Assembly: GCA_046539325.1 (NCBI GenBank)
Contig: JBKHHD010000001.1
Coordinates: 32,001-96,000 of the forward strand
Direction: 5' to 3'
DNA: 64,000 nt
Source: Candidatus Aenigmatarchaeota archaeon
Lineage (GTDB): Archaea > Aenigmatarchaeota > Aenigmatarchaeia > PWEA01
Shown here: positions 1-64,000 of the stretch, one piece after another
How the letters are laid out: every line of letters begins with the position of its first letter
How positions within the stretch are numbered: the first letter of the stretch is position 1
Translations under genes and position numbers: made by a program
The notes under the pieces: generated by a model
Seen by the model: only the letters and a program-made list of their open reading frames with translations
Databases searched by the model: none
Told to the model about the DNA's origin: nothing

Positions 1-208
1 TCTTCCTTGACTTTCTTCCTGACTTAAGTAAGACTTTCTTTCCAAGTAAATCACTCATATTTTCAGTAAGCTCTTTGTTTGCTTTTCCATTCTTGGCAGG
101 CTGAGAAAGCTTAACTTCTAATCTTTCTGTCCACTTGTTGAAGCCCTCGACAGAAAACTCATCTGAGTCTGGTTTCACCTTTACCTCAAGCAAGGTTTCC
201 TTTGACAT
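1..208 (-). CDS. DUF167/YggU (UPF0235) family protein, runs off window edge
   Basis: Manual translation from ATG 208: MSKETLLEVKVKPDSDEFSVEGFNKWTERLEVKLSQPAKNGKANKEL...SGRKSRK; VKP, P..GKAN.EL and G.KSR.K are DUF167 motifs. Not in ORF track. Confidence 0.8.
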   Translation of the reverse strand, partial: MSKETLLEVKVKPDSDEFSVEGFNKWTERLEVKLSQPAKNGKANKELTENMSDLLGKKVLLKSGRKSRK

Positions 209-271
209 ATCTTATAATCTATGAAACCAAGATTAAAAGAATGGTCTGTAGCTTAGTTGTTCTCTTACTTC

Positions 272-2257
272 CTATGAAACAACGTTATTACTGAAGACGC
301 CGCATTTCATCTCGTTCTCTACTTCACCGAGATGTTGCCTGAAGCGACCGAAGTTTCCGTTTTCAAGGGCATCGTTTGCCTTCTCAAGGTTGCAGACCAC
401 GTTGTGCGGATTAGTTATCTCGTCTCTCTTTAGTGCTTCCTTCACCCTTCTTGTAGTTTCAAAGAACTCCTTGTCAAGCTCCTTCTTCCTTGAAACCTTA
501 CGTTCGTTCTTCTCTTCCTCTACTAAAAAGGTCTGTTCAAACTTTTTGAAAACAACAGAAGCCTTCTCTCTACCTCTATCGCTTGCTAGAAGAAGTACGA
601 TGAAGATTGCAACTATTATTATTACTATGAAGCCCCATACTCTTCTGACACCTCTTATAAGGAGGCCTGTAACAGTCCTCCTTTCCATTTCATCCTCTCC
701 GTATGCCTGGATCATCTTCATCTCATCGAACCTTCCAGCTTCGATGTGGCCGTCAAAAGACATCTCTACTCTTCCTATCTGTCCTTCGTCCATCTCAAAT
801 ACCCAGGAAAACTTGGGGTTCTCTTCAATAACTTCCGTCGGCCCTGGGAAGGTCATAACTTCGTCCATGCTTTGAGCAACATCCTCCGGAATATCCATAG
901 TTAGGTTTACTTTTCTCTTCTCATCTGCGGAGTTCTTTACATTTACAGCTATCCTCGTCTCGTCTTCGTCCTCGTCGTAAAGGTACTCGGTACTGAAGTA
1001 TACGTCTCTGCTTACACCGTCAGCTGTTTCCTCTATTTTGTAAAGGGGCTCAGTCCTTTCCTTTACAGTCACTTCGACTTCCTGTGAATCTACTTTGCCT
1101 CTGTCGTCCTCGATCTCAAACAGTGCTGTGTAAACTCCAGGTTCCTCGTATACGTGTAGCGTTCTTCCAGTCTCCTCATCAACGTAGTCCCACTCACCAT
1201 CACCGTCGAAGTCCCACCTGTATTCAGTTATATCTCCTCCAAGGCTCACTCCTTCACCCCAAAAGAAGACGCCTATATCGTTCACGCCTCTGAGCTTTTC
1301 ATCGGTTACTGCGTTCGGCCTTACCTCTATATCCTTTGTTTCCTTGAACTGGGCTTCGCCGACCTTGTAGCGGTCGTCCCATTCAACAACAGCCCTGAAC
1401 CTGTACTCTGTATCTATACCCAGATCTCTCACTTCTTGCGAAAACTCTCCTTCGGAGGTCATCTCCTGTCTATCGGTCTCAACCCATTCGCCGTCACCGT
1501 TTCTGTATCTAAAGTAAACATCGACACTGTCCTCAAGTCCTATGTTTGTTAGCTCCGCAACCAGAACAGCTGAGTTATCTGTAACACTTTCAGCATACTT
1601 CGCTTCTACGGAAGGAAGGTCGTGGGCTTCAAATGACGTGGTAGCATTTCCTGCTTCGACGTGGTACTTTCCACTTTCCTTTGGAACGTATGAAGCACTG
1701 ACAGTTTTCGTCTCACCGGCCTCTACCTCAACTGTCTCAGAAATAACTGTTTTGTCGCTGACCTCGAAATCAACGGTTGTTTCACCGGTCTGTCCTCCAA
1801 CGTTTTCTACGTCCAGTTTAAGGTTGGTTTGGTCGTCCACGTAGACCTTTTCAGGATCCACTCTAAGGTTACTGAACTTGAATTCAGCGGGATTCTTTTC
1901 AGTTTCAAAGATAAGATCTTCCTCACCGATCCACTCCACCACTACCTGGAATTCGTAATTTTCATCAGAATCTATATCCGTAATAATCTTGGAGTAAGTG
2001 CCTTCAGAACTCATGGTTCTTTCGTCAGTTTTGGTCCATCCCTTGCGTCCTTCCTCTCGATAACGGAAGTAGACATCAATCTCTTCAAGCTCCGCAAGAT
2101 CCACAACATCTGCGTGCACAGTTACAGGATCATATGTAAGGCTCCCTTCGATTACGGGTTTTTGCCTTTCCTCGGCTGAAACATAAGAACTTATGGCAAT
2201 AGCAAAGGCTCCAATCAAAACAAGCGCCATCAAAGCTCCAGCTATCTTGTATTTCAT
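272..2257 (-). CDS. Membrane-anchored cell-surface protein (signal peptide, 2 FN3-like repeats, CARDB-like Ig, PKD domain, TM, cytoplasmic tail)
   Basis: Hydrophobic N-terminus; duplicated DVYFRYR...W..T...M.SEG..S..I.D...Y.F..VVEW; VENVGGQTG (CARDB-like); YRWDFDGDGEWD...HVYEEPGVY (PKD); TM WGFIVIIIVAIFIVLLLA. Start at 2257 or 2269. Confidence 0.8.
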   Translation of the reverse strand: MKYKIAGALMALVLIGAFAIAISSYVSAEERQKPVIEGSLTYDPVTVHADVVDLAELEEIDVYFRYREEGRKGWTKTDERTMSSEGTYSKIITDIDSDENYEFQVVVEWIGEEDLIFETEKNPAEFKFSNLRVDPEKVYVDDQTNLKLDVENVGGQTGETTVDFEVSDKTVISETVEVEAGETKTVSASYVPKESGKYHVEAGNATTSFEAHDLPSVEAKYAESVTDNSAVLVAELTNIGLEDSVDVYFRYRNGDGEWVETDRQEMTSEGEFSQEVRDLGIDTEYRFRAVVEWDDRYKVGEAQFKETKDIEVRPNAVTDEKLRGVNDIGVFFWGEGVSLGGDITEYRWDFDGDGEWDYVDEETGRTLHVYEEPGVYTALFEIEDDRGKVDSQEVEVTVKERTEPLYKIEETADGVSRDVYFSTEYLYDEDEDETRIAVNVKNSADEKRKVNLTMDIPEDVAQSMDEVMTFPGPTEVIEENPKFSWVFEMDEGQIGRVEMSFDGHIEAGRFDEMKMIQAYGEDEMERRTVTGLLIRGVRRVWGFIVIIIVAIFIVLLLASDRGREKASVVFKKFEQTFLVEEEKNERKVSRKKELDKEFFETTRRVKEALKRDEITNPHNVVCNLEKANDALENGNFGRFRQHLGEVENEMKCGVFSNNVVS

Positions 2258-2399
2258 ATATACCCCCATTGAGTTTCTACTGAACTGTTACAACTAATCG
2301 ATAGAAAAATTTAAATATCTTGAGTAAGTTCGCCAAGGAAAATATCACACTAAAAACTAGTTCGGTAAAAAGTTGGGTTTCTTTATCCTTTTAACACAT

Positions 2400-2504
2400 T
2401 CATTCTGGAATTTTTTCGTCCATGTACTCCATCAAGAGATGGTCGTGATCTCCCTTGAGATCTTTGCGGGAAGTCAAGGAGTATTCTTCGTCATTTAACC
2501 CGAT
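2400..2504 (-). CDS. Putative 34-aa acidic microprotein with ATC start
   Basis: AGGTGA-taat-ATC GGG TTA... gives (M)GLNDEEYSLTSRKDLKGDHDHLLMEYMDEKIPE*; TATA-like TATTTAAG at about 2544-2537. Confidence 0.35.
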   Translation of the reverse strand: MGLNDEEYSLTSRKDLKGDHDHLLMEYMDEKIPE

Positions 2505-2618
2505 ATTATCACCTACCCAAAGGTTGTTAGAAAAAGCTTAAATAGTTTGAGACGCTTTATCCGGTCGAAGTTTCAGCAACAAGGTATAAATGCCTTGAAA
2601 CCCAATAATTACGGTGCT

Positions 2619-4094
2619 ATGAAACAAATAAAACTGCTTTTAGGAATAGTACTGGCCTTTAGCGTTCTGGTAGTACCTGTTGCAGCACAGGAGGAGGATG
2701 TTGACAGGGTTCTGCTAGCAAGCGAGGCGAACTATCCCGACGCTGTAGTCGGAAGTTCCGTCTCGGAGAAGCTTTCAGTACCCGTAGTTTTAACGGATGT
2801 TGATCAGATTCCCGAAGAAGCCGAAGGTGCTATCGAAGAGTACGCTCCGGAAGAAGTCGTAGTCATCGGAGGACCATCCGTTGTTTCCGACGAGATTGTT
2901 GATCAGTTGGAAGAGGACTACAATGTGAGCAGGCTCTGGGGAGTTACAAGGTATAGGACCGCCCAGGAGGTAATGGAGAGGTTCTGGCCTGAGGGAACGG
3001 ATGAGGCGGTTCTAGTTGAAGATAACATCGAAGACAAAGGGGGTGAAGTCCTCGCCAAGGCGAGAGATCTCGCAGGCGAAAGACCTGTTATCCCGATTCC
3101 TGAGGGTAAGATTCCTGCAGGAGTTTTGAACCAGCTTGAAGAAATGGATACAAATGAAGTAGATGTGGTCGCAACAGAGATCAGCGAAGAGATGAGACAG
3201 GATCTTGAGGAAGTTGACGTAGGTTTAGGCGAAGAGGTGACTGCCCAGAATAGGGAGCAGCTCAAAGAAGAAGTCCAGGACAGAACAAGAGAAGACCTAG
3301 AAGGAGAGGACAGCCTCCTTGCTGTGGCTTCTCAAGGACACAGAGATGTGATCTCCGGTTTGAACTCGCCTGGAAGACCTCGCTACATGATTAGCAGCGA
3401 AGAGGAAATTCAGGGGCTTGTAGACCTGGTAGGCGAGGAAGACATACAGGAGGTCAAAATCGTAGGAGATCCCGACCTTACAGGGGAGATCGCAGATGCT
3501 CTCGAGGAAACGGATGCGAACGTTGATCTAGTTGTAGAAAGAGCCTCAACGGCCGTTGCACAGGCTTCCGAGCTCGCGAGGGAAAACAGACCGGACTTCG
3601 CGGAGAAGTTCGCACAGAAGAACGAACAGTGGGAACAGAGGGTCCAGGAAAGAGAAGTCGAAATCGAAGAAAGAGTCCGTAAGGAACTCAACAGAACCAA
3701 AGGAGCCACGGAGGACTGGGACGGAACCGAGCTCGAAGGCAAAGTCGAGGAAGCCGAGGAAGCGATGGAGCAAGGCGATTACCAGGAAGCAATGGAGATA
3801 GCCCAGGAAGCCAGGTCTGAAGCCAGAAAGATGAGATACGAGGAGTTCAAAGACTACCCCGAAGATGTGAACAGAGAGGTCAGAAAGGAGATGATGAACA
3901 TCCGCGAGAGGACCCAGGAGCTCAGAGAGATAAATCAGGAGTTCGGAGATAGAATGCAGAACAACATGACCATGGAGGGAAGACTGGAGACGATAGAGAA
4001 CGTACGTGAAAGGCGCCATGAAAAGGTCGGCGAGCTCCTTGAGGACGCTATGCGCAGAGGACGCGAAAAGGCCAAACCCTCTTTTATTTTATAA
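2619..4094 (+). CDS. Secreted cell wall-binding repeat 2 (CWB2)-domain protein with C-terminal coiled coil
   Basis: Signal peptide from ATG 2619; NYPDAVVGSSVSEKLSVPVVLT, VVVIGGPSVVS and RLWGVTRYRTA match CW_binding_2 signatures; E/R-rich helical tail. Confidence 0.8.
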   Translation: MKQIKLLLGIVLAFSVLVVPVAAQEEDVDRVLLASEANYPDAVVGSSVSEKLSVPVVLTDVDQIPEEAEGAIEEYAPEEVVVIGGPSVVSDEIVDQLEEDYNVSRLWGVTRYRTAQEVMERFWPEGTDEAVLVEDNIEDKGGEVLAKARDLAGERPVIPIPEGKIPAGVLNQLEEMDTNEVDVVATEISEEMRQDLEEVDVGLGEEVTAQNREQLKEEVQDRTREDLEGEDSLLAVASQGHRDVISGLNSPGRPRYMISSEEEIQGLVDLVGEEDIQEVKIVGDPDLTGEIADALEETDANVDLVVERASTAVAQASELARENRPDFAEKFAQKNEQWEQRVQEREVEIEERVRKELNRTKGATEDWDGTELEGKVEEAEEAMEQGDYQEAMEIAQEARSEARKMRYEEFKDYPEDVNREVRKEMMNIRERTQELREINQEFGDRMQNNMTMEGRLETIENVRERRHEKVGELLEDAMRRGREKAKPSFIL

Positions 4095-4124
4095 TTTTTA
4101 AATTCTCCAGACTAAATAGTTCTT

Positions 4125-5384
4125 ATGCTGATAAAGGACGCGCGCTTCGTACTTACACCAGACGGGGTCCTTGAGAACGAAAACGTCTTGATCGAAGGAA
4201 ACCGAATAGCTTCTATCGGTGACACAGATAAGAGTGGAGAGGTGATAGACGCCTCCGGTTGTGCAGTTCTCCCGGGCATGATTAACATGCACACCCATGC
4301 CTCCATGAACCTGTTACGTGGTGTTGCAGACGACATGGAGTTCTGGGATGCGTGGCCCGAGATCGTCTGGCCGCTGGAGGAGAAGCTGGACGGTGAGAAG
4401 TGTTACTGGGGCGCCATGAAGGCGTTCGTTGAAATGTTAAAGACCGGTACGACATGTTTCAACGATATGTACTTCTTCATGGACAGAGTCGCTGAAGCAG
4501 CCGAAGAAATCGGTCTTCGTGGATACCTCGGACATGGAATGCTGGACAACGGCGACGAGGAGAAGCGTGAAGAGGATATAGAGGAGATGGAAAGAGTCAT
4601 AGAAGTTCTAAACGAGGACTTCTCGAACAGAATAAAACCTGTCGTTACTCCCCATTCGCCCGGAACCTGCTCCGAGGAGCTGCTTCTGGAATCAAAGGAT
4701 ATATCCCAAAGAGAGGATCTGCCCTTACATATGCATGTAGCCGAGACCGAAAAGGAAGTAAAGGACGTCAAAAACGAGGTAGGGAAACATCCAATCGAGT
4801 ATTTGGACGAACTAGGACTTCTGAACAAGAGGTTTATAGGCGCCCACGCCGTTCATCTGGAAAGGAAACATATGAAGTTGCTGGCACAAAGTGGCGCGTC
4901 GGTGGTTCATAATCCTTGCTCCAATATGAAGCTCGCCTCGGGAATATCCCCGGTTGCTGATATGATCAAAGAGGGAGTCAACGTGACCTTAGGAACGGAC
5001 GGCGTTGTCTCAAACAACAACCTGGACATGTTTGAGGAAATGAAGATCGCAAGCCTGTTGCAAAAGGCCGACCGTTCTGATCCAACTGTGATGGCTGCTG
5101 AGGGGAGTTTAAAGCTTCCCTGGAGCAACGCAGGGAAGGCGGTTGGGGAAGAAATTGGCGAGATAAAGGAGGGTTACCTCGCGGATCTGATTCTCATAGA
5201 CCTGGACGACGTTAAGATGAAACCGATGCATAGTTTGACCTCGAACCTTGTATACTCCGGCGCGAAGGTCAATACTTCTATAGTAGATGGTGAGGTGGTG
5301 ATGGAGGATGGGAAGCTGAAGAAGGTCGATGAAGAGAAAATCAAAGCGAAGGCGAAGAAGGTTGCGAATGAGTTGGTTTCCTGA
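4125..5384 (+). CDS. mtaD: Amidohydrolase, 5'-methylthioadenosine/S-adenosylhomocysteine deaminase-like
   Basis: PGMINMHTH, HMHVAET, HNPCSNMKLASG, LGTDG motifs. Confidence 0.85.
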   Translation: MLIKDARFVLTPDGVLENENVLIEGNRIASIGDTDKSGEVIDASGCAVLPGMINMHTHASMNLLRGVADDMEFWDAWPEIVWPLEEKLDGEKCYWGAMKAFVEMLKTGTTCFNDMYFFMDRVAEAAEEIGLRGYLGHGMLDNGDEEKREEDIEEMERVIEVLNEDFSNRIKPVVTPHSPGTCSEELLLESKDISQREDLPLHMHVAETEKEVKDVKNEVGKHPIEYLDELGLLNKRFIGAHAVHLERKHMKLLAQSGASVVHNPCSNMKLASGISPVADMIKEGVNVTLGTDGVVSNNNLDMFEEMKIASLLQKADRSDPTVMAAEGSLKLPWSNAGKAVGEEIGEIKEGYLADLILIDLDDVKMKPMHSLTSNLVYSGAKVNTSIVDGEVVMEDGKLKKVDEEKIKAKAKKVANELVS

Positions 5385-5428
5385 ATTCTTTATAATAGTT
5401 TTAAACTCCAGGATAAAATAAGAGGCAT

Positions 5429-5833
5429 ATGTGGGAAGAAGGAATACTGTTCTTCATAGGATGTCAGTTGATTCCGACGCCACCTTCGCCTTGCGCAGAC
5501 TTCGGTGGGCAGTTTCTCCTATCTCTTCTGATAGGCCTCATGGCACCCAAATGGCTCATCAGACCTGTCTACCAGACTTTCAGCACTTTAGGAAGACTTA
5601 TCAAGTTCCTCTTTGGCTGGATTCCACTTCTTGGAAAAGTAGTTTACGGTGTCGAAAACCTTCTGAATAGATTCTTTGAGTTCGCTTCAAAGGAAAGGGA
5701 GTCTGATAACTTTATTTTGGATAAACTGTACAGGATGTTACTCAGGGAGGACATCATACAAAGGATCGTCTTCGGATACTTCGTAACCATAACAACAGGC
5801 TCGATTTTCCTTCTTCTTGCAGTCGTAATATGA
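5429..5833 (+). CDS. Hypothetical membrane protein
   Basis: 134-aa ORF with several hydrophobic segments; ATG about 30 nt after TTTTAAAC box. Confidence 0.6.
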   Translation: MWEEGILFFIGCQLIPTPPSPCADFGGQFLLSLLIGLMAPKWLIRPVYQTFSTLGRLIKFLFGWIPLLGKVVYGVENLLNRFFEFASKERESDNFILDKLYRMLLREDIIQRIVFGYFVTITTGSIFLLLAVVI

Positions 5834-5900
5834 CTTATCGTCAGGCATTCGTATCGAACCGTTAAATTTATAAGTCTTATACTTACACGTTGTTAACCCT

Positions 5901-6362
5901 ATGAAAAAAGATAATAAAAAGATATTACTTGAACTCCTCCAAGACGGAAGGAAGAATATCTCGGATATAGCAGAGGAGTTGGACATATCGAGACAGACTG
6001 TGAGTAAGAAGATAAAGGAGATGGAGGAGGAAGGTATAATAAAATCCTTCACACCCAACCTGAACGAGAACTTACTGGACCTTAGAACAAAAGCGTACAT
6101 TATACTTGAGATCGCGCCTTGTTCTGAGCTGAGACATGAGTTTGTCCAGGAAGCAAAGGATATGGAAAATATAAGCCAAATCCATCATACTTTCGGTAGA
6201 TTTGATATGGTTCTCGAAGTTCTTGTAGAGGGTGATAAGGAACTGGACGAAATACTTGACAAGGTAAGGGACTTTGAAGCCGTAGAGGAAACGGAGACAC
6301 TTATCTGTAAGTATACGGAAAAGAACAAGCCAGAAGATCCCTTTAGGACAGTGCTAGAATAA
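5901..6362 (+). CDS. Lrp/AsnC family transcriptional regulator
   Basis: LLQDGRKNISDIAEELDISRQTVSKKIKEMEEEGII HTH; C-terminal RAM domain TFGRFD. Confidence 0.92.
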   Translation: MKKDNKKILLELLQDGRKNISDIAEELDISRQTVSKKIKEMEEEGIIKSFTPNLNENLLDLRTKAYIILEIAPCSELRHEFVQEAKDMENISQIHHTFGRFDMVLEVLVEGDKELDEILDKVRDFEAVEETETLICKYTEKNKPEDPFRTVLE

Positions 6363-6382
6363 AGGATCTTAGGTAAATAAGA

Positions 6383-7300
6383 TCAGATCTCTTCTCTGAA
6401 CTGACAGGCCTTACAGACGTCACCACTGGTTATTTCTCCACACTCCTCGCAACTTCTAACCGAAGGTTCGTCCTCTGAAAACTTATCCTTTAGAAGAGGA
6501 AGTAGTTTGTCGAAGGCACGAAGAGCTGTAAACTTTGTCGAAGGTCTCTTCCTCTCCATTTCATTGAGAAAGTCTCTGACATCAAAGCGCAGACTGTCCT
6601 CAACGTAAGGACATTCCGTCTGGTGTAGCTCCAAGTTTCTTAGCCTGCCGTAAAGGGCTATTTCCTTCTCGGGAGTTTCACGAAACGGCTTTACCCTCGG
6701 CACAAACTTCTCGTCATCGATTACAGCAGGCTTGGCACCAAGCCTTACCATCCTTTTCATATTACCCTTGAGGTAGTTCATGAAGACGCTTTGGAGCTCA
6801 TCGTCCATGTTGTGAGCTGTAGCTAGCTTATCTGCTCCGATCTCTCTGCTCTTCTTATTCAGGAGCCAGCGCCTCAGTACGCCGCAGTAAGTACATCCAT
6901 GGTTTTTGTCCTTCATGACATCATCCAAGGTCTTTCCAAACTCCTCCCTGAAGGAAGCTATATGGAGCTCCACGTCCAGTTCATTGCAAAGCTCCTCCGC
7001 TATCTCTATACTTTCGTCCCTGTAGTTATCTATGCCTTCGTCTATCGTAAGAGCTGTAAGCTCCGCATTCCTCCAGTCCTCGAAAAGTTCTGTGAGGAAA
7101 AGTAACAGTGCGGAGGAGTCCATGCCACCGGAGAGAGCAACGCACACCTTGTCATCGTTCTCAAAGAGCTCGTTCTCCCTTATTGTGTCTTTGACCAGCG
7201 ACTCAAACTGTTCCTTAAAATGTTCGGAGCACCAGGACTTCCCTTCGTACTTTCTGTGAATAACTGCTGTGTCTCCGCATTTCCAACATTCAGAGCTCAA
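6383..7300 (-). CDS. ncsA: tRNA 2-thiouridine synthase NcsA/TtuA
   Basis: PP-loop ALSGGMDS, CTYCGVLRR, TAHNMDD, ECPY, terminal Zn fingers; directly downstream of a SAMP gene. TTG 7300 is the likely start. Confidence 0.9.
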   Translation of the reverse strand: MSSECWKCGDTAVIHRKYEGKSWCSEHFKEQFESLVKDTIRENELFENDDKVCVALSGGMDSSALLLFLTELFEDWRNAELTALTIDEGIDNYRDESIEIAEELCNELDVELHIASFREEFGKTLDDVMKDKNHGCTYCGVLRRWLLNKKSREIGADKLATAHNMDDELQSVFMNYLKGNMKRMVRLGAKPAVIDDEKFVPRVKPFRETPEKEIALYGRLRNLELHQTECPYVEDSLRFDVRDFLNEMERKRPSTKFTALRAFDKLLPLLKDKFSEDEPSVRSCEECGEITSGDVCKACQFREEI

Positions 7301-7304
7301 GCTT

Positions 7305-7505
7305 TCAGCCCCCCGAAACCACATTTATCAGACGTATTTTATCGTCACCTTCCAGCTTCTCTTCTAATGAAACCACTTCCTCGTCCTTCTCGACTATAAC
7401 TGTTTCAGGATTTACATCTATTTTATCAAATATATCCCGGACTCTGTCGTCTTCTCTTAGCTTCAGTTCTTCTTCATTATCTTCCCAGGAAACCTTCACA
7501 GACAT
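7305..7505 (-). CDS. Ubiquitin-like sulfur carrier (SAMP2/ThiS/MoaD family)
   Basis: About 66 aa beta-grasp ending VVSGG; operonic with ncsA. Confidence 0.9.
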   Translation of the reverse strand: MSVKVSWEDNEEELKLREDDRVRDIFDKIDVNPETVIVEKDEEVVSLEEKLEGDDKIRLINVVSGG

Positions 7506-7547
7506 ACCCAAAAACTGTTCCGTTCAGACTTAAATAGGTTGAGATGT

Positions 7548-8219
7548 TCAGAAACGAACTGTCCAGTATATGGTAGAAGCGAAAGGAGAAAGAAAATCTA
7601 CAGTTTTCTTGTCGGCCTGGTTAAGTCTCTTCGCAAAGCCGTGTGGCATCACCTGATATATACCATAGGGCACAAGGAAATGTGAGTCGTATTCAACGTT
7701 CTTGACGAAGTTCAGGTCCTCTATGATCTTTTTCAGGTAAGAGGTTCTGAAAAGGTAGCTCCTCTGCGGCAGATACCACTGATACGTTGCTCTTAGACTC
7801 ATAGGATTTAAGCTCTCAAAGACAAACTTCCCGCTGGTAACTCTCTCGACTTCTTTGAGGAATTTCGGAACTTGCTTAGGACGTAGCAAATGCAAGAAGC
7901 GCATGCTTGTAGATATGTCGAATGATTTGTCCTTGAAGGGTAAGTTTAACGCGTCGCCTACAAGGTAGTCGGCCCTTCCAGGCTTCAGCATCTCCATGCT
8001 GGCATCAAGGCCTGTTACCTCTCCACCGGTAGCTTCCATCGCCTCTGCAAACCTTCCGGTTCCTGTAGCTATATCCAGAACTTTCTTGTCTTCGGGATCA
8101 ACTAACTCGAGGAGCTTCTCTATTTCCTCTCTGTTGAGTACCTTTCCGCCATGTGTAAACCTTTTATCATACCTGGATGCGACCTCCTCCCTGCGATACC
8201 ACTCCTGTCCAAGCTTCAT
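7548..8219 (-). CDS. Class I SAM-dependent methyltransferase
   Basis: VLDIATGTG, GLDASMEML, GDALNLPFKDKSFD. Confidence 0.9.
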   Translation of the reverse strand: MKLGQEWYRREEVASRYDKRFTHGGKVLNREEIEKLLELVDPEDKKVLDIATGTGRFAEAMEATGGEVTGLDASMEMLKPGRADYLVGDALNLPFKDKSFDISTSMRFLHLLRPKQVPKFLKEVERVTSGKFVFESLNPMSLRATYQWYLPQRSYLFRTSYLKKIIEDLNFVKNVEYDSHFLVPYGIYQVMPHGFAKRLNQADKKTVDFLSPFASTIYWTVRF

Positions 8220-8253
8220 AAGGTATTTATATTGCTATGGCTAACTTAAAAAT

Positions 8254-9150
8254 ATGGGTAAGATGAAGGGTTCAGATAAAGCCAAGAATCCCAAGATCCC
8301 TGAGTCGGAGGTAAAGAGGGCTGTGGAGGAAAGCTACCTTAGCAACACAATTTCACAGAACTCCGACTGCGAAAACGCTCACTTCAGCAGTGTAATAAAA
8401 GAGATAGATGGAGAAGATGAAGAAACTTACCTCGTAAAGATAAGGCCGCCCCTTTTCTCTATATACGGACTTCTCAGTAACCTTTCAAGGGCATTTTCCG
8501 GTATAAATAACACAAAAATAATGGACAATGAGAAGTGGGTAAGAAGAGAGGTCGAACATTTTAAGGAACTCTACCCTGAGATGGTCGCCGATGATGTAGA
8601 TCTTGAAAACGCCTTCCTCATGGAGAAGATAGACGGAGAAGTAGCGAGCAGGGTTCTCTCCTCAGTCCACGTCGATCCGGAGGAAAAGGTAGAAGTAATA
8701 CGTGAGATGACAAAGGCTTTGAAGCTCCTGCATGAGAAAGATAGATTTCACGGTGAGCCCAACACGGAAAACTGCATAATAGGCGACGACGGTGACGTTT
8801 ACTGGATAGATTTTGAGACAGAGTACGATGAAAGCCTTAAAGAAGAAGAAAAGAGGGCGAAGGACCTGGAGCAGCTTATGCTTTCCGTCCTTGGAGCCTT
8901 TAACGAAGAGGGCGAAGTAGGCATGGATGATAAAGAAATAATTGAGAAAATTCTTGAGGTCTACGATGACGAAGAAATAATTTCTGTTGTAGAGAACGAC
9001 CCAAGTCTACCTCTCATAGGACCACACAGAGTCTATCAGTTTTCCTGTAACTCAGTAATGAGGTTTTACAGAGCGCAAAAGAACATTATGGACTACTTCG
9101 ATGATACTGAGAAACTGGATCTGGAAGACATATTCAGCTTTTCCTCCTGA
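8254..9150 (+). CDS. Atypical protein-kinase-like (RIO/Bud32/Kdo-type) protein
   Basis: LVKIR, LMEKIDG, LHEKDRFHGEPNTEN, YWIDFE, KDLEQL resemble kinase subdomains. Confidence 0.65.
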   Translation: MGKMKGSDKAKNPKIPESEVKRAVEESYLSNTISQNSDCENAHFSSVIKEIDGEDEETYLVKIRPPLFSIYGLLSNLSRAFSGINNTKIMDNEKWVRREVEHFKELYPEMVADDVDLENAFLMEKIDGEVASRVLSSVHVDPEEKVEVIREMTKALKLLHEKDRFHGEPNTENCIIGDDGDVYWIDFETEYDESLKEEEKRAKDLEQLMLSVLGAFNEEGEVGMDDKEIIEKILEVYDDEEIISVVENDPSLPLIGPHRVYQFSCNSVMRFYRAQKNIMDYFDDTEKLDLEDIFSFSS

Positions 9151-9199
9151 CATTTTCCTTCAAAAGTTATTTATACCAAGCCTGACTTTAATTTAAGCT

Positions 9200-9754
9200 A
9201 TGTTGGACGAAAAGCGAGCTTATGAAAAGGTAAAGGAAAACGTCGACACGGAAAACCTTAGGAAGCATATGTATGCTGTTTCTGCAATAATGGAAAGACT
9301 CGCTGAGGAGTTCGGTGAGGATGAGGAAAAGTGGAAACTCGTAGGTCTTCTCCATGACGTTGACTACGAAGAAACAAAGGACAATCCCGAAGAGCACGCT
9401 CTGAAGTCGGCTGAGATGCTTGAGGAAGATCTACCCGAGGACTGCCTCCGTGCGATAAAGGCTCATAACTCTATGCACACGGAAGTAGAACCTGAAAGCA
9501 AGATGTCGAACTCTCTTATAGCTGCCGATGCAATCTCAGGTCTGATTGTGGCTACAGCACTCGTCATGCCTAACTCGACGCTGGAGGAGGTCCGTGTCGA
9601 ATCGGTTATGAAGAAGATGGATGACAGCTCCTTCGCGAAGAACATAGACAGGGACAGAATACGTTACTGCGAAAAAATAGGCCTGGAGTTGGAGGAGTTC
9701 GTAGAACTTTCACTGGAAGCGATGGAAGATATTCACGGTAAGCTAGGGTTATAA
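9200..9754 (+). CDS. HDIG/HD-domain phosphohydrolase
   Basis: [28 protein letters not shown]. Confidence 0.9.
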
Positions 9755-9758
9755 GGCC

Positions 9759-9893
9759 TCAACCTTGGACCTTACCTCTACAGAGCTTGCAGCCTTCTTC
9801 AAGGACGCAGTCCGAACAAACCAAGGCGCCACAAAAAGAACAGTTACGGAGCGCTTCGCTTTTCTTACCACACGACTGGCAGATTCCGGTCAT
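9759..9893 (-). CDS. 44-aa zinc-finger microprotein (4 CxxC)
   Basis: MTGICQSCGKKSEALRNCSFCGALVCSDCVLEEGCKLCRGKVQG*; ATG lies 1 nt after the regulator stop codon. Below ORF-track cutoff. Confidence 0.8.
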   Translation of the reverse strand: MTGICQSCGKKSEALRNCSFCGALVCSDCVLEEGCKLCRGKVQG

Positions 9894-9894
9894 A

Positions 9895-10383
9895 TTAATC
9901 CTTTGGTATCTCAACCTCAGAGAGCTTATCCACGTAGCTTTCCAGCCTCCTCATCTGTCTGTTCAGAGTAGTTAGACCTTCTAGAATGCCTTCCGACTCC
10001 TCGGAGCCGATCTCTTCTAGCTTTCCTTCGTATTCCCCAAGACTTTCTATGGTTCCTGCTATGGTCTTCTGGAGCTGTATAACTATAGCCTGCTTAAGCC
10101 CTTCTAGTATATCGCCTTCCATCTTAACGTAGAGCTTTCTGTCTCCTTTCTTCTTAACCTTCTCAATTATACCAAGTACTTCAAGGAGATCAAGAGAAAG
10201 AGAAATGGAAGAAGAGCTGTATCCTGTTTCTTCGGAAAGCTCCTGAAGTGACATTTCGTCTCCATCCATTATGAGTGCAGCTATTATCCTCCCATGGATC
10301 TCGTCGTAGCCTATTGAAGAGGCTGTATTAGAGAAGGAGGAATAGATCTCATCCTTTATTTCCTCGATATCCTTTTCTCCCAT
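9895..10383 (-). CDS. GbsR/MarR-type winged-helix transcriptional regulator
   Basis: GRIIAAL...MSLQELSEETGYSSSSISLSLDLLEVLGIIEKVKKKGDRKLY plus coiled C-terminus. Confidence 0.85.
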   Translation of the reverse strand: MGEKDIEEIKDEIYSSFSNTASSIGYDEIHGRIIAALIMDGDEMSLQELSEETGYSSSSISLSLDLLEVLGIIEKVKKKGDRKLYVKMEGDILEGLKQAIVIQLQKTIAGTIESLGEYEGKLEEIGSEESEGILEGLTTLNRQMRRLESYVDKLSEVEIPKD

Positions 10384-10476
10384 CCTACCGTTCTAAAATT
10401 CTCGGTCATCATTTTTAAGCTTTCGAAACTAAGAAAAGTTAAAAGAGCACGTGAACAATAAACAAAAGGTGTAAAG

Positions 10477-10623
10477 ATGACAGGAGAAGAATTTATTAAT
10501 ATGGAGTTTTTCGCACTACTGTTTCAGGGAATAGTTGCTTTCCTTGTGATACTCTTCCTTATAGTGCTGACCTACGTCATCTACAGACATTTCAGGAAGA
10601 AAGGAGAGAAGGAACAGAAGTAG
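10477..10623 (+). CDS. 48-aa single-pass membrane microprotein
   Basis: AAGGTG SD then MTGEEFINMEFFALLFQGIVAFLVILFLIVLTYVIYRHFRKKGEKEQK*; alternative start 10501. Confidence 0.65.
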   Translation: MTGEEFINMEFFALLFQGIVAFLVILFLIVLTYVIYRHFRKKGEKEQK

Positions 10624-10691
10624 ATTTAAACAGGTCTTAAACAGCCGCCCACGCAGATTTTATAAACCTCTGAGACTTATTCTTACTGAGC

Positions 10692-12611
10692 ATGACCAAT
10701 AAAAACAAGTTTTACATTACGACTGCAATCGATTACATAAACGGTCCACCACACATAGGCCATGCTTTTGAAAAGATAATCGCAGACGCTATTGCCAGAT
10801 ATCATAGGCTTAAGGGTGACGATACATTTTATCTGACAGGAACGGACGAGCACGGAAAGAAGAACTACGAAACGGCAAAGGAAAAGGACCTGGAACCCAG
10901 GGAGTTCGTCGACAAGATGGCACCAAAGTTCAAGGAGCTGGAAGACATTCTAAACCTTTCCCTCGACAACTTCATAAGGACTTCTGACAAAGAGGTTCAT
11001 TACCCCACTGTCAAAGATATCTGGAAGAGGTTGGAAGAGAACGGAGATATCTACAAGAAGGAATACGAGGGTCTGTACTGCTCGGGCTGTGAGAGCTTCG
11101 TCAAGGAAAGAGATCTGGTGGATGGGAAATGTCCTGACCACGACAAAGAGCCGGAACTGGTCAGCGAGGAAAACTATTTTTTCAGGTTGTCTAAATATTC
11201 CGAAAGGGTCAAGGAGCTTATAGAAAGCGGAGAAATGGAGGTTTACCCAGAGACGAGAAGAAATGAAGTTTTGGAGATGATAAACGACGGACCCGACGAC
11301 GTAAGCTTCTCGAGGGAGAAGGAGAGCCTTCCCTGGGGTATAAATGTTCCAGGTGATGAATCACAGGTTATGTATGTTTGGTGTGATGCGCTCACGAACT
11401 ACCTTTCCGGCATCGGGTACAGCACCGATAGAGAAAGGTTTGAAAGGTACTGGCCAGCAGATATCCACCTCATAGGCAAGGACATCCACAAGTTCCATGC
11501 GCTTATATGGCCTGCCATACTTCTCTCGGCTGGCATAGAACCTCCTGAGATGATACTGATACACGGATTCTTTACAGTCGGAGGCAGGAAGATGTCCAAG
11601 AGCCTTGGAAACGTGATCCGCCCCGACGAAGAAGTGAAGAAGTTCGGTGTGGATCCAACGAGATACTCCTTACTTACTGCAATACCTACCCTTGAAGATG
11701 GTGATTTTTCCGAGAAAATACTTGTAGAAAAACTAAATTCTGAACTGGCAGACAATTTAGGAAACTTCGTCAACAGATCCCTTAAGTTCACAAGAGACAA
11801 TTTTGATGGGATACCTAATATAGATGGACTGAAAGGAAATGACAAGGAGCTTTTTGATGAGGTAGTCTCAAAGATAGATGAAATTGAAGCGGAGATGGAA
11901 GAGACCTTTAATCTTCACAGGGCTTTGAAAAAAGTGATGGAAATTTCATCTCTTGCGAATGGATATTTCCAGGAAAAGAAACCCTGGGAATCCATAAAGG
12001 ACGATGAACAAGACTGTAAAAGAACAGTTTATCTCTGTGCCAACATCGTCAAGTCTCTGGCAATAGTATCGGAGCCTTTTATGCCGGATACGGCAGAGAA
12101 GATATGGGATTATCTAAATCAGGACACGGATATACATCAAGAGGACTGGGACAAGGCCAAGGAACTGGGTCTCGGTGGACAGGATATAAAAGACCCAGAA
12201 CCGCTTTTTGAAAAGATAGATAAAGATGAAATAACAGATTTTGATGAAGAAAAAGCTAAAAACAAAAAACCAGGAGGTGAACAAAATATGATTAGCTTCG
12301 ATGAGTTTAAGGAACTTGACATTAGGATTGGTGAGATAAAAACCGTAGAGGAGATCGAAGGCTCGGACAACCTACTGAAGTTTGAGATAGACGTGGGTGA
12401 CGAAACAAAGCAGTCGGTAGGCGGTCTTAAGGGACATTACACAGCAGAGGATCTTGTAGGGAGAAAGGTACCTGTACTTGTCAACCTCGAGCCCTCGGAA
12501 CTTATGGGCGTCAAGAGCGAGTGTATGATTCTCGCTGCTGTAGTTGGTAACAAGGAGCCTGTGCTTCTTGAGCCAGAAAGAGATCTAGAAGCTGGAACAG
12601 GAGTCGCATAG
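10692..12611 (+). CDS. metG: Methionyl-tRNA synthetase with C-terminal Trbp111-like tRNA-binding domain
   Basis: PPHIGH, GTDEHG, KMSKSLGN; C-terminal ISFDEFKELDIRIG...SECMILAA. Confidence 0.97.
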   Translation: MTNKNKFYITTAIDYINGPPHIGHAFEKIIADAIARYHRLKGDDTFYLTGTDEHGKKNYETAKEKDLEPREFVDKMAPKFKELEDILNLSLDNFIRTSDKEVHYPTVKDIWKRLEENGDIYKKEYEGLYCSGCESFVKERDLVDGKCPDHDKEPELVSEENYFFRLSKYSERVKELIESGEMEVYPETRRNEVLEMINDGPDDVSFSREKESLPWGINVPGDESQVMYVWCDALTNYLSGIGYSTDRERFERYWPADIHLIGKDIHKFHALIWPAILLSAGIEPPEMILIHGFFTVGGRKMSKSLGNVIRPDEEVKKFGVDPTRYSLLTAIPTLEDGDFSEKILVEKLNSELADNLGNFVNRSLKFTRDNFDGIPNIDGLKGNDKELFDEVVSKIDEIEAEMEETFNLHRALKKVMEISSLANGYFQEKKPWESIKDDEQDCKRTVYLCANIVKSLAIVSEPFMPDTAEKIWDYLNQDTDIHQEDWDKAKELGLGGQDIKDPEPLFEKIDKDEITDFDEEKAKNKKPGGEQNMISFDEFKELDIRIGEIKTVEEIEGSDNLLKFEIDVGDETKQSVGGLKGHYTAEDLVGRKVPVLVNLEPSELMGVKSECMILAAVVGNKEPVLLEPERDLEAGTGVA

Positions 12612-12634
12612 AAGCAAACAAACCAGCCTAATTT

Positions 12635-13690
12635 CTATTTATTCAGAAGCTTCTTCAGTTCGTATTCTCTTTCACCCAGTCCTATCTTTTCAGCATGTTT
12701 TACCTGCAGATCCGGACTTACCATCATCTCTTTAAGCATGAGTTTGGATTTGCCAACAAGGTCAAGGCTGGCCTGATCTATAGCCACCGGATCTTCTGAG
12801 ACGAGAACTCCTATATCCTCGGTCATCGAATTCTGTTTCTCGTTTACGCAATCACATTTCTTGGTTATGTTAAGAAGGAAGTTAACGAAGACTGAGTTTT
12901 TGTCCTTAAGAACGCCTAAGGCGTACTCTGCTATCCTTTTCTGAAGCTCTTTCCTGGAGGCAGAGGACCATGGTATCTTTACAGCTCCCTCAGGGCATAC
13001 TGCTATACATCCACCGCAGCCTATGCATTTTTCATGGTCTATGGAAGCGCTCTTCGAAGTTCGAGGAAGCTTGCTGGACTTTATACTGATTGCGCCCTCA
13101 GGGCAGTTTTCCACACATTTACCGCACGCTACACATTTCCTTCCATTGACCTTGAGCTCGAAGGTCTGGTGCATCTCCATCTTTCCGGCTTTACTTCCCA
13201 GGCCCATTCCAACGTTTTTCAGAGCGCCACCGAAGCCCGCGGCCAGGTGGCCCGTAAGATGCGAAACTACTAGCAGAGATCCGTAGTCCTCAAGAGCCTT
13301 TCCTATCTTGACGCTATCAAATATCTCTCCATCTATCTTCGCTTCCGTCTCCTCTCTCCCCTTCTCTCCATCAGCTATTACCATCGGAGCGAAGTCGAAG
13401 CCGTTGTCGCGAGCCACTTCCCTGTGGCTGGAGGCAAGGGCGCGGGGACTGTTGTAAAGAACCGTGCAGTCCATAAGGGCGCAGTCTTTGTTTCTTTCGT
13501 CCACGAAGCTGTATATAGGTTCTATCCAGTCGGGCTTCAGGTGTGTGTCGCTATTCCTCTCGCCGACGTGCAGCTTCAGAGCGACCCTTTCCTCTTCTGG
13601 CAGCTTATCCAGAAACGGCTTCAGTTTCTCCACGAGTTCTTCAGGATCTATAGAGTCAGCATCAGTCTCCCATAGATAGACTTCAGACAT
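12635..13690 (-). CDS. DUF362-family protein with 2x[4Fe-4S] ferredoxin domain
   Basis: ALKLHVGE, HLTGHLAAGFGGALKNVGMG, CVACGKCVENCP and CIGCGGCIAVCP, DPVAIDQASLD. Confidence 0.88.
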   Translation of the reverse strand: MSEVYLWETDADSIDPEELVEKLKPFLDKLPEEERVALKLHVGERNSDTHLKPDWIEPIYSFVDERNKDCALMDCTVLYNSPRALASSHREVARDNGFDFAPMVIADGEKGREETEAKIDGEIFDSVKIGKALEDYGSLLVVSHLTGHLAAGFGGALKNVGMGLGSKAGKMEMHQTFELKVNGRKCVACGKCVENCPEGAISIKSSKLPRTSKSASIDHEKCIGCGGCIAVCPEGAVKIPWSSASRKELQKRIAEYALGVLKDKNSVFVNFLLNITKKCDCVNEKQNSMTEDIGVLVSEDPVAIDQASLDLVGKSKLMLKEMMVSPDLQVKHAEKIGLGEREYELKKLLNK

Positions 13691-13747
13691 CACGACACCT
13701 CATGTCAACCCTTTTTCGCGAACGTTTTTACGGTAGTAAAAAGGTTC

Positions 13748-13870
13748 TGGTGGGCCGGCCGTGATTTGAACACGGGTCTGAGCGCCCCGAACGCTCGATG
13801 CTAGTCCATTGTAGCGACGAAAGTCCTACAAATCGAAAGTGGAACTTTCGTGTGGCTACACCACCGGCCC
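13748..13870 (-). tRNA. tRNA-Pro(CGG) with 45-nt D-loop intron (13853-13809), encoded CCA
   Basis: Minus strand: GGGCCGG TG GTGTAGCC [intron] TGGACTAGCAT C GAGCG TTCGGGG CGCTC AGAC CCGTG TTCAAAT CACGG CCGGCCC A CCA; all stems pair once the intron is removed. Confidence 0.93.
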
Positions 13871-13963
13871 TCGGATTAAAACAGTTAAATGTATATTTAT
13901 TATGTTTGGTTTCAATTAGTTCTCCGAATCCATTTAAATTTCAAGCCACAAGACTCTTTTGAT

Positions 13964-15274
13964 ATGACAAAGATAGCCGTAATCTCAGACCTTCATCTTG
14001 GATTCAAGAAAGGGACGCAGAGAGAGGAAGACGTTTTCATCGCTGCGGAGAGAGCGTTGAAAAAGGCAGAGAGACTTGGCGCGGATGTTATAGTTCTTCC
14101 GGGAGATATATTCGATTCAAGGCTTCCAAGACCCGAGCACTGGTCCCGTTTCATGGAGATGCTCTCATCTCTGGAAGGAGAGAAAAACGTGGATGTTACA
14201 AGGCTTGAGGGAAAGGAGGAGGTTCCGGAAAGAGCCTTAGAAGGAATACCTATAATAGCTATACACGGAACGCACGAGAGAAGGGGGAAGGGCATGAAAA
14301 ATACTATAAAGGCATTGGAAGACTCAAAGTTCCTTGTACATCTCCACTGCAGCTCCATCGAACTAAAGGTAAACGGCGAGAAGATCGGGGTACATGGCAT
14401 GAGCGGAGTCCCGGAAAAATACTCCAAAGACGTTCTGAAGAAGTGGAATCCTGAACCCTTTGAAGACGCCTACAATATATTTATGCTCCATCAGGATCTG
14501 GAGCAGTACATATACAACCCTGTAAATCCTCCTTCCCTCGGCCTTGAAGACCTTCCGGAAGGTTTCGACCTTTACGTCTCAGGGCATATACACTGGAAGG
14601 AAGAAACGGAACTCAAAGGAAAGCCTTTTATAATTCCAGGAAGCCTCGTACCCACACAGCTTAAGAAGAAGGAAGCCGAAAGGTCAAAGGGTTTCTATCT
14701 TGTGGATACTGAGAAGAGAGAAGTTGACTTCGTTGAGATCGATCCACCCAGGGAGTTCATATACAAGGAGCTGGAGTTTGAAGGGAAAGGAACAAAGGAA
14801 ATAGAGGAAGATGTTCTTTCTGCTTTAGAGAAAACAGAGATAGAGAACTATGAAACAAATCCGCTCGTTCGGGTAAAGATAAAAGGAAAGTTACCGAAGG
14901 GCGTCAGCTCAAGCGACCTCGATCTTTCAAGCATAAAGGAAAAATACGACGACAAAACCATAATAAGCTTTTCAGAAGATCTACAGGAAAAGGGCATAGA
15001 AGAGAAGGTACAGACGCTTCAGGACCTCAGGGAGGAGAAGCTTTCTGTGGACGAAATGGGCATGAAGATTCTCAGGGAGAAAGTAAAGGAAGTAGAAGCA
15101 GGTATAGAACCGGATGTTGTCTTTGAAAATCTTGTAGAAGGCGATCTTGATGACGCTCTGGAAAAGATCAAGGATATGGACGTTGAACATGGAGAAGAGG
15201 GGGCGAAAAAAGAGGGAGACAAAAAAGAAGAGGGCAGCGAGGATACAGGCAAAGGAAACTGGTGGGAGAAATAG
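13964..15274 (+). CDS. mre11: DNA double-strand break repair nuclease Mre11
   Basis: ISDLHLG, PGDIFD, IHGTHE, MLHQ, SGHIH, PGS; rad50 downstream. Confidence 0.92.
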   Translation: MTKIAVISDLHLGFKKGTQREEDVFIAAERALKKAERLGADVIVLPGDIFDSRLPRPEHWSRFMEMLSSLEGEKNVDVTRLEGKEEVPERALEGIPIIAIHGTHERRGKGMKNTIKALEDSKFLVHLHCSSIELKVNGEKIGVHGMSGVPEKYSKDVLKKWNPEPFEDAYNIFMLHQDLEQYIYNPVNPPSLGLEDLPEGFDLYVSGHIHWKEETELKGKPFIIPGSLVPTQLKKKEAERSKGFYLVDTEKREVDFVEIDPPREFIYKELEFEGKGTKEIEEDVLSALEKTEIENYETNPLVRVKIKGKLPKGVSSSDLDLSSIKEKYDDKTIISFSEDLQEKGIEEKVQTLQDLREEKLSVDEMGMKILREKVKEVEAGIEPDVVFENLVEGDLDDALEKIKDMDVEHGEEGAKKEGDKKEEGSEDTGKGNWWEK

Positions 15275-15353
15275 TATAAAGTTTTAAATTCTTCCGGGAA
15301 GAGTTGTATGTGAAAAGTTGGTGTAAATATAAAATAAGTTAAGAGGTGAGAAT

Positions 15354-15857
15354 ATTAGAAAGACTTCTTTTGAAAATCAGAGGGTAGGCATATTTGTCGA
15401 TATTCAAAACATGTACTACTCTGCTAAGAACCTTTACGACAGCAAGGTGGACTACTCGTCCCTTATAGAAGTAGCGACCGACGACAGGGAGCTTATAAGA
15501 GCTCTAGCTTACGTTATCAAGGCAGAGACTCCTGACGAGGAAAACTTCTTTGAGGCTTTAGGCGAGATAGGATTCCAGGTGAAGAGGAAAGACCTCAAGG
15601 AGTTCCGCGGTGGAAACAAGAAGGGGGACTGGGACATGGGCATAGCAATCGACGCTATAAAGATGACAGATAGGATAGATGTGGCTGTGCTCGTTACAGG
15701 CGATGGAGACTTCCGTTCCCTGGTAGAACACCTGAAGTCGGAAGGTGTACAGGTCGAGGTAATGTCCTTTGGAAAGTCGACAGCCGGTGAACTTGTTGAG
15801 TCGGCAGACGTATTCCTTAATATGGACAAGAAAAAGGACCTGTATCTCATGGACTGA
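15354..15857 (+). CDS. NYN/LabA-DUF88 domain nuclease (probable ATT start)
   Basis: In-frame RVGIFVDIQNMYY lies upstream of the track ATG 15411; KGDWDMGIAID, VTGDGDF, GVQVEV; GAGGTGA-4nt-ATT at 15354. Confidence 0.88.
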   Translation: MRKTSFENQRVGIFVDIQNMYYSAKNLYDSKVDYSSLIEVATDDRELIRALAYVIKAETPDEENFFEALGEIGFQVKRKDLKEFRGGNKKGDWDMGIAIDAIKMTDRIDVAVLVTGDGDFRSLVEHLKSEGVQVEVMSFGKSTAGELVESADVFLNMDKKKDLYLMD

Positions 15858-15871
15858 AATTCTGAGCAAAG

Positions 15872-17884
15872 ATGATAACGGGACTGAAGCTTGAGAACTG
15901 GAAGAGTCACTTAGATTCAGAACTCGAATTCGGGAAAGGTACGAACGTTCTTGTAGGTGTAATGGGTTCAGGAAAGAGCTCGATCCTCTCTGCAATTTCT
16001 TTTGCGCTGTTCGGAACCTTCCCTTCACACCGTTCAAGAGAAGTTACCTTGGACGATATAATAATGAACAGACCTCAAAAGAAGGAGGAAGCGAAGGTAG
16101 AGCTTGAATTCGAGATAAAAGGCCAGGAGTTTGAGGTAAAAAGGGTAATAGGTAGAGGAAAGGGTACGAAGGAGGCAAGTATAAGGAAGGACGGTGAGTT
16201 GCTTGATACAGGTCCTTCAAGGGTCACGGAACTGGTTGAAAACTACCTCAAGGTAGACTACAATCTGTTCTCCAGGGCTGTGTACGCGGAGCAAGACGGA
16301 CTGGACAACTTCTTGGAGATAAGGAAAGGCGAGCGTATGAAGAAGATCGACGACCTGTTACAGATAGACAGGTTCGAGGAGTGCAGGAGCAATGTGACCA
16401 CGATCATCAACAGACTGGAAGAAAGGATAGACTCTAAGAGGAAGACTGTAGAAGAGCTGGAGGAACAGGAGGACTTCGGAAAGATAGAAGAGCTGGAGGA
16501 AGAAATAGAGGATATTAAAAAGGAGGTGGAGGAGCTTAGCGAAAAACTGGAAGAACTGGGTGAGAACTATGAAGAAAGAAAAGAAGAGATTAAAGAGCTC
16601 AAAGAGGGTCTTGATGAGATAAAAAAGCTTGAAAACAAAAAAAGCAACATAAAAGGCTCTATTTCAAGCTTAAAGGCGGATATAGAATCTCTAAAGGATG
16701 AATTGGAGCTTTCAGAGGACGAAGTTGAAGAAATGTTAGAAGATAAGAAAAAAGATCTAAAAGAGCTTGAAAAGCGAAAAGAAGAGATTAAAGAAAATTT
16801 AGATGATCTCAAGGATAAGCAAAAGGACAGGAAGATCAAGATAAGAGACCTGCAAAAGAAAATACAGAAAATAAAAGGTGTTGAAGGCGAATGCCCTGTC
16901 TGTGGCAAAGAGCTGGAAGAAGGCCATAAAGAGGATCTCATCGAACAGCGGAGAGAAAAGGTTTCAAAATTAGGCGAAGAGAAAGAAGATTTCGAGAATA
17001 AAATCAATGAAAGGGAAGAAAAACTGGATAAAATCAAGAAGGAAGAGAAGGAGTTAAAGGAGGGAAGAAGGGAGCTCAAAAGGAAGAAGGAGTCTCTCTC
17101 GAAGCTAGAAAATAAGAAAAAGTCTCTGAAGAAGAAGGGCAGGGAGCTTGAAGAAATATCAGAAGAGCTGGAAGAGAAGCAGGAAAAGTTCGACCGAGAA
17201 AAAATAGAAGAGGAGCAGGAAAGGGTAAATGAAATTTCTGGTGAGAGAGAAAGGATAAAGGAGAGGATTGAGAATAAGAAAGACGTTCTTGAGGAAAGAA
17301 AAGAGGAAAGGAAGGAGTTAGAGAAAAGAAAGGAGAGGTTTGAGAAATACAAGGAAGAAATAAAGAGTTCTGAAGACTTGATCGAAGATTTGAAGAAGTT
17401 CAAGAGCGCTTTAAGCTCTACACAGGAGCAGTTGAGAACTAAGTTCATAGAAGCCGTTAACAGTACCCTGACGAAAGTATGGGGCAGCTTATACCCATAC
17501 GATGATTTTTCAGATCTTAGGTTTACTATAAAGGAAGGTGATTACGAGCTCCAGTTCAAGAACAAAGGAAGCTGGCAGTCTGTCGAAGGAATAGCTTCAG
17601 GCGGTGAAAGAACATCTGCCTGTCTTGCTCTTAGAATCGCCTTTGCTCTTGTCCTTGCACCCAATCTAAGGTGGCTTGTCCTGGACGAACCAACCCACAA
17701 CCTAGACAGGCAAGCTGTAAAAGACCTTTCTGAGCTACTGAGGACAAATGTCTCGGAGTTCGTGGACCAGGTATTTTTGATAACACACAATGAAACTATG
17801 GAAAACGCCGCAAGCTCGCACCTCTACAAGCTTAACAGGGATAAGCATAGGGATGAGCCGACAGAAATAAAAGAGATAACTTAG
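15872..17884 (+). CDS. rad50: Rad50 ATPase
   Basis: LENWKSH, GVMGSGKSS, coiled coil with Zn hook CPVCG, SGGE, LDEPT, ITH. Confidence 0.95.
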   Translation: MITGLKLENWKSHLDSELEFGKGTNVLVGVMGSGKSSILSAISFALFGTFPSHRSREVTLDDIIMNRPQKKEEAKVELEFEIKGQEFEVKRVIGRGKGTKEASIRKDGELLDTGPSRVTELVENYLKVDYNLFSRAVYAEQDGLDNFLEIRKGERMKKIDDLLQIDRFEECRSNVTTIINRLEERIDSKRKTVEELEEQEDFGKIEELEEEIEDIKKEVEELSEKLEELGENYEERKEEIKELKEGLDEIKKLENKKSNIKGSISSLKADIESLKDELELSEDEVEEMLEDKKKDLKELEKRKEEIKENLDDLKDKQKDRKIKIRDLQKKIQKIKGVEGECPVCGKELEEGHKEDLIEQRREKVSKLGEEKEDFENKINEREEKLDKIKKEEKELKEGRRELKRKKESLSKLENKKKSLKKKGRELEEISEELEEKQEKFDREKIEEEQERVNEISGERERIKERIENKKDVLEERKEERKELEKRKERFEKYKEEIKSSEDLIEDLKKFKSALSSTQEQLRTKFIEAVNSTLTKVWGSLYPYDDFSDLRFTIKEGDYELQFKNKGSWQSVEGIASGGERTSACLALRIAFALVLAPNLRWLVLDEPTHNLDRQAVKDLSELLRTNVSEFVDQVFLITHNETMENAASSHLYKLNRDKHRDEPTEIKEIT

Positions 17885-19408
17885 CTACATAAAGGATTCA
17901 GCGTCTTCTTCTCTCTGTTCGCTCTCCTTCATATACTTCTTAGCTGCTTCTTCAAGAGGCATTCCTCTCTCGTTTTCCTTGCTTTTCCTCTCCCTTATCT
18001 GAGCAAACAGTGGATAGTTCACGGCTTCACCTACCACAAAGGCCTCACCTACACGCAAGGAGGAAATTGTTTCAAGTACATCGCCTGTAAGGCCCTCGCT
18101 ACTCTTACCTATATGGTCCTGATCGTAGGGGTTTGTAATTCTCATTATTATTTTAGTGTTGCACTGTGAGAGAGCTGTTGTATCGAGCTTTATGGGTCTC
18201 TGTGAAATAAGGCATAAAGAAGAGTGGAACTTTCTCCCTTCACGTGCTATTCTCTGGATAACAGGCCTCGAAAGAGCGTTTCTTCTCTTCTTTCCTTCAG
18301 GAACAAAGTTATGCGCCTCCTCAAGAACAAAGAGGAACGGTGGTATCTGACTGTTCTGTCTTTTAAAGAAAAGCTTTCTTGCAAGGTAGGTCACCAGCAT
18401 CTGTCTTTCTTCTAAGGAAGTGAGGTCCGAAATATCTATTATAGCTGCTTCACCTGGATTTACGAGATCATCTACAGGTGGGTTGTCCGCAACGCCGAAC
18501 AGTCCAGTCCTCTCTAACTGTGATATTTCAGAGATAAGCACCTCCTTCGTAGACGATTTTATTGATTCGTCTTTGGCTACCGCGTCGGCTATATTCGAAA
18601 GGCCGTATGCCTCGCCCGATTTATCCTTCTTTATCTCCCTCAAAACTCTCCCTATCTCCCTTCTCTGGGCTCCGGAAAGGTTTGGCTTGAGGTTGAAGAA
18701 CAGAGACGGGGTTAGGTTCGAAGCTCCGATCCTGAAGTCCTTCCCTCTTACAACTCTCGTCCTGTCCCTGTAATTTTCGTCGTCGCCGAACCCTATGTAC
18801 TCGCCATGTGTATCTATTACCACGGTGCCAACCTGGCCCGCTTCCTCCTCCCTGTCCAGAAGCTCTTCAATCATGACGGAAGTCAGATAAGACTTTCCTG
18901 CACCAGAAAGAGCAAGTATAGACATGTGTTTCTGCAGAAGCCTTGTTATAGAAAGCTTAACCGGGAGCTCGTGGTGACCAACAGTTCCTATGTGCAGTCC
19001 GTTCTCGTTGTCAAGTCCAAGAAAATCAGAAAGTATATCCTGTTCTATCATCTTTACTTCCGTCCCAGGAGAAGGCGGAAAGGTAGCCCGCTTTATCTGA
19101 CCGTCGTTGTACACGCCCAGAGGTCTCGCCTCGCCTACAAGATACTCCCATCTCTCCGCAGGAAATATCTCCGTTAGTTTCTTTCCTTTCCTCTCATACT
19201 CTCGGACTGATTCCGCTCTATCAAAGTAGCGGTTCGTCTTATATATATCAGAAACACGAGCTATAAGCTTACCTTCCTCGGAACCGAGCATAATAAACTG
19301 ATTCTGTCTTACTGGAATCTCGCCGGAATCTTCATCTATAACGAAGCTGAACTGCGACGCAGAAGGTCCGTCCGGTGTGGATATAACCGTTCCTATCTGA
19401 TCTGTCAT
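17885..19408 (-). CDS. herA: HerA helicase/translocase
   Basis: N-terminal HAS barrel, ALSGAGKS, IDTHGEY, LEEAHNF, IAREGRKF, SQRP. Confidence 0.92.
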   Translation of the reverse strand: MTDQIGTVISTPDGPSASQFSFVIDEDSGEIPVRQNQFIMLGSEEGKLIARVSDIYKTNRYFDRAESVREYERKGKKLTEIFPAERWEYLVGEARPLGVYNDGQIKRATFPPSPGTEVKMIEQDILSDFLGLDNENGLHIGTVGHHELPVKLSITRLLQKHMSILALSGAGKSYLTSVMIEELLDREEEAGQVGTVVIDTHGEYIGFGDDENYRDRTRVVRGKDFRIGASNLTPSLFFNLKPNLSGAQRREIGRVLREIKKDKSGEAYGLSNIADAVAKDESIKSSTKEVLISEISQLERTGLFGVADNPPVDDLVNPGEAAIIDISDLTSLEERQMLVTYLARKLFFKRQNSQIPPFLFVLEEAHNFVPEGKKRRNALSRPVIQRIAREGRKFHSSLCLISQRPIKLDTTALSQCNTKIIMRITNPYDQDHIGKSSEGLTGDVLETISSLRVGEAFVVGEAVNYPLFAQIRERKSKENERGMPLEEAAKKYMKESEQREEDAESFM

Positions 19409-19490
19409 ATTTATCGTACAAGATACTACTGAGTTTGAAGGTTTAGAAAAGTTACGGTGAGATGTAGTGCCTAAAATAAAAAGAAAGGGT

Positions 19491-19661
19491 TTACTGGAGT
19501 TCGTCCAGTCTTTCGTTAACTGCTTCCAGTTCCTTGTTGAGTTCTTTCCTGTATTCCTTCAATCTGCTTCTTTTCTCTTCAGAAGTTCTGAACCTTCTCC
19601 AATCGTTACATCCACAGCTGCAGTCACAAGAGCAGCCACAGTTGCAGTTTGTTCCGCACAC
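19491..19661 (-). CDS. 56-aa Cys-rich metallothionein-like peptide with C-terminal coiled coil
   Basis: GATGTGA-tacc-GTG: MCGTNCNCGCSCDCSCGCNDWRRFRTSEEKRSRLKEYRKELNKELEAVNERLDELQ*. Not in ORF track. Confidence 0.8.
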   Translation of the reverse strand: MCGTNCNCGCSCDCSCGCNDWRRFRTSEEKRSRLKEYRKELNKELEAVNERLDELQ

Positions 19662-19756
19662 GGTATCACATCGTAACCTACTATAAAAAATAAAGTATTT
19701 AAAGTATGGAGTTAAAAGTCGTAAAGGTACTGGGAAAAAATAAAGCGGGTGAAAGT

Positions 19757-20098
19757 ATGGATAGGAAAGATAAATGTTGCTGCGAGGATAACGTCTGTCT
19801 CTGCTCCACGGAAGGAGTTCTGGATCTAATATCCAAGAAGTGGACTTTATGTATAATCAACCACCTCGGAGATAAAGAGGAAGGATATAGGTTTAACGAG
19901 CTGGAGCGGTCAATGGACGGCATCAGCCCGAAATCACTTTCCAATAGGCTCAAGGAGCTGGAAGAACATGGCCTGGTGGAACGAGAGGTTAAGGATACAA
20001 AGCCACCGGAAGTTAGATACATACTCACCCAACAGGGAGTGGAATTAAACGAAAGGCTTGAACCACTTCTTCACTGGATAAACGAAAGAAATGGTTGA
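19757..20098 (+). CDS. HxlR-family winged-helix regulator with Cys-rich N-terminus
   Basis: GGTGA-aagt-ATG; CCCEDNVCLCS...LDLISKKWTL...RFNELERSMDGISPKSLSNRLKELEEHGLV.R...PPEVRY.LT. Confidence 0.9.
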   Translation: MDRKDKCCCEDNVCLCSTEGVLDLISKKWTLCIINHLGDKEEGYRFNELERSMDGISPKSLSNRLKELEEHGLVEREVKDTKPPEVRYILTQQGVELNERLEPLLHWINERNG

Positions 20099-20152
20099 AA
20101 GCTATCATTTAAAATATAGTGTCTAAAAATAAACTTTAAAGGAGAAGGAATA

Positions 20153-20677
20153 ATGACCGATGTCATGATGGAGCTTGAGAGGACTTTTCTGGCAAAGTAC
20201 CTTCCTGACTTGGAGGGATGTGAAAAGGTCGAGATCAAGGACATCTACGTTCCTGCGGAAATGAGACATCCTGTAATACGTATCCGTAAGAAAGGGCGTA
20301 ACTATATGATGACAAAGAAGGAACCAGAAGATGATGATGCTTCAGCACAGAACGAGTACACGATACCACTGACGGAAAGAGAATTCGGTGCTTTTGAAGA
20401 GGTGGATGGAAAGGTGCTTGTCAAGGTTAGGTATTACAAAAACTGGAACGGGAAAACAGCAGAGATAGATGTCTTCAAAGGAAAGCTGGCGGGACTTGTC
20501 CTTGTTGACTTCGAGTTTGAGAGCGAGGAACAAAAAAAGAACTTTGAACCGCCAGAGTTCTGCCTTGCGGACGTAACACAGGAAGAGTTCATAGCCGGGG
20601 GCATGCTCTGCGGGAAAAGCTACGAAGACATAAGCAATAAATTAGAAAAATGGAACTATGAGCCTATAAAGCAATAA
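20153..20677 (+). CDS. CYTH (triphosphate tunnel metalloenzyme) domain protein
   Basis: ELERTFL, IRIRKK, KVRY, AEIDVF, VDFEFES. Confidence 0.8.
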   Translation: MTDVMMELERTFLAKYLPDLEGCEKVEIKDIYVPAEMRHPVIRIRKKGRNYMMTKKEPEDDDASAQNEYTIPLTEREFGAFEEVDGKVLVKVRYYKNWNGKTAEIDVFKGKLAGLVLVDFEFESEEQKKNFEPPEFCLADVTQEEFIAGGMLCGKSYEDISNKLEKWNYEPIKQ

Positions 20678-20683
20678 AAAGAT

Positions 20684-21010
20684 TCAGCAATGTGTCTCAT
20701 TCATCTCTTCCCAGTTCCAATCTCTGTCCTTGTTGTGCTCGATTTTTTCAATAATCTTCTCTCCTATATCAATATCAAAGATACCACAGAGGTGAATTAT
20801 TCTCTGGAGTGCGTCGCCCAGCTCCTCTTCAAACCCGTCTTTGCCTTCGATGTTCTGATGACGATATGCCTCAAAGGCCTCTGTAATCTCTGAATGTATC
20901 AAAGCAATTTTTTCAGCAACATTTACCTCATCGACTTCCGTTCCAAATCCCTTTTCCTCAGCCTGTTGCATAATCATTTCCCTGAGTTCCTCAACTGTAA
21001 TATCGTCCAT
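20684..21010 (-). CDS. MazG-like nucleotide pyrophosphohydrolase
   Basis: IALIHSEITEAFEAYR...EEELGDALQRI...KIEHNKDR. Confidence 0.85.
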   Translation of the reverse strand: MDDITVEELREMIMQQAEEKGFGTEVDEVNVAEKIALIHSEITEAFEAYRHQNIEGKDGFEEELGDALQRIIHLCGIFDIDIGEKIIEKIEHNKDRDWNWEEMNETHC

Positions 21011-21142
21011 ACTGCCTTTAAGTTGTCGATTAATTCTTATAAAATCTGCCTTTCCGAGGACAAAACTAGAAAATCCATAAAAACTGCTGTGAAGCTAAAC
21101 AAACTATTTTAGGTTCATAGAGAAGAGAAATAATAGAAAAGG

Positions 21143-21436
21143 TTAGTTATCTTCGCCATGATATTCCTTAAACTTCTTCCTAATAGTACGTCTCATTCCT
21201 CCCTCTAACTTCTCATCAATAAACTCTGATATATCCTTCGCATTCTTTGCCGGTTTTGAAAGGATAGGAAGGGAGAATGGTACATTTTCGTTTTCGTACC
21301 GCCTCAGAGCACTAATAATAAGGTCGTCTTCATATGAAGAAAGTCCGTCTGAACCTTCCTCATCTCTGCGCTTTTTTTCAGACCCTTCAGCCAGGCTCTG
21401 ATATTTTTTCTCGTCTTCGACCACATCCTCGGCCAT
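21143..21436 (-). CDS. Hypothetical protein
   Basis: Acidic ORF filling the intergenic gap; ATG 21436 (MAEDVV) preferred as start. Confidence 0.55.
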   Translation of the reverse strand: MAEDVVEDEKKYQSLAEGSEKKRRDEEGSDGLSSYEDDLIISALRRYENENVPFSLPILSKPAKNAKDISEFIDEKLEGGMRRTIRKKFKEYHGEDN

Positions 21437-21538
21437 AGATATCGTGCGTAAAATTAATATAAACAAATAAAAGTGTTTGGGGTACAACCGCAATATATAA
21501 AACCTTATGGTAAAAAGTTAGTGAAAGTTGGTGTTAAA

Positions 21539-22135
21539 ATGAGGATATTCGCACTTGCGGACCCGCATGGAAATATGAGGCTCTTGAGGGAGGTACTGGA
21601 TGAAGTTAACGGTAACAACTACGATGTATTTCTGGGTCTCGGGGACTTCATGTCCAAGAAGTTCTTCTCAGAACTTGTAACAAACCTGGAGGTCGAGAAA
21701 AAATCATTTATTCCAGGAAACAGAGACTACGGCATGAAAAAGCTTCCCTATCTGAAAAACATAGACAGCTTTGATTTCAAAGAAACAAGGTTCGTAATGG
21801 TAGGGTCACATCACTTCCCAAACCTGAAGCAAAAGGTTCTTGATAGATTTGAGGACGTGGACCCAAGAAAGGTCATAGTAGGATCACACGAACCACCAGA
21901 GAGAGCAAGGGACGAAGTACATGGTGGAGCGAGGATAGGCGTTCCTGAGTTCAGAGAAATAATAGACGAAAAAAAGCCTCTTGCGTGGTTGTGCGGCCAC
22001 GTACACGAGGCAGAAGGCGTTTCAACAGTAGGTGAGACAAAGGTAGTCAACGCAGCGGCTTCACAGGAAGTACTTGGCTACAGACTTACTGTAGAAGACA
22101 ACAAGCTCAAGGAAGTAAAAAGGCTGGAAAGATGA
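21539..22135 (+). CDS. Calcineurin-like metallophosphoesterase (Icc-like)
   Basis: ADPHGN, LGDF, PGNRD, SHEPP, CGHVHE. Confidence 0.88.
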   Translation: MRIFALADPHGNMRLLREVLDEVNGNNYDVFLGLGDFMSKKFFSELVTNLEVEKKSFIPGNRDYGMKKLPYLKNIDSFDFKETRFVMVGSHHFPNLKQKVLDRFEDVDPRKVIVGSHEPPERARDEVHGGARIGVPEFREIIDEKKPLAWLCGHVHEAEGVSTVGETKVVNAAASQEVLGYRLTVEDNKLKEVKRLER

Positions 22136-22884
22136 AATTTCTCAAGGAAAGACCTGCTCTGCTTCTCGAGGAGCTCGACAAAAGAACTCTTGTGATAGCA
22201 GATCTGCACCTCGGTTTGGAGTATGAAATCTACAAGAAAGGAATCTCTATCCCACCAAGGGTCGACAAGCAGAAGGAAAGGATAAATGATCTTGTCGAAG
22301 AAACAAAAGCGGAGGGGATTATTCTACTGGGTGACGTAAAGCATAACGTCCCCCGGACTTCTATATCCGAAAAGGAAAGGCTGCCTGAATTCTTCAAGGA
22401 GCTTTCCGAAAAGGTGGATGTAACGATAGTTAAAGGGAACCACGATGGAAATATAGAGAAGCTTGTCGAAGAAACGGAAGTGGAGGTAACAACTACAAAG
22501 GGCTTCAAAGAGGACAGGTTTTATTTCAACCACGGACAGTCCTGGCCCGGTGAAGAAATAAAGAAATCAAAAATACTTCTGAGGGGCCACTCACACCCAG
22601 CAGTAGAGTTTGAAGACAGCCTCGGCTTTTCTTCTACTGTACCTTGCTGGATAAGAGGTCCTGTAAGAAGCGGGGTTCTCGAAGAAAAATACGTTGACAC
22701 AGTAAAGCTAGAGGAGATAATAATACTTCCTGCCTTCAATCAACTGATAACAGGGATGCCTATGAATAAAGAGAAGGAAAAGAAGCTTCTTGGGCCTATC
22801 CTTGAAAACGGAGCCATGGACATAGATGAGTCAAAGGTTCATCTTCTCGATAGCACTTACATAGGAAAGCTCGAGGATCTCTAG
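22132..22884 (+). CDS. Metallophosphoesterase (archaeal SbcD/Mre11-related family)
   Basis: IADLHLG, LGDVKH, KGNHDG, GHSHP, PAFN. Confidence 0.88.
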   Translation: MKFLKERPALLLEELDKRTLVIADLHLGLEYEIYKKGISIPPRVDKQKERINDLVEETKAEGIILLGDVKHNVPRTSISEKERLPEFFKELSEKVDVTIVKGNHDGNIEKLVEETEVEVTTTKGFKEDRFYFNHGQSWPGEEIKKSKILLRGHSHPAVEFEDSLGFSSTVPCWIRGPVRSGVLEEKYVDTVKLEEIIILPAFNQLITGMPMNKEKEKKLLGPILENGAMDIDESKVHLLDSTYIGKLEDL

Positions 22885-23963
22885 AATGGCCTCTCGTCTC
22901 TTCTTAGTTTGTATAGGGAAGGTACGTCACCTACCTTGTCCTGTAGTGAAGAATATATGAACTGAAGCTCTTCCTCCTTGAGACTAGCTCTCTTATCAGC
23001 TTCTATAAGAACAGTAGGTATAGCATACTCCTCGTTGTCTGCTGAAAGAGAAAGAAGTTTTGAAGCTATCATGTCAGCTGTCTCCGTGGGATCTCCAGAA
23101 GCATAGAAATCAACTCTCAGTGGTCTGTCGTATTCCGTTGCCTTCAGGTAAAAGGAATAGATGTTTTCAAGAATATTTTTTGGGAGGTAGGACTTCTCGA
23201 AGTCGTCACAGTATCTGAAATATGAGGTCCTTTCGCCCTGTTTCAACACATAAAACAACAGGTTTGTGTCTCTGGTACCTTTCAAAATATCTTTAAGGTT
23301 TTTCTTCTTTTCGCTTTTGACCTTCTCAAGTATATCATCTGAAACTATCTTAGAAAACTTTCTTGATCTGGAATCTTCAGAAACGCCTGCAAGAAGACAG
23401 GGTGGGCTATTTAAGATCTCACCGTAGGTTTCAAGGACATCTTCAAACTTTTCCTTTACATCAGAGTCCTCGCTTGGATTTGTGGAAGGGTGTGGTACTA
23501 TAGAGCCATCCATTAGAAGGAGACTTAGATCCTTCCTATTCATAGTCTTAAGTGCTATATCTGCCTCTATCTCCATTCTCTCGAGGTTTGCAGCAAGTGA
23601 GAAGTCCTCTCTGGAAAGAGGTTCTGTGAAGACAGAAAGCTTAGGGGTAGGCAGGGAACTGGGATAATAACTTACGTTTTCCAAGCCGTCATTGAAATCA
23701 AATACGACCGCAACGGCCTTAGTAAGGACCAGGTCAACTGCATGGTAGGACTTTTTTAGAAGCCCGCCGTCTATACCACATATACTTCCTCCGCTCAAAT
23801 CACCTTCTTCCACCTCTATAGATATCTTCTTCTCAGGAATCTTTTCTCCTTCTATCTCTTCATCCTTTACCTCCTGAAGAAAGTTACCAAGCCTCTTCCT
23901 CTTGCTTTCCAGCCTTTCGACCTTCCCTGCTATATCATCAAGCTCCGAAAGAATCTCCTGCAT
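22881..23963 (-). CDS. nurA: NurA 5'-3' nuclease
   Basis: GIDGG, ERMEIE, LMDGSI, PLRVDF, YAIPTVLIEADKRA; herA/mre11/rad50 nearby. Confidence 0.88.
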   Translation of the reverse strand: MQEILSELDDIAGKVERLESKRKRLGNFLQEVKDEEIEGEKIPEKKISIEVEEGDLSGGSICGIDGGLLKKSYHAVDLVLTKAVAVVFDFNDGLENVSYYPSSLPTPKLSVFTEPLSREDFSLAANLERMEIEADIALKTMNRKDLSLLLMDGSIVPHPSTNPSEDSDVKEKFEDVLETYGEILNSPPCLLAGVSEDSRSRKFSKIVSDDILEKVKSEKKKNLKDILKGTRDTNLLFYVLKQGERTSYFRYCDDFEKSYLPKNILENIYSFYLKATEYDRPLRVDFYASGDPTETADMIASKLLSLSADNEEYAIPTVLIEADKRASLKEEELQFIYSSLQDKVGDVPSLYKLRRDERPF

Positions 23964-24029
23964 AACTTAAATAAATCCCGCCAAATTAATAAAACTAGCC
24001 AGTATTTATGAGCAGTGAGATCAGGTAAA

Positions 24030-24311
24030 ATGGACCATGAAATAATAAAAGAAGCTATAGAGAGGATACGCGGACTCCCGACCTTTTCAAGGATACGAGA
24101 TGAACTTAGGGAGAAGTTTGCTCTGAAGATCGACGAAAAGGAGCTGAAAGAGGACCTAGAAGAGATGATGAGACAGGAAAAAATAAAGGAAAAGGAAACA
24201 ACAATAAAAGGAACAAGATTTAAAGGGTATACCGTTGTAAGAGAAGAAAAACAAGAGGAAGAAGAGGAAAAGTCAAAGGAAGAGGAGGTAATAGATGAGG
24301 TATTTGGTTAA
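24030..24311 (+). CDS. Hypothetical winged-helix-like protein
   Basis: Helical N-terminus, wing-like TIKGTRFKGYTVV, acidic tail. Confidence 0.55.
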   Translation: MDHEIIKEAIERIRGLPTFSRIRDELREKFALKIDEKELKEDLEEMMRQEKIKEKETTIKGTRFKGYTVVREEKQEEEEEKSKEEEVIDEVFG

Positions 24312-24501
24312 AAATGTTTTTTCGGTAGTAAGATTTCTCAAAAATAATAAATCAAAGGGTGGAATAATAGGAAAGCTTGTTAAGCTGTTTCTCGTAGGCC
24401 TTGTGTTTACCTTTTTAACATGGCTACTGTTCGGTGAAGCACTCCACCCAAAACAGATACTCCTACTACCAATCTATGCGCTGTTGAAGGCAGGTGGGTA
24501 G
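24295..24501 (+). CDS. Small hypothetical membrane protein
   Basis: GAGGTA SD; two hydrophobic segments. Confidence 0.5.
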   Translation: MRYLVKNVFSVVRFLKNNKSKGGIIGKLVKLFLVGLVFTFLTWLLFGEALHPKQILLLPIYALLKAGG

Positions 24502-24654
24502 TTATAAAAGTGTGTAGCTACTTTCCTTTTCAGGTCTATTTACCTCATGGCAGTCCTTGCACTTTGTTACCTTTTCAGAATCCCGAGGATTTTTAACAAA
24601 ACCAAGGTTCGAGCCATCAAGTTCACATCCACATACATCACACTTCAAAGACAT
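24502..24654 (-). CDS. 50-aa zinc-ribbon microprotein (2 CxxC)
   Basis: Perfect GGGAGGTGA-aaggc-ATG; MSLKCDVCGCELDGSNLGFVKNPRDSEKVTKCKDCHEVNRPEKESSYTLL*. Not in ORF track. Confidence 0.8.
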   Translation of the reverse strand: MSLKCDVCGCELDGSNLGFVKNPRDSEKVTKCKDCHEVNRPEKESSYTLL

Positions 24655-24802
24655 GCCTTTCACCTCCCAAAAACGTCTTAAAGAAAATCCTTTTCAAGAT
24701 ATTCCATATTAGCACTGTAACTATATAAAATCTTTGTTGTTACCTAAGGGAAATTAATACTTCCAATAAAGCTTTTTAACTTTTGGCGAGTAATTCATCT
24801 GT

Positions 24803-25129
24803 ATGCCGGAGTGTAACACGTGTGGAAAAATTTTTGATTCAGAAAGAGGGCTTCACATACACCAATCCCGAGTCCACGCAAGTAAATCCGAAGGAACAGA
24901 TCAAACCAAATCAACCAAGTTCCTCGAGGTAAAATCAATAAGACCCTGGATAGTTGCTGCAGTAATAATAATTCTAGGCTTAGGCCTGATAATCGCCACA
25001 GATGAGGTTGAAACTGAACGAAAAGAGGACGGTTTGGAGGAAAGCTTCAGCAGGGATTTGAAGCTTGTGGTGGAGGAAAATGAAACAGAAGACAAAGCAA
25101 AGGAAGTTGATGACTATGCCGAGGGATGA
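24803..25129 (+). CDS. C2H2 zinc finger + transmembrane helix protein
   Basis: CNTCGKIFDSERGLHIHQSRVH followed by WIVAAVIIILGLGLIIA. Confidence 0.75.
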   Translation: MPECNTCGKIFDSERGLHIHQSRVHASKSEGTDQTKSTKFLEVKSIRPWIVAAVIIILGLGLIIATDEVETERKEDGLEESFSRDLKLVVEENETEDKAKEVDDYAEG

Positions 25130-25442
25130 AGAAAGAAGAAGGGCACCTGCGATACATAAGAAAATTGACAGCATAGAGGAAGAAGATATAAGGGTGGCTA
25201 TAATAGGGACCCTAGTTGATCGAGGAGAAACGAAAGTAGTAGTGGACGACGGAACAGGAAGTATGGACGTGAGCTTTGACCTATCGAAGGATTTGGGAAG
25301 GTTTGAGGAAGGTAATCTTGTAAGAGTTGTCGGAAAACCTTCCAATGGATCCCTGGACGGAGAAGCGATACAGGACTTTGAGGACTTCGACGTAGAGCTT
25401 TACAGGGGAGCAAAACAGAAGTTGGAAGAGCTCAGAGAATAA
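25110..25442 (+). CDS. Small OB-fold protein (RPA small-subunit-like)
   Basis: RRAPA...RVAIIGTLVD...VVDDGTGS...VRVVGK; start 25110 or 25116. Confidence 0.75.
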   Translation: MTMPRDEERRRAPAIHKKIDSIEEEDIRVAIIGTLVDRGETKVVVDDGTGSMDVSFDLSKDLGRFEEGNLVRVVGKPSNGSLDGEAIQDFEDFDVELYRGAKQKLEELRE

Positions 25443-25483
25443 GTTTTCTAAAGATAAAAGCTTCAACTACCATAGTTATATCC

Positions 25484-26806
25484 ATGCCAGGTAAGACTCC
25501 TATAAAGAAGGTAAGCACCAAGAAGGAAGTAAAGACCTTTTCCGAAGAGGTAGCACCCAAACTTGATCCAAAGGCAAGGAACATGTGCCTCAAGTGCCGG
25601 GGAGCAAAGAAGCTCTGCGGTAAGGAAAAATGCCCAGTTCTACAGAAATACTACTCACAGGTCGGTGATGAGAGGAAAAACAGGTTCGACACGAAGGAGA
25701 TAGAAGGGAACTCGCCGCCTTCTGTTTTTGTTGGAAGATACAACTACCCAAATGTCAACGTTGGTCCTCTTGTCCCTCCTGAGAAAGGCGACACGTCCAT
25801 ATACTCAAGACCTGAGAAATGGTTCGGCAGTGCAGGAATAAACGATATTATAGAGATGAGAGGGAGTCTTGCAAGAGGCAAAAAAAAGCTTTCCGGGGAC
25901 GCAAAAGTAAAGAATATAGGAAGGGATGAGCAGGAGGTTAGATACCTTGCGCTCTCAAAGAACCCAGCCGAGACCGAGGTCAAGTTCAAGAAGAATCTCA
26001 ACAATTCGATGAAGCTGGATGGAAGGTCACAGCCACATGGTCCTTCTGGTCCCATGGAGTCGTTCAGAAGAGGGACCATGAGCTCCGATCAGCGTCTGGA
26101 AAAAATATTCTACGACAAAGACCTTAAGGCAAACAAAGCCGTCAAAAAGCTGTACAGTAAAGGCGTTCCTGTCTCCAGAATACAGGACATATTTGCCGTT
26201 GGTGGTACCGGCATCAAGGACAACAGAAAGTTCGTGCCAACCAGGTGGAGTATAACAGCTGTAGATGACATTTTAGGAAAAGACCTGAGGAGAAGCGTTA
26301 AAGGCTATCAAAAAATAAACGAGTGGCGTGTATATGAAACCAACTACCTAGACAACCAATGGGTAATTATATTCACACCGGAAACCTGGCGCTACGAGCT
26401 TATAGAAGCCTTCTACCCTGAAACGACATGGAACCCTTCGAAGGACTCGATAACTATCTTCGGCGATCACGAGGAGTTCGACGGCAGAGACGAATACGCT
26501 TCTATTGGAGGCTGTTACTACTCGGCAAGGCTTGCTGTGCTGGAGAAGCTGGAGGAGGAAAGGAGACAGGCAGGAGCCATAGTTTTAAGGGAAGCAAAAC
26601 CTGGATATATACTTCCAGTGGGCGTATGGAACGTGAGGGAATCAGTGAGGAGCGCTCTCAAAGAAAGTCCTGTGAAGTTTGAAGATCGAAAGAAGACCTT
26701 TGAACATCTTAAACAGACACTGGACCTGGAATTCGGACAGTGGTTATCGGTCTCGAGGCTTCTCACAAGCAGGGAAAAACAAGAAAATCTCAAATCATTT
26801 ATTTGA
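25484..26806 (+). CDS. nreA: Nre-family PCNA-interacting DNA repair protein
   Basis: CLKCRGAKKLCGKEKCP, SPPSVFVGRYNYP, VPTRWSITAVDD, GGCYYSARL, PVGVWNVRE, C-terminal PIP box QENLKSFI. Confidence 0.92.
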   Translation: MPGKTPIKKVSTKKEVKTFSEEVAPKLDPKARNMCLKCRGAKKLCGKEKCPVLQKYYSQVGDERKNRFDTKEIEGNSPPSVFVGRYNYPNVNVGPLVPPEKGDTSIYSRPEKWFGSAGINDIIEMRGSLARGKKKLSGDAKVKNIGRDEQEVRYLALSKNPAETEVKFKKNLNNSMKLDGRSQPHGPSGPMESFRRGTMSSDQRLEKIFYDKDLKANKAVKKLYSKGVPVSRIQDIFAVGGTGIKDNRKFVPTRWSITAVDDILGKDLRRSVKGYQKINEWRVYETNYLDNQWVIIFTPETWRYELIEAFYPETTWNPSKDSITIFGDHEEFDGRDEYASIGGCYYSARLAVLEKLEEERRQAGAIVLREAKPGYILPVGVWNVRESVRSALKESPVKFEDRKKTFEHLKQTLDLEFGQWLSVSRLLTSREKQENLKSFI

Positions 26807-27293
26807 TATAGTAGCCTACACTATCTTCCTCGACCTTGAGGCTTTCATCGACCTTCTCTTTCATAGTACTGAGCAACTTGAGAACTCTTCCTTTGTCAAG
26901 TATATCGTTTTCGAAAATCGAGAGGGCAAGGTAGTCTTCACCCTTCCTTATAACGCCAGATGCTTTAGGATTCTCAGAGATATCTTCAACTGCTTCTCTG
27001 GATATCTCATCTATAGACCTGTAAAACTCCCTTTCCTTTACGGCAGGATACGGATCTCTTTTCATTGCATTCTCCCTAAGCCTCTCACCAACCTTTAATA
27101 CAAAGGCTGTATCAAAATTAGCGCCTGAAGCCCTCTCTAGCCAGTCCTTGTGTTCCTGAGGTATAGGATAGGAAAAGTAATCTTCGGTCACTAATCCAAG
27201 GGGAGGAATGTCTTCAGGAAAGTTTCCAATATCGTACTCAGAAAGAACCTCCCTGTATCTCTCACAATAACTATCCACTAAAGACTTCGACAT
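26799..27293 (-). CDS. Hypothetical protein
   Basis: 164-aa acidic ORF with host-like composition. Confidence 0.6.
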   Translation of the reverse strand: MSKSLVDSYCERYREVLSEYDIGNFPEDIPPLGLVTEDYFSYPIPQEHKDWLERASGANFDTAFVLKVGERLRENAMKRDPYPAVKEREFYRSIDEISREAVEDISENPKASGVIRKGEDYLALSIFENDILDKGRVLKLLSTMKEKVDESLKVEEDSVGYYIK

Positions 27294-27332
27294 ATTTAGT
27301 TTACAAGTAGAAAAATATTTATTTTTTACTGT

Positions 27333-28421
27333 TCAGAATCTTAGCTCTACAACGTCCTCGTCCCTAAGTCTATGGTCCTCGCCCACCTTTTGGCCAGGGA
27401 ACTTCGCGCTGCCGCCCCAGATCTTAGCATACTTCAAATCCTTGGAAAACTTCTTGTCTAAGGATTCCATAATATCTTCCACTGTCGATTTCCTTTTAAC
27501 GATCAAAGGCTCCTCCCTGTCCGGTTCTTTTCCTCTTTTCTTCATATAAATTCTCATCATACCAAGTCCTTCCCACAGCCTTTTCTTGAACTCACCAAGA
27601 TTCTCGCTCTCTTCTGCCGAGACAAACACCCAGTCCTGCCTTTCCTCCTTCATTTTCGCCAGCCTTTCATCATCTATCTCATCCGTCTTGTTAAGGCAGA
27701 CTATACCGGGCATATAAACCCTGTTGTTCATTAGCCCGTCTATAAATTCGTCCAGACTTAAGTCCTCTCTAACTACAACCTTACAGTTTACGAAACCGTG
27801 GTCTTTAAGCACCTCCTTCATTGTTTCCTCTTCCAGATCAACGTCCTCGGTTGTTGAAATTTCTATTCCACCTTCTCCTCTTTCGAAAACGTCCATGTTA
27901 GGAGGCTTTTCGTTGAGCCTTATTCCAGAGCCGTAAAGCTCCTCCCTCATATCCTTGATCCTGTTAATGTTCTCGCTGTCGGCGACCAGAACGACCATAT
28001 CCGAGCTTCTCACCACGGACAGTACCTGCTTTCCACCACCCTTGTCCTCGGCAGCGCCGCTTATGAGTCCTGGTACGTCCAGTATCTGAATATTAGCTCC
28101 TTTGTATTCCATCATCCCAGGTATTACTTCGAGGGTTGTGAACTCGTAGCCCGCTACCTCAGAATCCGCGTTTGTAAGTTTGTTCAGAAGCGTGGACTTG
28201 CCCACGGAAGGTGGACCGACCAACGACACGGTTGCATCGCCTCTCTGTTTCACCGCGTATCCCTGGCCTGAGGCCTGACTCTCCTTCTGCTTCTGCTCCT
28301 TCTCCTCCTTCAATCGCGCTATCTTCGCCTTCAGGCGGCCGCGCTCAGTCTCCGTAGACTTGTTGACAGGCGTGTCCCTCAGCTTCTCCTTCGTCTTCTC
28401 TATATCATCCTCAAGAGCCAT
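27333..28421 (-). CDS. DRG/OBG-family GTPase with TGS domain
   Basis: GPPSVGKS, YEFTTL, DVPG, NKTD, SAE, C-terminal TGS (WGGSAKFPGQKVG..H.L.DEDVV). Confidence 0.93.
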   Translation of the reverse strand: MALEDDIEKTKEKLRDTPVNKSTETERGRLKAKIARLKEEKEQKQKESQASGQGYAVKQRGDATVSLVGPPSVGKSTLLNKLTNADSEVAGYEFTTLEVIPGMMEYKGANIQILDVPGLISGAAEDKGGGKQVLSVVRSSDMVVLVADSENINRIKDMREELYGSGIRLNEKPPNMDVFERGEGGIEISTTEDVDLEEETMKEVLKDHGFVNCKVVVREDLSLDEFIDGLMNNRVYMPGIVCLNKTDEIDDERLAKMKEERQDWVFVSAEESENLGEFKKRLWEGLGMMRIYMKKRGKEPDREEPLIVKRKSTVEDIMESLDKKFSKDLKYAKIWGGSAKFPGQKVGEDHRLRDEDVVELRF

Positions 28422-28482
28422 GGTTTAAACTGGCAGGCAAAATGTATAAAAATTTTACCATAGAAACAGTACAGGTGAAAAA

Positions 28483-28842
28483 ATGTATGACGAAGAAAAT
28501 ATGCTACCGGTACAGAGAGAAATCTACGAAATAAGCAGCGAGGAAATAAGAGACTGGATCAAAAACAACGAAGGCTATGGAGAGACGAACGCGACAACAG
28601 TATCATCCATCGAGGAAAGCAAGAACGGGGAAGAATCCTGCATACACAAAATAATAGATCTGCGCCCGGAGGAAAACGAAGCAATAGAAGTGATAGGGAA
28701 AGAAAACGAGGGATTGAAAAACTACGTGGAAGTAAGAAAACATTCGGAAGACGGCATGGTGAATAATTACGAGGGTTGGATAAAATACACCGGACAGAGA
28801 GTTGAAGAGGTAGTCAGCTTCTTCGAGGAAAAACTTACTTAA
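28483..28842 (+). CDS. Hypothetical protein
   Basis: AGGTGA-aaaa-ATG; 119-aa acidic ORF. Confidence 0.65.
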   Translation: MYDEENMLPVQREIYEISSEEIRDWIKNNEGYGETNATTVSSIEESKNGEESCIHKIIDLRPEENEAIEVIGKENEGLKNYVEVRKHSEDGMVNNYEGWIKYTGQRVEEVVSFFEEKLT

Positions 28843-28864
28843 GATTTGCCTCAAAACCTGTTCT

Positions 28865-29665
28865 ATGAAGATCGAGGAAGTACAGTGCAAATCCACTCTA
28901 TCGAACACGAAGCTCTACGGTTTGGACTATTCTGTGAACCCCTACACAGGCTGCGGACATTCATGCGCCTACTGCTACGCCGTTTACATGAAAAAGTTCA
29001 CCGATCACGAGGAGGACTGGGGAAGCTTTGTGGACGTGAAGGTGAACGCGCCTGAGGTCCTGAGGAAAGAAGTGAAGAAAAAGGACAGTGGTTCCGTGCT
29101 CCTTTCCTCGGTGACGGACGCCTATCAACCATTAGAGGAAAGGTACGGAATTACAAGAGAGCTGTTGGAGATACTTCAGGAGAACGGCTTTTCCGTTTCT
29201 ATACTTACGAAGAGCGACCTGGTGCTACGTGACCTCGATGTCCTGAAGAAGTTCGACCACGGACGTCTGTCGGTTGGTTTCACCGTAAACTTCACAGAAG
29301 AAGAGGATAGAAAAATATGGGAGCCAGAAGCTTCGAGCATCGAGGAAAGGATAGAAGGTTTAAAGAAACTTCACGAGGAAGGAATACCGACCTACGTCCA
29401 CGTAGGTCCGTGGCTGGAGGGTATAACGGATCTGGAAAAAATACTGGAGAAAGTTGAAGACTACATATACGAGTTCCAGGTAGAGAACTTAAATAAGAAG
29501 AGGGGAGAGATTGTAATGAAGGTAATAAGAGAAAACTATCCAGGACTAGCTGAAAAGTATGAGCATATAATGGAAGATCTATCAGGCCACAACAAGAGGC
29601 TGAAAGAGGAAGCTAAAACACTGAGAAGGAAAAGTTCAGTTCCTGTGAAGGTATATGTCGATTAG
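28865..29665 (+). CDS. Radical SAM protein (SplB/spore photoproduct lyase-like family)
   Basis: NPYTGCGHSCAYCYA, SSVTDAYQP.E, ILTKS.LV.RD.D. Confidence 0.9.
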   Translation: MKIEEVQCKSTLSNTKLYGLDYSVNPYTGCGHSCAYCYAVYMKKFTDHEEDWGSFVDVKVNAPEVLRKEVKKKDSGSVLLSSVTDAYQPLEERYGITRELLEILQENGFSVSILTKSDLVLRDLDVLKKFDHGRLSVGFTVNFTEEEDRKIWEPEASSIEERIEGLKKLHEEGIPTYVHVGPWLEGITDLEKILEKVEDYIYEFQVENLNKKRGEIVMKVIRENYPGLAEKYEHIMEDLSGHNKRLKEEAKTLRRKSSVPVKVYVD

Positions 29666-29750
29666 GAATTAACCAAGAAAAATTCAAAGATTGTTCATGG
29701 ACAAAAGACTTATATAAATACCTGAATGATTAATTACGGAAGGTGTTAAG

Positions 29751-30503
29751 ATGTTTAAAGCAAAGCTATCGGATCCTTCACTGTTGAAGAACTCCGTAGA
29801 CACGATATCAGAGCTAATCCATGAAGGACTGTTCAAGATAGACTCAGAATCACTTTACATGAGAGCCGCAGACAGAGCAACAGTAGCTGTAGTTGACTTT
29901 GAACTGGGGAAGGAAGCTTTCGAGGAGTTTGAATGTGATGAAGAAACGCAGATAGGAGTAAACCTTGAAGGTCTTCTTGGCATTCTGAAGAGAGCAAAGA
30001 AGGACGACAGTCTTGCACTTGAGCTTTCAGAGGACGAATCCCGGCTAAAGATATCAATAGGCGACGGGACAAAAAGAGACTTTGAGATGCCCCTTCTTTC
30101 GATATCAGAAGGAGAAGTACCAGAAACAAAGCAGCTTGATTTTACAGCGGAGATGGAGCTGAAGAGCTCGGTTCTAAGCAAGGGAATAGCCGACGCAGAA
30201 ATTGTCGCGGACTCCGTTCTCTTCAGAACAGAGGAAGGAAGCCTCACACTTGTAGCTGACAGCGACTCAGGGAGCGTGGAAGCAAAGACAGAAAAAGGTT
30301 CTGAAGATCTGATGGAGATAAAGGTAGATAAGGAAACGGAAAGCAGGTATCCTCTGGAATACCTGAAGAAGATGCTGAAGGCCTCGAAGATATCTGACGT
30401 AGCTTCTCTGAAGTTTGGAGACGACTACCCAATGGAACTGAAGTTTGAGGAGCCAGGTCAGATAAAGATATCGTTTGTTCTTGCTCCCCGTGTCGAGGAC
30501 TAG
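29751..30503 (+). CDS. pcn: DNA polymerase sliding clamp PCNA
   Basis: MFKAKL..., DRATVAVV, YPLEYL, C-terminal LAPRVED. Confidence 0.96.
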   Translation: MFKAKLSDPSLLKNSVDTISELIHEGLFKIDSESLYMRAADRATVAVVDFELGKEAFEEFECDEETQIGVNLEGLLGILKRAKKDDSLALELSEDESRLKISIGDGTKRDFEMPLLSISEGEVPETKQLDFTAEMELKSSVLSKGIADAEIVADSVLFRTEEGSLTLVADSDSGSVEAKTEKGSEDLMEIKVDKETESRYPLEYLKKMLKASKISDVASLKFGDDYPMELKFEEPGQIKISFVLAPRVED

Positions 30504-30533
30504 AGTGTGGGATCTGATTCGGGGTAGTTGAAA

Positions 30534-31796
30534 ATGCATAGAAAGGAAATTATAGACTACTACAGTAAGGAAGAGGTAGTTAATTCTATTCTCAATGCCT
30601 CGAAGAACAGAGAAATAAGCGGAACACTGTCCAGTGGAGGCTATACCTCGAGGCCCAACGTTCTCCAGTATACAAGTGACCTTGAGGAAATGGTTAAAAA
30701 GGGCTGTGTCGCTTTCCACGGCTCCGTGGAAAGATGGAAAAACGCAATGAAGCTTGACACGAAAATGAGGAAGGAGGATATGGATCGGCTCAGAAAGGGC
30801 TGGGATCTTATTCTTGACATAGATTCCGATATAGGACTTGAAGGCGCAAAGGTTGCACTGAAAAGGATTGTAGACCTTCTAAAGGACTATGGAATAGAGA
30901 ACTATGGAATGAAGTTCTCAGGTAGAAGAGGATTCCATATAGTTGTACCGTGGAAGGCGTTTCCAAAAAAGGTCGACTTTGAAAGGACTGAAAAGCAGTT
31001 CCCGGAAATACCTCGGGCAATAGCAACATTTATCAGACAACAAATAAAGTCAGATCTTCTCCAGGATCTTATAGATCTCAAGGGCTCATTCCACAAGCTC
31101 TCAGAAGAACTGGAAGGCCACGCAGACAGAATGACCCCCTTTGCCTTCGTGGACGTAGAAAAGGACTGGGGAAAGAGGCATCTTTTCAGACTTCCCTACT
31201 CGTTGCACGACAGCACCTGGTTGGTTTCCTATCCGCTGAAGGAAAGGGAGGTGGAAGAGTTTGAGATGGAAGACGCTGATCCTGAAAACGTGGAGCTTGG
31301 AAGAAAGTTCATAAAGAATGTGGACAAAGGATGTGCCAAAGACCTGGTAGTTGACGCGATAAACTGGATGAGCAAGAGGAAGGAAAGGAAAGAAGACAAA
31401 GAGGAAGAAGTGGATGAAATAAAGCCCGAGGATCCTGTGCCAGAGGAAAGATTCCCACCTTGTATAAAGCATATACTAAAGGGCCTTTCAGACGGAAGGA
31501 AAAGGAGTGTATTCATCCTCATAACCTTCCTGAGGAGGATGAGCTGGGACTGGGAGAAGGTTGAAGAGAAGATTGATGAATGGAACGAAAAGAACGATCC
31601 ACCGCTGCGGGAGAACTACATAAACACGCAGCTCAAGTGGTTCAAGAGACAGGACCGCGAGATTGTAGCGCCGTCATGCGACAACGACCTCTACTACAAG
31701 TCCTTTGGTGTCTGCGACCCTGATGAAAAATGCAAACAGGGAACTGAAGAGATACAGATAAAGAATCCTATGGTTTACCCCTTCAAAAAGAAGTAA
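30534..31796 (+). CDS. priS: Fused DNA primase (PriS catalytic domain + PriL Fe-S C-terminal domain)
   Basis: WDLILDID, KFSGRRGFHI, RHLFRLPYSLH; then FPPCIKHIL, PSCD...VCDPDEKC; lies between PCNA and GINS. Confidence 0.9.
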   Translation: MHRKEIIDYYSKEEVVNSILNASKNREISGTLSSGGYTSRPNVLQYTSDLEEMVKKGCVAFHGSVERWKNAMKLDTKMRKEDMDRLRKGWDLILDIDSDIGLEGAKVALKRIVDLLKDYGIENYGMKFSGRRGFHIVVPWKAFPKKVDFERTEKQFPEIPRAIATFIRQQIKSDLLQDLIDLKGSFHKLSEELEGHADRMTPFAFVDVEKDWGKRHLFRLPYSLHDSTWLVSYPLKEREVEEFEMEDADPENVELGRKFIKNVDKGCAKDLVVDAINWMSKRKERKEDKEEEVDEIKPEDPVPEERFPPCIKHILKGLSDGRKRSVFILITFLRRMSWDWEKVEEKIDEWNEKNDPPLRENYINTQLKWFKRQDREIVAPSCDNDLYYKSFGVCDPDEKCKQGTEEIQIKNPMVYPFKKK

Positions 31797-31828
31797 GTTA
31801 TTTAACTTTTGCCAGGAAATGGTAAAAT

Positions 31829-32647
31829 ATGGCAGATGAAGAGGACAGCGCTATAACATTTGAGACCTTCAGAAAGTTTCAGAGAAAGGAGAAGAAGAAC
31901 GAGAAGCTGCAGGAGCTGCCGGATGACTTCTTCAGAACCTGCGTACAGTGGATAAACAGAAAGGAGGAGAAGTTCGAGGAGAGCAGAGATTCGGCCCTGA
32001 TGAGGGAAATAGAGAACGTCAAAAGTATCGTAAAGGACATATTTGAAAGGAGACGGAAGAAAATACTAATCCTTGCACTCCACTCCGTGAGGAGCAAAAA
32101 AGTTTCAAAAAACCTCCTCCCGGAGGAAGAAGAGTTCTTTGAGAGGACAGTGAAAAATTTAAGGCAGCTCGAAGAGAATCTACTTGAAAGGGTATTGAAA
32201 GGAGAAGAGCCGAAGGAAGCGACGGAAGAAGAGGAATCAAAGGAAGAAGTGAACAAAGACGAAAGATCGGAAAAAAGTGAGGAGGTTGAAGAGGAAAGAG
32301 ATGCTGAGAACAAAGGTAGTGAAGAAGTAGAAGAAAAGGAGGGACAGTCGGAGAGGGAAGAGGAGGTTACAGAAGTTGAACAAAAGGAAGGGCCAGGAGA
32401 ACCAGAAGAAGAGACAGCCGAAGAAGGAGAAAAGGTTAAGACAAGGAAACTCGGTGAGGAGGAGCAAATGGAGGTTGAGACCTCCGAAGGGCAAAAACTT
32501 CTCCGGATAACGGATCAAGTCGAAAGGTTTGTAGCTACAGACGAAAATGAATACGGTCCACTGGAAGAAGGGGATATAGTGACTTTGCCTGAAGACGTGG
32601 CCAAACTTCTTATAGAAAAGGACAAGGCAAAGGAATCAAAGGTTTAA
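31829..32647 (+). CDS. GINS complex subunit (Gins15/51) with long acidic linker
   Basis: KLQELPDDFF, IFERRRKKI, LLPEEEEFF; C-terminal B domain YGPLEEGDIVTLPEDVAKLLI. Confidence 0.88.
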   Translation: MADEEDSAITFETFRKFQRKEKKNEKLQELPDDFFRTCVQWINRKEEKFEESRDSALMREIENVKSIVKDIFERRRKKILILALHSVRSKKVSKNLLPEEEEFFERTVKNLRQLEENLLERVLKGEEPKEATEEEESKEEVNKDERSEKSEEVEEERDAENKGSEEVEEKEGQSEREEEVTEVEQKEGPGEPEEETAEEGEKVKTRKLGEEEQMEVETSEGQKLLRITDQVERFVATDENEYGPLEEGDIVTLPEDVAKLLIEKDKAKESKV

Positions 32648-32768
32648 TCAAAGTCCGCCTGATCATATTTAAAAGTGTCGGAACAGTAATAAGAAGTGCC
32701 TTTAACTTGAAGCGATAGATTTAAAAGTTTCAAAGTTGTACAAAAACCATCCAGAAAAAGGTGGAATT

Positions 32769-33062
32769 ATGAAAATACCTGAAAGACAGAGAAAATACTG
32801 CCCTGACTGCGACAAACATACGGAGCACAAGGTAAGGAGAGAAAGCCAGGGACCAAGGCTGAATCCCTCGGCTCACTCAAAGGGCGAAAAAAAGAGTGAA
32901 AGAAGGGAGAAGGGCTACGGAAACAGCGGCAAGTCTTCAAAGCAGGTCAGTGGCGAAAAGCCCACAAGAAGAGTCGACCTTCGCTACGAGTGTCAGGAAT
33001 GTGGAAAAGAACAGACCATAGGAAGGGGCTTCCGCGTAAAGAGACTGGAGATAGAAAGGTGA
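32769..33062 (+). CDS. rpl44e: 50S ribosomal protein L44e
   Basis: MKIPERQRKYCPDCDKHTEHKV...KPTRRVDLRYECQECGK. Confidence 0.95.
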   Translation: MKIPERQRKYCPDCDKHTEHKVRRESQGPRLNPSAHSKGEKKSERREKGYGNSGKSSKQVSGEKPTRRVDLRYECQECGKEQTIGRGFRVKRLEIER

Positions 33063-33066
33063 TCTT

Positions 33067-33249
33067 ATGAACGGAGAAGAGCCAGATTCAAAGTTTCTAA
33101 AGGTAAGCTGCTCTGATTGTGAGAACAGTCAGATAATATTTAACAAACCTACAACGCAGGTTGAGTGCTCAGAGTGTGGCTCCAACCTATGTGAGCCAAG
33201 AGGCGGGATGGGAAAAGTTCAGTCCAAGATAAAAGAGGTATTCAGGTGA
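33067..33249 (+). CDS. rps27e: 30S ribosomal protein S27e
   Basis: SKFLKVSCSDCENSQIIF...VECSECG..L.EPRGG. Confidence 0.95.
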   Translation: MNGEEPDSKFLKVSCSDCENSQIIFNKPTTQVECSECGSNLCEPRGGMGKVQSKIKEVFR

Positions 33250-33253
33250 TTTG

Positions 33254-34021
33254 GTGGTAAAAAGGCGGGCAGACTTCCCTTCAAAAGGGGAGCTAGTTAT
33301 CGGTACTGTAAGGGAAATAAATCCTAATTCTGTTTTTGTAGAGCTTGAGGAATACGACAAGGAAGGAATGATCCATATATCAGAAATTGCGAAGAAGTGG
33401 GTTCGCGATATAAGGGACTGGGTTTCTGTTGATGAAAAGATAGTCTGCAGAGTTAAAAATATAAGAAAGAAGAAGGACCAGATAGATCTCTCGCTGAAGG
33501 AGGTCAGTGACAGGGACAAAAACAGGAGAATGCAGACCTGGAAGAGGGATGAAAGGGGCGAAGACTTCCTCGAGGAGCTGGCCGAAGCCAATGATATTTC
33601 TCTTAAAGAAGCCTACGAAAAAATTGGGTACGAGCTGCAGAAAAACTTCAAGGATATGCTCGAGGCGTTTGAAATAGCTGTGAGGAAAGGCGTGGAAGAG
33701 CTCGTCAAAAGAGGCGTGGAAGAGGACTGGACAGGAAAGATAAAGAAAATCGGAGAGAAGAATATAAAACGTAAGAAGAAGGAGCTAACCGAAAGGTTCA
33801 ATCTTAGTGTGAGCGAACCCACCGGTGTAGAGATTATAAAAGACGCTTTAAACAAGGTCGCTGAGTCACGGGGTGTGGAGTTCAAGTACATATCTGCTCC
33901 GGAGTACGAGATAAAGAAGGAGGGCAGAGACCTCAAAGAAGCGGAGAAGTCCATTGAAGCATCAACTGAAGAGCTGGAGGAAGAGCTACAGGGGAAGGAT
34001 TTCGAGCTTCAAAAATTATAG
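33254..34021 (+). CDS. eif2a: Translation initiation factor 2 alpha subunit
   Basis: FPSKGELVIGTV, S1 domain EGMIHISEI, QIDLSLK, YISAPEY; GTG start at GGTGA+4. Confidence 0.95.
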   Translation: MVKRRADFPSKGELVIGTVREINPNSVFVELEEYDKEGMIHISEIAKKWVRDIRDWVSVDEKIVCRVKNIRKKKDQIDLSLKEVSDRDKNRRMQTWKRDERGEDFLEELAEANDISLKEAYEKIGYELQKNFKDMLEAFEIAVRKGVEELVKRGVEEDWTGKIKKIGEKNIKRKKKELTERFNLSVSEPTGVEIIKDALNKVAESRGVEFKYISAPEYEIKKEGRDLKEAEKSIEASTEELEEELQGKDFELQKL

Positions 34022-34072
34022 TGGCTAAAATATTTCTATGAAAACCTGTTTCCGTAAATATGTTTTCCTCCA

Positions 34073-34161
34073 CAAAAAAGTTTAAATAGAAAGGAAACCA
34101 TTCCTTGTCTGGATCCCCACATATAGGGGGTTACTTAAATCAAAGCCACAACATGTAGTAG
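34073..34161 (+). promoter_or_regulatory. BRE/TATA promoter with two tandem NrdR boxes
   Basis: CAAAAAAG-TTTAAATA (TATA at 34081-88); TCCCCACATATAGGGG (34114-29) and CCACAACATGTAGTAG (34146-61) fit acaCwAtATaTwGtg and are 32 bp apart. Confidence 0.8.
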
Positions 34162-34194
34162 TCACAGGTTGATAGTAAAAGAGAAAATGATATC

Positions 34195-34635
34195 ATGAAA
34201 TGTCCAACATGCTCTTCTGAAACCAGAGTCCTGGAATCTCGAGATATTTCTGATTCCACGGCTATAAGGAGGAGGCGAGAATGCAAGGACTGCGAGCATA
34301 GATTCACGACCTACGAAAGGCCTGAGCTGTCAGTCAGAGTTGTGAAGAAGGACGGTGCAAGGGAAGAGTTCGATCAGGATAAGCTCAAGAGAGGAATAAT
34401 GAAAGCATGTGAGAAAAGACCAGTAAGTAACGAAGAGGTAGAAGAGCTGATAAGGAATGTCGTCAAAAAGATAAGAAGAAAGGGGATAAATGAAATAGAA
34501 TCGACGGAAATAGGCAACCTGGTCATGGAGCAGCTAAAGGAACTGGACAAGGTGGCTTACATACGGTTCGCTTCGGTCTACAAATCCTTCGATCTCGAAA
34601 GCTTAGAAAAAGAAATAAAGACAATCAAAAGGTGA
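34195..34635 (+). CDS. nrdR: Transcriptional repressor NrdR
   Basis: MKCPTC...VLESR...[21 protein letters not shown] cone, [10 protein letters not shown]. Confidence 0.96.
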
Positions 34636-34640
34636 TTCCA

Positions 34641-36779
34641 ATGAGTTTTGAAGCTATCAAAAAACGTGATGGTACCATTGAAAAATTCGATCAAATCAAG
34701 ATTACAAACGCAATATGGGAAGCTGCACAGGCGGTAGGTGGGACAAACAAAGACCTTTCTAAAAAACTTTCAGATGAAGTAGTTGAGAGACTGGAGGAAA
34801 ATCTTGCAGAAAATGAGATTCCTACAGTAGAGCAGGTACAGGACCAGGTCGAGAAGACACTTGTAGAAAATGGACATTACAAGACAGGTAAAGCATATAT
34901 CTTATACAGAAGCCAGCATGAAGAGCTCAGAAAGTTCCACGAGCTTATGAGCAACGTTTCTCTTGTGGAGAACTATGTAAAGGAAAACGACTGGCGTGTA
35001 AAGGAAAACTCAAACATGAGCTATTCACTACAGGGTCTGAACGTCCACGTAACAGATAAGATAATAAGAAAGTACTGGCTTCAGAAGATCTATCCACCTG
35101 AAGTAAGGAAGAAACATAACCAAGGCTTCTTCCATATACATGACCTAGGTACACTCGGTCCCTACTGCGTGGGTTGGGGCCTCAAGGATCTACTTGTAGA
35201 AGGATTCAAAGGTGTAAGAGGTAAAATCGAATCTAAGCCGGCGAGCCACTTCGATGTTGCTCTGCTTCAGCTTGTGAACTTCCTCTACACGCTTCAGGGT
35301 GAAGCAGCAGGCGCACAGGCTGTATCCAACTTCGATACATACTTCGCGCCGTTCATCCACTACGACGATCTCGACTACGACGAAGTAAAGCAGGCGATGC
35401 AGAAGTTCCTCTACAATATGAACGTTCCTACAAGAGTGGGCTTCCAGACGCCCTTCACAAACCTGACAATGGACTTAGAAGTTCCTGAGATGATGAAGGA
35501 CGAACCTGTCATAATAGGCGGCGAGGAAAAGGACAAGACCTACGGAGAGTTCCAGGAGGAAATGGATATGCTCAACAGAGCCTTCGCCGAGGTCATGATG
35601 GAGGGTGACGCAAAGGGAAGACCTTTCACGTTCCCTATCCCGACTTACAACATAACGAACGACTTCGTCTGGGACAAGGAAGTTCTTGACCCGGTTTGGA
35701 AGATGACCGCAAAGTACGGCATACCCTACTTCTCAAACTTCGTAAACTCAGATATGGACCCAGAGGACGCAAGATCCATGTGCTGTAGGCTCAGGCTAGA
35801 CAACCGTGAACTGAAGAAGAGAGGTGGAGGACTTTTCGGTTCAAATCCTCTAACAGGATCCATAGGAGTAGTTACAATGAACCTGCCGAGGATGGCCTAC
35901 CTATCAGAAGACGAAGAAGAGTTCTTTGACATGCTTGAAGAACACATGGAACTGGGCAAACAGAGCCTTATCCTCAAGAGAGAAGTTCTTGAAAAGTTCA
36001 CGGAGAAAGGACTTTATCCTTACTCCAAGTTCTATCTCAGGAGCGTCAAGGAGTCACAGGGATCATACTGGGAAAACCACTTCTCAACCATAGGATTAAT
36101 AGGGATGAACGAGGCTGCATTGAACCTCAAAGACACATCCATCAGTACTGAAGAGGGTCACGACTTCGCGGAAAGGGTCCTTGAGTTCATGAGAGAAAAG
36201 ATAGCAGACTTCCAGGAGGAAACAGGATCGATATTCAACCTGGAGGCTACGCCTGCAGAGGGATCAAGCTACAGGCTGGCCAGAAACGACAAGAAGGAGT
36301 TTCCAGATCTAAAGGTCTACAACACCTCGGAATTAGGCGATTCGGAACCTATCTACACGAACTCAACTCAGCTTCCCTTCGGAGAAACGGAAGATCTGTT
36401 CGAAGCACTGGACCATCAGGAGCCTCTCCAGACAAAGTACACCGGAGGAACAGTATTCCACGCATGGCTAGGTGAGAAGATGCCTTCCATAGAGTCCACC
36501 AAGAAGCTTGTGAAGAAGATATCAGAGGACTATAAGCTTCCATACTACACGCTTACACCAAGCTTCTCTGTCTGTCCGACACATGGCTACTTATCAGGCG
36601 AGAAGGAGATTTGCCCCGAATGCAAGAAGGAAGGTGAAAGGACAAAATGTGAAGTCTATTCGAGGGTAGTCGGCTACTTAAGACCGAAGGAACAGTGGAA
36701 TCCAGGGAAGCAGGAGGAGTTTGAGGACAGATCAGACTACTCAAAGAAGGTAACTCCTGAGGCCGAGGTTTCCGGATGA
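34641..36779 (+). CDS. nrdD: Anaerobic (class III) ribonucleoside-triphosphate reductase
   Basis: ATP cone, HIHDL, SMCCRL, EATPAEG, CPTHG..CPEC, glycyl-radical motif YSRVVGYL. Confidence 0.96.
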   Translation: MSFEAIKKRDGTIEKFDQIKITNAIWEAAQAVGGTNKDLSKKLSDEVVERLEENLAENEIPTVEQVQDQVEKTLVENGHYKTGKAYILYRSQHEELRKFHELMSNVSLVENYVKENDWRVKENSNMSYSLQGLNVHVTDKIIRKYWLQKIYPPEVRKKHNQGFFHIHDLGTLGPYCVGWGLKDLLVEGFKGVRGKIESKPASHFDVALLQLVNFLYTLQGEAAGAQAVSNFDTYFAPFIHYDDLDYDEVKQAMQKFLYNMNVPTRVGFQTPFTNLTMDLEVPEMMKDEPVIIGGEEKDKTYGEFQEEMDMLNRAFAEVMMEGDAKGRPFTFPIPTYNITNDFVWDKEVLDPVWKMTAKYGIPYFSNFVNSDMDPEDARSMCCRLRLDNRELKKRGGGLFGSNPLTGSIGVVTMNLPRMAYLSEDEEEFFDMLEEHMELGKQSLILKREVLEKFTEKGLYPYSKFYLRSVKESQGSYWENHFSTIGLIGMNEAALNLKDTSISTEEGHDFAERVLEFMREKIADFQEETGSIFNLEATPAEGSSYRLARNDKKEFPDLKVYNTSELGDSEPIYTNSTQLPFGETEDLFEALDHQEPLQTKYTGGTVFHAWLGEKMPSIESTKKLVKKISEDYKLPYYTLTPSFSVCPTHGYLSGEKEICPECKKEGERTKCEVYSRVVGYLRPKEQWNPGKQEEFEDRSDYSKKVTPEAEVSG

Positions 36780-37462
36780 AGATAGGCGGGCTTCAGAAGT
36801 TCACAGTTACAGACTATCCCGGAAAGATATCCTGCATAGTCTTCACCATTGGATGCAACTTCCGCTGTCCTTTCTGCCAGAACAGCCAGCTTGTGACGGA
36901 AGAAGCAAACGAGATGCCAGCCGACAAAGTCTTTAACTTTTTAGAGGAAAGACCGGGACAGCTAGAGGCAGTTACAGTGACAGGAGGTGAACCTCTTATA
37001 CAGAGGAATTTATTTGAGTTCTTTGGAAAGGTGAAGGATCTAGGCTACGATATCAAGCTGGACACAAACGGAAGCGTGCCAGGTGAGCTAAAGAGAGCAG
37101 TACGGAAAGATCTTGTGGATTACGTAGCTATGGACATAAAGGCGCCTATAGACGAGTACGAGAAGGCCTGTGGAATAAAGGTCAACACCGACGAGATCGA
37201 GGAAAGCATAGATTTCATTCTAGGACTCGATGACTACGAGTTCAGAACTACGGCTGTTCCAACAATTATAGACGAAAAAACTATAGAGGAGATAGCAAAG
37301 AGGATAGAAGGCGCGAAGAAGTTTTACATACAGCAGTTCGAAACAAAGAACACCCTGGACGAGGACTACCAGGAGTTGGAGAGCCTTCCTGAGAAAAGAT
37401 TGGAAAACTTCAAAGAGATAGCAGAAAGATACGTGCAGAGCTGTCAGATAAGGAACGTGTGA
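36776..37462 (+). CDS. nrdG: Anaerobic RNR activating radical SAM protein
   Basis: DYPGKISCIVFTIGCNFRCPFCQN, TGGEP, KLDTNGS, EFRTT. Confidence 0.93.
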   Translation: MKIGGLQKFTVTDYPGKISCIVFTIGCNFRCPFCQNSQLVTEEANEMPADKVFNFLEERPGQLEAVTVTGGEPLIQRNLFEFFGKVKDLGYDIKLDTNGSVPGELKRAVRKDLVDYVAMDIKAPIDEYEKACGIKVNTDEIEESIDFILGLDDYEFRTTAVPTIIDEKTIEEIAKRIEGAKKFYIQQFETKNTLDEDYQELESLPEKRLENFKEIAERYVQSCQIRNV

Positions 37463-37497
37463 AGATTTAAATTCTTTCGCACAGAAGGTTACCTACC

Positions 37498-37656
37498 ATG
37501 AAGCTAAAGAAGTGTAAAAGCTGTGGTGTTTACACCTTAGACAAAGAGTGCTCAAAATGCGGGCAGAAAACTTCTGAACCGCGGCCTGGCCCCTTTTCAC
37601 CCCAGGATAAGTACGGAAAACACAGAAGGAAGGAAAAGCTTAAAAAGGAAGGATAA
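37498..37656 (+). CDS. nop10: H/ACA RNP protein Nop10
   Basis: MKLKKCKSCGVYTLDKECSKCGQKT...PGPFSPQDKYGKHRR; below ORF-track cutoff; conserved position before PAC2. Confidence 0.93.
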   Translation: MKLKKCKSCGVYTLDKECSKCGQKTSEPRPGPFSPQDKYGKHRRKEKLKKEG

Positions 37657-37675
37657 AGCTTTAATAGAGGATAAG

Positions 37676-38473
37676 ATGGAAACCGAACTAAATATAATAG
37701 AAGAAGTTGATCTTGAAGACCCGATACTAATAGAAGGACTACCAGGCATAGGGAATGTAGGAAGGATAGCAGCAGAATACATGATAAAACATCTCGATAC
37801 TAAAAAGTTTGCTGAACTTTATTCTTCACACTTCATGCCTATAGTGCTAATAGACGATGATGAGGTGTCCTTGCTTAAGTTTGAGTTCTACTACTGGAAG
37901 AACGACAAGGGCAATGATTTAATATTCCTTATAGGAGATTCACAGGCAGGCAAGGAAGGCAGCAGCGGACATTTCGACGTAGCTGAAAGGGTGCTGGACC
38001 TTGCGGAGGATTTTGGAGTAAGAAGAATAATAACCCTAGGAGGTTATAGTACAGGTGATATCGGTGAAGAGATGGACGAAAGCCCTGAGGTTCTTGGCGC
38101 AGTGACACACAGCGAGATGATCGAGGAGTTCGAGAATTCCGGTATAAACTTTGAAGACACCGACTCCAACATAGGAATGATTGTTGGTGGAACAGGACTT
38201 CTACTTGGAATGGCAAAGAAAAGGGACATGAACGGACTTTGTCTGATGGGGGAAACAGCTGGATTCCCGATACTTACAGATCCCAAGTCTGCTGAAAGCG
38301 TGGTTAAAATAGTTTCAGATATTCTCGATCTTGGTATCCCGCTTCAAGACATAGAGGAAAAGGTCGAGGAGATGGAAGACTTCCTAAACAAGCTGGAAGG
38401 CCTCCAGAAGAAAAGCATGAAACAGATGGAAGGCGGCGATGACGAGGAGGAGAAATTAAGGTATATAGGATGA
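37676..38473 (+). CDS. PAC2-family proteasome assembly chaperone
   Basis: LIEGLPGIGNVGRIAA, ITLGG, CLMGET, DPKSA, C-terminal YIG. Confidence 0.9.
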   Translation: METELNIIEEVDLEDPILIEGLPGIGNVGRIAAEYMIKHLDTKKFAELYSSHFMPIVLIDDDEVSLLKFEFYYWKNDKGNDLIFLIGDSQAGKEGSSGHFDVAERVLDLAEDFGVRRIITLGGYSTGDIGEEMDESPEVLGAVTHSEMIEEFENSGINFEDTDSNIGMIVGGTGLLLGMAKKRDMNGLCLMGETAGFPILTDPKSAESVVKIVSDILDLGIPLQDIEEKVEEMEDFLNKLEGLQKKSMKQMEGGDDEEEKLRYIG

Positions 38474-38482
38474 GGTGAAAAG

Positions 38483-38686
38483 ATGGGTTTCCTTGATTTT
38501 GAAGGCATGACGCGTTTTGAGAAGGCAAGGATAATCTCCACAAGGTCCTTGCAGATAGCTATGGGCGCACCGCCACTAATAGATGAGAAAGCAGGAATGG
38601 ATCCCATAGGAACAGCAAGAAAGGAGTTCGAAGAGGGCGTAGTCCCCCTCACTGTAAAGCACAAAGAGCCTCCGGAAATGGAGTAG
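38483..38686 (+). CDS. rpoK: RNA polymerase subunit K (Rpo6)
   Basis: TRFEKARIISTRSLQIAMGAPPL...A.KEF..GVVPLTV. Confidence 0.95.
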   Translation: MGFLDFEGMTRFEKARIISTRSLQIAMGAPPLIDEKAGMDPIGTARKEFEEGVVPLTVKHKEPPEME

Positions 38687-38725
38687 TAAAGATATTTAAA
38701 TTTGTCCAGAAATAAGTTGGGTATC

Positions 38726-39313
38726 ATGACTGATTTAATGGAAAGAGAAAGGTACGTCGATTCAGGAGTACATTTAGGAATGAGGAAGAGATCCAAGGAG
38801 ATGGAGCCTTTTATTTTCAAGACCAGGCCAGACGGCCTTTCTATAATAAACATTGAGAAGATAGACAACAGAATAGATGTAGCTTCATCCTTTTTGAGCA
38901 GGTTCGACAAGATAATGTTTGCTGGGAGAAAGGAGGGCGCAGTGCCCGTACTAAAATTGGTAGATGAAGCAACCGACTTCGAGGTTGAGTACGGAAGGTT
39001 TATGCCAGGAACGCTTACCAATCCTTCCTTCGATGATTACACTGAGCCTGATGTACTTGTCGTAGCAGACTCAATAATCGATGAACAGGCTGTCTCAGAA
39101 GCAATAAAGAAAAGGATTCCTGTAGTAGCTGTATGTGATAGCTTTACCAACCTCGACTATGTAGATCTTATAATCCCAGGTAATAACAAAGGAAGAAAAA
39201 GTCTCGGTGCTATATTCTACCTCCTTACAAGAGAAATTCTGAAGAAGAGGGATGAAATAGAGGGGGAAGAGTTTGGCTACGAGCTATCGGACTTCACAGG
39301 AGAAGAGGAGTAG
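38726..39313 (+). CDS. rps2: 30S ribosomal protein S2
   Basis: SGVHLG, FIFKTRPDGL, GRFMPGTLTNP, IIPGNNKGRKSL. Confidence 0.96.
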   Translation: MTDLMERERYVDSGVHLGMRKRSKEMEPFIFKTRPDGLSIINIEKIDNRIDVASSFLSRFDKIMFAGRKEGAVPVLKLVDEATDFEVEYGRFMPGTLTNPSFDDYTEPDVLVVADSIIDEQAVSEAIKKRIPVVAVCDSFTNLDYVDLIIPGNNKGRKSLGAIFYLLTREILKKRDEIEGEEFGYELSDFTGEEE

Positions 39314-39358
39314 GCTGACATATTTATTAATCTCAACAACGAATTATTCTAAGGGTGT

Positions 39359-40216
39359 TTGGATATTATAATACGAAACTCAGCCGCTGCTGGACAGTTC
39401 TATCCCAGAAGTTCGAGGGATATAGAATCAATGATAGACAAGTTTTCAAGGAGAGCAGACGTTGAGAAAAGAGACGTATTAGGCGGCGTGGTTCCACATG
39501 CAGGTTACATGTACTGTGGAGAAACACAGGCACACGTTTACGAATCAATCCTCGATGATACAAGCACTTTTGTTATACTCGGACCCAACCACTCAAGCCA
39601 GGGAACTTCGGAAGCGATAATGACGAGCGGGATGTGGAAGACACCTCTTGGTGGTGCAAGGATAGACACTGACCTTGCTAACTCAATACTGCAAAACTCC
39701 GACTATCTCGAGGACGACTATACAGCCCACAACCAGGAGCACTCAATAGAGGTTCAGCTTCCCTGGCTACAAAAAAAGTTCAGAGACTTCAACTTCGTTC
39801 CAATATCTATGAGCAAACATGATCTTAAGAGAGGGCAAGATATAGGAAAGGCCCTGAGGAAAGCTAGAGAAGAAACTTCAGAGAAGTTTGTAGTACTTGC
39901 TTCCTCTGACTTTACACATTTTGGAACTTCTTATGGATACAAGCCTGTGACGGGTGGCATAGGGAAAAAGCTTGACTACATAAAGAAGATAGACACAGAA
40001 GCAGCTTCTGCCGTAGAAAAGCTTTCACCGGAAACGTTCGTCGACACAGTCGAAAGGTACAACGCTACCATATGTGGTGTTGGACCAATTGTATCCATGC
40101 TTTATTATTTAGAAGATATTGCGAAGGGGGGCGATCTCCTCGACTATTCGACTTCGTACGAGGTATCGAAGAACGAGGACTCTATGGTAGGATACTGCGG
40201 AATAGTACTGGAGTGA
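39359..40216 (+). CDS. MEMO1 family protein (AmmeMemoRadiSam protein B-like)
   Basis: AAGQFYP, VPHAGYMYCG, LGPNH, EHSIEVQLPWLQ, ASSDFTHFG, TICG; start TTG 39359 or ATT 39365. Confidence 0.92.
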   Translation: MDIIIRNSAAAGQFYPRSSRDIESMIDKFSRRADVEKRDVLGGVVPHAGYMYCGETQAHVYESILDDTSTFVILGPNHSSQGTSEAIMTSGMWKTPLGGARIDTDLANSILQNSDYLEDDYTAHNQEHSIEVQLPWLQKKFRDFNFVPISMSKHDLKRGQDIGKALRKAREETSEKFVVLASSDFTHFGTSYGYKPVTGGIGKKLDYIKKIDTEAASAVEKLSPETFVDTVERYNATICGVGPIVSMLYYLEDIAKGGDLLDYSTSYEVSKNEDSMVGYCGIVLE

Positions 40217-40220
40217 AAAA

Positions 40221-41897
40221 ATGAAGAAAGAGGTAAAGGAAAGCATAAGGAAGTACGCGCTTCGGAATGCGCTGCAGCATGATGGAGAAGCTGATACAAA
40301 CGCTGTTCTTGGTGGAGTTATGTCCGATCATGATGTAGAGCCGAAGGAAATAATTGAAAAGGTACAGAAAATCGTCGCTGAAGTCAACAAACTCTCAAAA
40401 AAGGACCAGGAAGACGAAGCGGAGGAAATGGATGTGGTTCTTGAAACCGAAAAGGAGGAAAGCGAAGGCTTACCTGAGCTTCCTGAAGAGGAAGAAGGAA
40501 ATGTAATAACAAGGGCAGCACCAAATCCAAACGGGCCGTTCCATCTAGGCAACAGCAGAGCTTATATACTATCTTACATCTACGCAAACAGGAACGACGG
40601 AAGGTTCATCCTTAGATACGATGACACAAACCCCTCGAGTCCTGAAAAGTCACCGAAGAAAAAGTTCTACAGATGGATAGAAGAAGACCTAGAGTGGCTA
40701 GGATGCAAGCCTGATCTAATTATAAGAGCTTCAGAGAGGCTCGACATATACTACGAGTTCGCCTACGAACTTATTGAAGATGAGAAGGCCTACGTATGTA
40801 CCTGTAACCCGGACAAGTGGAAAAAGCTGAGGGATGAAGGTAAGGCCTGTCCCTGTAGAAGCAAGGATTCGGAAGAGCACGTGGATAGATGGCACAAGAT
40901 GCAGGACGGCGACTACGAAGAAGGTGAGGCGGTCGTAAGAATAAAAACAGATATAGAGCACAAGGACCCTGCACAGAGGGACTGGCCCGCGTTCCGAATA
41001 CTCAAGGACCACAACCACCCACACGTTTCGCAGGACTACGTAGTCTGGCCACTATACAACTTTGCTTCAGCAGTAGACGACCACGAGCTGAACGTTACCC
41101 ATATCTTCAGGGCAGAGGAGCATTCAACTAATACAGAAAATCAGAAGCACCTGTACGACCACCTCGGCTGGGAATACCCAAACACTGCCCACCATGGTTT
41201 CCTATCGCTTAAGGGAGCAGTTCTGTCAACAAGCACTATAAGAAATGGGATAAATAACGGCAAGTACAGCGGCTGGGATGATCCGAGGCTGGGAACTATA
41301 AGAGCTCTGAGGAGACGGGGTTTCCAGCCAGAGGCAATACATAGGCTTATAAAGAAATACGGAATAAAGAGCTCCAACGCAGAGGTTTCTATGGAGGAGT
41401 TCACAAGCATTAACAGGAAGGTAGTGGATCCGGAGGCACTGAGATATTTCTTCGTGAAGGATCCTATTAAGTTGAAGGTCAAAGATCCAGGAAAGAAGGG
41501 TACAGTAAAGCTCACCGTGCATCCAGAGAAAGAAGGAGAAAGGGAGTTGGAGGTTGGAAACACCTTCTTCATCGAGAGAGAAGACTTTGAATCCAACCGT
41601 GGAAAAACGATACGTCTCAAAGGACTTTACAATATAGAAATCCCCGAGAAAGGGAAGGACTGTAAATATTCCGGTGACGATATAGTTCAGAAAATGCCGA
41701 AGGTCCATTGGCTTCCAGACAAAGAAGGTGAAACTGTTGAAGCAGAAGTTGTTATGCCGAGCGCTGAAAGGAAAGAGGGTATAGCGGAGAGAAACGTACT
41801 GGAGGAAGAGGTAGGCAATGTTCTACAGTTCGAAAGGTTCGGGTTCGTTAGGCTTGACGACAAAGAAGATTTAACCTTCTATTTTACTCACAAATAG
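40221..41897 (+). CDS. gltX: Glutamyl-tRNA synthetase (archaeal type)
   Basis: RAAPNPNGPFHLGN, RYDDTNP, WPLYNF, LSTS, GWDDPRLGT, QFERFGFVRLD. Confidence 0.96.
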   Translation: MKKEVKESIRKYALRNALQHDGEADTNAVLGGVMSDHDVEPKEIIEKVQKIVAEVNKLSKKDQEDEAEEMDVVLETEKEESEGLPELPEEEEGNVITRAAPNPNGPFHLGNSRAYILSYIYANRNDGRFILRYDDTNPSSPEKSPKKKFYRWIEEDLEWLGCKPDLIIRASERLDIYYEFAYELIEDEKAYVCTCNPDKWKKLRDEGKACPCRSKDSEEHVDRWHKMQDGDYEEGEAVVRIKTDIEHKDPAQRDWPAFRILKDHNHPHVSQDYVVWPLYNFASAVDDHELNVTHIFRAEEHSTNTENQKHLYDHLGWEYPNTAHHGFLSLKGAVLSTSTIRNGINNGKYSGWDDPRLGTIRALRRRGFQPEAIHRLIKKYGIKSSNAEVSMEEFTSINRKVVDPEALRYFFVKDPIKLKVKDPGKKGTVKLTVHPEKEGERELEVGNTFFIEREDFESNRGKTIRLKGLYNIEIPEKGKDCKYSGDDIVQKMPKVHWLPDKEGETVEAEVVMPSAERKEGIAERNVLEEEVGNVLQFERFGFVRLDDKEDLTFYFTHK

Positions 41898-41911
41898 CGA
41901 CTGTAAAAAGC

Positions 41912-42023
41912 TTTAAATACTTTAAAACATTTAGAAAATCAAGCCTGAAGACAAAGCTTCGGGTCTGGTCTAACCGGCCAAGATGAAAATCACTGATGAA
42001 ACAAAAAAATGAGAGGTGATTGG
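41912..42023 (+). promoter_or_regulatory. rpl7ae promoter and structured leader of about 80 nt
   Basis: TTTAAATA at 41912; hairpins GCCTGAAG/CTTCGGGT and TGGTC/GGCCA; GATGA...CTGA motif; SD GAGGTGA. Confidence 0.55.
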
Positions 42024-42395
42024 ATGGCAGATTACGTAAAATTTAATGTTTCGGAAGAACTTGAAGATACAACACTTGAAGCACTTGAGACTGCAAGAGC
42101 TACAGGTAAGCTCAGCATCGGCACAAACGAGGTAACCAAGGCTGTTGAAAGAGGTAACGCAGATCTAGTAATAATAGCCGAAGATGTTGACCCACCTGAA
42201 GTAGTAATGCACCTACCAGCTATCTGTGAAGAAAAGTCTATTCCTTACACCTTCGTAGGTGAGAAGGAAGAGCTTGGTAGAGCTTGTGGTCTAACTGTTC
42301 AGACGGCCTCAGCAGCTATAACTGAAGCAGGAGACGCCGAAGGTCTCATAGAAGAAGTCGTCGATGAGGTAAAAACTTTAAAAACTACAGAGTAA
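42024..42395 (+). CDS. rpl7ae: 50S ribosomal protein L7Ae
   Basis: [38 protein letters not shown]. Confidence 0.97.
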
Positions 42396-42406
42396 AATGA
42401 TGCGCT

Positions 42407-42610
42407 ATGGCAGAAGAAGCTGTTCCAGGAAAAGTAGTTCAGATTTTAGGTAGAAGTGGCGTAGGGGACGTAACCAGAGTTAGATGTAAGGTTCTCGAAG
42501 GACAGGACGAAGGCAAGGTACTTACGAGAAACGTGATGGGCCCCGTAAAGAAAGGCGACATCCTTATGCTCAAAGAAACAGAGATGGAATCAGGAGGAAG
42601 AATGGGATAG
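42407..42610 (+). CDS. rps28e: 30S ribosomal protein S28e
   Basis: [22 protein letters not shown]...[19 protein letters not shown]. Confidence 0.95.
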
Positions 42611-42617
42611 TGATAAG

Positions 42618-42773
42618 ATGGAATGTACATTTTGTGGCGAAAAGATAGACAAAGGCGAAGGGAAAATAGTCGTAGATAAAACTGGAAAGAGCTTCTTCTA
42701 CTGTTCTTCAAAGTGTGAGAAAAACCATCAAAAGCTAGGCAGAGAACCAAAAAATACTGAATGGGTGAAATAG
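42618..42773 (+). CDS. rpl24e: 50S ribosomal protein L24e
   Basis: MECTFCGEKIDKGEGKIVVDKTGKSFFYCSSKCEKNHQKLGREPKNTEWVK*; below ORF-track cutoff. Confidence 0.93.
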   Translation: MECTFCGEKIDKGEGKIVVDKTGKSFFYCSSKCEKNHQKLGREPKNTEWVK

Positions 42774-42774
42774 T

Positions 42775-43422
42775 ATGAAGCTTTTAATTTTCGGTCCTCC
42801 GGGTTCCGGGAAAGGAACCTACTCATCTGAAATCGAAGAGAGAATAGACGTAGAACATATAGCTACAGGCGACATGTTCAGAGAAGCCGTGAAGAAGGAC
42901 ACAGAACTTGGGAATAAAGTAGAAGAGTACCTTGATAAAGGCGAACTAGTTCCTGACGAGCTTGTCAACGAAGTTGTAAGAGAAAAGCTCAAGGAAATGG
43001 GTATGGAAGGTTTTATACTCGACGGATATCCGAGAACTGTCGAACAGGCAAAGTTCCTTGAGAATCTTGTCGACATAGACGCCTTGATACTACTTGACGT
43101 CACAGATGAAATAATAATTGAAAGGCTTTCTTCGAGAAGGATCTGCAAGGAATGTGGCGAAGTTTTCAACAAGCTGTTCAATCCACCAGAGGAAGAAGGA
43201 GTATGTGATGAGTGTGGCGGGAAGCTTTATCAGAGAAAGGACGACAAGCCAGACGTAATAAGGGACAGGATAGATACCTACGAAGAGAGGTCTGAACCCG
43301 TTATAAACTACTTTGAAGGAAAGATTCCATTTGTAGTCAACAAATGCAGAGAAGCCAACGCACCAATAGATGGAATGGTAGACAATATAATAGAAGGGCT
43401 TAAGGAAAAGGACCTTGTCTAG
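42775..43422 (+). CDS. adk: Adenylate kinase, bacterial-type with Zn-binding LID
   Basis: GPPGSGKGT, TGDMFR, GELVPD, LDGYPRT..QA, CKECG...CDECG, QRKDD. Confidence 0.95.
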   Translation: MKLLIFGPPGSGKGTYSSEIEERIDVEHIATGDMFREAVKKDTELGNKVEEYLDKGELVPDELVNEVVREKLKEMGMEGFILDGYPRTVEQAKFLENLVDIDALILLDVTDEIIIERLSSRRICKECGEVFNKLFNPPEEEGVCDECGGKLYQRKDDKPDVIRDRIDTYEERSEPVINYFEGKIPFVVNKCREANAPIDGMVDNIIEGLKEKDLV

Positions 43423-44885
43423 TTCTTAAGGAGACCTTTGTTCTTGGCGTATTTTCCGTAGGATTCAAACTCTAGAAGGTCTTCATCCTCTTTCCCGATC
43501 CAGGAGTCAACGCTTCTTTCCTTCTTTCTTTGCTTCTCTTTTATCTTCTCTGTAACAGTTATATCAAAGGCATCTGAGCCAGCGCCAGATCCGTAGGAGG
43601 TTACAAATATTCTGTCACCTGGTGACGCCTGGTCAAATATTCTGCAGAGGCCAAGAGGAACGCAAGCAGAGTAAGTATTCCCTATCCAGTCAACAACTAT
43701 AGTAGGCTCTATCTGATCCTCCGTGAAGCCCAGTCTTTTACCTACCTTCCGGGGGAATTTCCTGTTCGGTTGATGGAAAAGAGCGTAGTCGTAGTCCTCT
43801 GGATCCGTTCCTTGCTTCTCCATAAGCCTCTTAGCAGCTTCTTCTATATGCTTGAAGTAGGCTGGCTCGCCAGTAAATCTTCCGAAGTGGACCGGAAACT
43901 CTTCGGCCTCGCCACGTACGAAGTCAGGCGTATCGGAAGTAAAGGATTCGTAGGCGTTTATGACAGCGATGGGATCTTTTGAGCCTATCATTATAGCAGC
44001 TGAACCATCGCCTGCAGTATATTTCAAGGCATCGCCAGGTCTTGCCTGCGACGAATCAGAACCTATTGCAAGCCCGTAATCTATTGTACCGGCCTTTACG
44101 GAGTCATGTGCATCTATGATGGCCTGTGTTCCTGCCTTACAGGCGAACTCAAAGTCAACACACTGTTCATCAGCACCTATAAGTTCCGCGACAACAGAAG
44201 CCGTCGGCTTCACGGCGTAAGGATGCGACTCCGATCCAACCATTATCTTTCCTATATTTGAAGGGTCAACACCGCTCGTTTCTAAGCAGTTCAAAGCGGA
44301 GTTCATAGCGTAAGCGCCAGGATCATCCCATTTTCCTGGGAAGCTCTTGACTAAACCCTCGACGTCCTCGCCCCAGACCTCAGCTATATCCTCAGATCTT
44401 ATCCTCTTCCTAGGAACGTAAACTCCGTAATCAACTATACCAACACCTTCATTAACATCACACTCACCTTCGGAAGGCTCAGGAGAATGGTATTCGTTTC
44501 TTTCGCGCCACAGATATGTGTAGAACCTGAGCTCGTTTGAAATGCCAAGAAGGCCTATTTGTGCTTCTACCTCTTTACCTGATGCTCTCTCATCAGTATC
44601 TATGATGCCCGGTGCTTTGAAATCAATTCCTTTAAGGGTTATGAGACCAACGGTGTAAGGAATCTTTTCATCGAGGTTAAAGTCAGATGTAGATTTCCTG
44701 ACCACGGAAGAAGAGTACACTTTGCCCTTTTTTGGTAATTCAGTGTTCTCCAACTTTCCTTCCCTTCCACAGTCACTGCAGAAGTTTCTCGAGGAGAGAT
44801 AGATCTTGCCGCATTTCTTGCATTTCTTTCCTCTGAGATACCTCAGGTCCAAAGTTCTCCTGTATTCAGGTGCTGTTCTTTCCAT
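43419..44885 (-). CDS. DUF35 (Zn ribbon-OB) / hydroxymethylglutaryl-CoA synthase fusion
   Basis: N-terminal LRGKKCKKCG...FCSDCG...GKVYSSSVV...PYTVGLITL; then VGIVDYGVYVPR.RI, GSESHPYAVKP, EFACKAGT, FHQPN, IGNTYS, SYGSGAGSD. Confidence 0.92.
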   Translation of the reverse strand: MERTAPEYRRTLDLRYLRGKKCKKCGKIYLSSRNFCSDCGREGKLENTELPKKGKVYSSSVVRKSTSDFNLDEKIPYTVGLITLKGIDFKAPGIIDTDERASGKEVEAQIGLLGISNELRFYTYLWRERNEYHSPEPSEGECDVNEGVGIVDYGVYVPRKRIRSEDIAEVWGEDVEGLVKSFPGKWDDPGAYAMNSALNCLETSGVDPSNIGKIMVGSESHPYAVKPTASVVAELIGADEQCVDFEFACKAGTQAIIDAHDSVKAGTIDYGLAIGSDSSQARPGDALKYTAGDGSAAIMIGSKDPIAVINAYESFTSDTPDFVRGEAEEFPVHFGRFTGEPAYFKHIEEAAKRLMEKQGTDPEDYDYALFHQPNRKFPRKVGKRLGFTEDQIEPTIVVDWIGNTYSACVPLGLCRIFDQASPGDRIFVTSYGSGAGSDAFDITVTEKIKEKQRKKERSVDSWIGKEDEDLLEFESYGKYAKNKGLLKN

Positions 44886-44889
44886 AATA

Positions 44890-46113
44890 TCATCGTGGTT
44901 TTCTCAAAAGGCTTACTACAGCTGTTCCTCCGCTACCACCAACGTTGTGTGTGATGCCGACTTCGGCTCCAGGGACCTGTCTTTCACCTGCTTCATCCCT
45001 CAGCTGCTCTGTAATCTCCACTGCCTGGGCTATACCGGTAGCTCCTACAGGATGCCCCTTTGCCTTAAGCCCTCCCGAAGTATTTACAAACAGTTCCCCT
45101 CCGTCTGGAAGCTCGTAGGGCACAGGAACTTCTTTATTATTACAGTCTTTCAGGCTCTTCTCCATCCACTTCCACCCTTCCTTCTTTGGATAGAAACCTA
45201 GGTCCTCAAGAGCCAGGACTTCGGCTATGGAAAAACAGTCATGAACCTCGGCAACATCGACGTCCTTCGGTCCAAATCCAGAGGATTCGTAGACGCGCTC
45301 AGCAGCCTTTTTCGTAGAGACAAGGGTAAGTATATCATCCCTTTCGAAGAGTGCTATAGAGTCGTTTACGCCTTGCACGTCCTCCAGTAGTACGTAGTCC
45401 GTTCCTAACTCCTCCGCCTTCCTCACCGTTGTCATTATAAGGGCAGCTGCCCCGTCCGCTATGCCCGAAGAGTTAAGAAGTTTGGTCGGGCTGGCCACAG
45501 GGAAGGAGTTCTTTACCTTTTTGTGTGAGACTTCAAAGGAATACTGCGCCCTTGGGTTCTCTGAGGCGTGCTTATGGCTCTTTACAGCTATATAATCAAA
45601 GTCTTCTTCCTCAGCATCGGTTTCCCTCAAATACCTGTCCTTCAGCATTCCGTAAAGAGCTGGAAATGTAAATCCTACCTCCTTTCCCATATCGGAGGCA
45701 GCGCTCAGTATCTTTGTCGCCTCATCCGTAGACTTATCTGTCATCTTTTCAAAGCCGCCCGCCATAACGATCCTGTCCTCGTCATGGTGGATTCCAGCCA
45801 AAACGTCATTAAAGGAAGCTTCTAATGCAAGACCCCCGGAAGAACATGCTCCTTCTATTCTCCTACCAAGGACCTGCGACTCAGGATTACTATCAAAGAC
45901 TTCGGAAAAAACCTTTGAAGCTGTATGTTCCTGGCCACCAAACATTCCAAGGGACATATTCCCAAGGAAAAACTTCTCTATGTCATTCTTTTTTATTCCC
46001 GCATCCTCAAGAGCCTCTAGACCTGCTTCCTCAACAAGTTCAATCCAAGAACTGTCCCACAGTTCCCCAAACTCAGTATGGCCTACTCCAATGATAGCTA
46101 CCTTCTCTTTCAT
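44890..46113 (-). CDS. Acetyl-CoA acetyltransferase (archaeal thiolase)
   Basis: EGACSSGG, DGAAA, AEVHDCF, NTSGGLKAKGHPVGATG, HNVGGSG. Confidence 0.95.
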   Translation of the reverse strand: MKEKVAIIGVGHTEFGELWDSSWIELVEEAGLEALEDAGIKKNDIEKFFLGNMSLGMFGGQEHTASKVFSEVFDSNPESQVLGRRIEGACSSGGLALEASFNDVLAGIHHDEDRIVMAGGFEKMTDKSTDEATKILSAASDMGKEVGFTFPALYGMLKDRYLRETDAEEEDFDYIAVKSHKHASENPRAQYSFEVSHKKVKNSFPVASPTKLLNSSGIADGAAALIMTTVRKAEELGTDYVLLEDVQGVNDSIALFERDDILTLVSTKKAAERVYESSGFGPKDVDVAEVHDCFSIAEVLALEDLGFYPKKEGWKWMEKSLKDCNNKEVPVPYELPDGGELFVNTSGGLKAKGHPVGATGIAQAVEITEQLRDEAGERQVPGAEVGITHNVGGSGGTAVVSLLRKPR

Positions 46114-46189
46114 TAGAAGATATTAGTATTTCCTAGGCTTAAAAAACTTTCGACAAAAGGAACATGATGCATAGCACATTTGTCGATTA

Positions 46190-47431
46190 CTACTTTACAA
46201 TTCCGTAACCAATCAGACGCCATTTGTTTTCAATCTGCCGTGAGATGGCTATTCTCTCGCCCAGGTCAGTACATATTGGAAGCTTAAGTTTGATCTCTGC
46301 TTCCTCGTTGCCGTCAACAACTCTTGCAGAAGTAACTACTCCGGCAGTCTTTGACGTACCTGCTGTAAGCATAAGTGGTTCGTTTGTCTTGACCTCCTCC
46401 ACTTCCCTCTGGCCCTCAACTCCGGCGACCTCATCAAAGGTATGTATCTCAAGGGTAAGCTCCTCTATCAGGTCAGGAAGCTCGCCAGGGTATCCAACAA
46501 CGGAACCAGAGAAGTTGTCGCTTTTCGTAAAGGAAGGATCGAGCTTCGTCTGAACTCCCAGAAGTCCACCAGGCCCTGCCTTATCCAAGCTCTTGCCGAC
46601 CTTCTCCATGGCCACTATTTCAGTTTTTATCGGATGCATTCCATCGTCCTTATGGATCCCAGGCCTTATTTCTATCTCGTCCCCAACACTTAGCTCTCCT
46701 TGTATGATACTCCCGCCTATTACACCGCCCTTAATGTCATCTATAGTCGTGCCTGGCTTGTTCACATCAAAGGATCTGGCTGCCATAATTCTAGGGCTAG
46801 CCTCAGGATCCCTATCGGGTGTAGGTATCCCATCCTGTATAGCTTGAAGTACTGCATCGACGTTAACCCTCTGAAGAGCAGATACAGGTATTATAGGAGC
46901 GTCCTCAGCGACGGTTCCTTCGACAAACTCCTTTATTTCCTCATAGCTTTCCCTGGCCCTCTCTTCAGAAACTCTGTCTACCTTGTTCTGAACTATAACA
47001 ATATTGTCTATACCTGCTATATCCAAGGTTTTGAGATGCTCCGCTGTCTGAGGCTGGGGGCATGGCTCGTCGGCAGATATAACAAAGAGACAGCCGTCCA
47101 TTAGGGCAGCTCCTGAAAGAACAGTTCCCATAAGGGTCTTGTGGCCAGGTACATCCACCAGAGATATGGTTCTTTGTGGCTCCGTGTCCTCGAAACATGT
47201 CGGGCATTTGTCGGTGGTGCAGTAACAGCTTGGTTCATCACAGTCCTGGCACTTGTATATAGTAGCGTCTGCATAACCAAGCCTTATAGTTATTCCTCTC
47301 TTTATCTCCTCTGAATGTGTGTCAGCCCACTTACCGGAAATAGCCTGCGCTAGTGTACTCTTCCCGTGGTCCACGTGGCCCATTAGACCTATATTTACCT
47401 TCGGTATGAGCCTTTCATCTGGATCTTCCAT
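46190..47431 (-). CDS. eif2g: Translation initiation factor 2 gamma subunit
   Basis: NIGLMGHVDHGKS, EIKRGITIRLGYA, DVPGH, PQPQTAEH, RSFDVNKPG, WRLIGYG. Confidence 0.97.
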   Translation of the reverse strand: MEDPDERLIPKVNIGLMGHVDHGKSTLAQAISGKWADTHSEEIKRGITIRLGYADATIYKCQDCDEPSCYCTTDKCPTCFEDTEPQRTISLVDVPGHKTLMGTVLSGAALMDGCLFVISADEPCPQPQTAEHLKTLDIAGIDNIVIVQNKVDRVSEERARESYEEIKEFVEGTVAEDAPIIPVSALQRVNVDAVLQAIQDGIPTPDRDPEASPRIMAARSFDVNKPGTTIDDIKGGVIGGSIIQGELSVGDEIEIRPGIHKDDGMHPIKTEIVAMEKVGKSLDKAGPGGLLGVQTKLDPSFTKSDNFSGSVVGYPGELPDLIEELTLEIHTFDEVAGVEGQREVEEVKTNEPLMLTAGTSKTAGVVTSARVVDGNEEAEIKLKLPICTDLGERIAISRQIENKWRLIGYGIVK

Positions 47432-47443
47432 GAATCATCCCAT

Positions 47444-47851
47444 TTATTCTTCCTCTTCTTCCGATCCTTCTTCGCTTTCCTCTGAGCCGAGAAGGTCGTC
47501 TATGTCCTCAGCATCGCTATCCCTTTCGACCACCTTCGCATTGATCTGAACTATATCCTCAGAAATTACTTCTCCTCTAACTGATTTTCTTCTCTTCACA
47601 CCGCTGTCCTCGGGCCTGTAACCAGGACCTTCCCCCATGAGGACTCTTCTTCTTCCGCTTCCGTGAACTCCCTTCCTCATTGGAAATCCTTCCTCGTCGC
47701 TTCCTCCTGTGACTTCAAGAATGTATCCTTCTAAGCCTACTAAAGAACCGTTGAACTCTTCGCCTAGCTCGGTTCCTATAAGCGGTGTGGCTTCCTTCTC
47801 CACCTGCCAGGATTTGCCTTCTTTAGGATCGGAAATGCTTATCTTGAAAAT
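47444..47851 (-). CDS. rps6e: 30S ribosomal protein S6e (probable ATT start; track ATG 47890 is the alternative)
   Basis: FKISISDP, VTGGSDEEGFPMR, RRKSVRG.VIS.DIVQIN; GAGGTGA-5nt-ATT TTC AAG. Confidence 0.93.
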   Translation of the reverse strand: MFKISISDPKEGKSWQVEKEATPLIGTELGEEFNGSLVGLEGYILEVTGGSDEEGFPMRKGVHGSGRRRVLMGEGPGYRPEDSGVKRRKSVRGEVISEDIVQINAKVVERDSDAEDIDDLLGSEESEEGSEEEEE

Positions 47852-47856
47852 ATCGA

Positions 47857-47918
47857 TCACCTCGCCCAGATCAGTTTCATCTCCGGGCATTCATGAAAGA
47901 AATAGCAAGCTATTTAAA
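47857..47918 (-). promoter_or_regulatory. rps6e promoter and K-loop hairpin abutting the SD
   Basis: TTTAAATA 47918-11; GCCCGGA-GAU-GA-AACU-GA-UCUGGGC (47888-64) immediately followed by GAGGUGA. Confidence 0.65.
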
Positions 47919-47939
47919 GATTACGGCTTGTGAAGCCCT

Positions 47940-48086
47940 TTACAATAGTTTCTTATCCTCGTATCTATTTTCTTCAGTTAAATCCTCCTTTTTATGTTCC
48001 TTGCTGCCACCAACAAAAGAAAGGACTTCAGAATCCATTCCATTTTGAAGATATACTTCATGTCTACCTGGTTTTGAATCAGCCAT
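47940..48086 (-). CDS. Putative 48-aa hypothetical protein
   Basis: AGTGA-taac-ATG; MADSKPGRHEVYLQNGMDSEVLSFVGGSKEHKKEDLTEENRYEDKKLL*; fills the gap between infB and the rps6e promoter. Confidence 0.45.
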   Translation of the reverse strand: MADSKPGRHEVYLQNGMDSEVLSFVGGSKEHKKEDLTEENRYEDKKLL

Positions 48087-48129
48087 GTTATCACTGTATA
48101 ATTACAACTCATTACTTAAATAGTTTTCC

Positions 48130-49863
48130 CTAACCGTACTTCTCATCGATAACTTCCTCCAGAACTTTCTTCTCACCTTTCGAGAGCATATCCTCAAGCT
48201 CCTCAAGCTTCCTTATATCTCTGTCTGAAAGAAGGTTGTAAAGTACGTCACCTTCCTCGACCTGTCTTCCAACCGTTACCTTGCTTATAGAGACAGCTAC
48301 CCTGTCCCCGCCTTCAGCCATCTCTACAGGAACGTTTTCGTCCTGTATCTCTCTTATAGTTCCTACTCTCTTACCTTCCTTCACGAGATCGTAACCAGGC
48401 TTTATAACACCATCTATGACATCACATCCAACCACCGCAGGCTTCCTTTGCCTGAAGACGTAGCCAGGAAGCAAACGAATCTTTCCTGGACGTGTCACCT
48501 CTTCCAGCTTTTCCCTTCTTATCTCCTCCTGCTTCTTTTCCTTCCATTCCTCATACTCCTCGACCAACCTGTAGACGACTGAACTGGAAAATATCTTTAC
48601 GTCCTCTTCACACATCTCAGCAGCCTCGGTAACGCCTACGTTGAAGGCAAATATTCCTCTCTGAAGAGGATCTTTGACGGAGCTAGCTTCCATAACGTCT
48701 TTACGCGTGACGTCACCTATTGACGCTTTCGTTATAGGAATTTCCTTCTCCTCGAGCATGTTTATGATTCCTTCAAGGCTGCCCAACGTATCAGCCTTTA
48801 CTACAATACCTTCGCCTTCGGACTCCATCTCGATGTCCTCAACCTCTTCCTTCAGTTCCCCAAGAGCTTTGTCCGTATCGCCCTCAGGTCCAAGACTCTG
48901 AAGAGGTGAGCCAGCCACAACCTTGTCAAGACCAGGTCCGGATATCTTTACACCGGAAGCAGCCTTTACCTCCTCGACGTTCTTGAACTTCTTCTCCGTC
49001 CTGAGCTCCTCGAGCTCCCTTGGTTTGAGAAGAGCCTTAATCTTTGAGACAACAGGATTTTCGCCGCCAATGGCAAGCTGGTCACCTTTTCTCATAACAC
49101 CTTCGTACAGTATTACGTCCAGGGTGGTTCCCAGGCCTTTAGACTCCTTGACCTCCAAAACTGTTCCCTTACCAACATCTGACGTAAGTTCCAGTTCATC
49201 TGAGAGGTATTTCTGAGAAAGTCCTATAAGGACCGCTAGGAGATCCGGAACCCCTTCGCCGGTAAGCCCAGAAACAGGAACTATAGCAACCTTGTCTCTG
49301 AAATCATCGACCCTGTCAAACCTGTCCGCAGTGACGTTCATCTCGGAGAGGTCACCCATAAGCTCGTATACCTTTTCGTCGAGTTTGTTTCTCACCTTCT
49401 CCCTTTGTTTCTTATATGTATTAGAAAAACAGGCTCCTTCAACAGAGTTCCAACCACGTATCTTGTCCGTTTTAGTAGCAGCGACGACAAAGGGCGTATT
49501 AAACTCCTTCAAGAACTTTAGAGACTCCTTTGTCTGCGGCTTAAAGCCTTCGTTGACGTCTACCACTAGAACAGCAAGATCGGAGACGGACCCGCCTCTC
49601 TTTCTGAGAGTAGTAAAGGCCTCGTGGCCTGGGGTATCTATAAACAGAAGGCCAGGCACTTTAATGTCCTCCGTCGTCAGAAGACCGCCGCACAAGCTCT
49701 TTACAACGTCAAGGGTTATCTCAGTAGCACCTATATGCTGTGTTATTCCTCCCGCCTCACCTGAAGCTACCTTCGTTTCTCTTATACGGTCGAGTATAGT
49801 CGTCTTTCCGTGATCCACGTGGCCTAGTACCGATATTATCGGCTGCCTTCTTTTTTCCGACAT
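48130..49863 (-). CDS. infB: Translation initiation factor aIF5B (IF-2)
   Basis: RQPIISVLGHVDHGKT, GEAGGITQHIGAT, DTPGHEAF, KADTLGSLE; GGTGT-5nt-ATG 49863. Confidence 0.97.
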   Translation of the reverse strand: MSEKRRQPIISVLGHVDHGKTTILDRIRETKVASGEAGGITQHIGATEITLDVVKSLCGGLLTTEDIKVPGLLFIDTPGHEAFTTLRKRGGSVSDLAVLVVDVNEGFKPQTKESLKFLKEFNTPFVVAATKTDKIRGWNSVEGACFSNTYKKQREKVRNKLDEKVYELMGDLSEMNVTADRFDRVDDFRDKVAIVPVSGLTGEGVPDLLAVLIGLSQKYLSDELELTSDVGKGTVLEVKESKGLGTTLDVILYEGVMRKGDQLAIGGENPVVSKIKALLKPRELEELRTEKKFKNVEEVKAASGVKISGPGLDKVVAGSPLQSLGPEGDTDKALGELKEEVEDIEMESEGEGIVVKADTLGSLEGIINMLEEKEIPITKASIGDVTRKDVMEASSVKDPLQRGIFAFNVGVTEAAEMCEEDVKIFSSSVVYRLVEEYEEWKEKKQEEIRREKLEEVTRPGKIRLLPGYVFRQRKPAVVGCDVIDGVIKPGYDLVKEGKRVGTIREIQDENVPVEMAEGGDRVAVSISKVTVGRQVEEGDVLYNLLSDRDIRKLEELEDMLSKGEKKVLEEVIDEKYG

Positions 49864-50154
49864 TTCCGACACCTTTTGCATATATAGTGCTAGCGGGAGT
49901 CATTCCTACACTATAATTCCGCCGAAGATATTTAAAATAGTTAGGAGGGCTCAGATATGAGGCCAAGGAAAGCTCCACTCGTAAGCCATCTGTTAATGAA
50001 AGGCCACGGTATAGATATATTTATCTCGTCAAAAAACGAGGATACATTTATAAAATCGTCGAACAATGCTTTAGCCAAGGATTGGTGAGGAACTTTTAAA
50101 GAAATTAAAAACTTTTAAATTGTGCAGAACAATATTAGCTGGAGGCAGTTAACA

Positions 50155-50691
50155 ATGAAACAGATAAGGATACATGGACGTGGCGGCCAGGGCTCTGTTA
50201 CTATGGCTTCCATGATGGCAGAAGCAGCTTTTGAATCAGGTAAAGAAGCCCAAGGATTTCCATCCTTCGGTGTAGAAAGATTGGGCGCACCCATAGAAGC
50301 CTACGTCCGAATAGACAACAAAGAAATAACGGACAGAAGCCAGATCTACAATCCTGACTTCGTGATAGTCCAGGACTCCACGCTCATAGAGCTCGTGGAA
50401 GTTGAAAAGGGTCTAAAAGATGATGGAATGATACTTATAAATACTTCAGAGGACGCCGAAAACATAGATCTGGACACAGAAGCAGAAATCGTAACAGTGG
50501 ACGCCACAGAAATAGCACTCGAGCACCTTGGAAAGCCGATTATGAATACTGCACTTGCTGGAGCCTTTGCAAAGGCGACAGGCTTGATAGAAGAGGAAAG
50601 TATGGCAAAGGTTATAAGGGAAACTTTCGAAGGAGAGATAGGTCAAAAGAACGTCAAAGCTATGGAAGAAGCTTACGGGGTTGTACAATGA
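50155..50691 (+). CDS. porC: Pyruvate/2-oxoacid:ferredoxin oxidoreductase gamma subunit
   Basis: IRIHGRGGQG.VT, FPSFGVERLGAP, VDATEIA, NTALAGAF. Confidence 0.95.
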   Translation: MKQIRIHGRGGQGSVTMASMMAEAAFESGKEAQGFPSFGVERLGAPIEAYVRIDNKEITDRSQIYNPDFVIVQDSTLIELVEVEKGLKDDGMILINTSEDAENIDLDTEAEIVTVDATEIALEHLGKPIMNTALAGAFAKATGLIEEESMAKVIRETFEGEIGQKNVKAMEEAYGVVQ

Positions 50692-50972
50692 CAAAGGATC
50701 CATACGAAGATCTGGAGATAAAGACTGGCGCGGCAACGGAGCCCAGGGGCACACTTGTAAATAAAACAGGAAGCTGGAGGTCTCAAAGGCCTGTAATAGA
50801 CCATGAGAAATGTGTGGCATGCGGGAACTGTGAGAAGTTCTGTCCTGATATGGCAGCAAAGGAAACGGAAGAAGGCAGGTTTGAAATTGACCTGGACTTC
50901 TGTAAGGGCTGTGGAATATGTGCCGAAGAATGTCCTGTAAACGCTATTGAAATGGAGAGGGAGGAGAAATAA
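50688..50972 (+). CDS. porD: POR delta subunit (2x[4Fe-4S])
   Basis: KTGSWRSQRPVID..KCVACGNCEKFCPD...DFCKGCGICAEECP. Confidence 0.95.
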   Translation: MTKDPYEDLEIKTGAATEPRGTLVNKTGSWRSQRPVIDHEKCVACGNCEKFCPDMAAKETEEGRFEIDLDFCKGCGICAEECPVNAIEMEREEK

Positions 50973-50973
50973 T

Positions 50974-52191
50974 ATGGCAGAAATGATGACAGGATACGAC
51001 GCTGTTGCAGAGGCCGTGAAGGCCTGTAACCCAGACGTTATACCTGCATATCCTATAACGCCACAAACGGATATCGTAGAAAAAATAAGCGAAATGGTCG
51101 CAGACGGCGAGCTTACAAGCGAATACGTGAGAGTGGACAGTGAGTTCAACGCTGCTTCCACCGCACTAGGTGCGAGCGCTGCAGGAGCAAGAGTTTTCAC
51201 CGCGACCTGCTCACAGGGACTTAAGCTTATGAGCGAGCCTATCTTTAGCGCCTCAGGGATGAGGTTGCCTCTTGTTCTCGCTGTAGCCAACAGAAGTCTC
51301 TCAGCACCTCTAAGCATATGGGGAGACCATACTGATACATTTGCAGAAAGGGATGGTGGAATGATTCAGTTTTACGCAGAAGATGTACAGGAAGCCATGG
51401 ACAACATAGCGATGGCCTACCGCGTCGCAGAGGACAAGGATATTTCACTGCCTGCTCTTTCATGCCTGGATGGATTTATACTAACGCACGTGCAGGAGAA
51501 GGTCGAACCATTTACTGAGGAGGAATTAAAGGAGTTCCTTCCTGAAAGGGACCCGGTCCATACCTTAGACCCTTCGGATCCGACGACGATGGGGGCCTAT
51601 GCAAGACCTGAGCACTGGACCGAGACGAGGTACGAAGTACATGAAACTGTGAAAAGATCCAAAGACAAGATCGGCGAAGCTGTAAAGGAGTTCGCAAACA
51701 TATTCGGAAGAGAGTACGGCCTAGAGCACAACGGACTTCTGGAGACGTACAGAACGGAGGATGCAGACGTTATATTAGTCGCTCTGGGAAGCGTCTGTGG
51801 AACTATGAGATATATCGTGGACGAGTACAGGGACAAGGGCCAAAAGGTCGGTATGGTAAGGCCAAGAGTTTACAGGCCTTTCCCTGTTGAAGAGATAAGC
51901 AAGGCCCTAGAGGAAGCTGAAGCTATAGCAGTCTTAGAGAAGGACGTTTCGCTCGGCTATCAGGGTGGTCTAGCAATAGATATAAAGTCCGCTCTCTACT
52001 CCAACGGAAGCAAGATACCAATACTCAACTTCATCGTAGGATTGGCTGGAAGGGACGTGACAAAGGACAACCTCAGGAACATTGTAGAGCAAACGAAGGA
52101 ACTACGTGGCAAGGGCCCTGAGGACATCAGTGAGGAGGAAAGGTGGGAACCTTTGAGGACTGAAATTTTATCAGGTGATAAGAATGACTGA
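50974..52191 (+). CDS. porA: POR alpha subunit
   Basis: AYPITPQT, SEFNA, TATCSQGL, NRSLSAPLSIWGDH, DGFILTH. Confidence 0.95.
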   Translation: MAEMMTGYDAVAEAVKACNPDVIPAYPITPQTDIVEKISEMVADGELTSEYVRVDSEFNAASTALGASAAGARVFTATCSQGLKLMSEPIFSASGMRLPLVLAVANRSLSAPLSIWGDHTDTFAERDGGMIQFYAEDVQEAMDNIAMAYRVAEDKDISLPALSCLDGFILTHVQEKVEPFTEEELKEFLPERDPVHTLDPSDPTTMGAYARPEHWTETRYEVHETVKRSKDKIGEAVKEFANIFGREYGLEHNGLLETYRTEDADVILVALGSVCGTMRYIVDEYRDKGQKVGMVRPRVYRPFPVEEISKALEEAEAIAVLEKDVSLGYQGGLAIDIKSALYSNGSKIPILNFIVGLAGRDVTKDNLRNIVEQTKELRGKGPEDISEEERWEPLRTEILSGDKND

Positions 52192-53110
52192 AGACAAGTT
52201 CAAACACGAAGAAGACCTGTTCTGCTCCGGGCATAGAGCATGTCCAGGTTGTGGAGCCGCGCTTACCTCAAAGCTTGTAACAGAAGCAACAGGTTCCCAG
52301 ACTATACTCTCGATGCCTACCGGATGTATGGAAGTTACGACAACACCTTACCCGGAAAGCGCCTGGGGAATAAGCTGGATGCACAATATATTTGAGAACT
52401 CCGCCGCAATTGCAGGGGGAATAGAAACCGCTTACAAGGCCTTTGACAAAAGGAACAAGGAAGGTTACATGGATCACGACGACGTGAACTTTGTAGTTCT
52501 AGCCGGTGATGGAGCCACATTTGATATAGGTATAAGGAGCTTAAGCGGAATGATGGAAAGGGGTCACGACGTTCTCTACATATGCTACGACAACGAAGCT
52601 TACATGAATACAGGGATTCAGAGGAGCAGTAGTACACCGATCGGTGCAGCCACGACAACGAGTCCAGCAGGAAAGGAAAGCCATGGTGAAAACATTCATA
52701 AGAAGGATATGCCTAGTATAGCTGCTGCCCATGGACTTGAGTACGTAGCTACAGCCAGTATCGCTTACCCCGAGGACTTCCAAAAGAAGGTGAAGAAGGC
52801 TCTGGAAATAGAAGGTCCGAAGTATATTCAGGTCTTCTCTCCTTGCCCACGTGGCTGGAGACATGATGCAAAGAACAGTGTAAAGATAGCAAGGCTTGCG
52901 GTGGAAACAGGAATGTACCCGATCTACGAAATGGAGAACGGACAGATAACCAACGTCAAGAAGATCAAGGATCGGAAACCTGTCGAGGAATATTTGAAGA
53001 CACAAGGCAGATTCAAGCATCTCTTTGAGCAGGAAGGTGGGGAAGAAGTAATTGAGGAGCTTCAGCAAATTGCTGACGCAAACGCTGAAGAGCTAGGGAT
53101 CGATAAGTAA
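52184..53110 (+). CDS. porB: POR beta subunit
   Basis: GHRACPGCG, TGCMEV, GDGATFDIG, YDNEAYMNTGIQRS, SPCPRGW. Confidence 0.95.
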   Translation: MTEDKFKHEEDLFCSGHRACPGCGAALTSKLVTEATGSQTILSMPTGCMEVTTTPYPESAWGISWMHNIFENSAAIAGGIETAYKAFDKRNKEGYMDHDDVNFVVLAGDGATFDIGIRSLSGMMERGHDVLYICYDNEAYMNTGIQRSSSTPIGAATTTSPAGKESHGENIHKKDMPSIAAAHGLEYVATASIAYPEDFQKKVKKALEIEGPKYIQVFSPCPRGWRHDAKNSVKIARLAVETGMYPIYEMENGQITNVKKIKDRKPVEEYLKTQGRFKHLFEQEGGEEVIEELQQIADANAEELGIDK

Positions 53111-54028
53111 TCACTCTAATATTTCTATATCGTCTGTTTTTCCATCTCCGTCCCTATCCAAACCCTTTATAACCCTGCAAAACTCCTCTCCTCGTTGATA
53201 ATCATCGAAAACTCTATCGGACCGATGTATTGCTCCGAGGATACACGTCTTTGTTCCTTCGAAGTGAAGCCCAGAAAGCAGTATTCTCTGATAGCCGTTG
53301 TTTTCTATCTTTGCTACAAGGCCCAGATTCTCATCGGAATACGTATTTCCGGTTTTATCCGAAACTATCTTCCAGGTCTTTTCCCAGTCGAAGCGAACGC
53401 TCAACTCCTCGTTTAGCTCCCTTGAAACAGTGTTTGTTATAGGACCCCCTATCAGTATTAGGTTTCTATCCAAGGCTTCCTCTGCTTTAACTTCGGTGTC
53501 CAGTTTCACTACAAATCTCTCTTCCAGGTTGCAAAATCCACCTAAAAAAATTCCAAGCTGAACCGCATAATGTCCGTCTCGGGAAGCAGTCATAAAGGGA
53601 CCGTGCTCCTTTGGTGAGCCAACAACTATCGAACCACTGAAGCTTTCACCGGAAACAAACTCAGAAAAGAAGTCCAGGGCTCCTTCAGGAACATCAGGCT
53701 TTCTTCCTCTGCTTTCCCTCCAGTTGTCGTTTATCTCAAATCCGACAGAATCCGTAGTAGGACGGTAGAACTTGCAGAGAGCACCACCCCTTCTCTCCTC
53801 CTTTGCAACTTCAACAAGACCGGCTTCCTTTAACTTTTCGATATGATAGTAAACCTTCTGTTCATGGACACCTAAATCCTCTGCAATCTTTTTGGGATAA
53901 GTCCCCTTTTCGTCTATTGACCTAAGGATTTCAAGTGTTTTTTCACTTACAGCTCCTGCATTGTTAGAATCCAAGAGCCTGATGTCCTTTGAATAAAAGT
54001 TGCCGTTATCTTCTCTGGTAATCTTCAT
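53111..54028 (-). CDS. ArsR-like HTH regulator with uncharacterised C-terminal domain
   Basis: YPKKIAEDLGVHEQKVYYHIEKLKEAGLV; C-terminal IVVGSP.EHGP, NLILIGGPITN; divergent from the nucleotidyltransferase-glmS operon. Confidence 0.75.
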   Translation of the reverse strand: MKITREDNGNFYSKDIRLLDSNNAGAVSEKTLEILRSIDEKGTYPKKIAEDLGVHEQKVYYHIEKLKEAGLVEVAKEERRGGALCKFYRPTTDSVGFEINDNWRESRGRKPDVPEGALDFFSEFVSGESFSGSIVVGSPKEHGPFMTASRDGHYAVQLGIFLGGFCNLEERFVVKLDTEVKAEEALDRNLILIGGPITNTVSRELNEELSVRFDWEKTWKIVSDKTGNTYSDENLGLVAKIENNGYQRILLSGLHFEGTKTCILGAIHRSDRVFDDYQRGEEFCRVIKGLDRDGDGKTDDIEILE

Positions 54029-54128
54029 AGATATAAACTGTGGTTCTTATTATAAATATTTTTACAATGAGAAGGATTCTATTTTAATTATTTTTATATA
54101 ATTCTAAGACCAAAATAATGCAGGTAAC

Positions 54129-54848
54129 ATGGATGCTCTTGTACTTGCTGCGGGTAAAGGAACGAGGCTACGTCCTTTAACAGATCAGAAGCCTAAGGTT
54201 CTTGTCGAGGTCAAGGGAAAGTCTCTGATAGAGCACATCATCGATGATCTCAAAGAGATTGGAGCAAAACAGATTACAGTCGTAAAGGGTTATATGGGTG
54301 AAATGCTGGAGGAAAGGCTTGATAAGTACGAAAACATTGATTTCATACAACAGGAAAAGCAGCTCGGGACAGCACATGCCATAGGACTATCATCGTTCAG
54401 CTCTCCTTTCCTAACAGTAAACGGAGACGTCTTCATGCATAGGAGGAATCTCAGGAATCTTGTCTCCGCCTTCGGAGAAGATACGGAAGCTGTCATTGGA
54501 AGTATGAGGGTAGAAAATCCTGAGGAGTTCGGCGTTCTCGAGGTTAAAGGAAGGGAGGTCAAGGATATAATCGAGAAGCCTGACGAACCCCCTTCCGATA
54601 TAATAAACACCGGAACATACGTCTTCTCGCCGGAGATATACAAATACATAAAAAGAACAGAGGTTTCTGAAAGAGGAGAATACGAGATAACCGATTCCCT
54701 TCGGATGATGCTAAAGGATGGAAAACCAGTGAGCCATGCCAAATTCAGTGATTACTGGATAGATGTGGGAAGGCATGAGGATTTGGCGAGAGCAAAAAAC
54801 ATAGAGACAAAGGACAAAACAAAGAGGTCGGTAGTATCTGTGGGATAA
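54129..54848 (+). CDS. Sugar-phosphate nucleotidyltransferase (GlmU N-terminal/RmlA-like, no acetyltransferase domain)
   Basis: LAAGKGTRLRPLT..KPK, QLGTAHA, NGD, IIEKP, SERGEYEITD, WIDVG. Confidence 0.92.
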   Translation: MDALVLAAGKGTRLRPLTDQKPKVLVEVKGKSLIEHIIDDLKEIGAKQITVVKGYMGEMLEERLDKYENIDFIQQEKQLGTAHAIGLSSFSSPFLTVNGDVFMHRRNLRNLVSAFGEDTEAVIGSMRVENPEEFGVLEVKGREVKDIIEKPDEPPSDIINTGTYVFSPEIYKYIKRTEVSERGEYEITDSLRMMLKDGKPVSHAKFSDYWIDVGRHEDLARAKNIETKDKTKRSVVSVG

Positions 54849-56569
54849 CAGGGTACTGCGGACAAGGTAAGACTCCAGAAGTACTGCTCGATTGTTTGGA
54901 AAGGTTGGAGTACAGGGGATACGACTCTGCAGGCCTTGCATTTCTCAATGATTCAGGCATACAGGTAAGCAAGGCAACAGGAACCCTTGATGAACTTGAT
55001 TTTGATTCAGAGGATATAGATGGAGAAATAAATACAGGCATCGGCCATACAAGATGGGCCACACATGGAGATGTTTCAAAAGAAAACGCCCATCCACACA
55101 GCTCTTGCAAAGGAAGGTTTGTATTAGCACACAACGGGATAATAGAGAACTGGAAAGAGCTGAAGGAACAGCTTAACAACCACACCTTTGAATCAGAAAC
55201 CGACTCCGAGGCTGCTGTCCATTACATAGAGGAGAAAGCAGATAAATTTACAACGGAAAGGGCTATTCAGGATTTTATGGAAGAGGTAGAAGGCAGCTAC
55301 GCTATAACCCTCCTTGATTCGAAACAAGAAAAGTTATACGTTATGAAAAGCGGCTCACCCATTGTGATAGGTATCAACGAAGAAGAAGTTTTTGTCGCAT
55401 CCGACGTCTACGCTTTTTCACCGTACACAGACAAAGTAATGTTTCTCAAGGACGAGGAATATGCGGTTGTAGAGGAGGGAAATGTTACAGTAAAGGACAA
55501 GGAAGGCAAGGAAGTTGAAAGGGGCCTCAAAACTGTACAATGGGAACAGGAAAGTTCCGAAAAGGAGGGTTTCGAACACTATATGCACAAGGAGATAAAG
55601 GAAATTCCAAATGCCCTGAAAAAACTACAGAACTCCTTGGATACGACACAAAATGAGAGGCTTAAGAAGTTCGCTGAAAAAATAAAGGATCATGGAAAGG
55701 TTGTCTTCGCCGCCTCAGGGACCAGCTACCATGCTTCTCTACTGGGTGTCTATTTTCTTCAGAAAGCAGGTGTAGAAGCACGGGCATTTTTAGCCTCGGA
55801 GCTCGGGAACTATGACAGGGTTGACGACGATACTCTTCTCATTCCGGTATCACAGTCCGGTGAGACAAAGGACGTGCTTGAAGCAATGAAATACGCAAGA
55901 AACAAAGGAGCGGAAATAGCCTCTATAACAAACGTGCCCCATTCCACGGTCGAGAGGAAGTCAGATATAAACCTTAGGATAAAGTCTGGGCAAGAGGTCT
56001 GTGTTGCCGCTACGAAAACATTTACAAACCAGGTCTACGCGCTAATGAGGATAGCTGAAGAGATGGACGGACTGAGCTTTGAAAGAAACATAGAAAGTTC
56101 TCTTAGAGAGGTCATCGAAAGAAATGAAGAACCAATAAAGGAGCTCGCAGAGGAACTTAAGGAAGAGGAAGACATATACATCATCGGCAAGGGTGAGAGC
56201 TTTCCTGTCGCGAGGGAGATATCGCTGAAACTAAAGGAAATAGCCTACATACACGCCGAAGGAATGTTGGCAGGTGGATTGAAACATGGAACTTTAGCGC
56301 TTATCGAGGAAGGAACTCCCGTTATTTCTCTAATACCAGAAAAGGATTCGGACATGATTTCAAACGTCAAGGAGGCAGAATCACGGGAAGCAAGGACGAT
56401 AAGGATATCACCCCACTACGGCGACTTCTACCTACCTGAGACAGAAAACGGCGATTTCTCCTTTTTCGCGGCAGCAATAGGTTTCTTGCTTACATACTGG
56501 ATAGCCAGGGAGAAAGGACTGCCTATAGACAAGCCGAGGAACCTCGCTAAATCAGTCACAGTCCAGTAG
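54836..56569 (+). CDS. glmS: Glutamine--fructose-6-phosphate aminotransferase (ATC start)
   Basis: ATC TGT GGG ATA = (M)CGITGY; RLEYRGYDSAG, GHTRWATHG, HNGIIEN, SQSGET, KHGTLAL, PRNLAKSVT. Confidence 0.95.
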   Translation: MCGITGYCGQGKTPEVLLDCLERLEYRGYDSAGLAFLNDSGIQVSKATGTLDELDFDSEDIDGEINTGIGHTRWATHGDVSKENAHPHSSCKGRFVLAHNGIIENWKELKEQLNNHTFESETDSEAAVHYIEEKADKFTTERAIQDFMEEVEGSYAITLLDSKQEKLYVMKSGSPIVIGINEEEVFVASDVYAFSPYTDKVMFLKDEEYAVVEEGNVTVKDKEGKEVERGLKTVQWEQESSEKEGFEHYMHKEIKEIPNALKKLQNSLDTTQNERLKKFAEKIKDHGKVVFAASGTSYHASLLGVYFLQKAGVEARAFLASELGNYDRVDDDTLLIPVSQSGETKDVLEAMKYARNKGAEIASITNVPHSTVERKSDINLRIKSGQEVCVAATKTFTNQVYALMRIAEEMDGLSFERNIESSLREVIERNEEPIKELAEELKEEEDIYIIGKGESFPVAREISLKLKEIAYIHAEGMLAGGLKHGTLALIEEGTPVISLIPEKDSDMISNVKEAESREARTIRISPHYGDFYLPETENGDFSFFAAAIGFLLTYWIAREKGLPIDKPRNLAKSVTVQ

Positions 56570-56607
56570 TTTCCAAGCTTTTAAAGATTCTGTACAAAAG
56601 TAGGAAT

Positions 56608-56886
56608 ATGTCAGACAAAGAAAAGTTAGGATATCATAAAGGCGCCATGGAAGCTCTGATCAATGAGAAGATAGAGCTCTCACGTCTCCTGAAGATAGTC
56701 AACTCACTGATCCAAAGACACTCCAAGTCTCTCGAGGAGATGGGCGTCGATGTCGAAAAGTTCATAGAAAACGTTCAAAAGAAAAGGGAAAAAAGCGCAA
56801 GAAAGGCGACCGAGAAAAGCAAGAGATCCTCACAGGACAAAGGAGAGTTTGATCTGTCGGACGAAGAACTTCCTGAAGAGTTCTAG
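56608..56886 (+). CDS. Hypothetical protein
   Basis: 92 aa, GYHKGAMEALINEK..., helical, acidic tail; first gene of the run leading to rpoE'. Confidence 0.7.
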   Translation: MSDKEKLGYHKGAMEALINEKIELSRLLKIVNSLIQRHSKSLEEMGVDVEKFIENVQKKREKSARKATEKSKRSSQDKGEFDLSDEELPEEF

Positions 56887-56894
56887 GTGGAAAA

Positions 56895-57290
56895 ATCACA
56901 ACAGTAATACTTGATGCCAACTTCGTCATGGCTCCTGGCGAGGTTGGTGTGGACGTCTTTGAAGAGATAGGCGGGATGTTGAACGGAAATTACAATCTTG
57001 TGATGCCCGAACCGGTGAAAAATGAAGTCCGGAAGCTTTCAAGGGGAAGGGGTGAAGAGGCAAAGGCCGCAAGAATAGCTCTTGAGCTTGTCGAGAGGCA
57101 AGGTGTTGAGATCGTAGAAACAAGTAGAAAAGACGGGGACGCTTCAATAGTCGAAGCTGCAAGGAAATTTGAAAAGCCTGTTATAGCAACCAACGACAAG
57201 AATCTGAGGAACCAGTTCAGACAGAGGTCAATTCCAACAGTTTACGTAAGAACAGGAGACCACGTTGAGATGGAAGGTGATATAAGATGA
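56895..57290 (+). CDS. PIN-domain protein (Fcf1/Utp24-like; probable ATC start)
   Basis: In-frame TTVILDANFVM lies upstream of the track ATG 56928; PEPVKNE, DASIV, IATNDKNLR; AGGTGG-4nt-ATC. Confidence 0.85.
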   Translation: MTTVILDANFVMAPGEVGVDVFEEIGGMLNGNYNLVMPEPVKNEVRKLSRGRGEEAKAARIALELVERQGVEIVETSRKDGDASIVEAARKFEKPVIATNDKNLRNQFRQRSIPTVYVRTGDHVEMEGDIR

Positions 57291-57775
57291 CAAAGAAGGC
57301 AGTAAACTTCATTGTAAAAGCAAGAGAAGGTAGCAGATGTAAGTATAATTATTCGGATGGTAAGCTTGAACTAGAAAGCATGTTGCCAAAGGGCGCACAG
57401 TATCCTGAAAACTACGGCGCAGTCTCTCAAACCCTAGACGATGCAAGAAAGAAGCTTGATGGGTTCCTAATAACTAACGAATCAATTGAACCAGGTACCT
57501 CAGTAAAGGTCAGGCCCGTCGCCTGCATAAGGACAGAGGAGGAAGGAGTGAAGAACGATAAAGTAGTAGTTGTACCGGAAATTGATCCGGATAAAGATAA
57601 TATAAAGGACCTTGAGGACCTGGACAGAAAGCTTCTAATTGAGCTTAAGGCCTTCGTAAACGAACTATGTCAAGCCGAAGGCAAGGATGTCGAGATAAAG
57701 GATACTTTTGGTAGTAGAGATGCAAGAAGATTGATAAAACACTGCAAAAAGATATATAAAAGAAGAAAGGAGTAA
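57287..57775 (+). CDS. ppa: Family I inorganic pyrophosphatase-like protein, catalytic residues degenerate
   Basis: GSRCKY, YPENYG..SQTL, PG..VKVRPV, DKVVVVP..DP; the DGDPLD motif is replaced by ARKKLD. Confidence 0.75.
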   Translation: MTKKAVNFIVKAREGSRCKYNYSDGKLELESMLPKGAQYPENYGAVSQTLDDARKKLDGFLITNESIEPGTSVKVRPVACIRTEEEGVKNDKVVVVPEIDPDKDNIKDLEDLDRKLLIELKAFVNELCQAEGKDVEIKDTFGSRDARRLIKHCKKIYKRRKE

Positions 57776-57805
57776 GTATGTGTCAACCATTTGAGGAGAT
57801 TGATA

Positions 57806-58357
57806 ATGTACAAGATACTAGAGGTTAAAGACACAATAAGAGTCGATCCAGAAAAGTTCAGTATGGAGCTTGAGGACTCCGTTTACGAATCCCTGAGAGA
57901 AAAGTATGAAGGACTATTGAGGCCTGAAATAGGCTTCATACTATCCGTTGAAGAAGTAACGGATATAGGTGAAGGAAAGATTCTTCCTGAAGACGGTGCA
58001 GCCCACTATCCTGCAGAGTTCAAGATGCTTGTCTTCGAACCACAGGAACACGAGGTAGTCATAGGGGAAGTTGTTGATGTGACGGAGTTTGGTGGTTTTG
58101 TAAGGATAGGGCCAATAGACGCTCTCATACACGTCTCCCAGGTTATGGACGACTACGTCAACTACGACGAAAAGAACAATTCTCTGGAAGGCAAGGAGAC
58201 AGGAAAGCGTCTGAAGAACGGTGATCTTGTAAGATCAAGGATAATCTCAGTATCTTACTCCGAGGACAACAAAGTGGGCCTTACGATGAAACAGCCAAGG
58301 CTTGGTGCTCTGAAATGGTTAGAAGAAGGCGAAGAAAATGAAGAAGAGGAAGAATAA
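57806..58357 (+). CDS. rpoE1: RNA polymerase subunit E' (Rpo7)
   Basis: MYKILEVKDTIRVDP, GEGKILPEDGA, FGGFVRIGPIDALIHVSQ, GLTMKQPRLG. Confidence 0.96.
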   Translation: MYKILEVKDTIRVDPEKFSMELEDSVYESLREKYEGLLRPEIGFILSVEEVTDIGEGKILPEDGAAHYPAEFKMLVFEPQEHEVVIGEVVDVTEFGGFVRIGPIDALIHVSQVMDDYVNYDEKNNSLEGKETGKRLKNGDLVRSRIISVSYSEDNKVGLTMKQPRLGALKWLEEGEENEEEEE

Positions 58358-58392
58358 ATTTAAATTTTAGGACGAAAAGATTCGTGATTAGT

Positions 58393-58581
58393 ATGGCAAA
58401 AAGAGAAAAAGCTTGTAAGGAATGCAGAAGGCTCATCCAGGGCAGCGAATGTCCTGCATGCAAGACCTCGGATCTTACAAAAAACTGGGAAGGAATGGCT
58501 ATAATTATAGATCCTGAATCAGAGCTTGCCCAAACAATAGGTATAGAAACACCTGGAAAATACGCAATTAAGATGAGGTGA
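58393..58581 (+). CDS. spt4: Transcription elongation factor Spt4 (RpoE'')
   Basis: ACKECRRL...CPAC...NWEGMAIIIDPESE.A..IGI..PGKYA. Confidence 0.95.
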   Translation: MAKREKACKECRRLIQGSECPACKTSDLTKNWEGMAIIIDPESELAQTIGIETPGKYAIKMR

Positions 58582-58585
58582 AAGG

Positions 58586-59020
58586 ATGAAGGTAGAAATA
58601 AAGGAAAGGAAAAAGAACCCTGTGCTAGACAGAAGATTGATAGAAGGAACTGTAGAACACGCAGGTGAAGCTACTCCTTCCTCTGAAGCTCTAAAAGGAT
58701 TCCTTGCAGAGGAACTAGACTCAGAAGAGGAAAGCATCGAAATTAAAAAGATATTTACAATAAGAGGAATGCAAAAAAGCAAGTTCTGGGCAAGAGAACA
58801 TGGAGATATTGAAGCTTCCGAAGAAGCAGAGAAAGGAGAAAAGAAGGAAGAATCCGGAGGCAAAAACTACGAAGAAGTATTAGGCGGAAGTATCTCAGAT
58901 GCAAAAGATGAGATAGAGGAAATGGACGATCCAGACTACGAGAAGTTGATGGAAGTTGAAAAGAACAATAAGGACAGAAAAGGTATGAAGAAATATCTGG
59001 AGAAGAACATAGGTGAATAA
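58586..59020 (+). CDS. rps24e: 30S ribosomal protein S24e with C-terminal helical extension
   Basis: KKNPVLDRR...HAGEATPS...IKKIFTIRG; lies before S27ae. Confidence 0.88.
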
Positions 59021-59021
59021 G

Positions 59022-59195
59022 ATGCCTAAACACAAGAAGGTAAGTGTATGGGAAAAGTACGATGTAGACGGTGAAGAAGTAGAGAGAAAGGGTAAGACCT
59101 GTCCCAGGTGTGGCGACGGAGTTTTCATGGCTGACCACGAAGACAGGCTCACATGTGGAAGATGTGGATTTTCTCAGATGAAGGAAGAAGAGTAA
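59022..59195 (+). CDS. rps27ae: 30S ribosomal protein S27ae
   Basis: [23 protein letters not shown]. Confidence 0.96.
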
Positions 59196-59250
59196 AAGGC
59201 GTTTATCTGTATTTCTATCCTGAACTCAAGCAAGCTTTGAGAACTGCTTA

Positions 59251-61209
59251 CTAGACCAAAAGAGGCACGAATATAAGAGCTGTCATTGCAACCAGCTTTA
59301 TGAGGACATTCAGAGAGGGGCCTGAAGTATCTTTCATTGGATCACCGATAGTATCCCCTACAACTGCTGCAGAGTGGGCATCAGAACCCTTACCCCCGTA
59401 GTTACCGTTTTCTATATGTTTCTTAGCGTTGTCCCAAGCTCCGCCTGCATTGGCCATTGTTACAGCAAGGAGGAATCCCGTTGAAATATTCCCAGCAAGC
59501 ATTCCTGCGAGGGCCTCAGGACCCAGAAGAAGTCCAACAACTATAGGCGAAAGTATAGCTATTACTCCAGGAAGAACCATCTCCTTGAGGGCTGAATCCG
59601 TTGAAATAGCTATACATGACGAGTAGTCAGGCTTCTCATCACCTGAAAGAATATTCATATCTTCGAACTGCCTTCTTATCTCATCTATCATCTTGCTTGC
59701 GCTTTTGCCCACTGATCTCATCGTAAGAGCTGAGAAAATAAAGGGTAGTAGAGCGCCAATGAACAGACCACCAACTATCATAGGCTGAGTAAGTGCTACG
59801 TCGGCTGCCTTCAGACCAACGTTCTGCGTGTAGGTAACGAAAAGCGTAAGTGAAGCAAGGGCTGCGGAGCCTATGGCAAATCCCTTACCTATTGCTGCTG
59901 TGGTGTTACCTATCGAATCAAGAGCTTCGGCCCTCTCCCTCACGTCCTGGCCCATCTCTGCCATCTCAGCTATTCCAGCAGCGTTGTCAGCTACAGGTCC
60001 GTAACAGTCCGTTGCAAGCGTTATGCCTAGCGTTGATAACATTCCTATAGACGCTATACCGATACCGTAGAGTCCTGCGAAATAATATGAAATTAACATG
60101 GCAGCAGATACCGTAAGCATAGGAACAAGGGTTGAAATCATTCCTGTGGAAAAGCCAGCTATTATGTTTGTAGCGGCGCCACCTATCGATTCCTTTGCAA
60201 TATTTCTCGTTGGTTTGTGTTTGCTGGCGGTGTAGTACTCAGTCATAAGGCCTATAATTACACCGGCCAGAAGCCCTGAAACTATAGAGTAAAATACGCC
60301 AATCACTATTTCAGGGAAGAGATGCTGCATCCCGAAATACATGAAGACAGGGGCAAGAATGGCTGCTCCGAAGGTTCCTCTGTTCAGGGCCCAGTGTAGG
60401 TTCTCCTCTCCACCAACGAAGAAGTATCCAATCATGGATGCTATTATTCCAGCTGCGCCTATGAAAAGGGGAAATACTACAGCGCCTGCAGCCTCCATGG
60501 TTATAGCTCCTATCGCCATCGTGGCCACGATCGCCTCGACGTATGACTCGAAAAGGTCCGCGCCCATTGCCGCTACGTCACCTACGTTGTCCCCGACGTT
60601 GTCCGCGACTACGCCCGGATTCCTTGGATCGTCCTCAGGGATATCCTCCTCCACCTTTCCCACAAGATCCGCTCCCATATCCGCAGTTTTCGTGTAAATT
60701 CCACCTCCGACGCGCGCGAACAGCGCTACTGAAGAAGCTCCGAATGCAAAGCCGAAAAGTATCTCGGGGTCAGGAAAGACGTAGTAGAAAACTGCTATAC
60801 CCAAAAGACCGAAGCCTACGACAGACATTCCCATAACGGTTCCTGAGGAAAAAGCAATTCCCAATCCTTTCCCGAGGCTATCCTTCACTGCTTCTGATGT
60901 CCTGGAGTTGGAGCTTGTGGCTGTAGACATTCCTATAACTCCTGCAAGCGAGCTGAGGAAAGCTCCGAAGACGAAGGTAAGGGCAGTCTGTGGGTTTATA
61001 AAGTAGAAAAGGACAGAAGCTATCACAACAACAACCACGGACAGGTACTTGAACTCCTGTGTAAGAAACGTCCTCGCTCCTTCCTTTATGTGATCCGACA
61101 TCTCCCTTGCCTTTTCAGGTCCCCGGTCCTTCTTCTTTATCCTCCAGGTCAAAATTACTGCGAAAATTAATGCTATGATAGAAGCAGTTACTGCTATCGT
61201 TACGTGCAT
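59251..61209 (-). CDS. hppA: Membrane-integral ion-translocating pyrophosphatase, K+-dependent type
   Basis: RVGGGIYTKTADMGADLVGKVE, EDDPRNP, DNVGDNVGD, GNTTAA, GGAWDNAKK, GDPMKDTSGPS; real start ATG 61209. Confidence 0.96.
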   Translation of the reverse strand: MHVTIAVTASIIALIFAVILTWRIKKKDRGPEKAREMSDHIKEGARTFLTQEFKYLSVVVVVIASVLFYFINPQTALTFVFGAFLSSLAGVIGMSTATSSNSRTSEAVKDSLGKGLGIAFSSGTVMGMSVVGFGLLGIAVFYYVFPDPEILFGFAFGASSVALFARVGGGIYTKTADMGADLVGKVEEDIPEDDPRNPGVVADNVGDNVGDVAAMGADLFESYVEAIVATMAIGAITMEAAGAVVFPLFIGAAGIIASMIGYFFVGGEENLHWALNRGTFGAAILAPVFMYFGMQHLFPEIVIGVFYSIVSGLLAGVIIGLMTEYYTASKHKPTRNIAKESIGGAATNIIAGFSTGMISTLVPMLTVSAAMLISYYFAGLYGIGIASIGMLSTLGITLATDCYGPVADNAAGIAEMAEMGQDVRERAEALDSIGNTTAAIGKGFAIGSAALASLTLFVTYTQNVGLKAADVALTQPMIVGGLFIGALLPFIFSALTMRSVGKSASKMIDEIRRQFEDMNILSGDEKPDYSSCIAISTDSALKEMVLPGVIAILSPIVVGLLLGPEALAGMLAGNISTGFLLAVTMANAGGAWDNAKKHIENGNYGGKGSDAHSAAVVGDTIGDPMKDTSGPSLNVLIKLVAMTALIFVPLLV

Positions 61210-61292
61210 AACCTGAACTAGTTTTCCGTTGTTTTTAAAATTTCTAACGAAACCACAAAGATATTTAAATTTTAGTATTAAATAGTAACAAT

Positions 61293-62201
61293 ATGTCAGA
61301 AAATGAACAACCTGAGGCTTCAAAGGAGGTATACGAAAAACTCCCCTGGGACAAAATAATGAGTGAAAGAAATGAAAATGAAGAAGGTCTGGAATCATTA
61401 GCACAAGGCTCATATAAATGGGATCAGGAAGTAGACAAACTTGCTTCAGAAAAGAAACCGGACAATGGTGATTATGAGGCACAGAATGGAACATCTTCTT
61501 CAACTGATTCAACTGAACAAAAGACTGTCGAAGTAATATATTCATTGCAGCCTGAGATAAAGGACACAGCAGATAAACTTGGTTTAAAATACAACAACGA
61601 GATGGACCTATTCTTGAGATGGGGCGAAAAAAGCTACGATGGGCAACTTTTAAGAAATGTTGCAAAAAAGGTCTACGGAAAAGAAAGGGGGGCATACAAC
61701 TCATGGGACGAGATGGATAAAGCCGAAAAACATTCAGAGGTTATATCCCTGGGATTTAAGATGACAGATCCCGAATTTGAAGAAATTGCGGAATGTAGCA
61801 GTCTTACCGAAGCCTCAGAATTAATAGCCGAAGAAATCGAAAACAAGTACGAGGACAGTTACACGTCACAAACCATACAGAAAATACTCAGAGAAGAAGC
61901 GCCAGAAATACACAGAGATCTAATGGATCCTTCCTTCAAGAGGAAAATAAAAAATAAGGTAGACAAAGAGTTTTTGAAGGCCGTGGACCCGGCCACAAAA
62001 TCACTGGAACCTCTTGTTAGAGAGAGTGAAGAACAATTTGCAGGAAGGTCCTATAACATGAATACAACCGAGGCCAGAAGCCGAAAGAAAGAAAGAAAGG
62101 AGATAGAAGAAGAAAACAAAGTACCAATTAACAAAGAAGTAGCTGCAACTGCTGCTAAAACAGAAGATGGATCAGAATACCTGGAAAGTATTAGTTCTTG
62201 A
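61293..62201 (+). CDS. Hypothetical acidic protein
   Basis: 302-aa ORF, ATG about 30 nt after TTTAAATT; no recognisable motif. Confidence 0.7.
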   Translation: MSENEQPEASKEVYEKLPWDKIMSERNENEEGLESLAQGSYKWDQEVDKLASEKKPDNGDYEAQNGTSSSTDSTEQKTVEVIYSLQPEIKDTADKLGLKYNNEMDLFLRWGEKSYDGQLLRNVAKKVYGKERGAYNSWDEMDKAEKHSEVISLGFKMTDPEFEEIAECSSLTEASELIAEEIENKYEDSYTSQTIQKILREEAPEIHRDLMDPSFKRKIKNKVDKEFLKAVDPATKSLEPLVRESEEQFAGRSYNMNTTEARSRKKERKEIEEENKVPINKEVAATAAKTEDGSEYLESISS

Positions 62202-62252
62202 TACCAAGGTTGGCTATTAAAAACCACGACTTCAATACATGTTCTGAGTAAG

Positions 62253-63230
62253 ATGATCTGTTTTGGGATTGAAAGTACTGCTCACACCTTCGGAGTAGGG
62301 GTAATGGAAGACGAAGAAGTGCTTGCAAACGTCACTGATATGTACAAGCCTTCCGGAGGTGGGATACATCCAAGAGAAGCTGCGGAGCACCACACAGAAG
62401 TATGCGACGAAGTTTTAGAGGAAGCATTGACGGAAGCTGGAATAGAAAGAGAGGATATAGATCTCGTAGCTTTCTCCCGGGGCCCTGGACTTCCGCCTTG
62501 TCTGAGGACGGGAGCTGTATTTGCGCGGTCGTTGGCGCTTTCCTTGGACGTTCCTATAGTAGGTGTAAACCACTGTATAGCGCACATAGAAATAGGCAAG
62601 TTGAAGACAGAGGCAGAGGATCCTGTAACACTTTACGTCTCCGGAGGAAACACACAGGTTATAGCGCTCTCAGCAGGGAAGTACCGTGTCTTTGGTGAAG
62701 TTCTTGATACACCAGTAGGAAACGCTCTGGACAAGTTCGCGAGAAAGGCGGGTTTGGAGCATCCTGGTGGTCCAAAGGTGGAGAAGCATGCCAAAAAGGG
62801 TTCAAACTACATAGAGCTTCCATACACCGTCAAGGGAATGGACATGTCCTTTTCAGGACTCATGACCGAGGCCATGAGAAGACTGGAAGAAGAGGAAATG
62901 GAGGACGTATGCTACTCCTTACAGGAGACTATGTTTGCGATGCTGACGGAAGCTGTTGAGAGAGCTATGGCACATGCTGGTAAGGACGAGGTACTGCTTA
63001 CTGGTGGCGTAGCAGCGAACAAAAGGTTACAGGAGATGTTGGATACTATGTGTGAAGAAAGGGAGGCAGATTTCTACACGGTTCCACATGACCTCGCGGG
63101 GGACAACGGCGCTATGATGGCATGGCTCGGAATTTTGAAGTACAGGAGCTCCGGTGATGATGAGCTTGGAGAAACAAACTTCATACAGAACTGGAGAACT
63201 GATGACGTAGAAGTGACATGGGACAAGTAA
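62253..63230 (+). CDS. kae1: tRNA N6-threonylcarbamoyladenosine transferase Kae1
   Basis: GIESTAHT, GGIHPREAAEHH, VNHCIAHIEIG, YVSGGNT, GGVAAN, DNGAM; not fused to Bud32. Confidence 0.96.
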   Translation: MICFGIESTAHTFGVGVMEDEEVLANVTDMYKPSGGGIHPREAAEHHTEVCDEVLEEALTEAGIEREDIDLVAFSRGPGLPPCLRTGAVFARSLALSLDVPIVGVNHCIAHIEIGKLKTEAEDPVTLYVSGGNTQVIALSAGKYRVFGEVLDTPVGNALDKFARKAGLEHPGGPKVEKHAKKGSNYIELPYTVKGMDMSFSGLMTEAMRRLEEEEMEDVCYSLQETMFAMLTEAVERAMAHAGKDEVLLTGGVAANKRLQEMLDTMCEEREADFYTVPHDLAGDNGAMMAWLGILKYRSSGDDELGETNFIQNWRTDDVEVTWDK

Positions 63231-63264
63231 GCTTTATTAAGCGCAAACCATAATCCTTTTCCTG

Positions 63265-63882
63265 ATGGCTATGTCTTTAGTAAGCTATCTGAAAAATCCT
63301 AGCCAAGCCGTAGAGGAACTCAAGCAAAAGACAGAACTCAAAACGATGCAGAACTCTCTAGTAATGGTATTTGTATCAGCAGTTCTGTTTGCAGTAAACA
63401 GCTATGTAGGCCTGAATCTCCTAGAAAACATGGGCCTGGAGATAACAGGACCAGAGCTTCTCGTTTCAGTGCTTGAAATGGGAACAGTGAACCTGGCCAC
63501 AGGAAGCTTCTTCCTGATCTTCCTCGGAGGTCTTTTCTTCGGCTACCTTATGAAAGTCGTGTTGAATGTCCTCGGAGGAGAAGGTGACTACTGGGATGGT
63601 TTGACTACAATAGCGTATCCAGTTTTCTCAGTTAGCCTGGGCATACTTCTAGCAATGATATTCAGTTACGTGCCTACGGTAGGACCTGCACTGGCATTCA
63701 TCTTTGTAGCAGTATTCTTCGCAATAGGATACTCGTCTATGTTTAGGCTAGCAAAGGAAATGTTCGATGTAGGAATGATAGAGGCCTTCATAGGCGTTAC
63801 AGTTGTACTGGCTGTAGGTCTTGTTGCCATATACGGCGGTCTTCTGACGACGCCTGAAGGAGTAATGGCTGTAATACCATAG
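63265..63882 (+). CDS. Yip1-family membrane protein
   Basis: LKNPSQA.EE N-terminus, about 5 TM helices, LGGEGDY...T.IAY. Confidence 0.75.
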   Translation: MAMSLVSYLKNPSQAVEELKQKTELKTMQNSLVMVFVSAVLFAVNSYVGLNLLENMGLEITGPELLVSVLEMGTVNLATGSFFLIFLGGLFFGYLMKVVLNVLGGEGDYWDGLTTIAYPVFSVSLGILLAMIFSYVPTVGPALAFIFVAVFFAIGYSSMFRLAKEMFDVGMIEAFIGVTVVLAVGLVAIYGGLLTTPEGVMAVIP

Positions 63883-64000
63883 GCTAGCTAGGTACACGTA
63901 AGAGAGAAGGTCTCTGTTATTTGTGGGTTTAGTTCCGAGGTTTTCGAAAGATTTAAAAGTTTAGAACCTGAAAGAATGATATCTCTGGTGAACAGTATGG

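Follow-up and report, generated by a model that had tools for sequence, protein, structure and literature searches.

Start sites of five genes

The window analysed here, a stretch of 64,000 nucleotides on contig JBKHHD010000001.1 of a Candidatus Aenigmatarchaeota archaeon, carries 74 open reading frames (ORFs) by our own caller. The first candidate start with Shine-Dalgarno (SD) support is ATG or GTG in 25 of the 74; five ORFs have an ATT or ATC start at SD spacing, in agreement with the four to six cases in about 75 genes counted in a preliminary description of the sequence. We confirm that these five genes start with ATT or ATC, 5–7 nt behind an SD of the GGTG type (Table 1).

Table 1. Start sites and coding sequences of the five window genes with ATT or ATC starts
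Feature	Positions	Strand	Basis
NYN start site: SD GAGGTGA, 4-nt spacer, ATT 15354	15343..15356	+	direct reading
NYN-domain protein CDS, 167 aa from ATT	15354..15857	+	PF01936
Memo-family start site: SD-like GGGTG, 7-nt spacer, ATT 39365	39353..39367	+	orthologues
Memo-like protein CDS, 283 aa from ATT	39365..40216	+	PF01875
Ribosomal protein S6e CDS, 135 aa from ATT	47444..47851	-	PF01092
rps6e start site: SD GAGGTGAT, 6-nt spacer, ATT 47851	47849..47863	-	direct reading, orthologues
glmS start site: weak SD GAGGT, 7-nt spacer, ATC 54836	54824..54838	+	direct reading
GlmS (glutamine-fructose-6-phosphate aminotransferase) CDS, 577 aa from ATC	54836..56569	+	GATase + SIS domains
PIN start site: SD AGGTGG, 4-nt spacer, ATC 56895	56885..56897	+	direct reading
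PIN_9-domain protein CDS, 131 aa from ATC	56895..57290	+	PF18477

The NYN, PIN and glmS genes, as well as the gene for aIF1 outside the window, have no canonical start between the upstream stop and the conserved N-terminus; the preliminary description had claimed this for the three window genes, and direct reading, Pfam matches and the GlmS alignment bear it out. The NYN gene has a TAA in frame at 15330 and is free of ATG, GTG and TTG until the ATG at 15411; as positions 1–144 of the 145 of PF01936 match residues 10–157 of the ATT-read protein, a start at ATG 15411 would cut into the NYN domain. The identical 167-aa protein, with M at the ATT 15354 codon, is found in an NCBI record. The PIN gene has a TGA in frame at 56874 and its next ATG only at 56928; positions 1–114 of the 116 of PF18477 match residues 4–119 of the ATC-read protein, and a start at ATG 56928 would drop the first conserved Asp of VILDANF. 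In glmS, ATC 54836 is followed by TGT GGG ATA ACA GGG TAC (CGITGY), with an in-frame stop upstream; the next canonical codon falls within the conserved domain. Residue 1 aligns with Met1 of the solved GlmS 4amv, the Cys at residue 2 corresponds to the first residue of mature chain 1jxa, and the full-length alignment to E. coli GlmS begins at residue 1. The glmS frame is open and full-length, and ranks first of the genome's four first-look candidates (one match counted, E<=0.001).

Unlike these three genes, rps6e has canonical codons in frame upstream, namely a GTG inside the SD and an ATG at 47890, a point on which the preliminary description needs correction; positions 1–123 of the 125 of PF01092 match residues 2–120 of the ATT-read S6e, and it is only the orthologues that settle the ATT as its start. 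In the Memo-family gene a TTG lies two codons 5' of ATT 39365, the orthologues favour ATT, and positions 3–269 of the 269 of PF01875 match residues 7–281 of the ATT-read protein. This site was one of two proposed as weaker cases, and it holds by its orthologues; the other, a minus-strand ATC at 2504 after AGGTGAT, opens a frame of 34 codons only, with no tblastn match in sister genome G004, and is withdrawn. A reading of the plus strand near 2504 was likewise discarded; the adjacent gene begins at ATG ~2621 with what resembles a signal peptide.

Conservation and genome-wide frequency

Near-cognate starts are found in about 13 of the ~800 genes of this genome (G000). These are aIF1, thermosome, S6e, NYN, PIN, Memo and glmS, together with an ABC transporter, a KH protein, a PilB-like ATPase, a cytidylyltransferase and two proteins of unknown family. 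Across the genus set (G000 and seven sister species, n=8), ATT or ATC occupies the homologous codon in 8/8 genomes for thermosome (ATT throughout; outside the window), NYN, Memo, PIN and aIF1 alike, and in 7/8 for rps6e. The NYN leader AGAGGTGA(G/A)AAT ATT is identical in all eight, with an in-frame TAA just upstream in G001, G002 and G003. The Memo codon is ATT in four genus genomes and ATC in four, ATG in G008 and G012, and TTG in G011; the PIN codon is ATC in seven genus genomes, ATT in one, ATC again in G008, and ATG in the other 11 relatives compared. For rps6e, seven of the eight genus genomes have ATT, G001 has ATG plus one extra codon, and G008 has ATG at the identical codon. More distant relatives carry ATG or TTG where the genus has ATT or ATC.

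ATT and ATC interchange freely inside the genus; a single codon is kept genus-wide at the start of 4/5 genes vs 8/43 internal all-Ile columns, and the starts combine canonical codons in orthologues with near-cognate codons conserved beyond neutral expectation. A PilB-like ATPase has ATT in G000 and ATG in G004, and in the reverse direction one G004 gene has ATC, its G000 counterpart ATG. For such switches between the two genomes only hand-checked cases were used; mapping of first canonical starts over 537 reciprocal-best pairs is too noisy because spurious upstream TTG and GTG codons dominate. One ATA case is common to G000 and G004, a PilB-like ATPase at C1:14419.

It could be argued that canonical starts merely look absent, the true start being a GTG in the SD, the TTG before 39365, the ATG at 47890 or a downstream ATG, and that ATT and ATC are ordinary Ile codons. 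Gene callers picked downstream or upstream ATGs, and in the cases with 6-nt spacers (thermosome in 8/8, rps6e in most genomes, the PilB-like ATPase and the cytidylyltransferase) a GTG inside GGTG is in frame and a possible start; in G000 itself, rps6e, Memo and thermosome do have canonical codons between the upstream stop and the conserved N-terminus. However, spacers of 4, 5 or 7 nt, or stops, exclude a canonical start for NYN, PIN, aIF1, glmS, the ABC transporter and the KH protein; any GTG within the SD would itself lack an SD; and starting at downstream ATGs cuts conserved domains. Relatives resolve rps6e and Memo: G007 retains the rps6e ATT with a 5-nt spacer, which shifts the SD's GTG out of frame, and G008 has ATG exactly there; in G002 Memo, an in-frame TAG two codons upstream separates the SD from the ATC. 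For thermosome the in-frame GTG in the SD may be the start; by-eye inspection found promoter positions upstream of this gene not conserved. We consider hidden canonical starts a very unlikely explanation.

For glmS and PIN only, termination-reinitiation from the upstream gene, less strict on the start codon, has also to be weighed, and reinitiation at non-canonical codons has reportedly been studied in E. coli. The glmS start site, with its weak SD, lies within the 3' end of the upstream gene (stop 54846–54848), the ATC being 10 nt before that stop, and the PIN ATC lies 8 nt downstream of the preceding gene's TAG. Such coupling is not a general rule, since NYN, thermosome and aIF1 lie behind intergenic leaders with strong SDs, and in nine genomes PIN retains a genuine, correctly spaced SD; we regard reinitiation as unlikely for these two genes.

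The ATC of glmS, at the Met1 position, is private to this genome and no conserved feature, a further correction to the preliminary description: 28/28 relatives are canonical at the codon (ATG 25, GTG 2, TTG 1). The ATT and ATC starts could reflect consensus errors of a metagenome bin, or pseudogenes that have lost their ATG; the private glmS codon would fit this, and the sequencing runs that confirm the letters may be the assembly's own source. Against this, contigs of two runs (depth 50–73x) spanning 39000–57300 have no other letter at 39365, 47851, 54836 and 56895, with no listed variant at the covered sites; a third run adds a low-depth contig over 56895; identical codons are seen again in seven separately assembled other species; and all genes are open and full-length with intact domains. 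Artefact or decay thus deserves next to no weight.

SD-spaced ATT and ATC codons are more frequent before the first canonical start than expected by chance in G000 and G004. The 16S 3' end is ...GGATCACCTCC, and ATG is most frequent 4–6 nt after GGTGA (70, 52 and 35 vs a background of ~11–35), i.e. 5–7 nt after GGTG; the ATT and ATC cases have 5-, 6- or 7-nt spacers, matching the SD spacing of canonical starts. In-frame codons lying after the upstream stop and before the first canonical start of an ORF (803 ORFs called in G000) were scored for a GGTG 5–7 nt upstream. In G000, 8/198 ATT and 3/134 ATC codons are SD-spaced, together 11/332 vs 55/7389 other non-start codons (odds ratio 4.6, Fisher p 1e-4), statistics that rest on our own crude ORF caller and in which one of the eight ATT matches directly precedes an ATG. 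The figures are 17/366 vs 63/7154 in sister genome G004 and, with weak enrichment, 7/473 vs 68/9302 (p 0.07) in G021, whose aIF1 also starts with ATC, while the SD-using outgroup G022 has no enrichment (1/244 vs 18/4180); the genomes are related, and counts across them are non-independent events. G028 (400,000 of 600,453 bases, one contig) gave no signal either (2/193 vs 17/2791), which says little because this genome hardly uses SDs (ATG with GGTG 6/319). ATA and CTG are not enriched as general starts (3/236 and 3/91 in G000; 3/239 and 0/94 in G004). SD-spaced ATT and ATC together exceed SD-spaced GTG (11 vs 5 in G000, 17 vs 3 in G004). Genus-wide conservation, ATG in distant relatives, enrichment in two genus genomes and its absence from the SD-using outgroup support what had been suggested from the window, namely that initiation at ATT and ATC downstream of strong SDs is characteristic of the lineage.

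aIF1 and the initiator tRNA

The gene for aIF1, to whose sequence the preliminary description had drawn attention, itself starts with a near-cognate codon in 22/22 species genomes of the order (ATC 17, ATT 1, ATA 4), ~7 nt after the SD core, and is, as read from the genomes compared, the oldest case in the lineage. A stop lies directly before the ATC in 6/8 genus genomes, and the next ATG or TTG would delete two Cys of the zinc knuckle C-x2-C-G-L-P-x3-C-V-C, a motif of aIF1 described in the cited part of PMC6237735. In four of the 22 order genomes (G011, G015, G019, G020) an ATG or GTG immediately precedes the first Cys, though at a distance of 16 nt from the SD core. Near-cognate aIF1 starts extend to other families of the class: among 58 other genomes of the class with the zinc knuckle (relatives beyond the order being genomes labelled Aenigmatarchaeota), seven have no ATG, GTG or TTG before it and use CTG or ATA, and beyond these strict cases ~9 have probable CTG, ATA or ATC starts. 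S. solfataricus aIF1 discriminates against AUU, according to the sections cited of PMC4705826 and PMC8211752; in the lineage studied here, the factor's own gene starts at a presumably disfavoured site conserved in the clade, as autoregulation would require. The expected mis-annotation by standard callers is seen in truncated aIF1 (93 aa), NYN (148 aa) and PIN (120 aa) proteins on record.

All aIF1 proteins of the order have Asn in T-I-V-E-N-V, where the others compared have a conserved Gly; the Gly is kept in 67/67 parsed canonical-start relatives, five CTG/ATA-start lineages, M. jannaschii aIF1, chain 5zcy and human eIF1. The loop-1 residues important in P. abyssi (R, Y and K of R-x-Y-G-K) are intact, so the aIF1 of this lineage does not look disabled. 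The initiator tRNA is ordinary, with A1:U72, three G:C pairs in the anticodon stem and CAU. A pattern search, with detection incomplete because of many introns, found only this one initiator-type anticodon arm and none with a non-CAU anticodon; a GAU tRNA piece has an elongator-type stem. An altered code or a dedicated AUY initiator tRNA has no support in the tRNA genes found.

A dedicated decoding device might still take another form: a modification of C34 in the initiator tRNA that widens reading to AUH, as formyl-cytidine widens codon reading in mitochondrial tRNA-Met, or the Gly-to-Asn change of aIF1 lowering discrimination. The use of ATT by the essential and normally abundant thermosome and S6e suggests high efficiency, the Asn is found throughout the order and Gly elsewhere, and ATT and ATC swap freely in the genus with ATA lacking enrichment. 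However, the initiator tRNA gene itself is ordinary, and modifications are not legible in DNA; the Asn arose only once on the tree, which leaves its association with AUH starts without statistical weight; and lineages with CTG or ATA aIF1 starts retain Gly. We therefore see little likelihood of a device of either kind.

Probable near-cognate initiation and its counterparts

We consider it likely that the ATT and ATC codons are real starts, read by near-cognate initiation with the ordinary CAU initiator tRNA; a putative aIF1 loop may underlie their use. Strong pairing of the GGAGGTGAT-type SD with the 16S 3' end would place the mRNA on the small subunit, and the CAU initiator tRNA would accept AUU or AUC 5–7 nt downstream despite the third-position mismatch; the proteins should consequently begin with Met where relatives have ATG. 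aIF1 would limit its own synthesis through its weak codon, as IF3 does at the infC AUU and eIF1 at a poor-context AUG, and by analogy with these is probably autoregulated. The loop would hold fidelity in the cell at a level that lets AUY serve adequately after a strong SD, and with fidelity so permissive, ATG-to-ATY changes elsewhere would be tolerated and retained. S6e and thermosome being normally abundant, a weak start is an odd choice for them unless AUU initiation is efficient here.

A broader proposal, in our judgement slightly more doubtful than not, is that the whole DPANN class labelled Aenigmatarchaeota controls aIF1 through a near-cognate AUC, AUU, AUA or CUG start, an archaeal counterpart of the infC and eIF1 loops; in one order the loop, perhaps with the Gly-to-Asn change, would keep fidelity permissive, with AUU and AUC starts spreading stepwise from aIF1 at the level of the order to PIN in the family, thermosome, S6e, NYN and Memo in the genus, and glmS in the species. 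If true, the sensing by a fidelity factor of its own level through a weak start, a principle of bacteria and eukaryotes, would hold in archaea as well, through eIF1's homologue. Archaeal initiation may be able to run essential, abundant genes from AUU and AUC, which bears on how start selection is divided between SD pairing and aIF1, and near-cognate starts in a tiny archaeon point to an undescribed tuning of protein synthesis. Callers limited to ATG, GTG and TTG truncate or misplace such genes: the zinc knuckle of aIF1 is halved, and catalytic Asp residues are missing from NYN and PIN. Mis-called starts distort surveys of domains and reconstructions of metabolism in DPANN genomes.

The infC AUU and the eIF1 start context are autoregulatory in the passages cited from PMC4705826 and PMC6237735. 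As with bacterial infC, the gene of a factor that rejects non-canonical starts here has a near-cognate start of its own, maintained across a large clade; infC classically uses AUU (PMC4705826, in the part cited), and the weak codon varies in this lineage among AUC, AUU, AUA and CUG. Unlike in infC, the fold of aIF1 is unrelated to that of IF3 (PMC4705826, same part), the aIF1 loop is putative, and a dozen or so further genes in this lineage have come to use a near-cognate start, among them those of a chaperonin and a ribosomal protein. The likeness to eukaryotic eIF1 is that aIF1 is its homologue and that both would sense their own level via a disfavoured start (PMC4705826 and PMC6237735, as excerpted); eukaryotes, however, use an AUG in weak Kozak context with scanning, and here a non-AUG codon is positioned by the SD.

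Among archaea, our literature search found no precedent for ATT/ATC starts, and the alignment of 744 aIF1 in PMC6237735 may include truncated Aenigmatarchaeota sequences. In ribosome profiling of Haloferax volcanii, ~30% of putative alternative sites are near-cognate (PMC7261190, in the portion cited). Both archaea would initiate at near-cognates of AUG; the H. volcanii sites are alternative or extra ones, which the authors discounted as potential false positives, whereas those described here would be the conserved sole starts of core genes.

The SD-led AUU and AUC starts, read by the initiator tRNA, also resemble AUU in bacterial pcnB and the near-cognates of E. coli. Bacterial AUU starts such as that of pcnB occur in rare single genes and have very low efficiency, and a preprint covering all 64 codons in E. 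coli reportedly found low-level initiation at near-cognates. Unlike these isolated starts, SD-spaced ATT and ATC outnumber SD-spaced GTG here. Mitochondria start at AUU, AUC and AUA with a modified tRNA-Met on mostly leaderless mRNAs. The archaeon studied here shares with them routine AUH starts in a reduced genome; unlike mitochondria, it combines these starts with strong SDs and a normal-looking initiator tRNA gene.

Start codons of the window genes and of their homologues

The source genome (715 kb in 10 contigs, about 45% G+C, the window being contig 1, 32001-96000) has as its closest named relatives in the public collection genomes labelled Candidatus Aenigmatarchaeota, a DPANN group. From the 3′ end of its 16S rRNA, ...GGATCACCTCC, a Shine-Dalgarno (SD) sequence of GGAGGTGATCC is predicted; ATG codons pile up 5-7 nt past GGTG, i.e. 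4-6 nt past GGTGA, exactly the spacing stated in the preliminary description. That description claimed ATT or ATC starts behind SD sites at six positions: four are as described (glmS, NYN, PIN and rps6e); a fifth, the Memo-family gene, listed as a weaker case, gains support from relatives; and the sixth, a minus-strand ATC at 2504, was dropped, as it opens a frame of 34 codons only, for which a sister genome gave no match.

Near-cognate start codons and candidates (window positions for the first five rows; contig:position of the source genome, G000, for the next nine; offsets for the last two)
Gene	Position	Codon	Context
glmS	54836	ATC	followed by codons for CGITGY; aligns with Met1 of solved GlmS
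NYN	15354	ATT	in-frame stop upstream; first canonical codon an ATG inside the Pfam domain
PIN	56895	ATC	in-frame stop upstream; first canonical codon an ATG inside the Pfam domain
rps6e	47851	ATT	fits family N-terminus; upstream in-frame GTG (within SD) and in-frame ATG
Memo	39365	ATT	TTG two codons upstream
thermosome	C6:7092	ATT	6 nt past perfect GGAGGTGAT in 8/8 genus genomes
ABC transporter	C4:14481	ATT	also in sister species G004
KH protein	C8:17415	ATC	also in G004
157-aa protein	C6:49216	ATT	also in G004
PilB-like ATPase	C3:68790	ATT	ATG at same codon in G004
cytidylyltransferase	C5:7397	ATT	ATC in G004; in-frame GTG within SD
membrane protein	C6:3624	ATT	no G004 orthologue found
aIF1	C2:78061	ATC	GAGGTGAAAATAA ATC GCT AAC TGT; stop directly before ATC
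second PilB-like ATPase	C1:14419 (+), outside window	ATA	6 nt past GGGTGAT, also in G004; only conserved ATA candidate in genus; in-frame GTG within SD
G021 near-cognate cases (L186-L225 joined)	717722 (-), 191793 (-), 632571 (+)		
three G022 genes (its contig C4, L326-L345 joined)	98046 (+), 126499 (-), 385263 (-)	CTG	common leader GGTGGTATC CTG AGT ATG; SD-spaced CTG two codons ahead of ATG

We compared the homologous codon in seven sister species of the genus (G001-G007), in one member of the family (G008) and in further members of the order and class. ATT or ATC is kept across the genus at NYN, PIN and Memo (8/8 each) and at rps6e (7/8): NYN is ATT throughout, closely preceded by an in-frame TAA in three genomes, and ATG in the more distant G010; PIN is ATC in seven and ATT in one, ATC again in G008, and ATG in the remaining 11 relatives compared; Memo is ATT in four and ATC in four, with ATG in G008 and G012 and TTG in G011; rps6e is ATT apart from G001, which has ATG plus one codon, and outside the genus is ATG, in G008 at exactly the same codon. 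The ATC of glmS, whose Cys after Met1 is the required N-terminal nucleophile, occurs in the source genome alone (28 relatives: ATG 25, GTG 2, TTG 1), and is a recent change private to it. Because of these homologous codons, we take the five window genes to be real cases of predicted ATT/ATC starts. Reinitiation would bear on glmS and PIN only, and we consider it an unlikely account of either.

Hidden canonical starts are a still less probable explanation. The GTG within the SD of rps6e, the ATG upstream of it and the TTG ahead of Memo are possible sources of such starts; in G007, a 5-nt spacer puts the GTG of the rps6e SD out of frame, and in G002 a TAG lies between the SD and the Memo ATC. 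Among internal all-Ile columns in the genus a single codon is kept throughout in 8 of 43, and the start ATT/ATC does not vary in four of five genes, a count that leaves out the ATG of G001 rps6e and two thermosome fragments of G005. At window 47889-47892 both deep sequencing runs contain a minor variant (depth about 8-10 of 72-82) that alters three letters and abolishes the ATG lying in frame ahead of the rps6e ATT; contigs break at 47859-47888.

An artefact is the least probable explanation of all: contigs from two sequencing runs, at depth 50-73 over the span checked (39000-57300), uphold the letters at 39365, 47851, 54836 and 56895 with no alternative, although the assembly may itself derive from these runs. 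A third run also shows the PIN ATC, in a contig of low depth.

Mis-annotation by standard gene callers, also anticipated, was borne out by the truncated forms that other callers give. One NCBI record already places M at the NYN ATT, and the record for PIN (127 aa, window 56907-57290, M-L-D-A-N-F) starts at an ATA four codons past the ATC, without SD spacing of its own. Taken with the truncated calls, these records indicate that annotation has already met near-cognate starts (codons other than ATG, GTG or TTG) without describing them. Our full-text literature search, of incomplete coverage (including PMC7531240, PMC6237735, PMC4705826, PMC7261190 and PMC8211752), found no report of routine AUU/AUC starts in any archaeon, nor of any archaeal gene with such a start for aIF1, the start-codon proofreading factor; the text available of a 2020 review names AUG, GUG and UUG as the only start codons, and near-cognate sites are set aside in the ribosome profiling of Haloferax volcanii (PMC7261190).

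Frequency of ATT and ATC at SD spacing

Using ORFs from our own crude codon-usage caller (803 in the source genome), we scanned for GGTG 5-7 nt upstream of the in-frame codons that follow the upstream stop and precede the first canonical start. SD-spaced ATT and ATC exceed chance in the source genome (11/332 vs. 55/7389 for other non-start codons; odds ratio 4.6, p 1e-4) and in the whole 633 kb of G004 (17/366 vs. 63/7154; 5.5, p 2e-7). By codon, the source genome has ATT 8/198 (one of the eight directly before an ATG), ATC 3/134, ATG 106/585, TTG 16/137 and GTG 5/122, and the criterion errs in the opposite direction by missing rps6e, glmS and Memo. SD-spaced ATT and ATC outnumber SD-spaced GTG in this genus; ATA and CTG lack enrichment in the scans of both the source genome (3/236 and 3/91) and G004 (3/239 and 0/94).

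Enrichment is weak in G021, of another family in the order (800,000 of 832,879 bases; 7/473 vs. 68/9302; 2.0, p 0.07), and absent from the class member G022 (a single contig, 400,000 of its 548,858 bases; 1/244 vs. 18/4180; 0.95, p 0.66), which uses the same SD (ATG 33/343) and starts aIF1 with GTG. G028, taken as a control, hardly uses the SD, so the scan there is uninformative; it has an RpoH-like ATT candidate. G021 has single cases despite its weak enrichment: ATC in aIF1, ATT in an RpoN-like gene (before I-P-I-R-C-I-S-C-G), and ATC in MetRS-like and SHMT-like genes, names that we presume from the N-terminal sequences.

The thermosome is ATG in G008, G009, G011 and G012; its next ATG is not reached until codon 51, past residue 40, where the Cpn60_TCP1 domain begins. 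A reverse switch also occurs, one G004 gene having ATC where the source genome has ATG. In the source genome a Pro codon (CCA/CCG) follows five of eight SD-spaced ATT candidates (thermosome, ABC transporter, PilB-like ATPase of C3, membrane protein and cytidylyltransferase) vs. 8 of 106 SD-spaced ATG starts; the second codon of the thermosome varies among relatives (CCA, TCA, ACA).

The aIF1 gene and the initiation machinery

The next ATG of aIF1 lies 8 codons downstream, within the zinc knuckle; in M. jannaschii aIF1 the alignment begins at the first Cys. One survey reports the motif C-x2-C-G-L-P-x3-C-phi-C in 64% of 744 archaeal aIF1 (PMC6237735). In all 22 species genomes available for the order, aIF1 starts with ATC (17), ATT (1) or ATA (4), about 7 nt past the SD core; 18 have no ATG, GTG or TTG from the upstream stop to the first Cys, and the other four (G011, G015, G019, G020) have ATG or GTG as the codon immediately ahead of that Cys, at 16 nt from the SD. 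Eight class-level outgroups start with ATG (5), GTG (2) and TTG/CTG (1).

We sampled 60 further class genomes by family from about 80 not yet examined that had a match. Two lack the knuckle; of the 58 that bear it, seven have no canonical codon before it (CTG in 5, ATA in 2), and about nine more have an SD-spaced CTG, ATA or ATC, with a canonical in-frame codon only as a misplaced GTG or TTG. Among 80 named aIF1 loci, which overlap with this sample, ten lack any canonical codon before the knuckle; all seven of these with a phylum label are Aenigmatarchaeota, and the ten include no locus with a Woesearchaeota, Pacearchaeota or Nanohalo- label. In family f18 (L418 of G037, L419 of G061), the knuckle cysteines are lost, with G-L-P-K-E/D-L-G-V-W-E in place of C-G-L-P-x3-C-V-C. 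Because several weak codons occupy one position, the pattern suggests selection for weakness of the aIF1 start, not for a particular codon.

Both factors that the preliminary description proposed to check are present: aIF1A starts with ATG, and aIF1, with its ATC, retains loop-1 R, Y and K and, across the order, carries Asn in T-I-V-E-N-V. Gly stands in its place in 67/67 parsed canonical-start relatives, five CTG/ATA lineages and three solved a/eIF1; the putative Gly-to-Asn change maps as one event on the tree and is only a lead. A dedicated decoding device is about as improbable as reinitiation: the gene for the initiator tRNA looks ordinary, its anticodon being CAU, and a pattern search of the source genome found no second initiator-type anticodon arm.

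Introns occur in most tRNA genes of the source genome, often long or oddly placed (ARAGORN counts 11 genes with its intron option off and 30 with it on, Infernal 19), and several anticodon calls in intron-containing genes look unreliable. An insertion of about 850 nt also lies near the 3′ end of its 16S rRNA gene (C2 ~55,905-56,765, outside the window), the mature 3′ end picking up again at ~56,765; its ORF, interrupted by two in-frame TAA codons, may be homing endonuclease-like, a family that we assume by eye.

A possible aIF1 set-point

We show by comparative analysis that AUU or AUC behind a strong SD is the sole possible or conserved predicted start of about 13 genes. The main observation is real and beyond chance, and the proposed interpretation, ATT/ATC initiation behind strong SDs as a trait of this lineage, is supported at the level of sequence. 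Met-tRNAi would read AUU and AUC with a third-position mismatch. According to two studies, S. solfataricus aIF1 rejects AUU (PMC4705826, PMC8211752), so aIF1 of this lineage would throttle its own AUC-started synthesis. The resulting set-point may leave AUY usable, and ATT/ATC starts could have spread stepwise under this permissive state. The nested ages of the cases (aIF1 in the order; PIN in the family; thermosome, S6e, NYN and Memo in the genus; glmS and the PilB-like ATPase in the species) would fit such a spread. The putative self-throttling of aIF1 resembles that of bacterial IF3 at the AUU of infC and that of eIF1 at its own poor-context AUG.

Follow-up and report, generated by a model that had tools for sequence, protein, structure and literature searches.

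In Escherichia coli the codons AUC, AUU and AUA initiate translation at 1-2% of the level of AUG, and a protein started at AUC bore an N-terminal Met; in the available part of the same source, the AUU codons of infC and pcnB are the only confirmed cases in that species (10.1101/063800). For archaea, the accessible portion of a 2020 review of translation initiation names only AUG, GUG and UUG (PMC7531240), and the excerpted account of Haloferax ribosome profiling gives roughly 30% of putative alternative sites as near-cognate, sites that were set aside (PMC7261190). GlmS can act as a natural reporter of start-codon identity: an N-terminal Cys is described, in the section of the source at hand, as an absolute need for its function (PMC11822699), and since catalysis depends on a Cys as the first residue, the start codon can stand at a single position, at which we found ATC in two diverged species.

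The start region of glmS

We analysed a stretch of 64,000 nucleotides (the window, to which all positions refer unless another locus is named) from a metagenome-assembled genome of 715 kb and 91% completeness, here called G000. The organism is a small-genome DPANN-type archaeon and not a haloarchaeon. The features of the glmS locus are as follows.

54129..54848, plus strand: sugar-1-phosphate nucleotidyltransferase gene, 239 aa, partial match to TIGR03992 (Arch_glmU)
54776..54778, plus strand: in-frame TGA closing the glmS frame on its upstream side
54824..54828, plus strand: Shine-Dalgarno (SD) motif GAGGT, spacer of 7 nt (cggtagt) to ATC
54836..54838, plus strand: ATC, putative glmS start codon, adjoining the Cys1 codon; same ATC in the sister-species locus L128
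54836..56569, plus strand: glmS coding sequence (ATC, 576 codons and stop), TIGR01135
54839..54841, plus strand: TGT, catalytic Cys1 of the Ntn glutaminase domain, aligned with TIGR01135 position 1 and with Cys1 of E. coli 1jxa_A
54896..54898, plus strand: TTG, first canonical start, from which the public 557-aa call (P0002) runs

The first-pass annotation had claimed that ATC directly precedes the Cys codon with no canonical start back to the TGA at 54776, and this was borne out by codon-by-codon reading. The 19 codons that lead from the TGA to the ATC are GGA TTT GGC GAG AGC AAA AAA CAT AGA GAC AAA GGA, followed by CAA AAC AAA GAG GTC GGT AGT, and after the TGT the gene continues with GGG ATA ACA GGG TAC. 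No ATG, GTG or TTG was found between the TGA and Cys1 in all 19 codons read, so that the frame opens only at TTG 54896 in the ORF listing, and the ATC is the sole near-cognate codon in that interval. The GAGGT motif is complementary to the 3' end of the 16S rRNA, ...GGATCACCTCC (16S on contig C2), and its spacer of 7 falls within the genome's modal 6-8.

The rest of the gene is intact, as had been stated before: the frame is open for 576 codons from the Cys codon to the stop at 56567-69, and the product matches TIGR01135 end to end with 589.2 bits against a cut-off of 418.05 (residues 1-575 on profile 1-606 of 607), its Cys falling on profile position 1. In the alignment to E. coli 1jxa_A, Cys1 is identical, as are K485, E488, H504 and K603 (E. 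coli numbering), which we take to be the catalytic residues of the isomerase domain. A second glmS copy, which had been named as part of a possible refutation, was not found in the 715-kb, 91%-complete genome. Given a start at ATC, the mature GlmS would begin at Cys1.

According to the public annotation, translation starts at TTG 54896, which is the first canonical start in frame and the basis of gene call P0002, and the gene encodes a 557-aa protein without the glutaminase nucleophile. We regard this as barely credible, since no SD-like motif was seen in the bases preceding the TTG, the 20 codons before it are conserved GlmS sequence aligned to profile position 1, and the product would lack, besides 19 further residues, the Cys1 that GlmS needs according to the available text of PMC11822699.

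The reality of the base itself was addressed with two sequencing runs, X1 (64x) and X2 (73x), that were assembled separately; their contigs showed 0 differences over positions 54500-55200 (701 bases) in a comparison of contig consensus. Base 54838 is thus C in the consensus of both run-wise assemblies and not G, the alternative against which the first reading had wished it checked, and the ATC is not an assembly error, though a minority of G at this base would be hidden at the level of contigs. No RNA run was among those listed for the region, and two further runs, X3 and X4, matched only through fragments of 33-39 bases from other organisms, uninformative for this site. A sequencing or assembly error hiding a true G at 54838 (ATG) would be conceivable in a metagenome-assembled genome, and both runs carrying the sequence may be the genome's own source samples, but with the two assemblies in agreement and the same ATC present in a different species from another record, we assign it a negligible chance.

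The sister species and other relatives

The orthologue alignment that had been proposed as a check was run against loci of relatives. In 27 other relatives' loci, namely those with an N-terminal match among 30 (L009, at a contig end, and L012, with no N-terminal hit, were dropped), the codon was canonical in 27/27, ATG in 25 and GTG in 2; ten further loci, those among 26 that matched from query residue 1 or 2 onwards, had ATG in 10/10. ATG or GTG thus occupies the glmS start codon in 37/37 other relatives examined, the sister-species locus L128 apart. This locus, which comes from another metagenome record, shares the ATC and reads ATC-TGT behind GAGGTG with the same 7-nt spacing. We also considered whether truncated public GlmS calls beginning "MAY..." (P0033, P0037, P0039) represent further non-canonical starts and rejected this: the related loci examined read ATG-TGT in 10/10, so the three calls look like choices of the gene caller.

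Between G000 and L128, glmS is 72.9% identical at the DNA level over 576 aligned codons with no gaps or stops, with pS 0.667, pN 0.162 and a dN/dS of about 0.11, the synonymous sites being near saturation. The protein search returned no proteins between 100% and 72% identity to the G000 GlmS. In the GlmS tree, the L128 protein P0003 and a partial protein of genome G003 were joined by branches of 0.007 and 0.004, and G000 was placed sister to this pair with support of 94/93, its end branch measuring 0.20 vs 0.24 for the sister. The glmS gene with ATC is still under purifying selection in this comparison of sister species. Since the sister keeps the ATC in a gene under selection, the codon very probably works as a functional rare start codon here.

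The same comparison bears on the possibility that the start codon was lost recently and that glmS of G000 is barely or no longer translated and has begun to decay, amino sugars being supplied by a host. Of 113 columns conserved to 97% or more, the G000 protein departs from the consensus at 6, a count that ranks second among 59 sequences. One of the six is a Gly at the site of E. coli E501, which is Glu in 58/58 others; such departures at near-invariant columns could reflect some relaxation of constraint in G000. The 715-kb genome moreover suggests a host-dependent lifestyle, and an in-frame GTG of L128 corresponds to GTC in G000. Against these points stand the ATC common to the sister species, the low dN/dS with synonymous sites near saturation and 576 codons free of gaps and stops in both, a G000 branch no longer than the sister's, intact GlmS catalytic residues and an SD motif kept at modal spacing, and on this balance we consider recent start loss unlikely.

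The propeptide of PurF in Bacillus subtilis, an Ntn amidotransferase, is processed, and an exposed Cys1 might in the same way arise from a longer precursor. In L128, in-frame GTGs lie three and ten codons upstream of the ATC (at the nearer of these, G000 reads GTC) and the public P0003 call begins VGRI-CGIT; the sister species could in principle start at an upstream GTG and then trim a short propeptide, and a start at GTG there would mean that part of the measured selection predates the loss of the canonical start in G000. For G000 itself, an upstream start, reached by frameshift from the nucleotidyltransferase frame or made at a non-canonical codon, followed by propeptide removal is very unlikely: an in-frame TGA stands 20 codons before the Cys codon, and the interval contains, besides ATC, no ATG, GTG, TTG or near-cognate codon, while the GTG of L128 sits inside the SD motif, too near for any SD of its own. 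Furthermore, calls begin upstream of the Cys in 9/120 clusters examined, 5/9 of which have ATG directly before the Cys; in the other 4/9 (P0003, P0038, P0091, P0117) the codon before the Cys reads I, V, L and I, respectively.

ATT and ATC starts elsewhere in the genome and genus

Four more G000 genes start with ATT or ATC behind a ribosome-binding site, encoding a PIN_9 protein, an NYN protein, a three-repeat membrane protein and a 156-aa protein; their ATT or ATC is conserved across the genus or alternates with ATG at the same codon. For the two nuclease-domain genes the features are as follows.

15343..15349, plus strand: SD motif GAGGTGA of the NYN gene
15354..15860, plus strand: NYN-domain gene, start ATT at 15354-56, NYN profile
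56885..56889, plus strand: SD motif AGGTG of the PIN_9 gene, spacer of 6 to ATC
56895..57290, plus strand: PIN_9 nuclease-domain gene, start ATC at 56895-97, Pfam PIN_9 profile

The PIN_9 gene has its first canonical ATG at 56928, but the Pfam PIN_9 profile already begins (position 1) 8 residues before it, and the start codon in 9/9 family genomes is ATC (8) or ATT (1). In the NYN gene, likewise, profile position 1 falls 10 residues ahead of the first canonical ATG; the gene reads AGAGGTGA(G/A)AATATT in 8/8 genus genomes, with ATT in all 8, and 3/8 have a TAA four codons ahead of that ATT. For the three-repeat membrane protein, three of four genomes have ATT and one has ATC, and for the 156-aa protein ATT (3 genomes) and ATG (2 genomes) occur at the same codon. 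No NCBIfam family was found at E 1e-5 for the PIN_9, NYN, membrane and 156-aa proteins, nor for a 92-aa protein.

Where an SD motif stands upstream of the first canonical start, the in-frame codon at a spacer of 6-7 was ATT or ATC in 7/59 cases vs 2.07 expected (binomial p 0.0045); among 134 first canonical starts with an SD, 8 are GTG and 11 TTG. G000 has 5 comparatively supported ATT/ATC starts and up to 7 candidates. A Pfam hit was obtained for 99 of the 256 ORFs that have at least 10 codons ahead of their first canonical start, and the Pfam alignment extends upstream of that start in 2/99, with 1 borderline case; the ORF survey left out 58/148 ORFs in the class with 8-14 such codons, 1/151 in the class with at least 15, and 3 that cross chunk borders. 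Pervasive use of non-canonical starts was rejected, as the alignment began before the canonical start in 0/58 ORFs with a Pfam hit, and a further set of 30 gave 0 clear cases and 1 borderline (L099:15470-15808, minus strand). The ATT/ATC starts are rare and not general.

A broader reading, which we put forward tentatively and rate at slightly below even, is that third-base discrimination at SD-led starts in this genus is relaxed far enough for AUU and AUC to serve as regular and heritable start codons, and that evolutionary toggling between ATG, ATT and ATC at one and the same codon sets expression. If true, it would imply low expression of the PIN and NYN nuclease-domain proteins and a GlmS level below that of its operon partner; should it hold generally among archaea that make strong use of SD motifs, public annotation would systematically truncate or miss a class of genes. 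Gene callers restricted to ATG, GTG and TTG already yield a 557-aa GlmS without its nucleophile (P0002) and shorten the PIN_9 and NYN proteins too, and such shortened calls can mislead metabolic reconstructions of small symbiotic archaea.

Probable initiation at AUC and comparison with known systems

We consider it likely that glmS is a working gene with an AUC start that is SD-led, read by Met-tRNAi and followed by removal of the Met. In this mechanism, GAGGT in the mRNA would pair with the 3' end of the 16S rRNA and set the AUC 7 nt downstream in the P site, where the ordinary initiator Met-tRNA (anticodon CAU) would read it despite the third-base mismatch; the product would begin with Met-Cys, and an aminopeptidase would take off the Met to expose the catalytic Cys1. 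Decoding by Met-tRNAi, Met removal, coupling to the upstream gene and low output are the parts of this account that we infer. The claim of the first-pass annotation that initiation must occur at the ATC, as GlmS needs Cys1, is supported by the two assemblies, the single gene copy, the ATC of the sister and the precedents in the genus, which argue for initiation there.

The initiator tRNA of G000 carries A1:U72, an anticodon stem with three G:C pairs and the anticodon CAT; an altered initiator tRNA was rejected with regard to the anticodon (CAT, normal initiator features). Loss of aIF1 as the source of relaxed start selection was rejected as well, PF01253 being present in 40/41 genomes, including G000 and 8/8 other family genomes. 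A further initiator tRNA decoding AUY was also considered; RF00005 gave only 17 matches above cut-off, and no tRNA-Ile was recognised among them. One gene for an M24-family peptidase is present, a candidate for the methionine aminopeptidase role. If E. coli is a guide, AUC probably initiates far less efficiently than AUG, and the codon would then likely keep GlmS output low relative to the upstream gene. As a conserved start backed by selection, the AUC offers a substrate for testing how far aIF1 and aIF2 tolerate third-base mismatches.

The upstream nucleotidyltransferase matches TIGR03992 (Arch_glmU) with 227 bits, below the cut-off of 292, and only over profile 1-231 of 393, the N-terminal half. 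Its stop TAA at 54846-48 overlaps glmS by 13 nt, which gives a measure to the overlap noted in the first reading. L128 keeps the gene order, with a 234-aa ORF that ends in TAG at 1534-36 of that locus, one base before the ATC at 1538-40; in both genomes the two genes are co-directed, with stop and start overlapping or within a few bases. Coupling of glmS to the upstream gene is therefore plausible from the gene arrangement, and ribosomes that end the overlapping nucleotidyltransferase gene may reinitiate at the AUC, adding to glmS initiation. The available parts of two studies of termination-reinitiation coupling in archaea (PMC6728339, PMC10666635) likewise describe co-directed genes with overlapping or nearly abutting stop and start; the overlaps there are, however, 4 or 1 nt with ATG starts, whereas the start here is AUC.

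Compared with E. coli GlmS (PDB 1jxa), the G000 protein aligns over its full length (residues 1-576 on 1-608, E 1.3e-96), but its gene has ATC instead of ATG before Cys1 and Gly at the E501 position. The infC and pcnB genes of E. coli, in the available portion of their description, are alike in having an AUH-type codon behind an SD, read by the initiator tRNA and conserved in evolution, a reading that is predicted for glmS. They differ in that the present organism is an archaeon, in which start selection runs via aIF1, aIF1A and aIF2 and not IF3, and in that here the codon is AUC, with no evident autoregulatory logic and with ATG, ATT and ATC interchanging among species of the genus. An archaeal parallel is the Asgard tubulin gene AtubA, for which a "rare ATT start codon" was proposed: there too, going by the accessible part of the report, an ATT preceded by a likely ribosome-binding site restores a conserved N-terminus, although the case concerns a single gene and the argument draws on a fold model together with an alignment (PMC13394414). 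In glmS of G000, by comparison, the chemistry of the enzyme leaves a single codon for the start, and both dN/dS and conservation across species were measured.

The glmS start site

In the window, glmS has its catalytic cysteine codon directly behind ATC, with the following features around the site.

54129-54848, + strand: sugar-1-phosphate nucleotidyltransferase ORF of 239 aa, adjoining glmS upstream
54776-54778, + strand: TGA closing the glmS frame upstream, in frame
54824-54828, + strand: Shine-Dalgarno (SD) motif GAGGT, then the 7-nt spacer cggtagt
54836-54838, + strand: ATC, putative glmS start codon
54839-54841, + strand: TGT, Cys1 codon, then GGG ATA ACA GGG TAC
54896, + strand: TTG, first canonical start (ATG, GTG or TTG) in the glmS frame of the ORF listing
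56567-56569, + strand: glmS stop, 576 codons from TGT

None of the 19 codons separating the TGA from the ATC is ATG, GTG or TTG, and for this reason the ORF listing opens the frame only at TTG 54896; the public protein of the gene (P0002, 557 aa) is likewise called from TTG. The glmS equivalog TIGR01135 was matched end to end (589 bits, cut-off 418), position 1 of the profile falling on the Cys, and the alignment with E. coli GlmS (1jxa) was full-length, with Cys1, K485, E488, H504 and K603 all kept. It is the single glmS match in the genome (715 kb, 10 contigs, estimated 91% complete). For the upstream nucleotidyltransferase ORF the Arch_glmU match is confined to the N-terminal half of the profile and scores below the cut-off; the TAA of this ORF (54846-54848) overlaps glmS by 13 nt. 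The first-pass annotation had described ATC-TGT without a canonical start after an in-frame TGA, in an intact gene overlapping the upstream stop, and every detail proved correct by sequence. The ATC of glmS is real, and its interpretation as a probable AUC start is supported.

The region was found in two public runs, each separately assembled into a 27,625-base contig (depths 64x and 73x), and at the level of contig consensus both contigs equal the window over 54500-55200 without a difference. Since the two run-wise assemblies agree, an assembler artefact is an unlikely origin of the ATC. Both runs are possibly the source of the genome and thus not independent samples of the organism, and the C at 54838 is a contig consensus, compatible with a minority variant.

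Codon before Cys1 in relatives and selection on glmS

From 61 related genomes we took 30 glmS loci, of which two were dropped: L009 is truncated at a contig end, and L012 gave no N-terminal hit. The codon directly before Cys in the 27 other aligned loci was ATG (25) or GTG (2), and ATG preceded Cys in all ten further archaeal loci, namely those of 26 whose match starts no later than query residue 2. The orthologue comparison bore out the proposed position: a canonical codon stands exactly where the window has ATC in 27/27 and 10/10 relatives. Next in similarity comes P0003 (72% identical, encoded at locus L128 of the sister species), whose called sequence opens VGRI-CGIT, an Ile codon preceding Cys; its DNA reads GAGGTGGGTAGA-ATC-TGT-GGT-ATA-ACA. 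The SD is identical to that of the window, the spacing is 7 nt in both, and one base lies between the upstream-ORF stop (TAG) and ATC. In the maximum-likelihood GlmS tree P0003 and the partial GlmS of the related genome G003 are nearly identical, with end branches of 0.007 and 0.004, and the window protein is sister to this pair (support 94/93). The simplest reading would be a single ATG-to-ATC change in the common ancestor of the window genome and this pair.

A loss of the start codon limited to the window genome keeps a small share of the probability: L128 has in-frame GTGs 3 and 10 codons upstream of its ATC that are absent in the window, and the window GlmS is off consensus at 6 of 113 columns conserved to at least 97%, a count that ranks second in the set of 59 sequences. 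One departure is Gly (56278-56280, residue 480 from Cys1) in the GELKHG motif beside catalytic H504, where 58/58 others and E. coli (position 501) have Glu. Against such a loss, glmS is intact and aligns with that of L128 over 576 codons with neither gaps nor stops, at 72.9% nucleotide identity, pS 0.667 (near saturation), pN 0.162 and dN/dS of about 0.11; its end branch (0.20, sister 0.24) is also not longer than those of several ATG-bearing relatives. Two lineages this diverged would hardly both retain an intact, constrained gene had it been silenced by losing its start codon, which favours a functional ATC start shared by both. All six departures lie within the isomerase domain.

Among the other public GlmS proteins, the P0117 cluster (50% identical, different lineage) is called as MVII-CGIV, its Ile codon adjoining Cys1, and may have an independent ATT, ATC or ATA start. 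P0033, P0037 and P0039 are called from 'MAY...', four residues past the catalytic Cys; they look more like gene-caller truncations than odd start codons, since ATG-TGT was present in 10/10 related loci examined (within L133-L158).

Other predicted ATT and ATC starts in the genus

ORFs were translated from the upstream stop and screened for Pfam alignments opening before the first canonical start, which yielded two further cases within the window (PIN_9, NYN). The other two genes listed were detected through SD plus ATT.

56895-57290, + strand: PIN_9 gene, 2 kb downstream of glmS; ATC 56895-56897, AGGTG 6 bases before
15354-15860, + strand: NYN-domain gene; ATT 15354-15356 after GAGGTGA
L095:3100-3624, - strand (contig C6 of the window genome): three-repeat membrane protein, 174 codons; ATT start behind GAGGTGAT
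L097:8746-9216, - strand (contig C6, 49216): 156-aa protein, no family assigned; ATT start

The PIN_9 start codon is ATC in eight and ATT in one of the nine family genomes (9/9), followed by a variable codon, and in other families of the order ATG stands one codon further in (8 loci). A GTG within GGTGA is in frame in 3/9 family genomes and out of frame in 6, and those six have no usable canonical start. Begun at the first canonical ATG (56928), the protein would lose the domain's first strand together with its conserved Asp. The NYN start region AGAGGTGA(G/A)AATATT is kept in 8/8 genus genomes, three of which have TAA four codons before ATT, and one genome of another family has ATG at most 3 codons away; the proteins of G003 and the window share 99% identity. 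Each repeat of the membrane protein, which matched no Pfam or NCBIfam family, is a hydrophobic helix followed by YYLWK...VSGH, and the entire first repeat lies upstream of the first canonical start; the start is ATT in 3 genomes and ATC in 1 (5 searched, 2 without match). At the same aligned codon the 156-aa protein has ATT in the window genome, G003 and G004, and ATG in the related genomes G001 and G007.

Genome-wide, 59 in-frame codons lie upstream of an ORF's first canonical start with an SD at spacer 6-7; 7 of these are ATT or ATC, where 2.07 would be expected (binomial p 0.0045). The first canonical starts with SD were ATG 115, TTG 11 and GTG 8. In a further set of 150 ORFs that have 15 or more codons ahead of the first canonical start, none of the 58 Pfam-hit ORFs showed an upstream extension; in a set of 90 with 10-14 codons there, 0/30 did so clearly and 1 was borderline, which rules out pervasive ATT/ATC starts in the genome. 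The window glmS is an unusually clean case within a genus-wide habit of predicted ATT/ATC starts.

Elsewhere in the genome, the N-terminus of an ORF on contig C8 (L103:2446-2823, - strand) matches a Na+/H+ exchanger profile only from position 171/375 and may represent a split or truncated transporter gene, and contig C5 (L091:12901-13320, - strand) carries a RuBisCO large-chain N-terminal domain gene (E 1e-36, in a 715-kb genome).

Initiation machinery and known start codons

The 16S rRNA 3' end reads ...GGATCACCTCC; SD spacers of the genome peak at 6-8, and every spacer of the five ATT/ATC starts is 6 or 7. The initiator tRNA has A1:U72, anticodon CAT and three G:C pairs in the anticodon stem, aIF1 was found in 40/41 related genomes, and one M24-family peptidase gene is present. 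In the most economical reading, SD pairing would place AUC in the P site beforehand, ordinary Met-tRNAi would tolerate the third-base mismatch, and Met removal would expose Cys1, the N-terminal Cys being required for GlmS function (PMC11822699). In E. coli, AUC, AUU and AUA support initiation at 1-2% of the AUG level, and N-terminal Met was found on a protein started at AUC (10.1101/063800). Sulfolobus aIF1 acts against non-canonical starts (PMC6237735). From geometry alone it is also plausible that ribosomes terminating on the overlapping nucleotidyltransferase gene reinitiate at glmS, as termination-reinitiation is described in archaea (PMC6728339, PMC10666635).

Only 17 tRNA-model matches above cut-off were obtained in the 715 kb; ARAGORN gave 11 intron-free tRNAs, and more only with long introns permitted. 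A tRNA-Ile was not recognised, and the tRNA set is incomplete or else unusual.

The initiators of NCBI table 11 include ATT, ATC and ATA. No account of conserved starts at AUC or AUU, either in glmS or in DPANN archaea, was found in the literature covered, subscription journals lying outside it. AUG, GUG and UUG are the only codons named in the available text of a 2020 review of archaeal initiation (PMC7531240); in Haloferax ribosome profiling about 30% of putative alternative sites were near-cognate and left aside (PMC7261190), and for a single tubulin gene of Asgard archaea a 'rare ATT start codon' was put forward in a 2026 paper (PMC13394414). The ATC of glmS resembles the starts of infC and pcnB and would represent SD-led near-cognate initiation, a kind already known.
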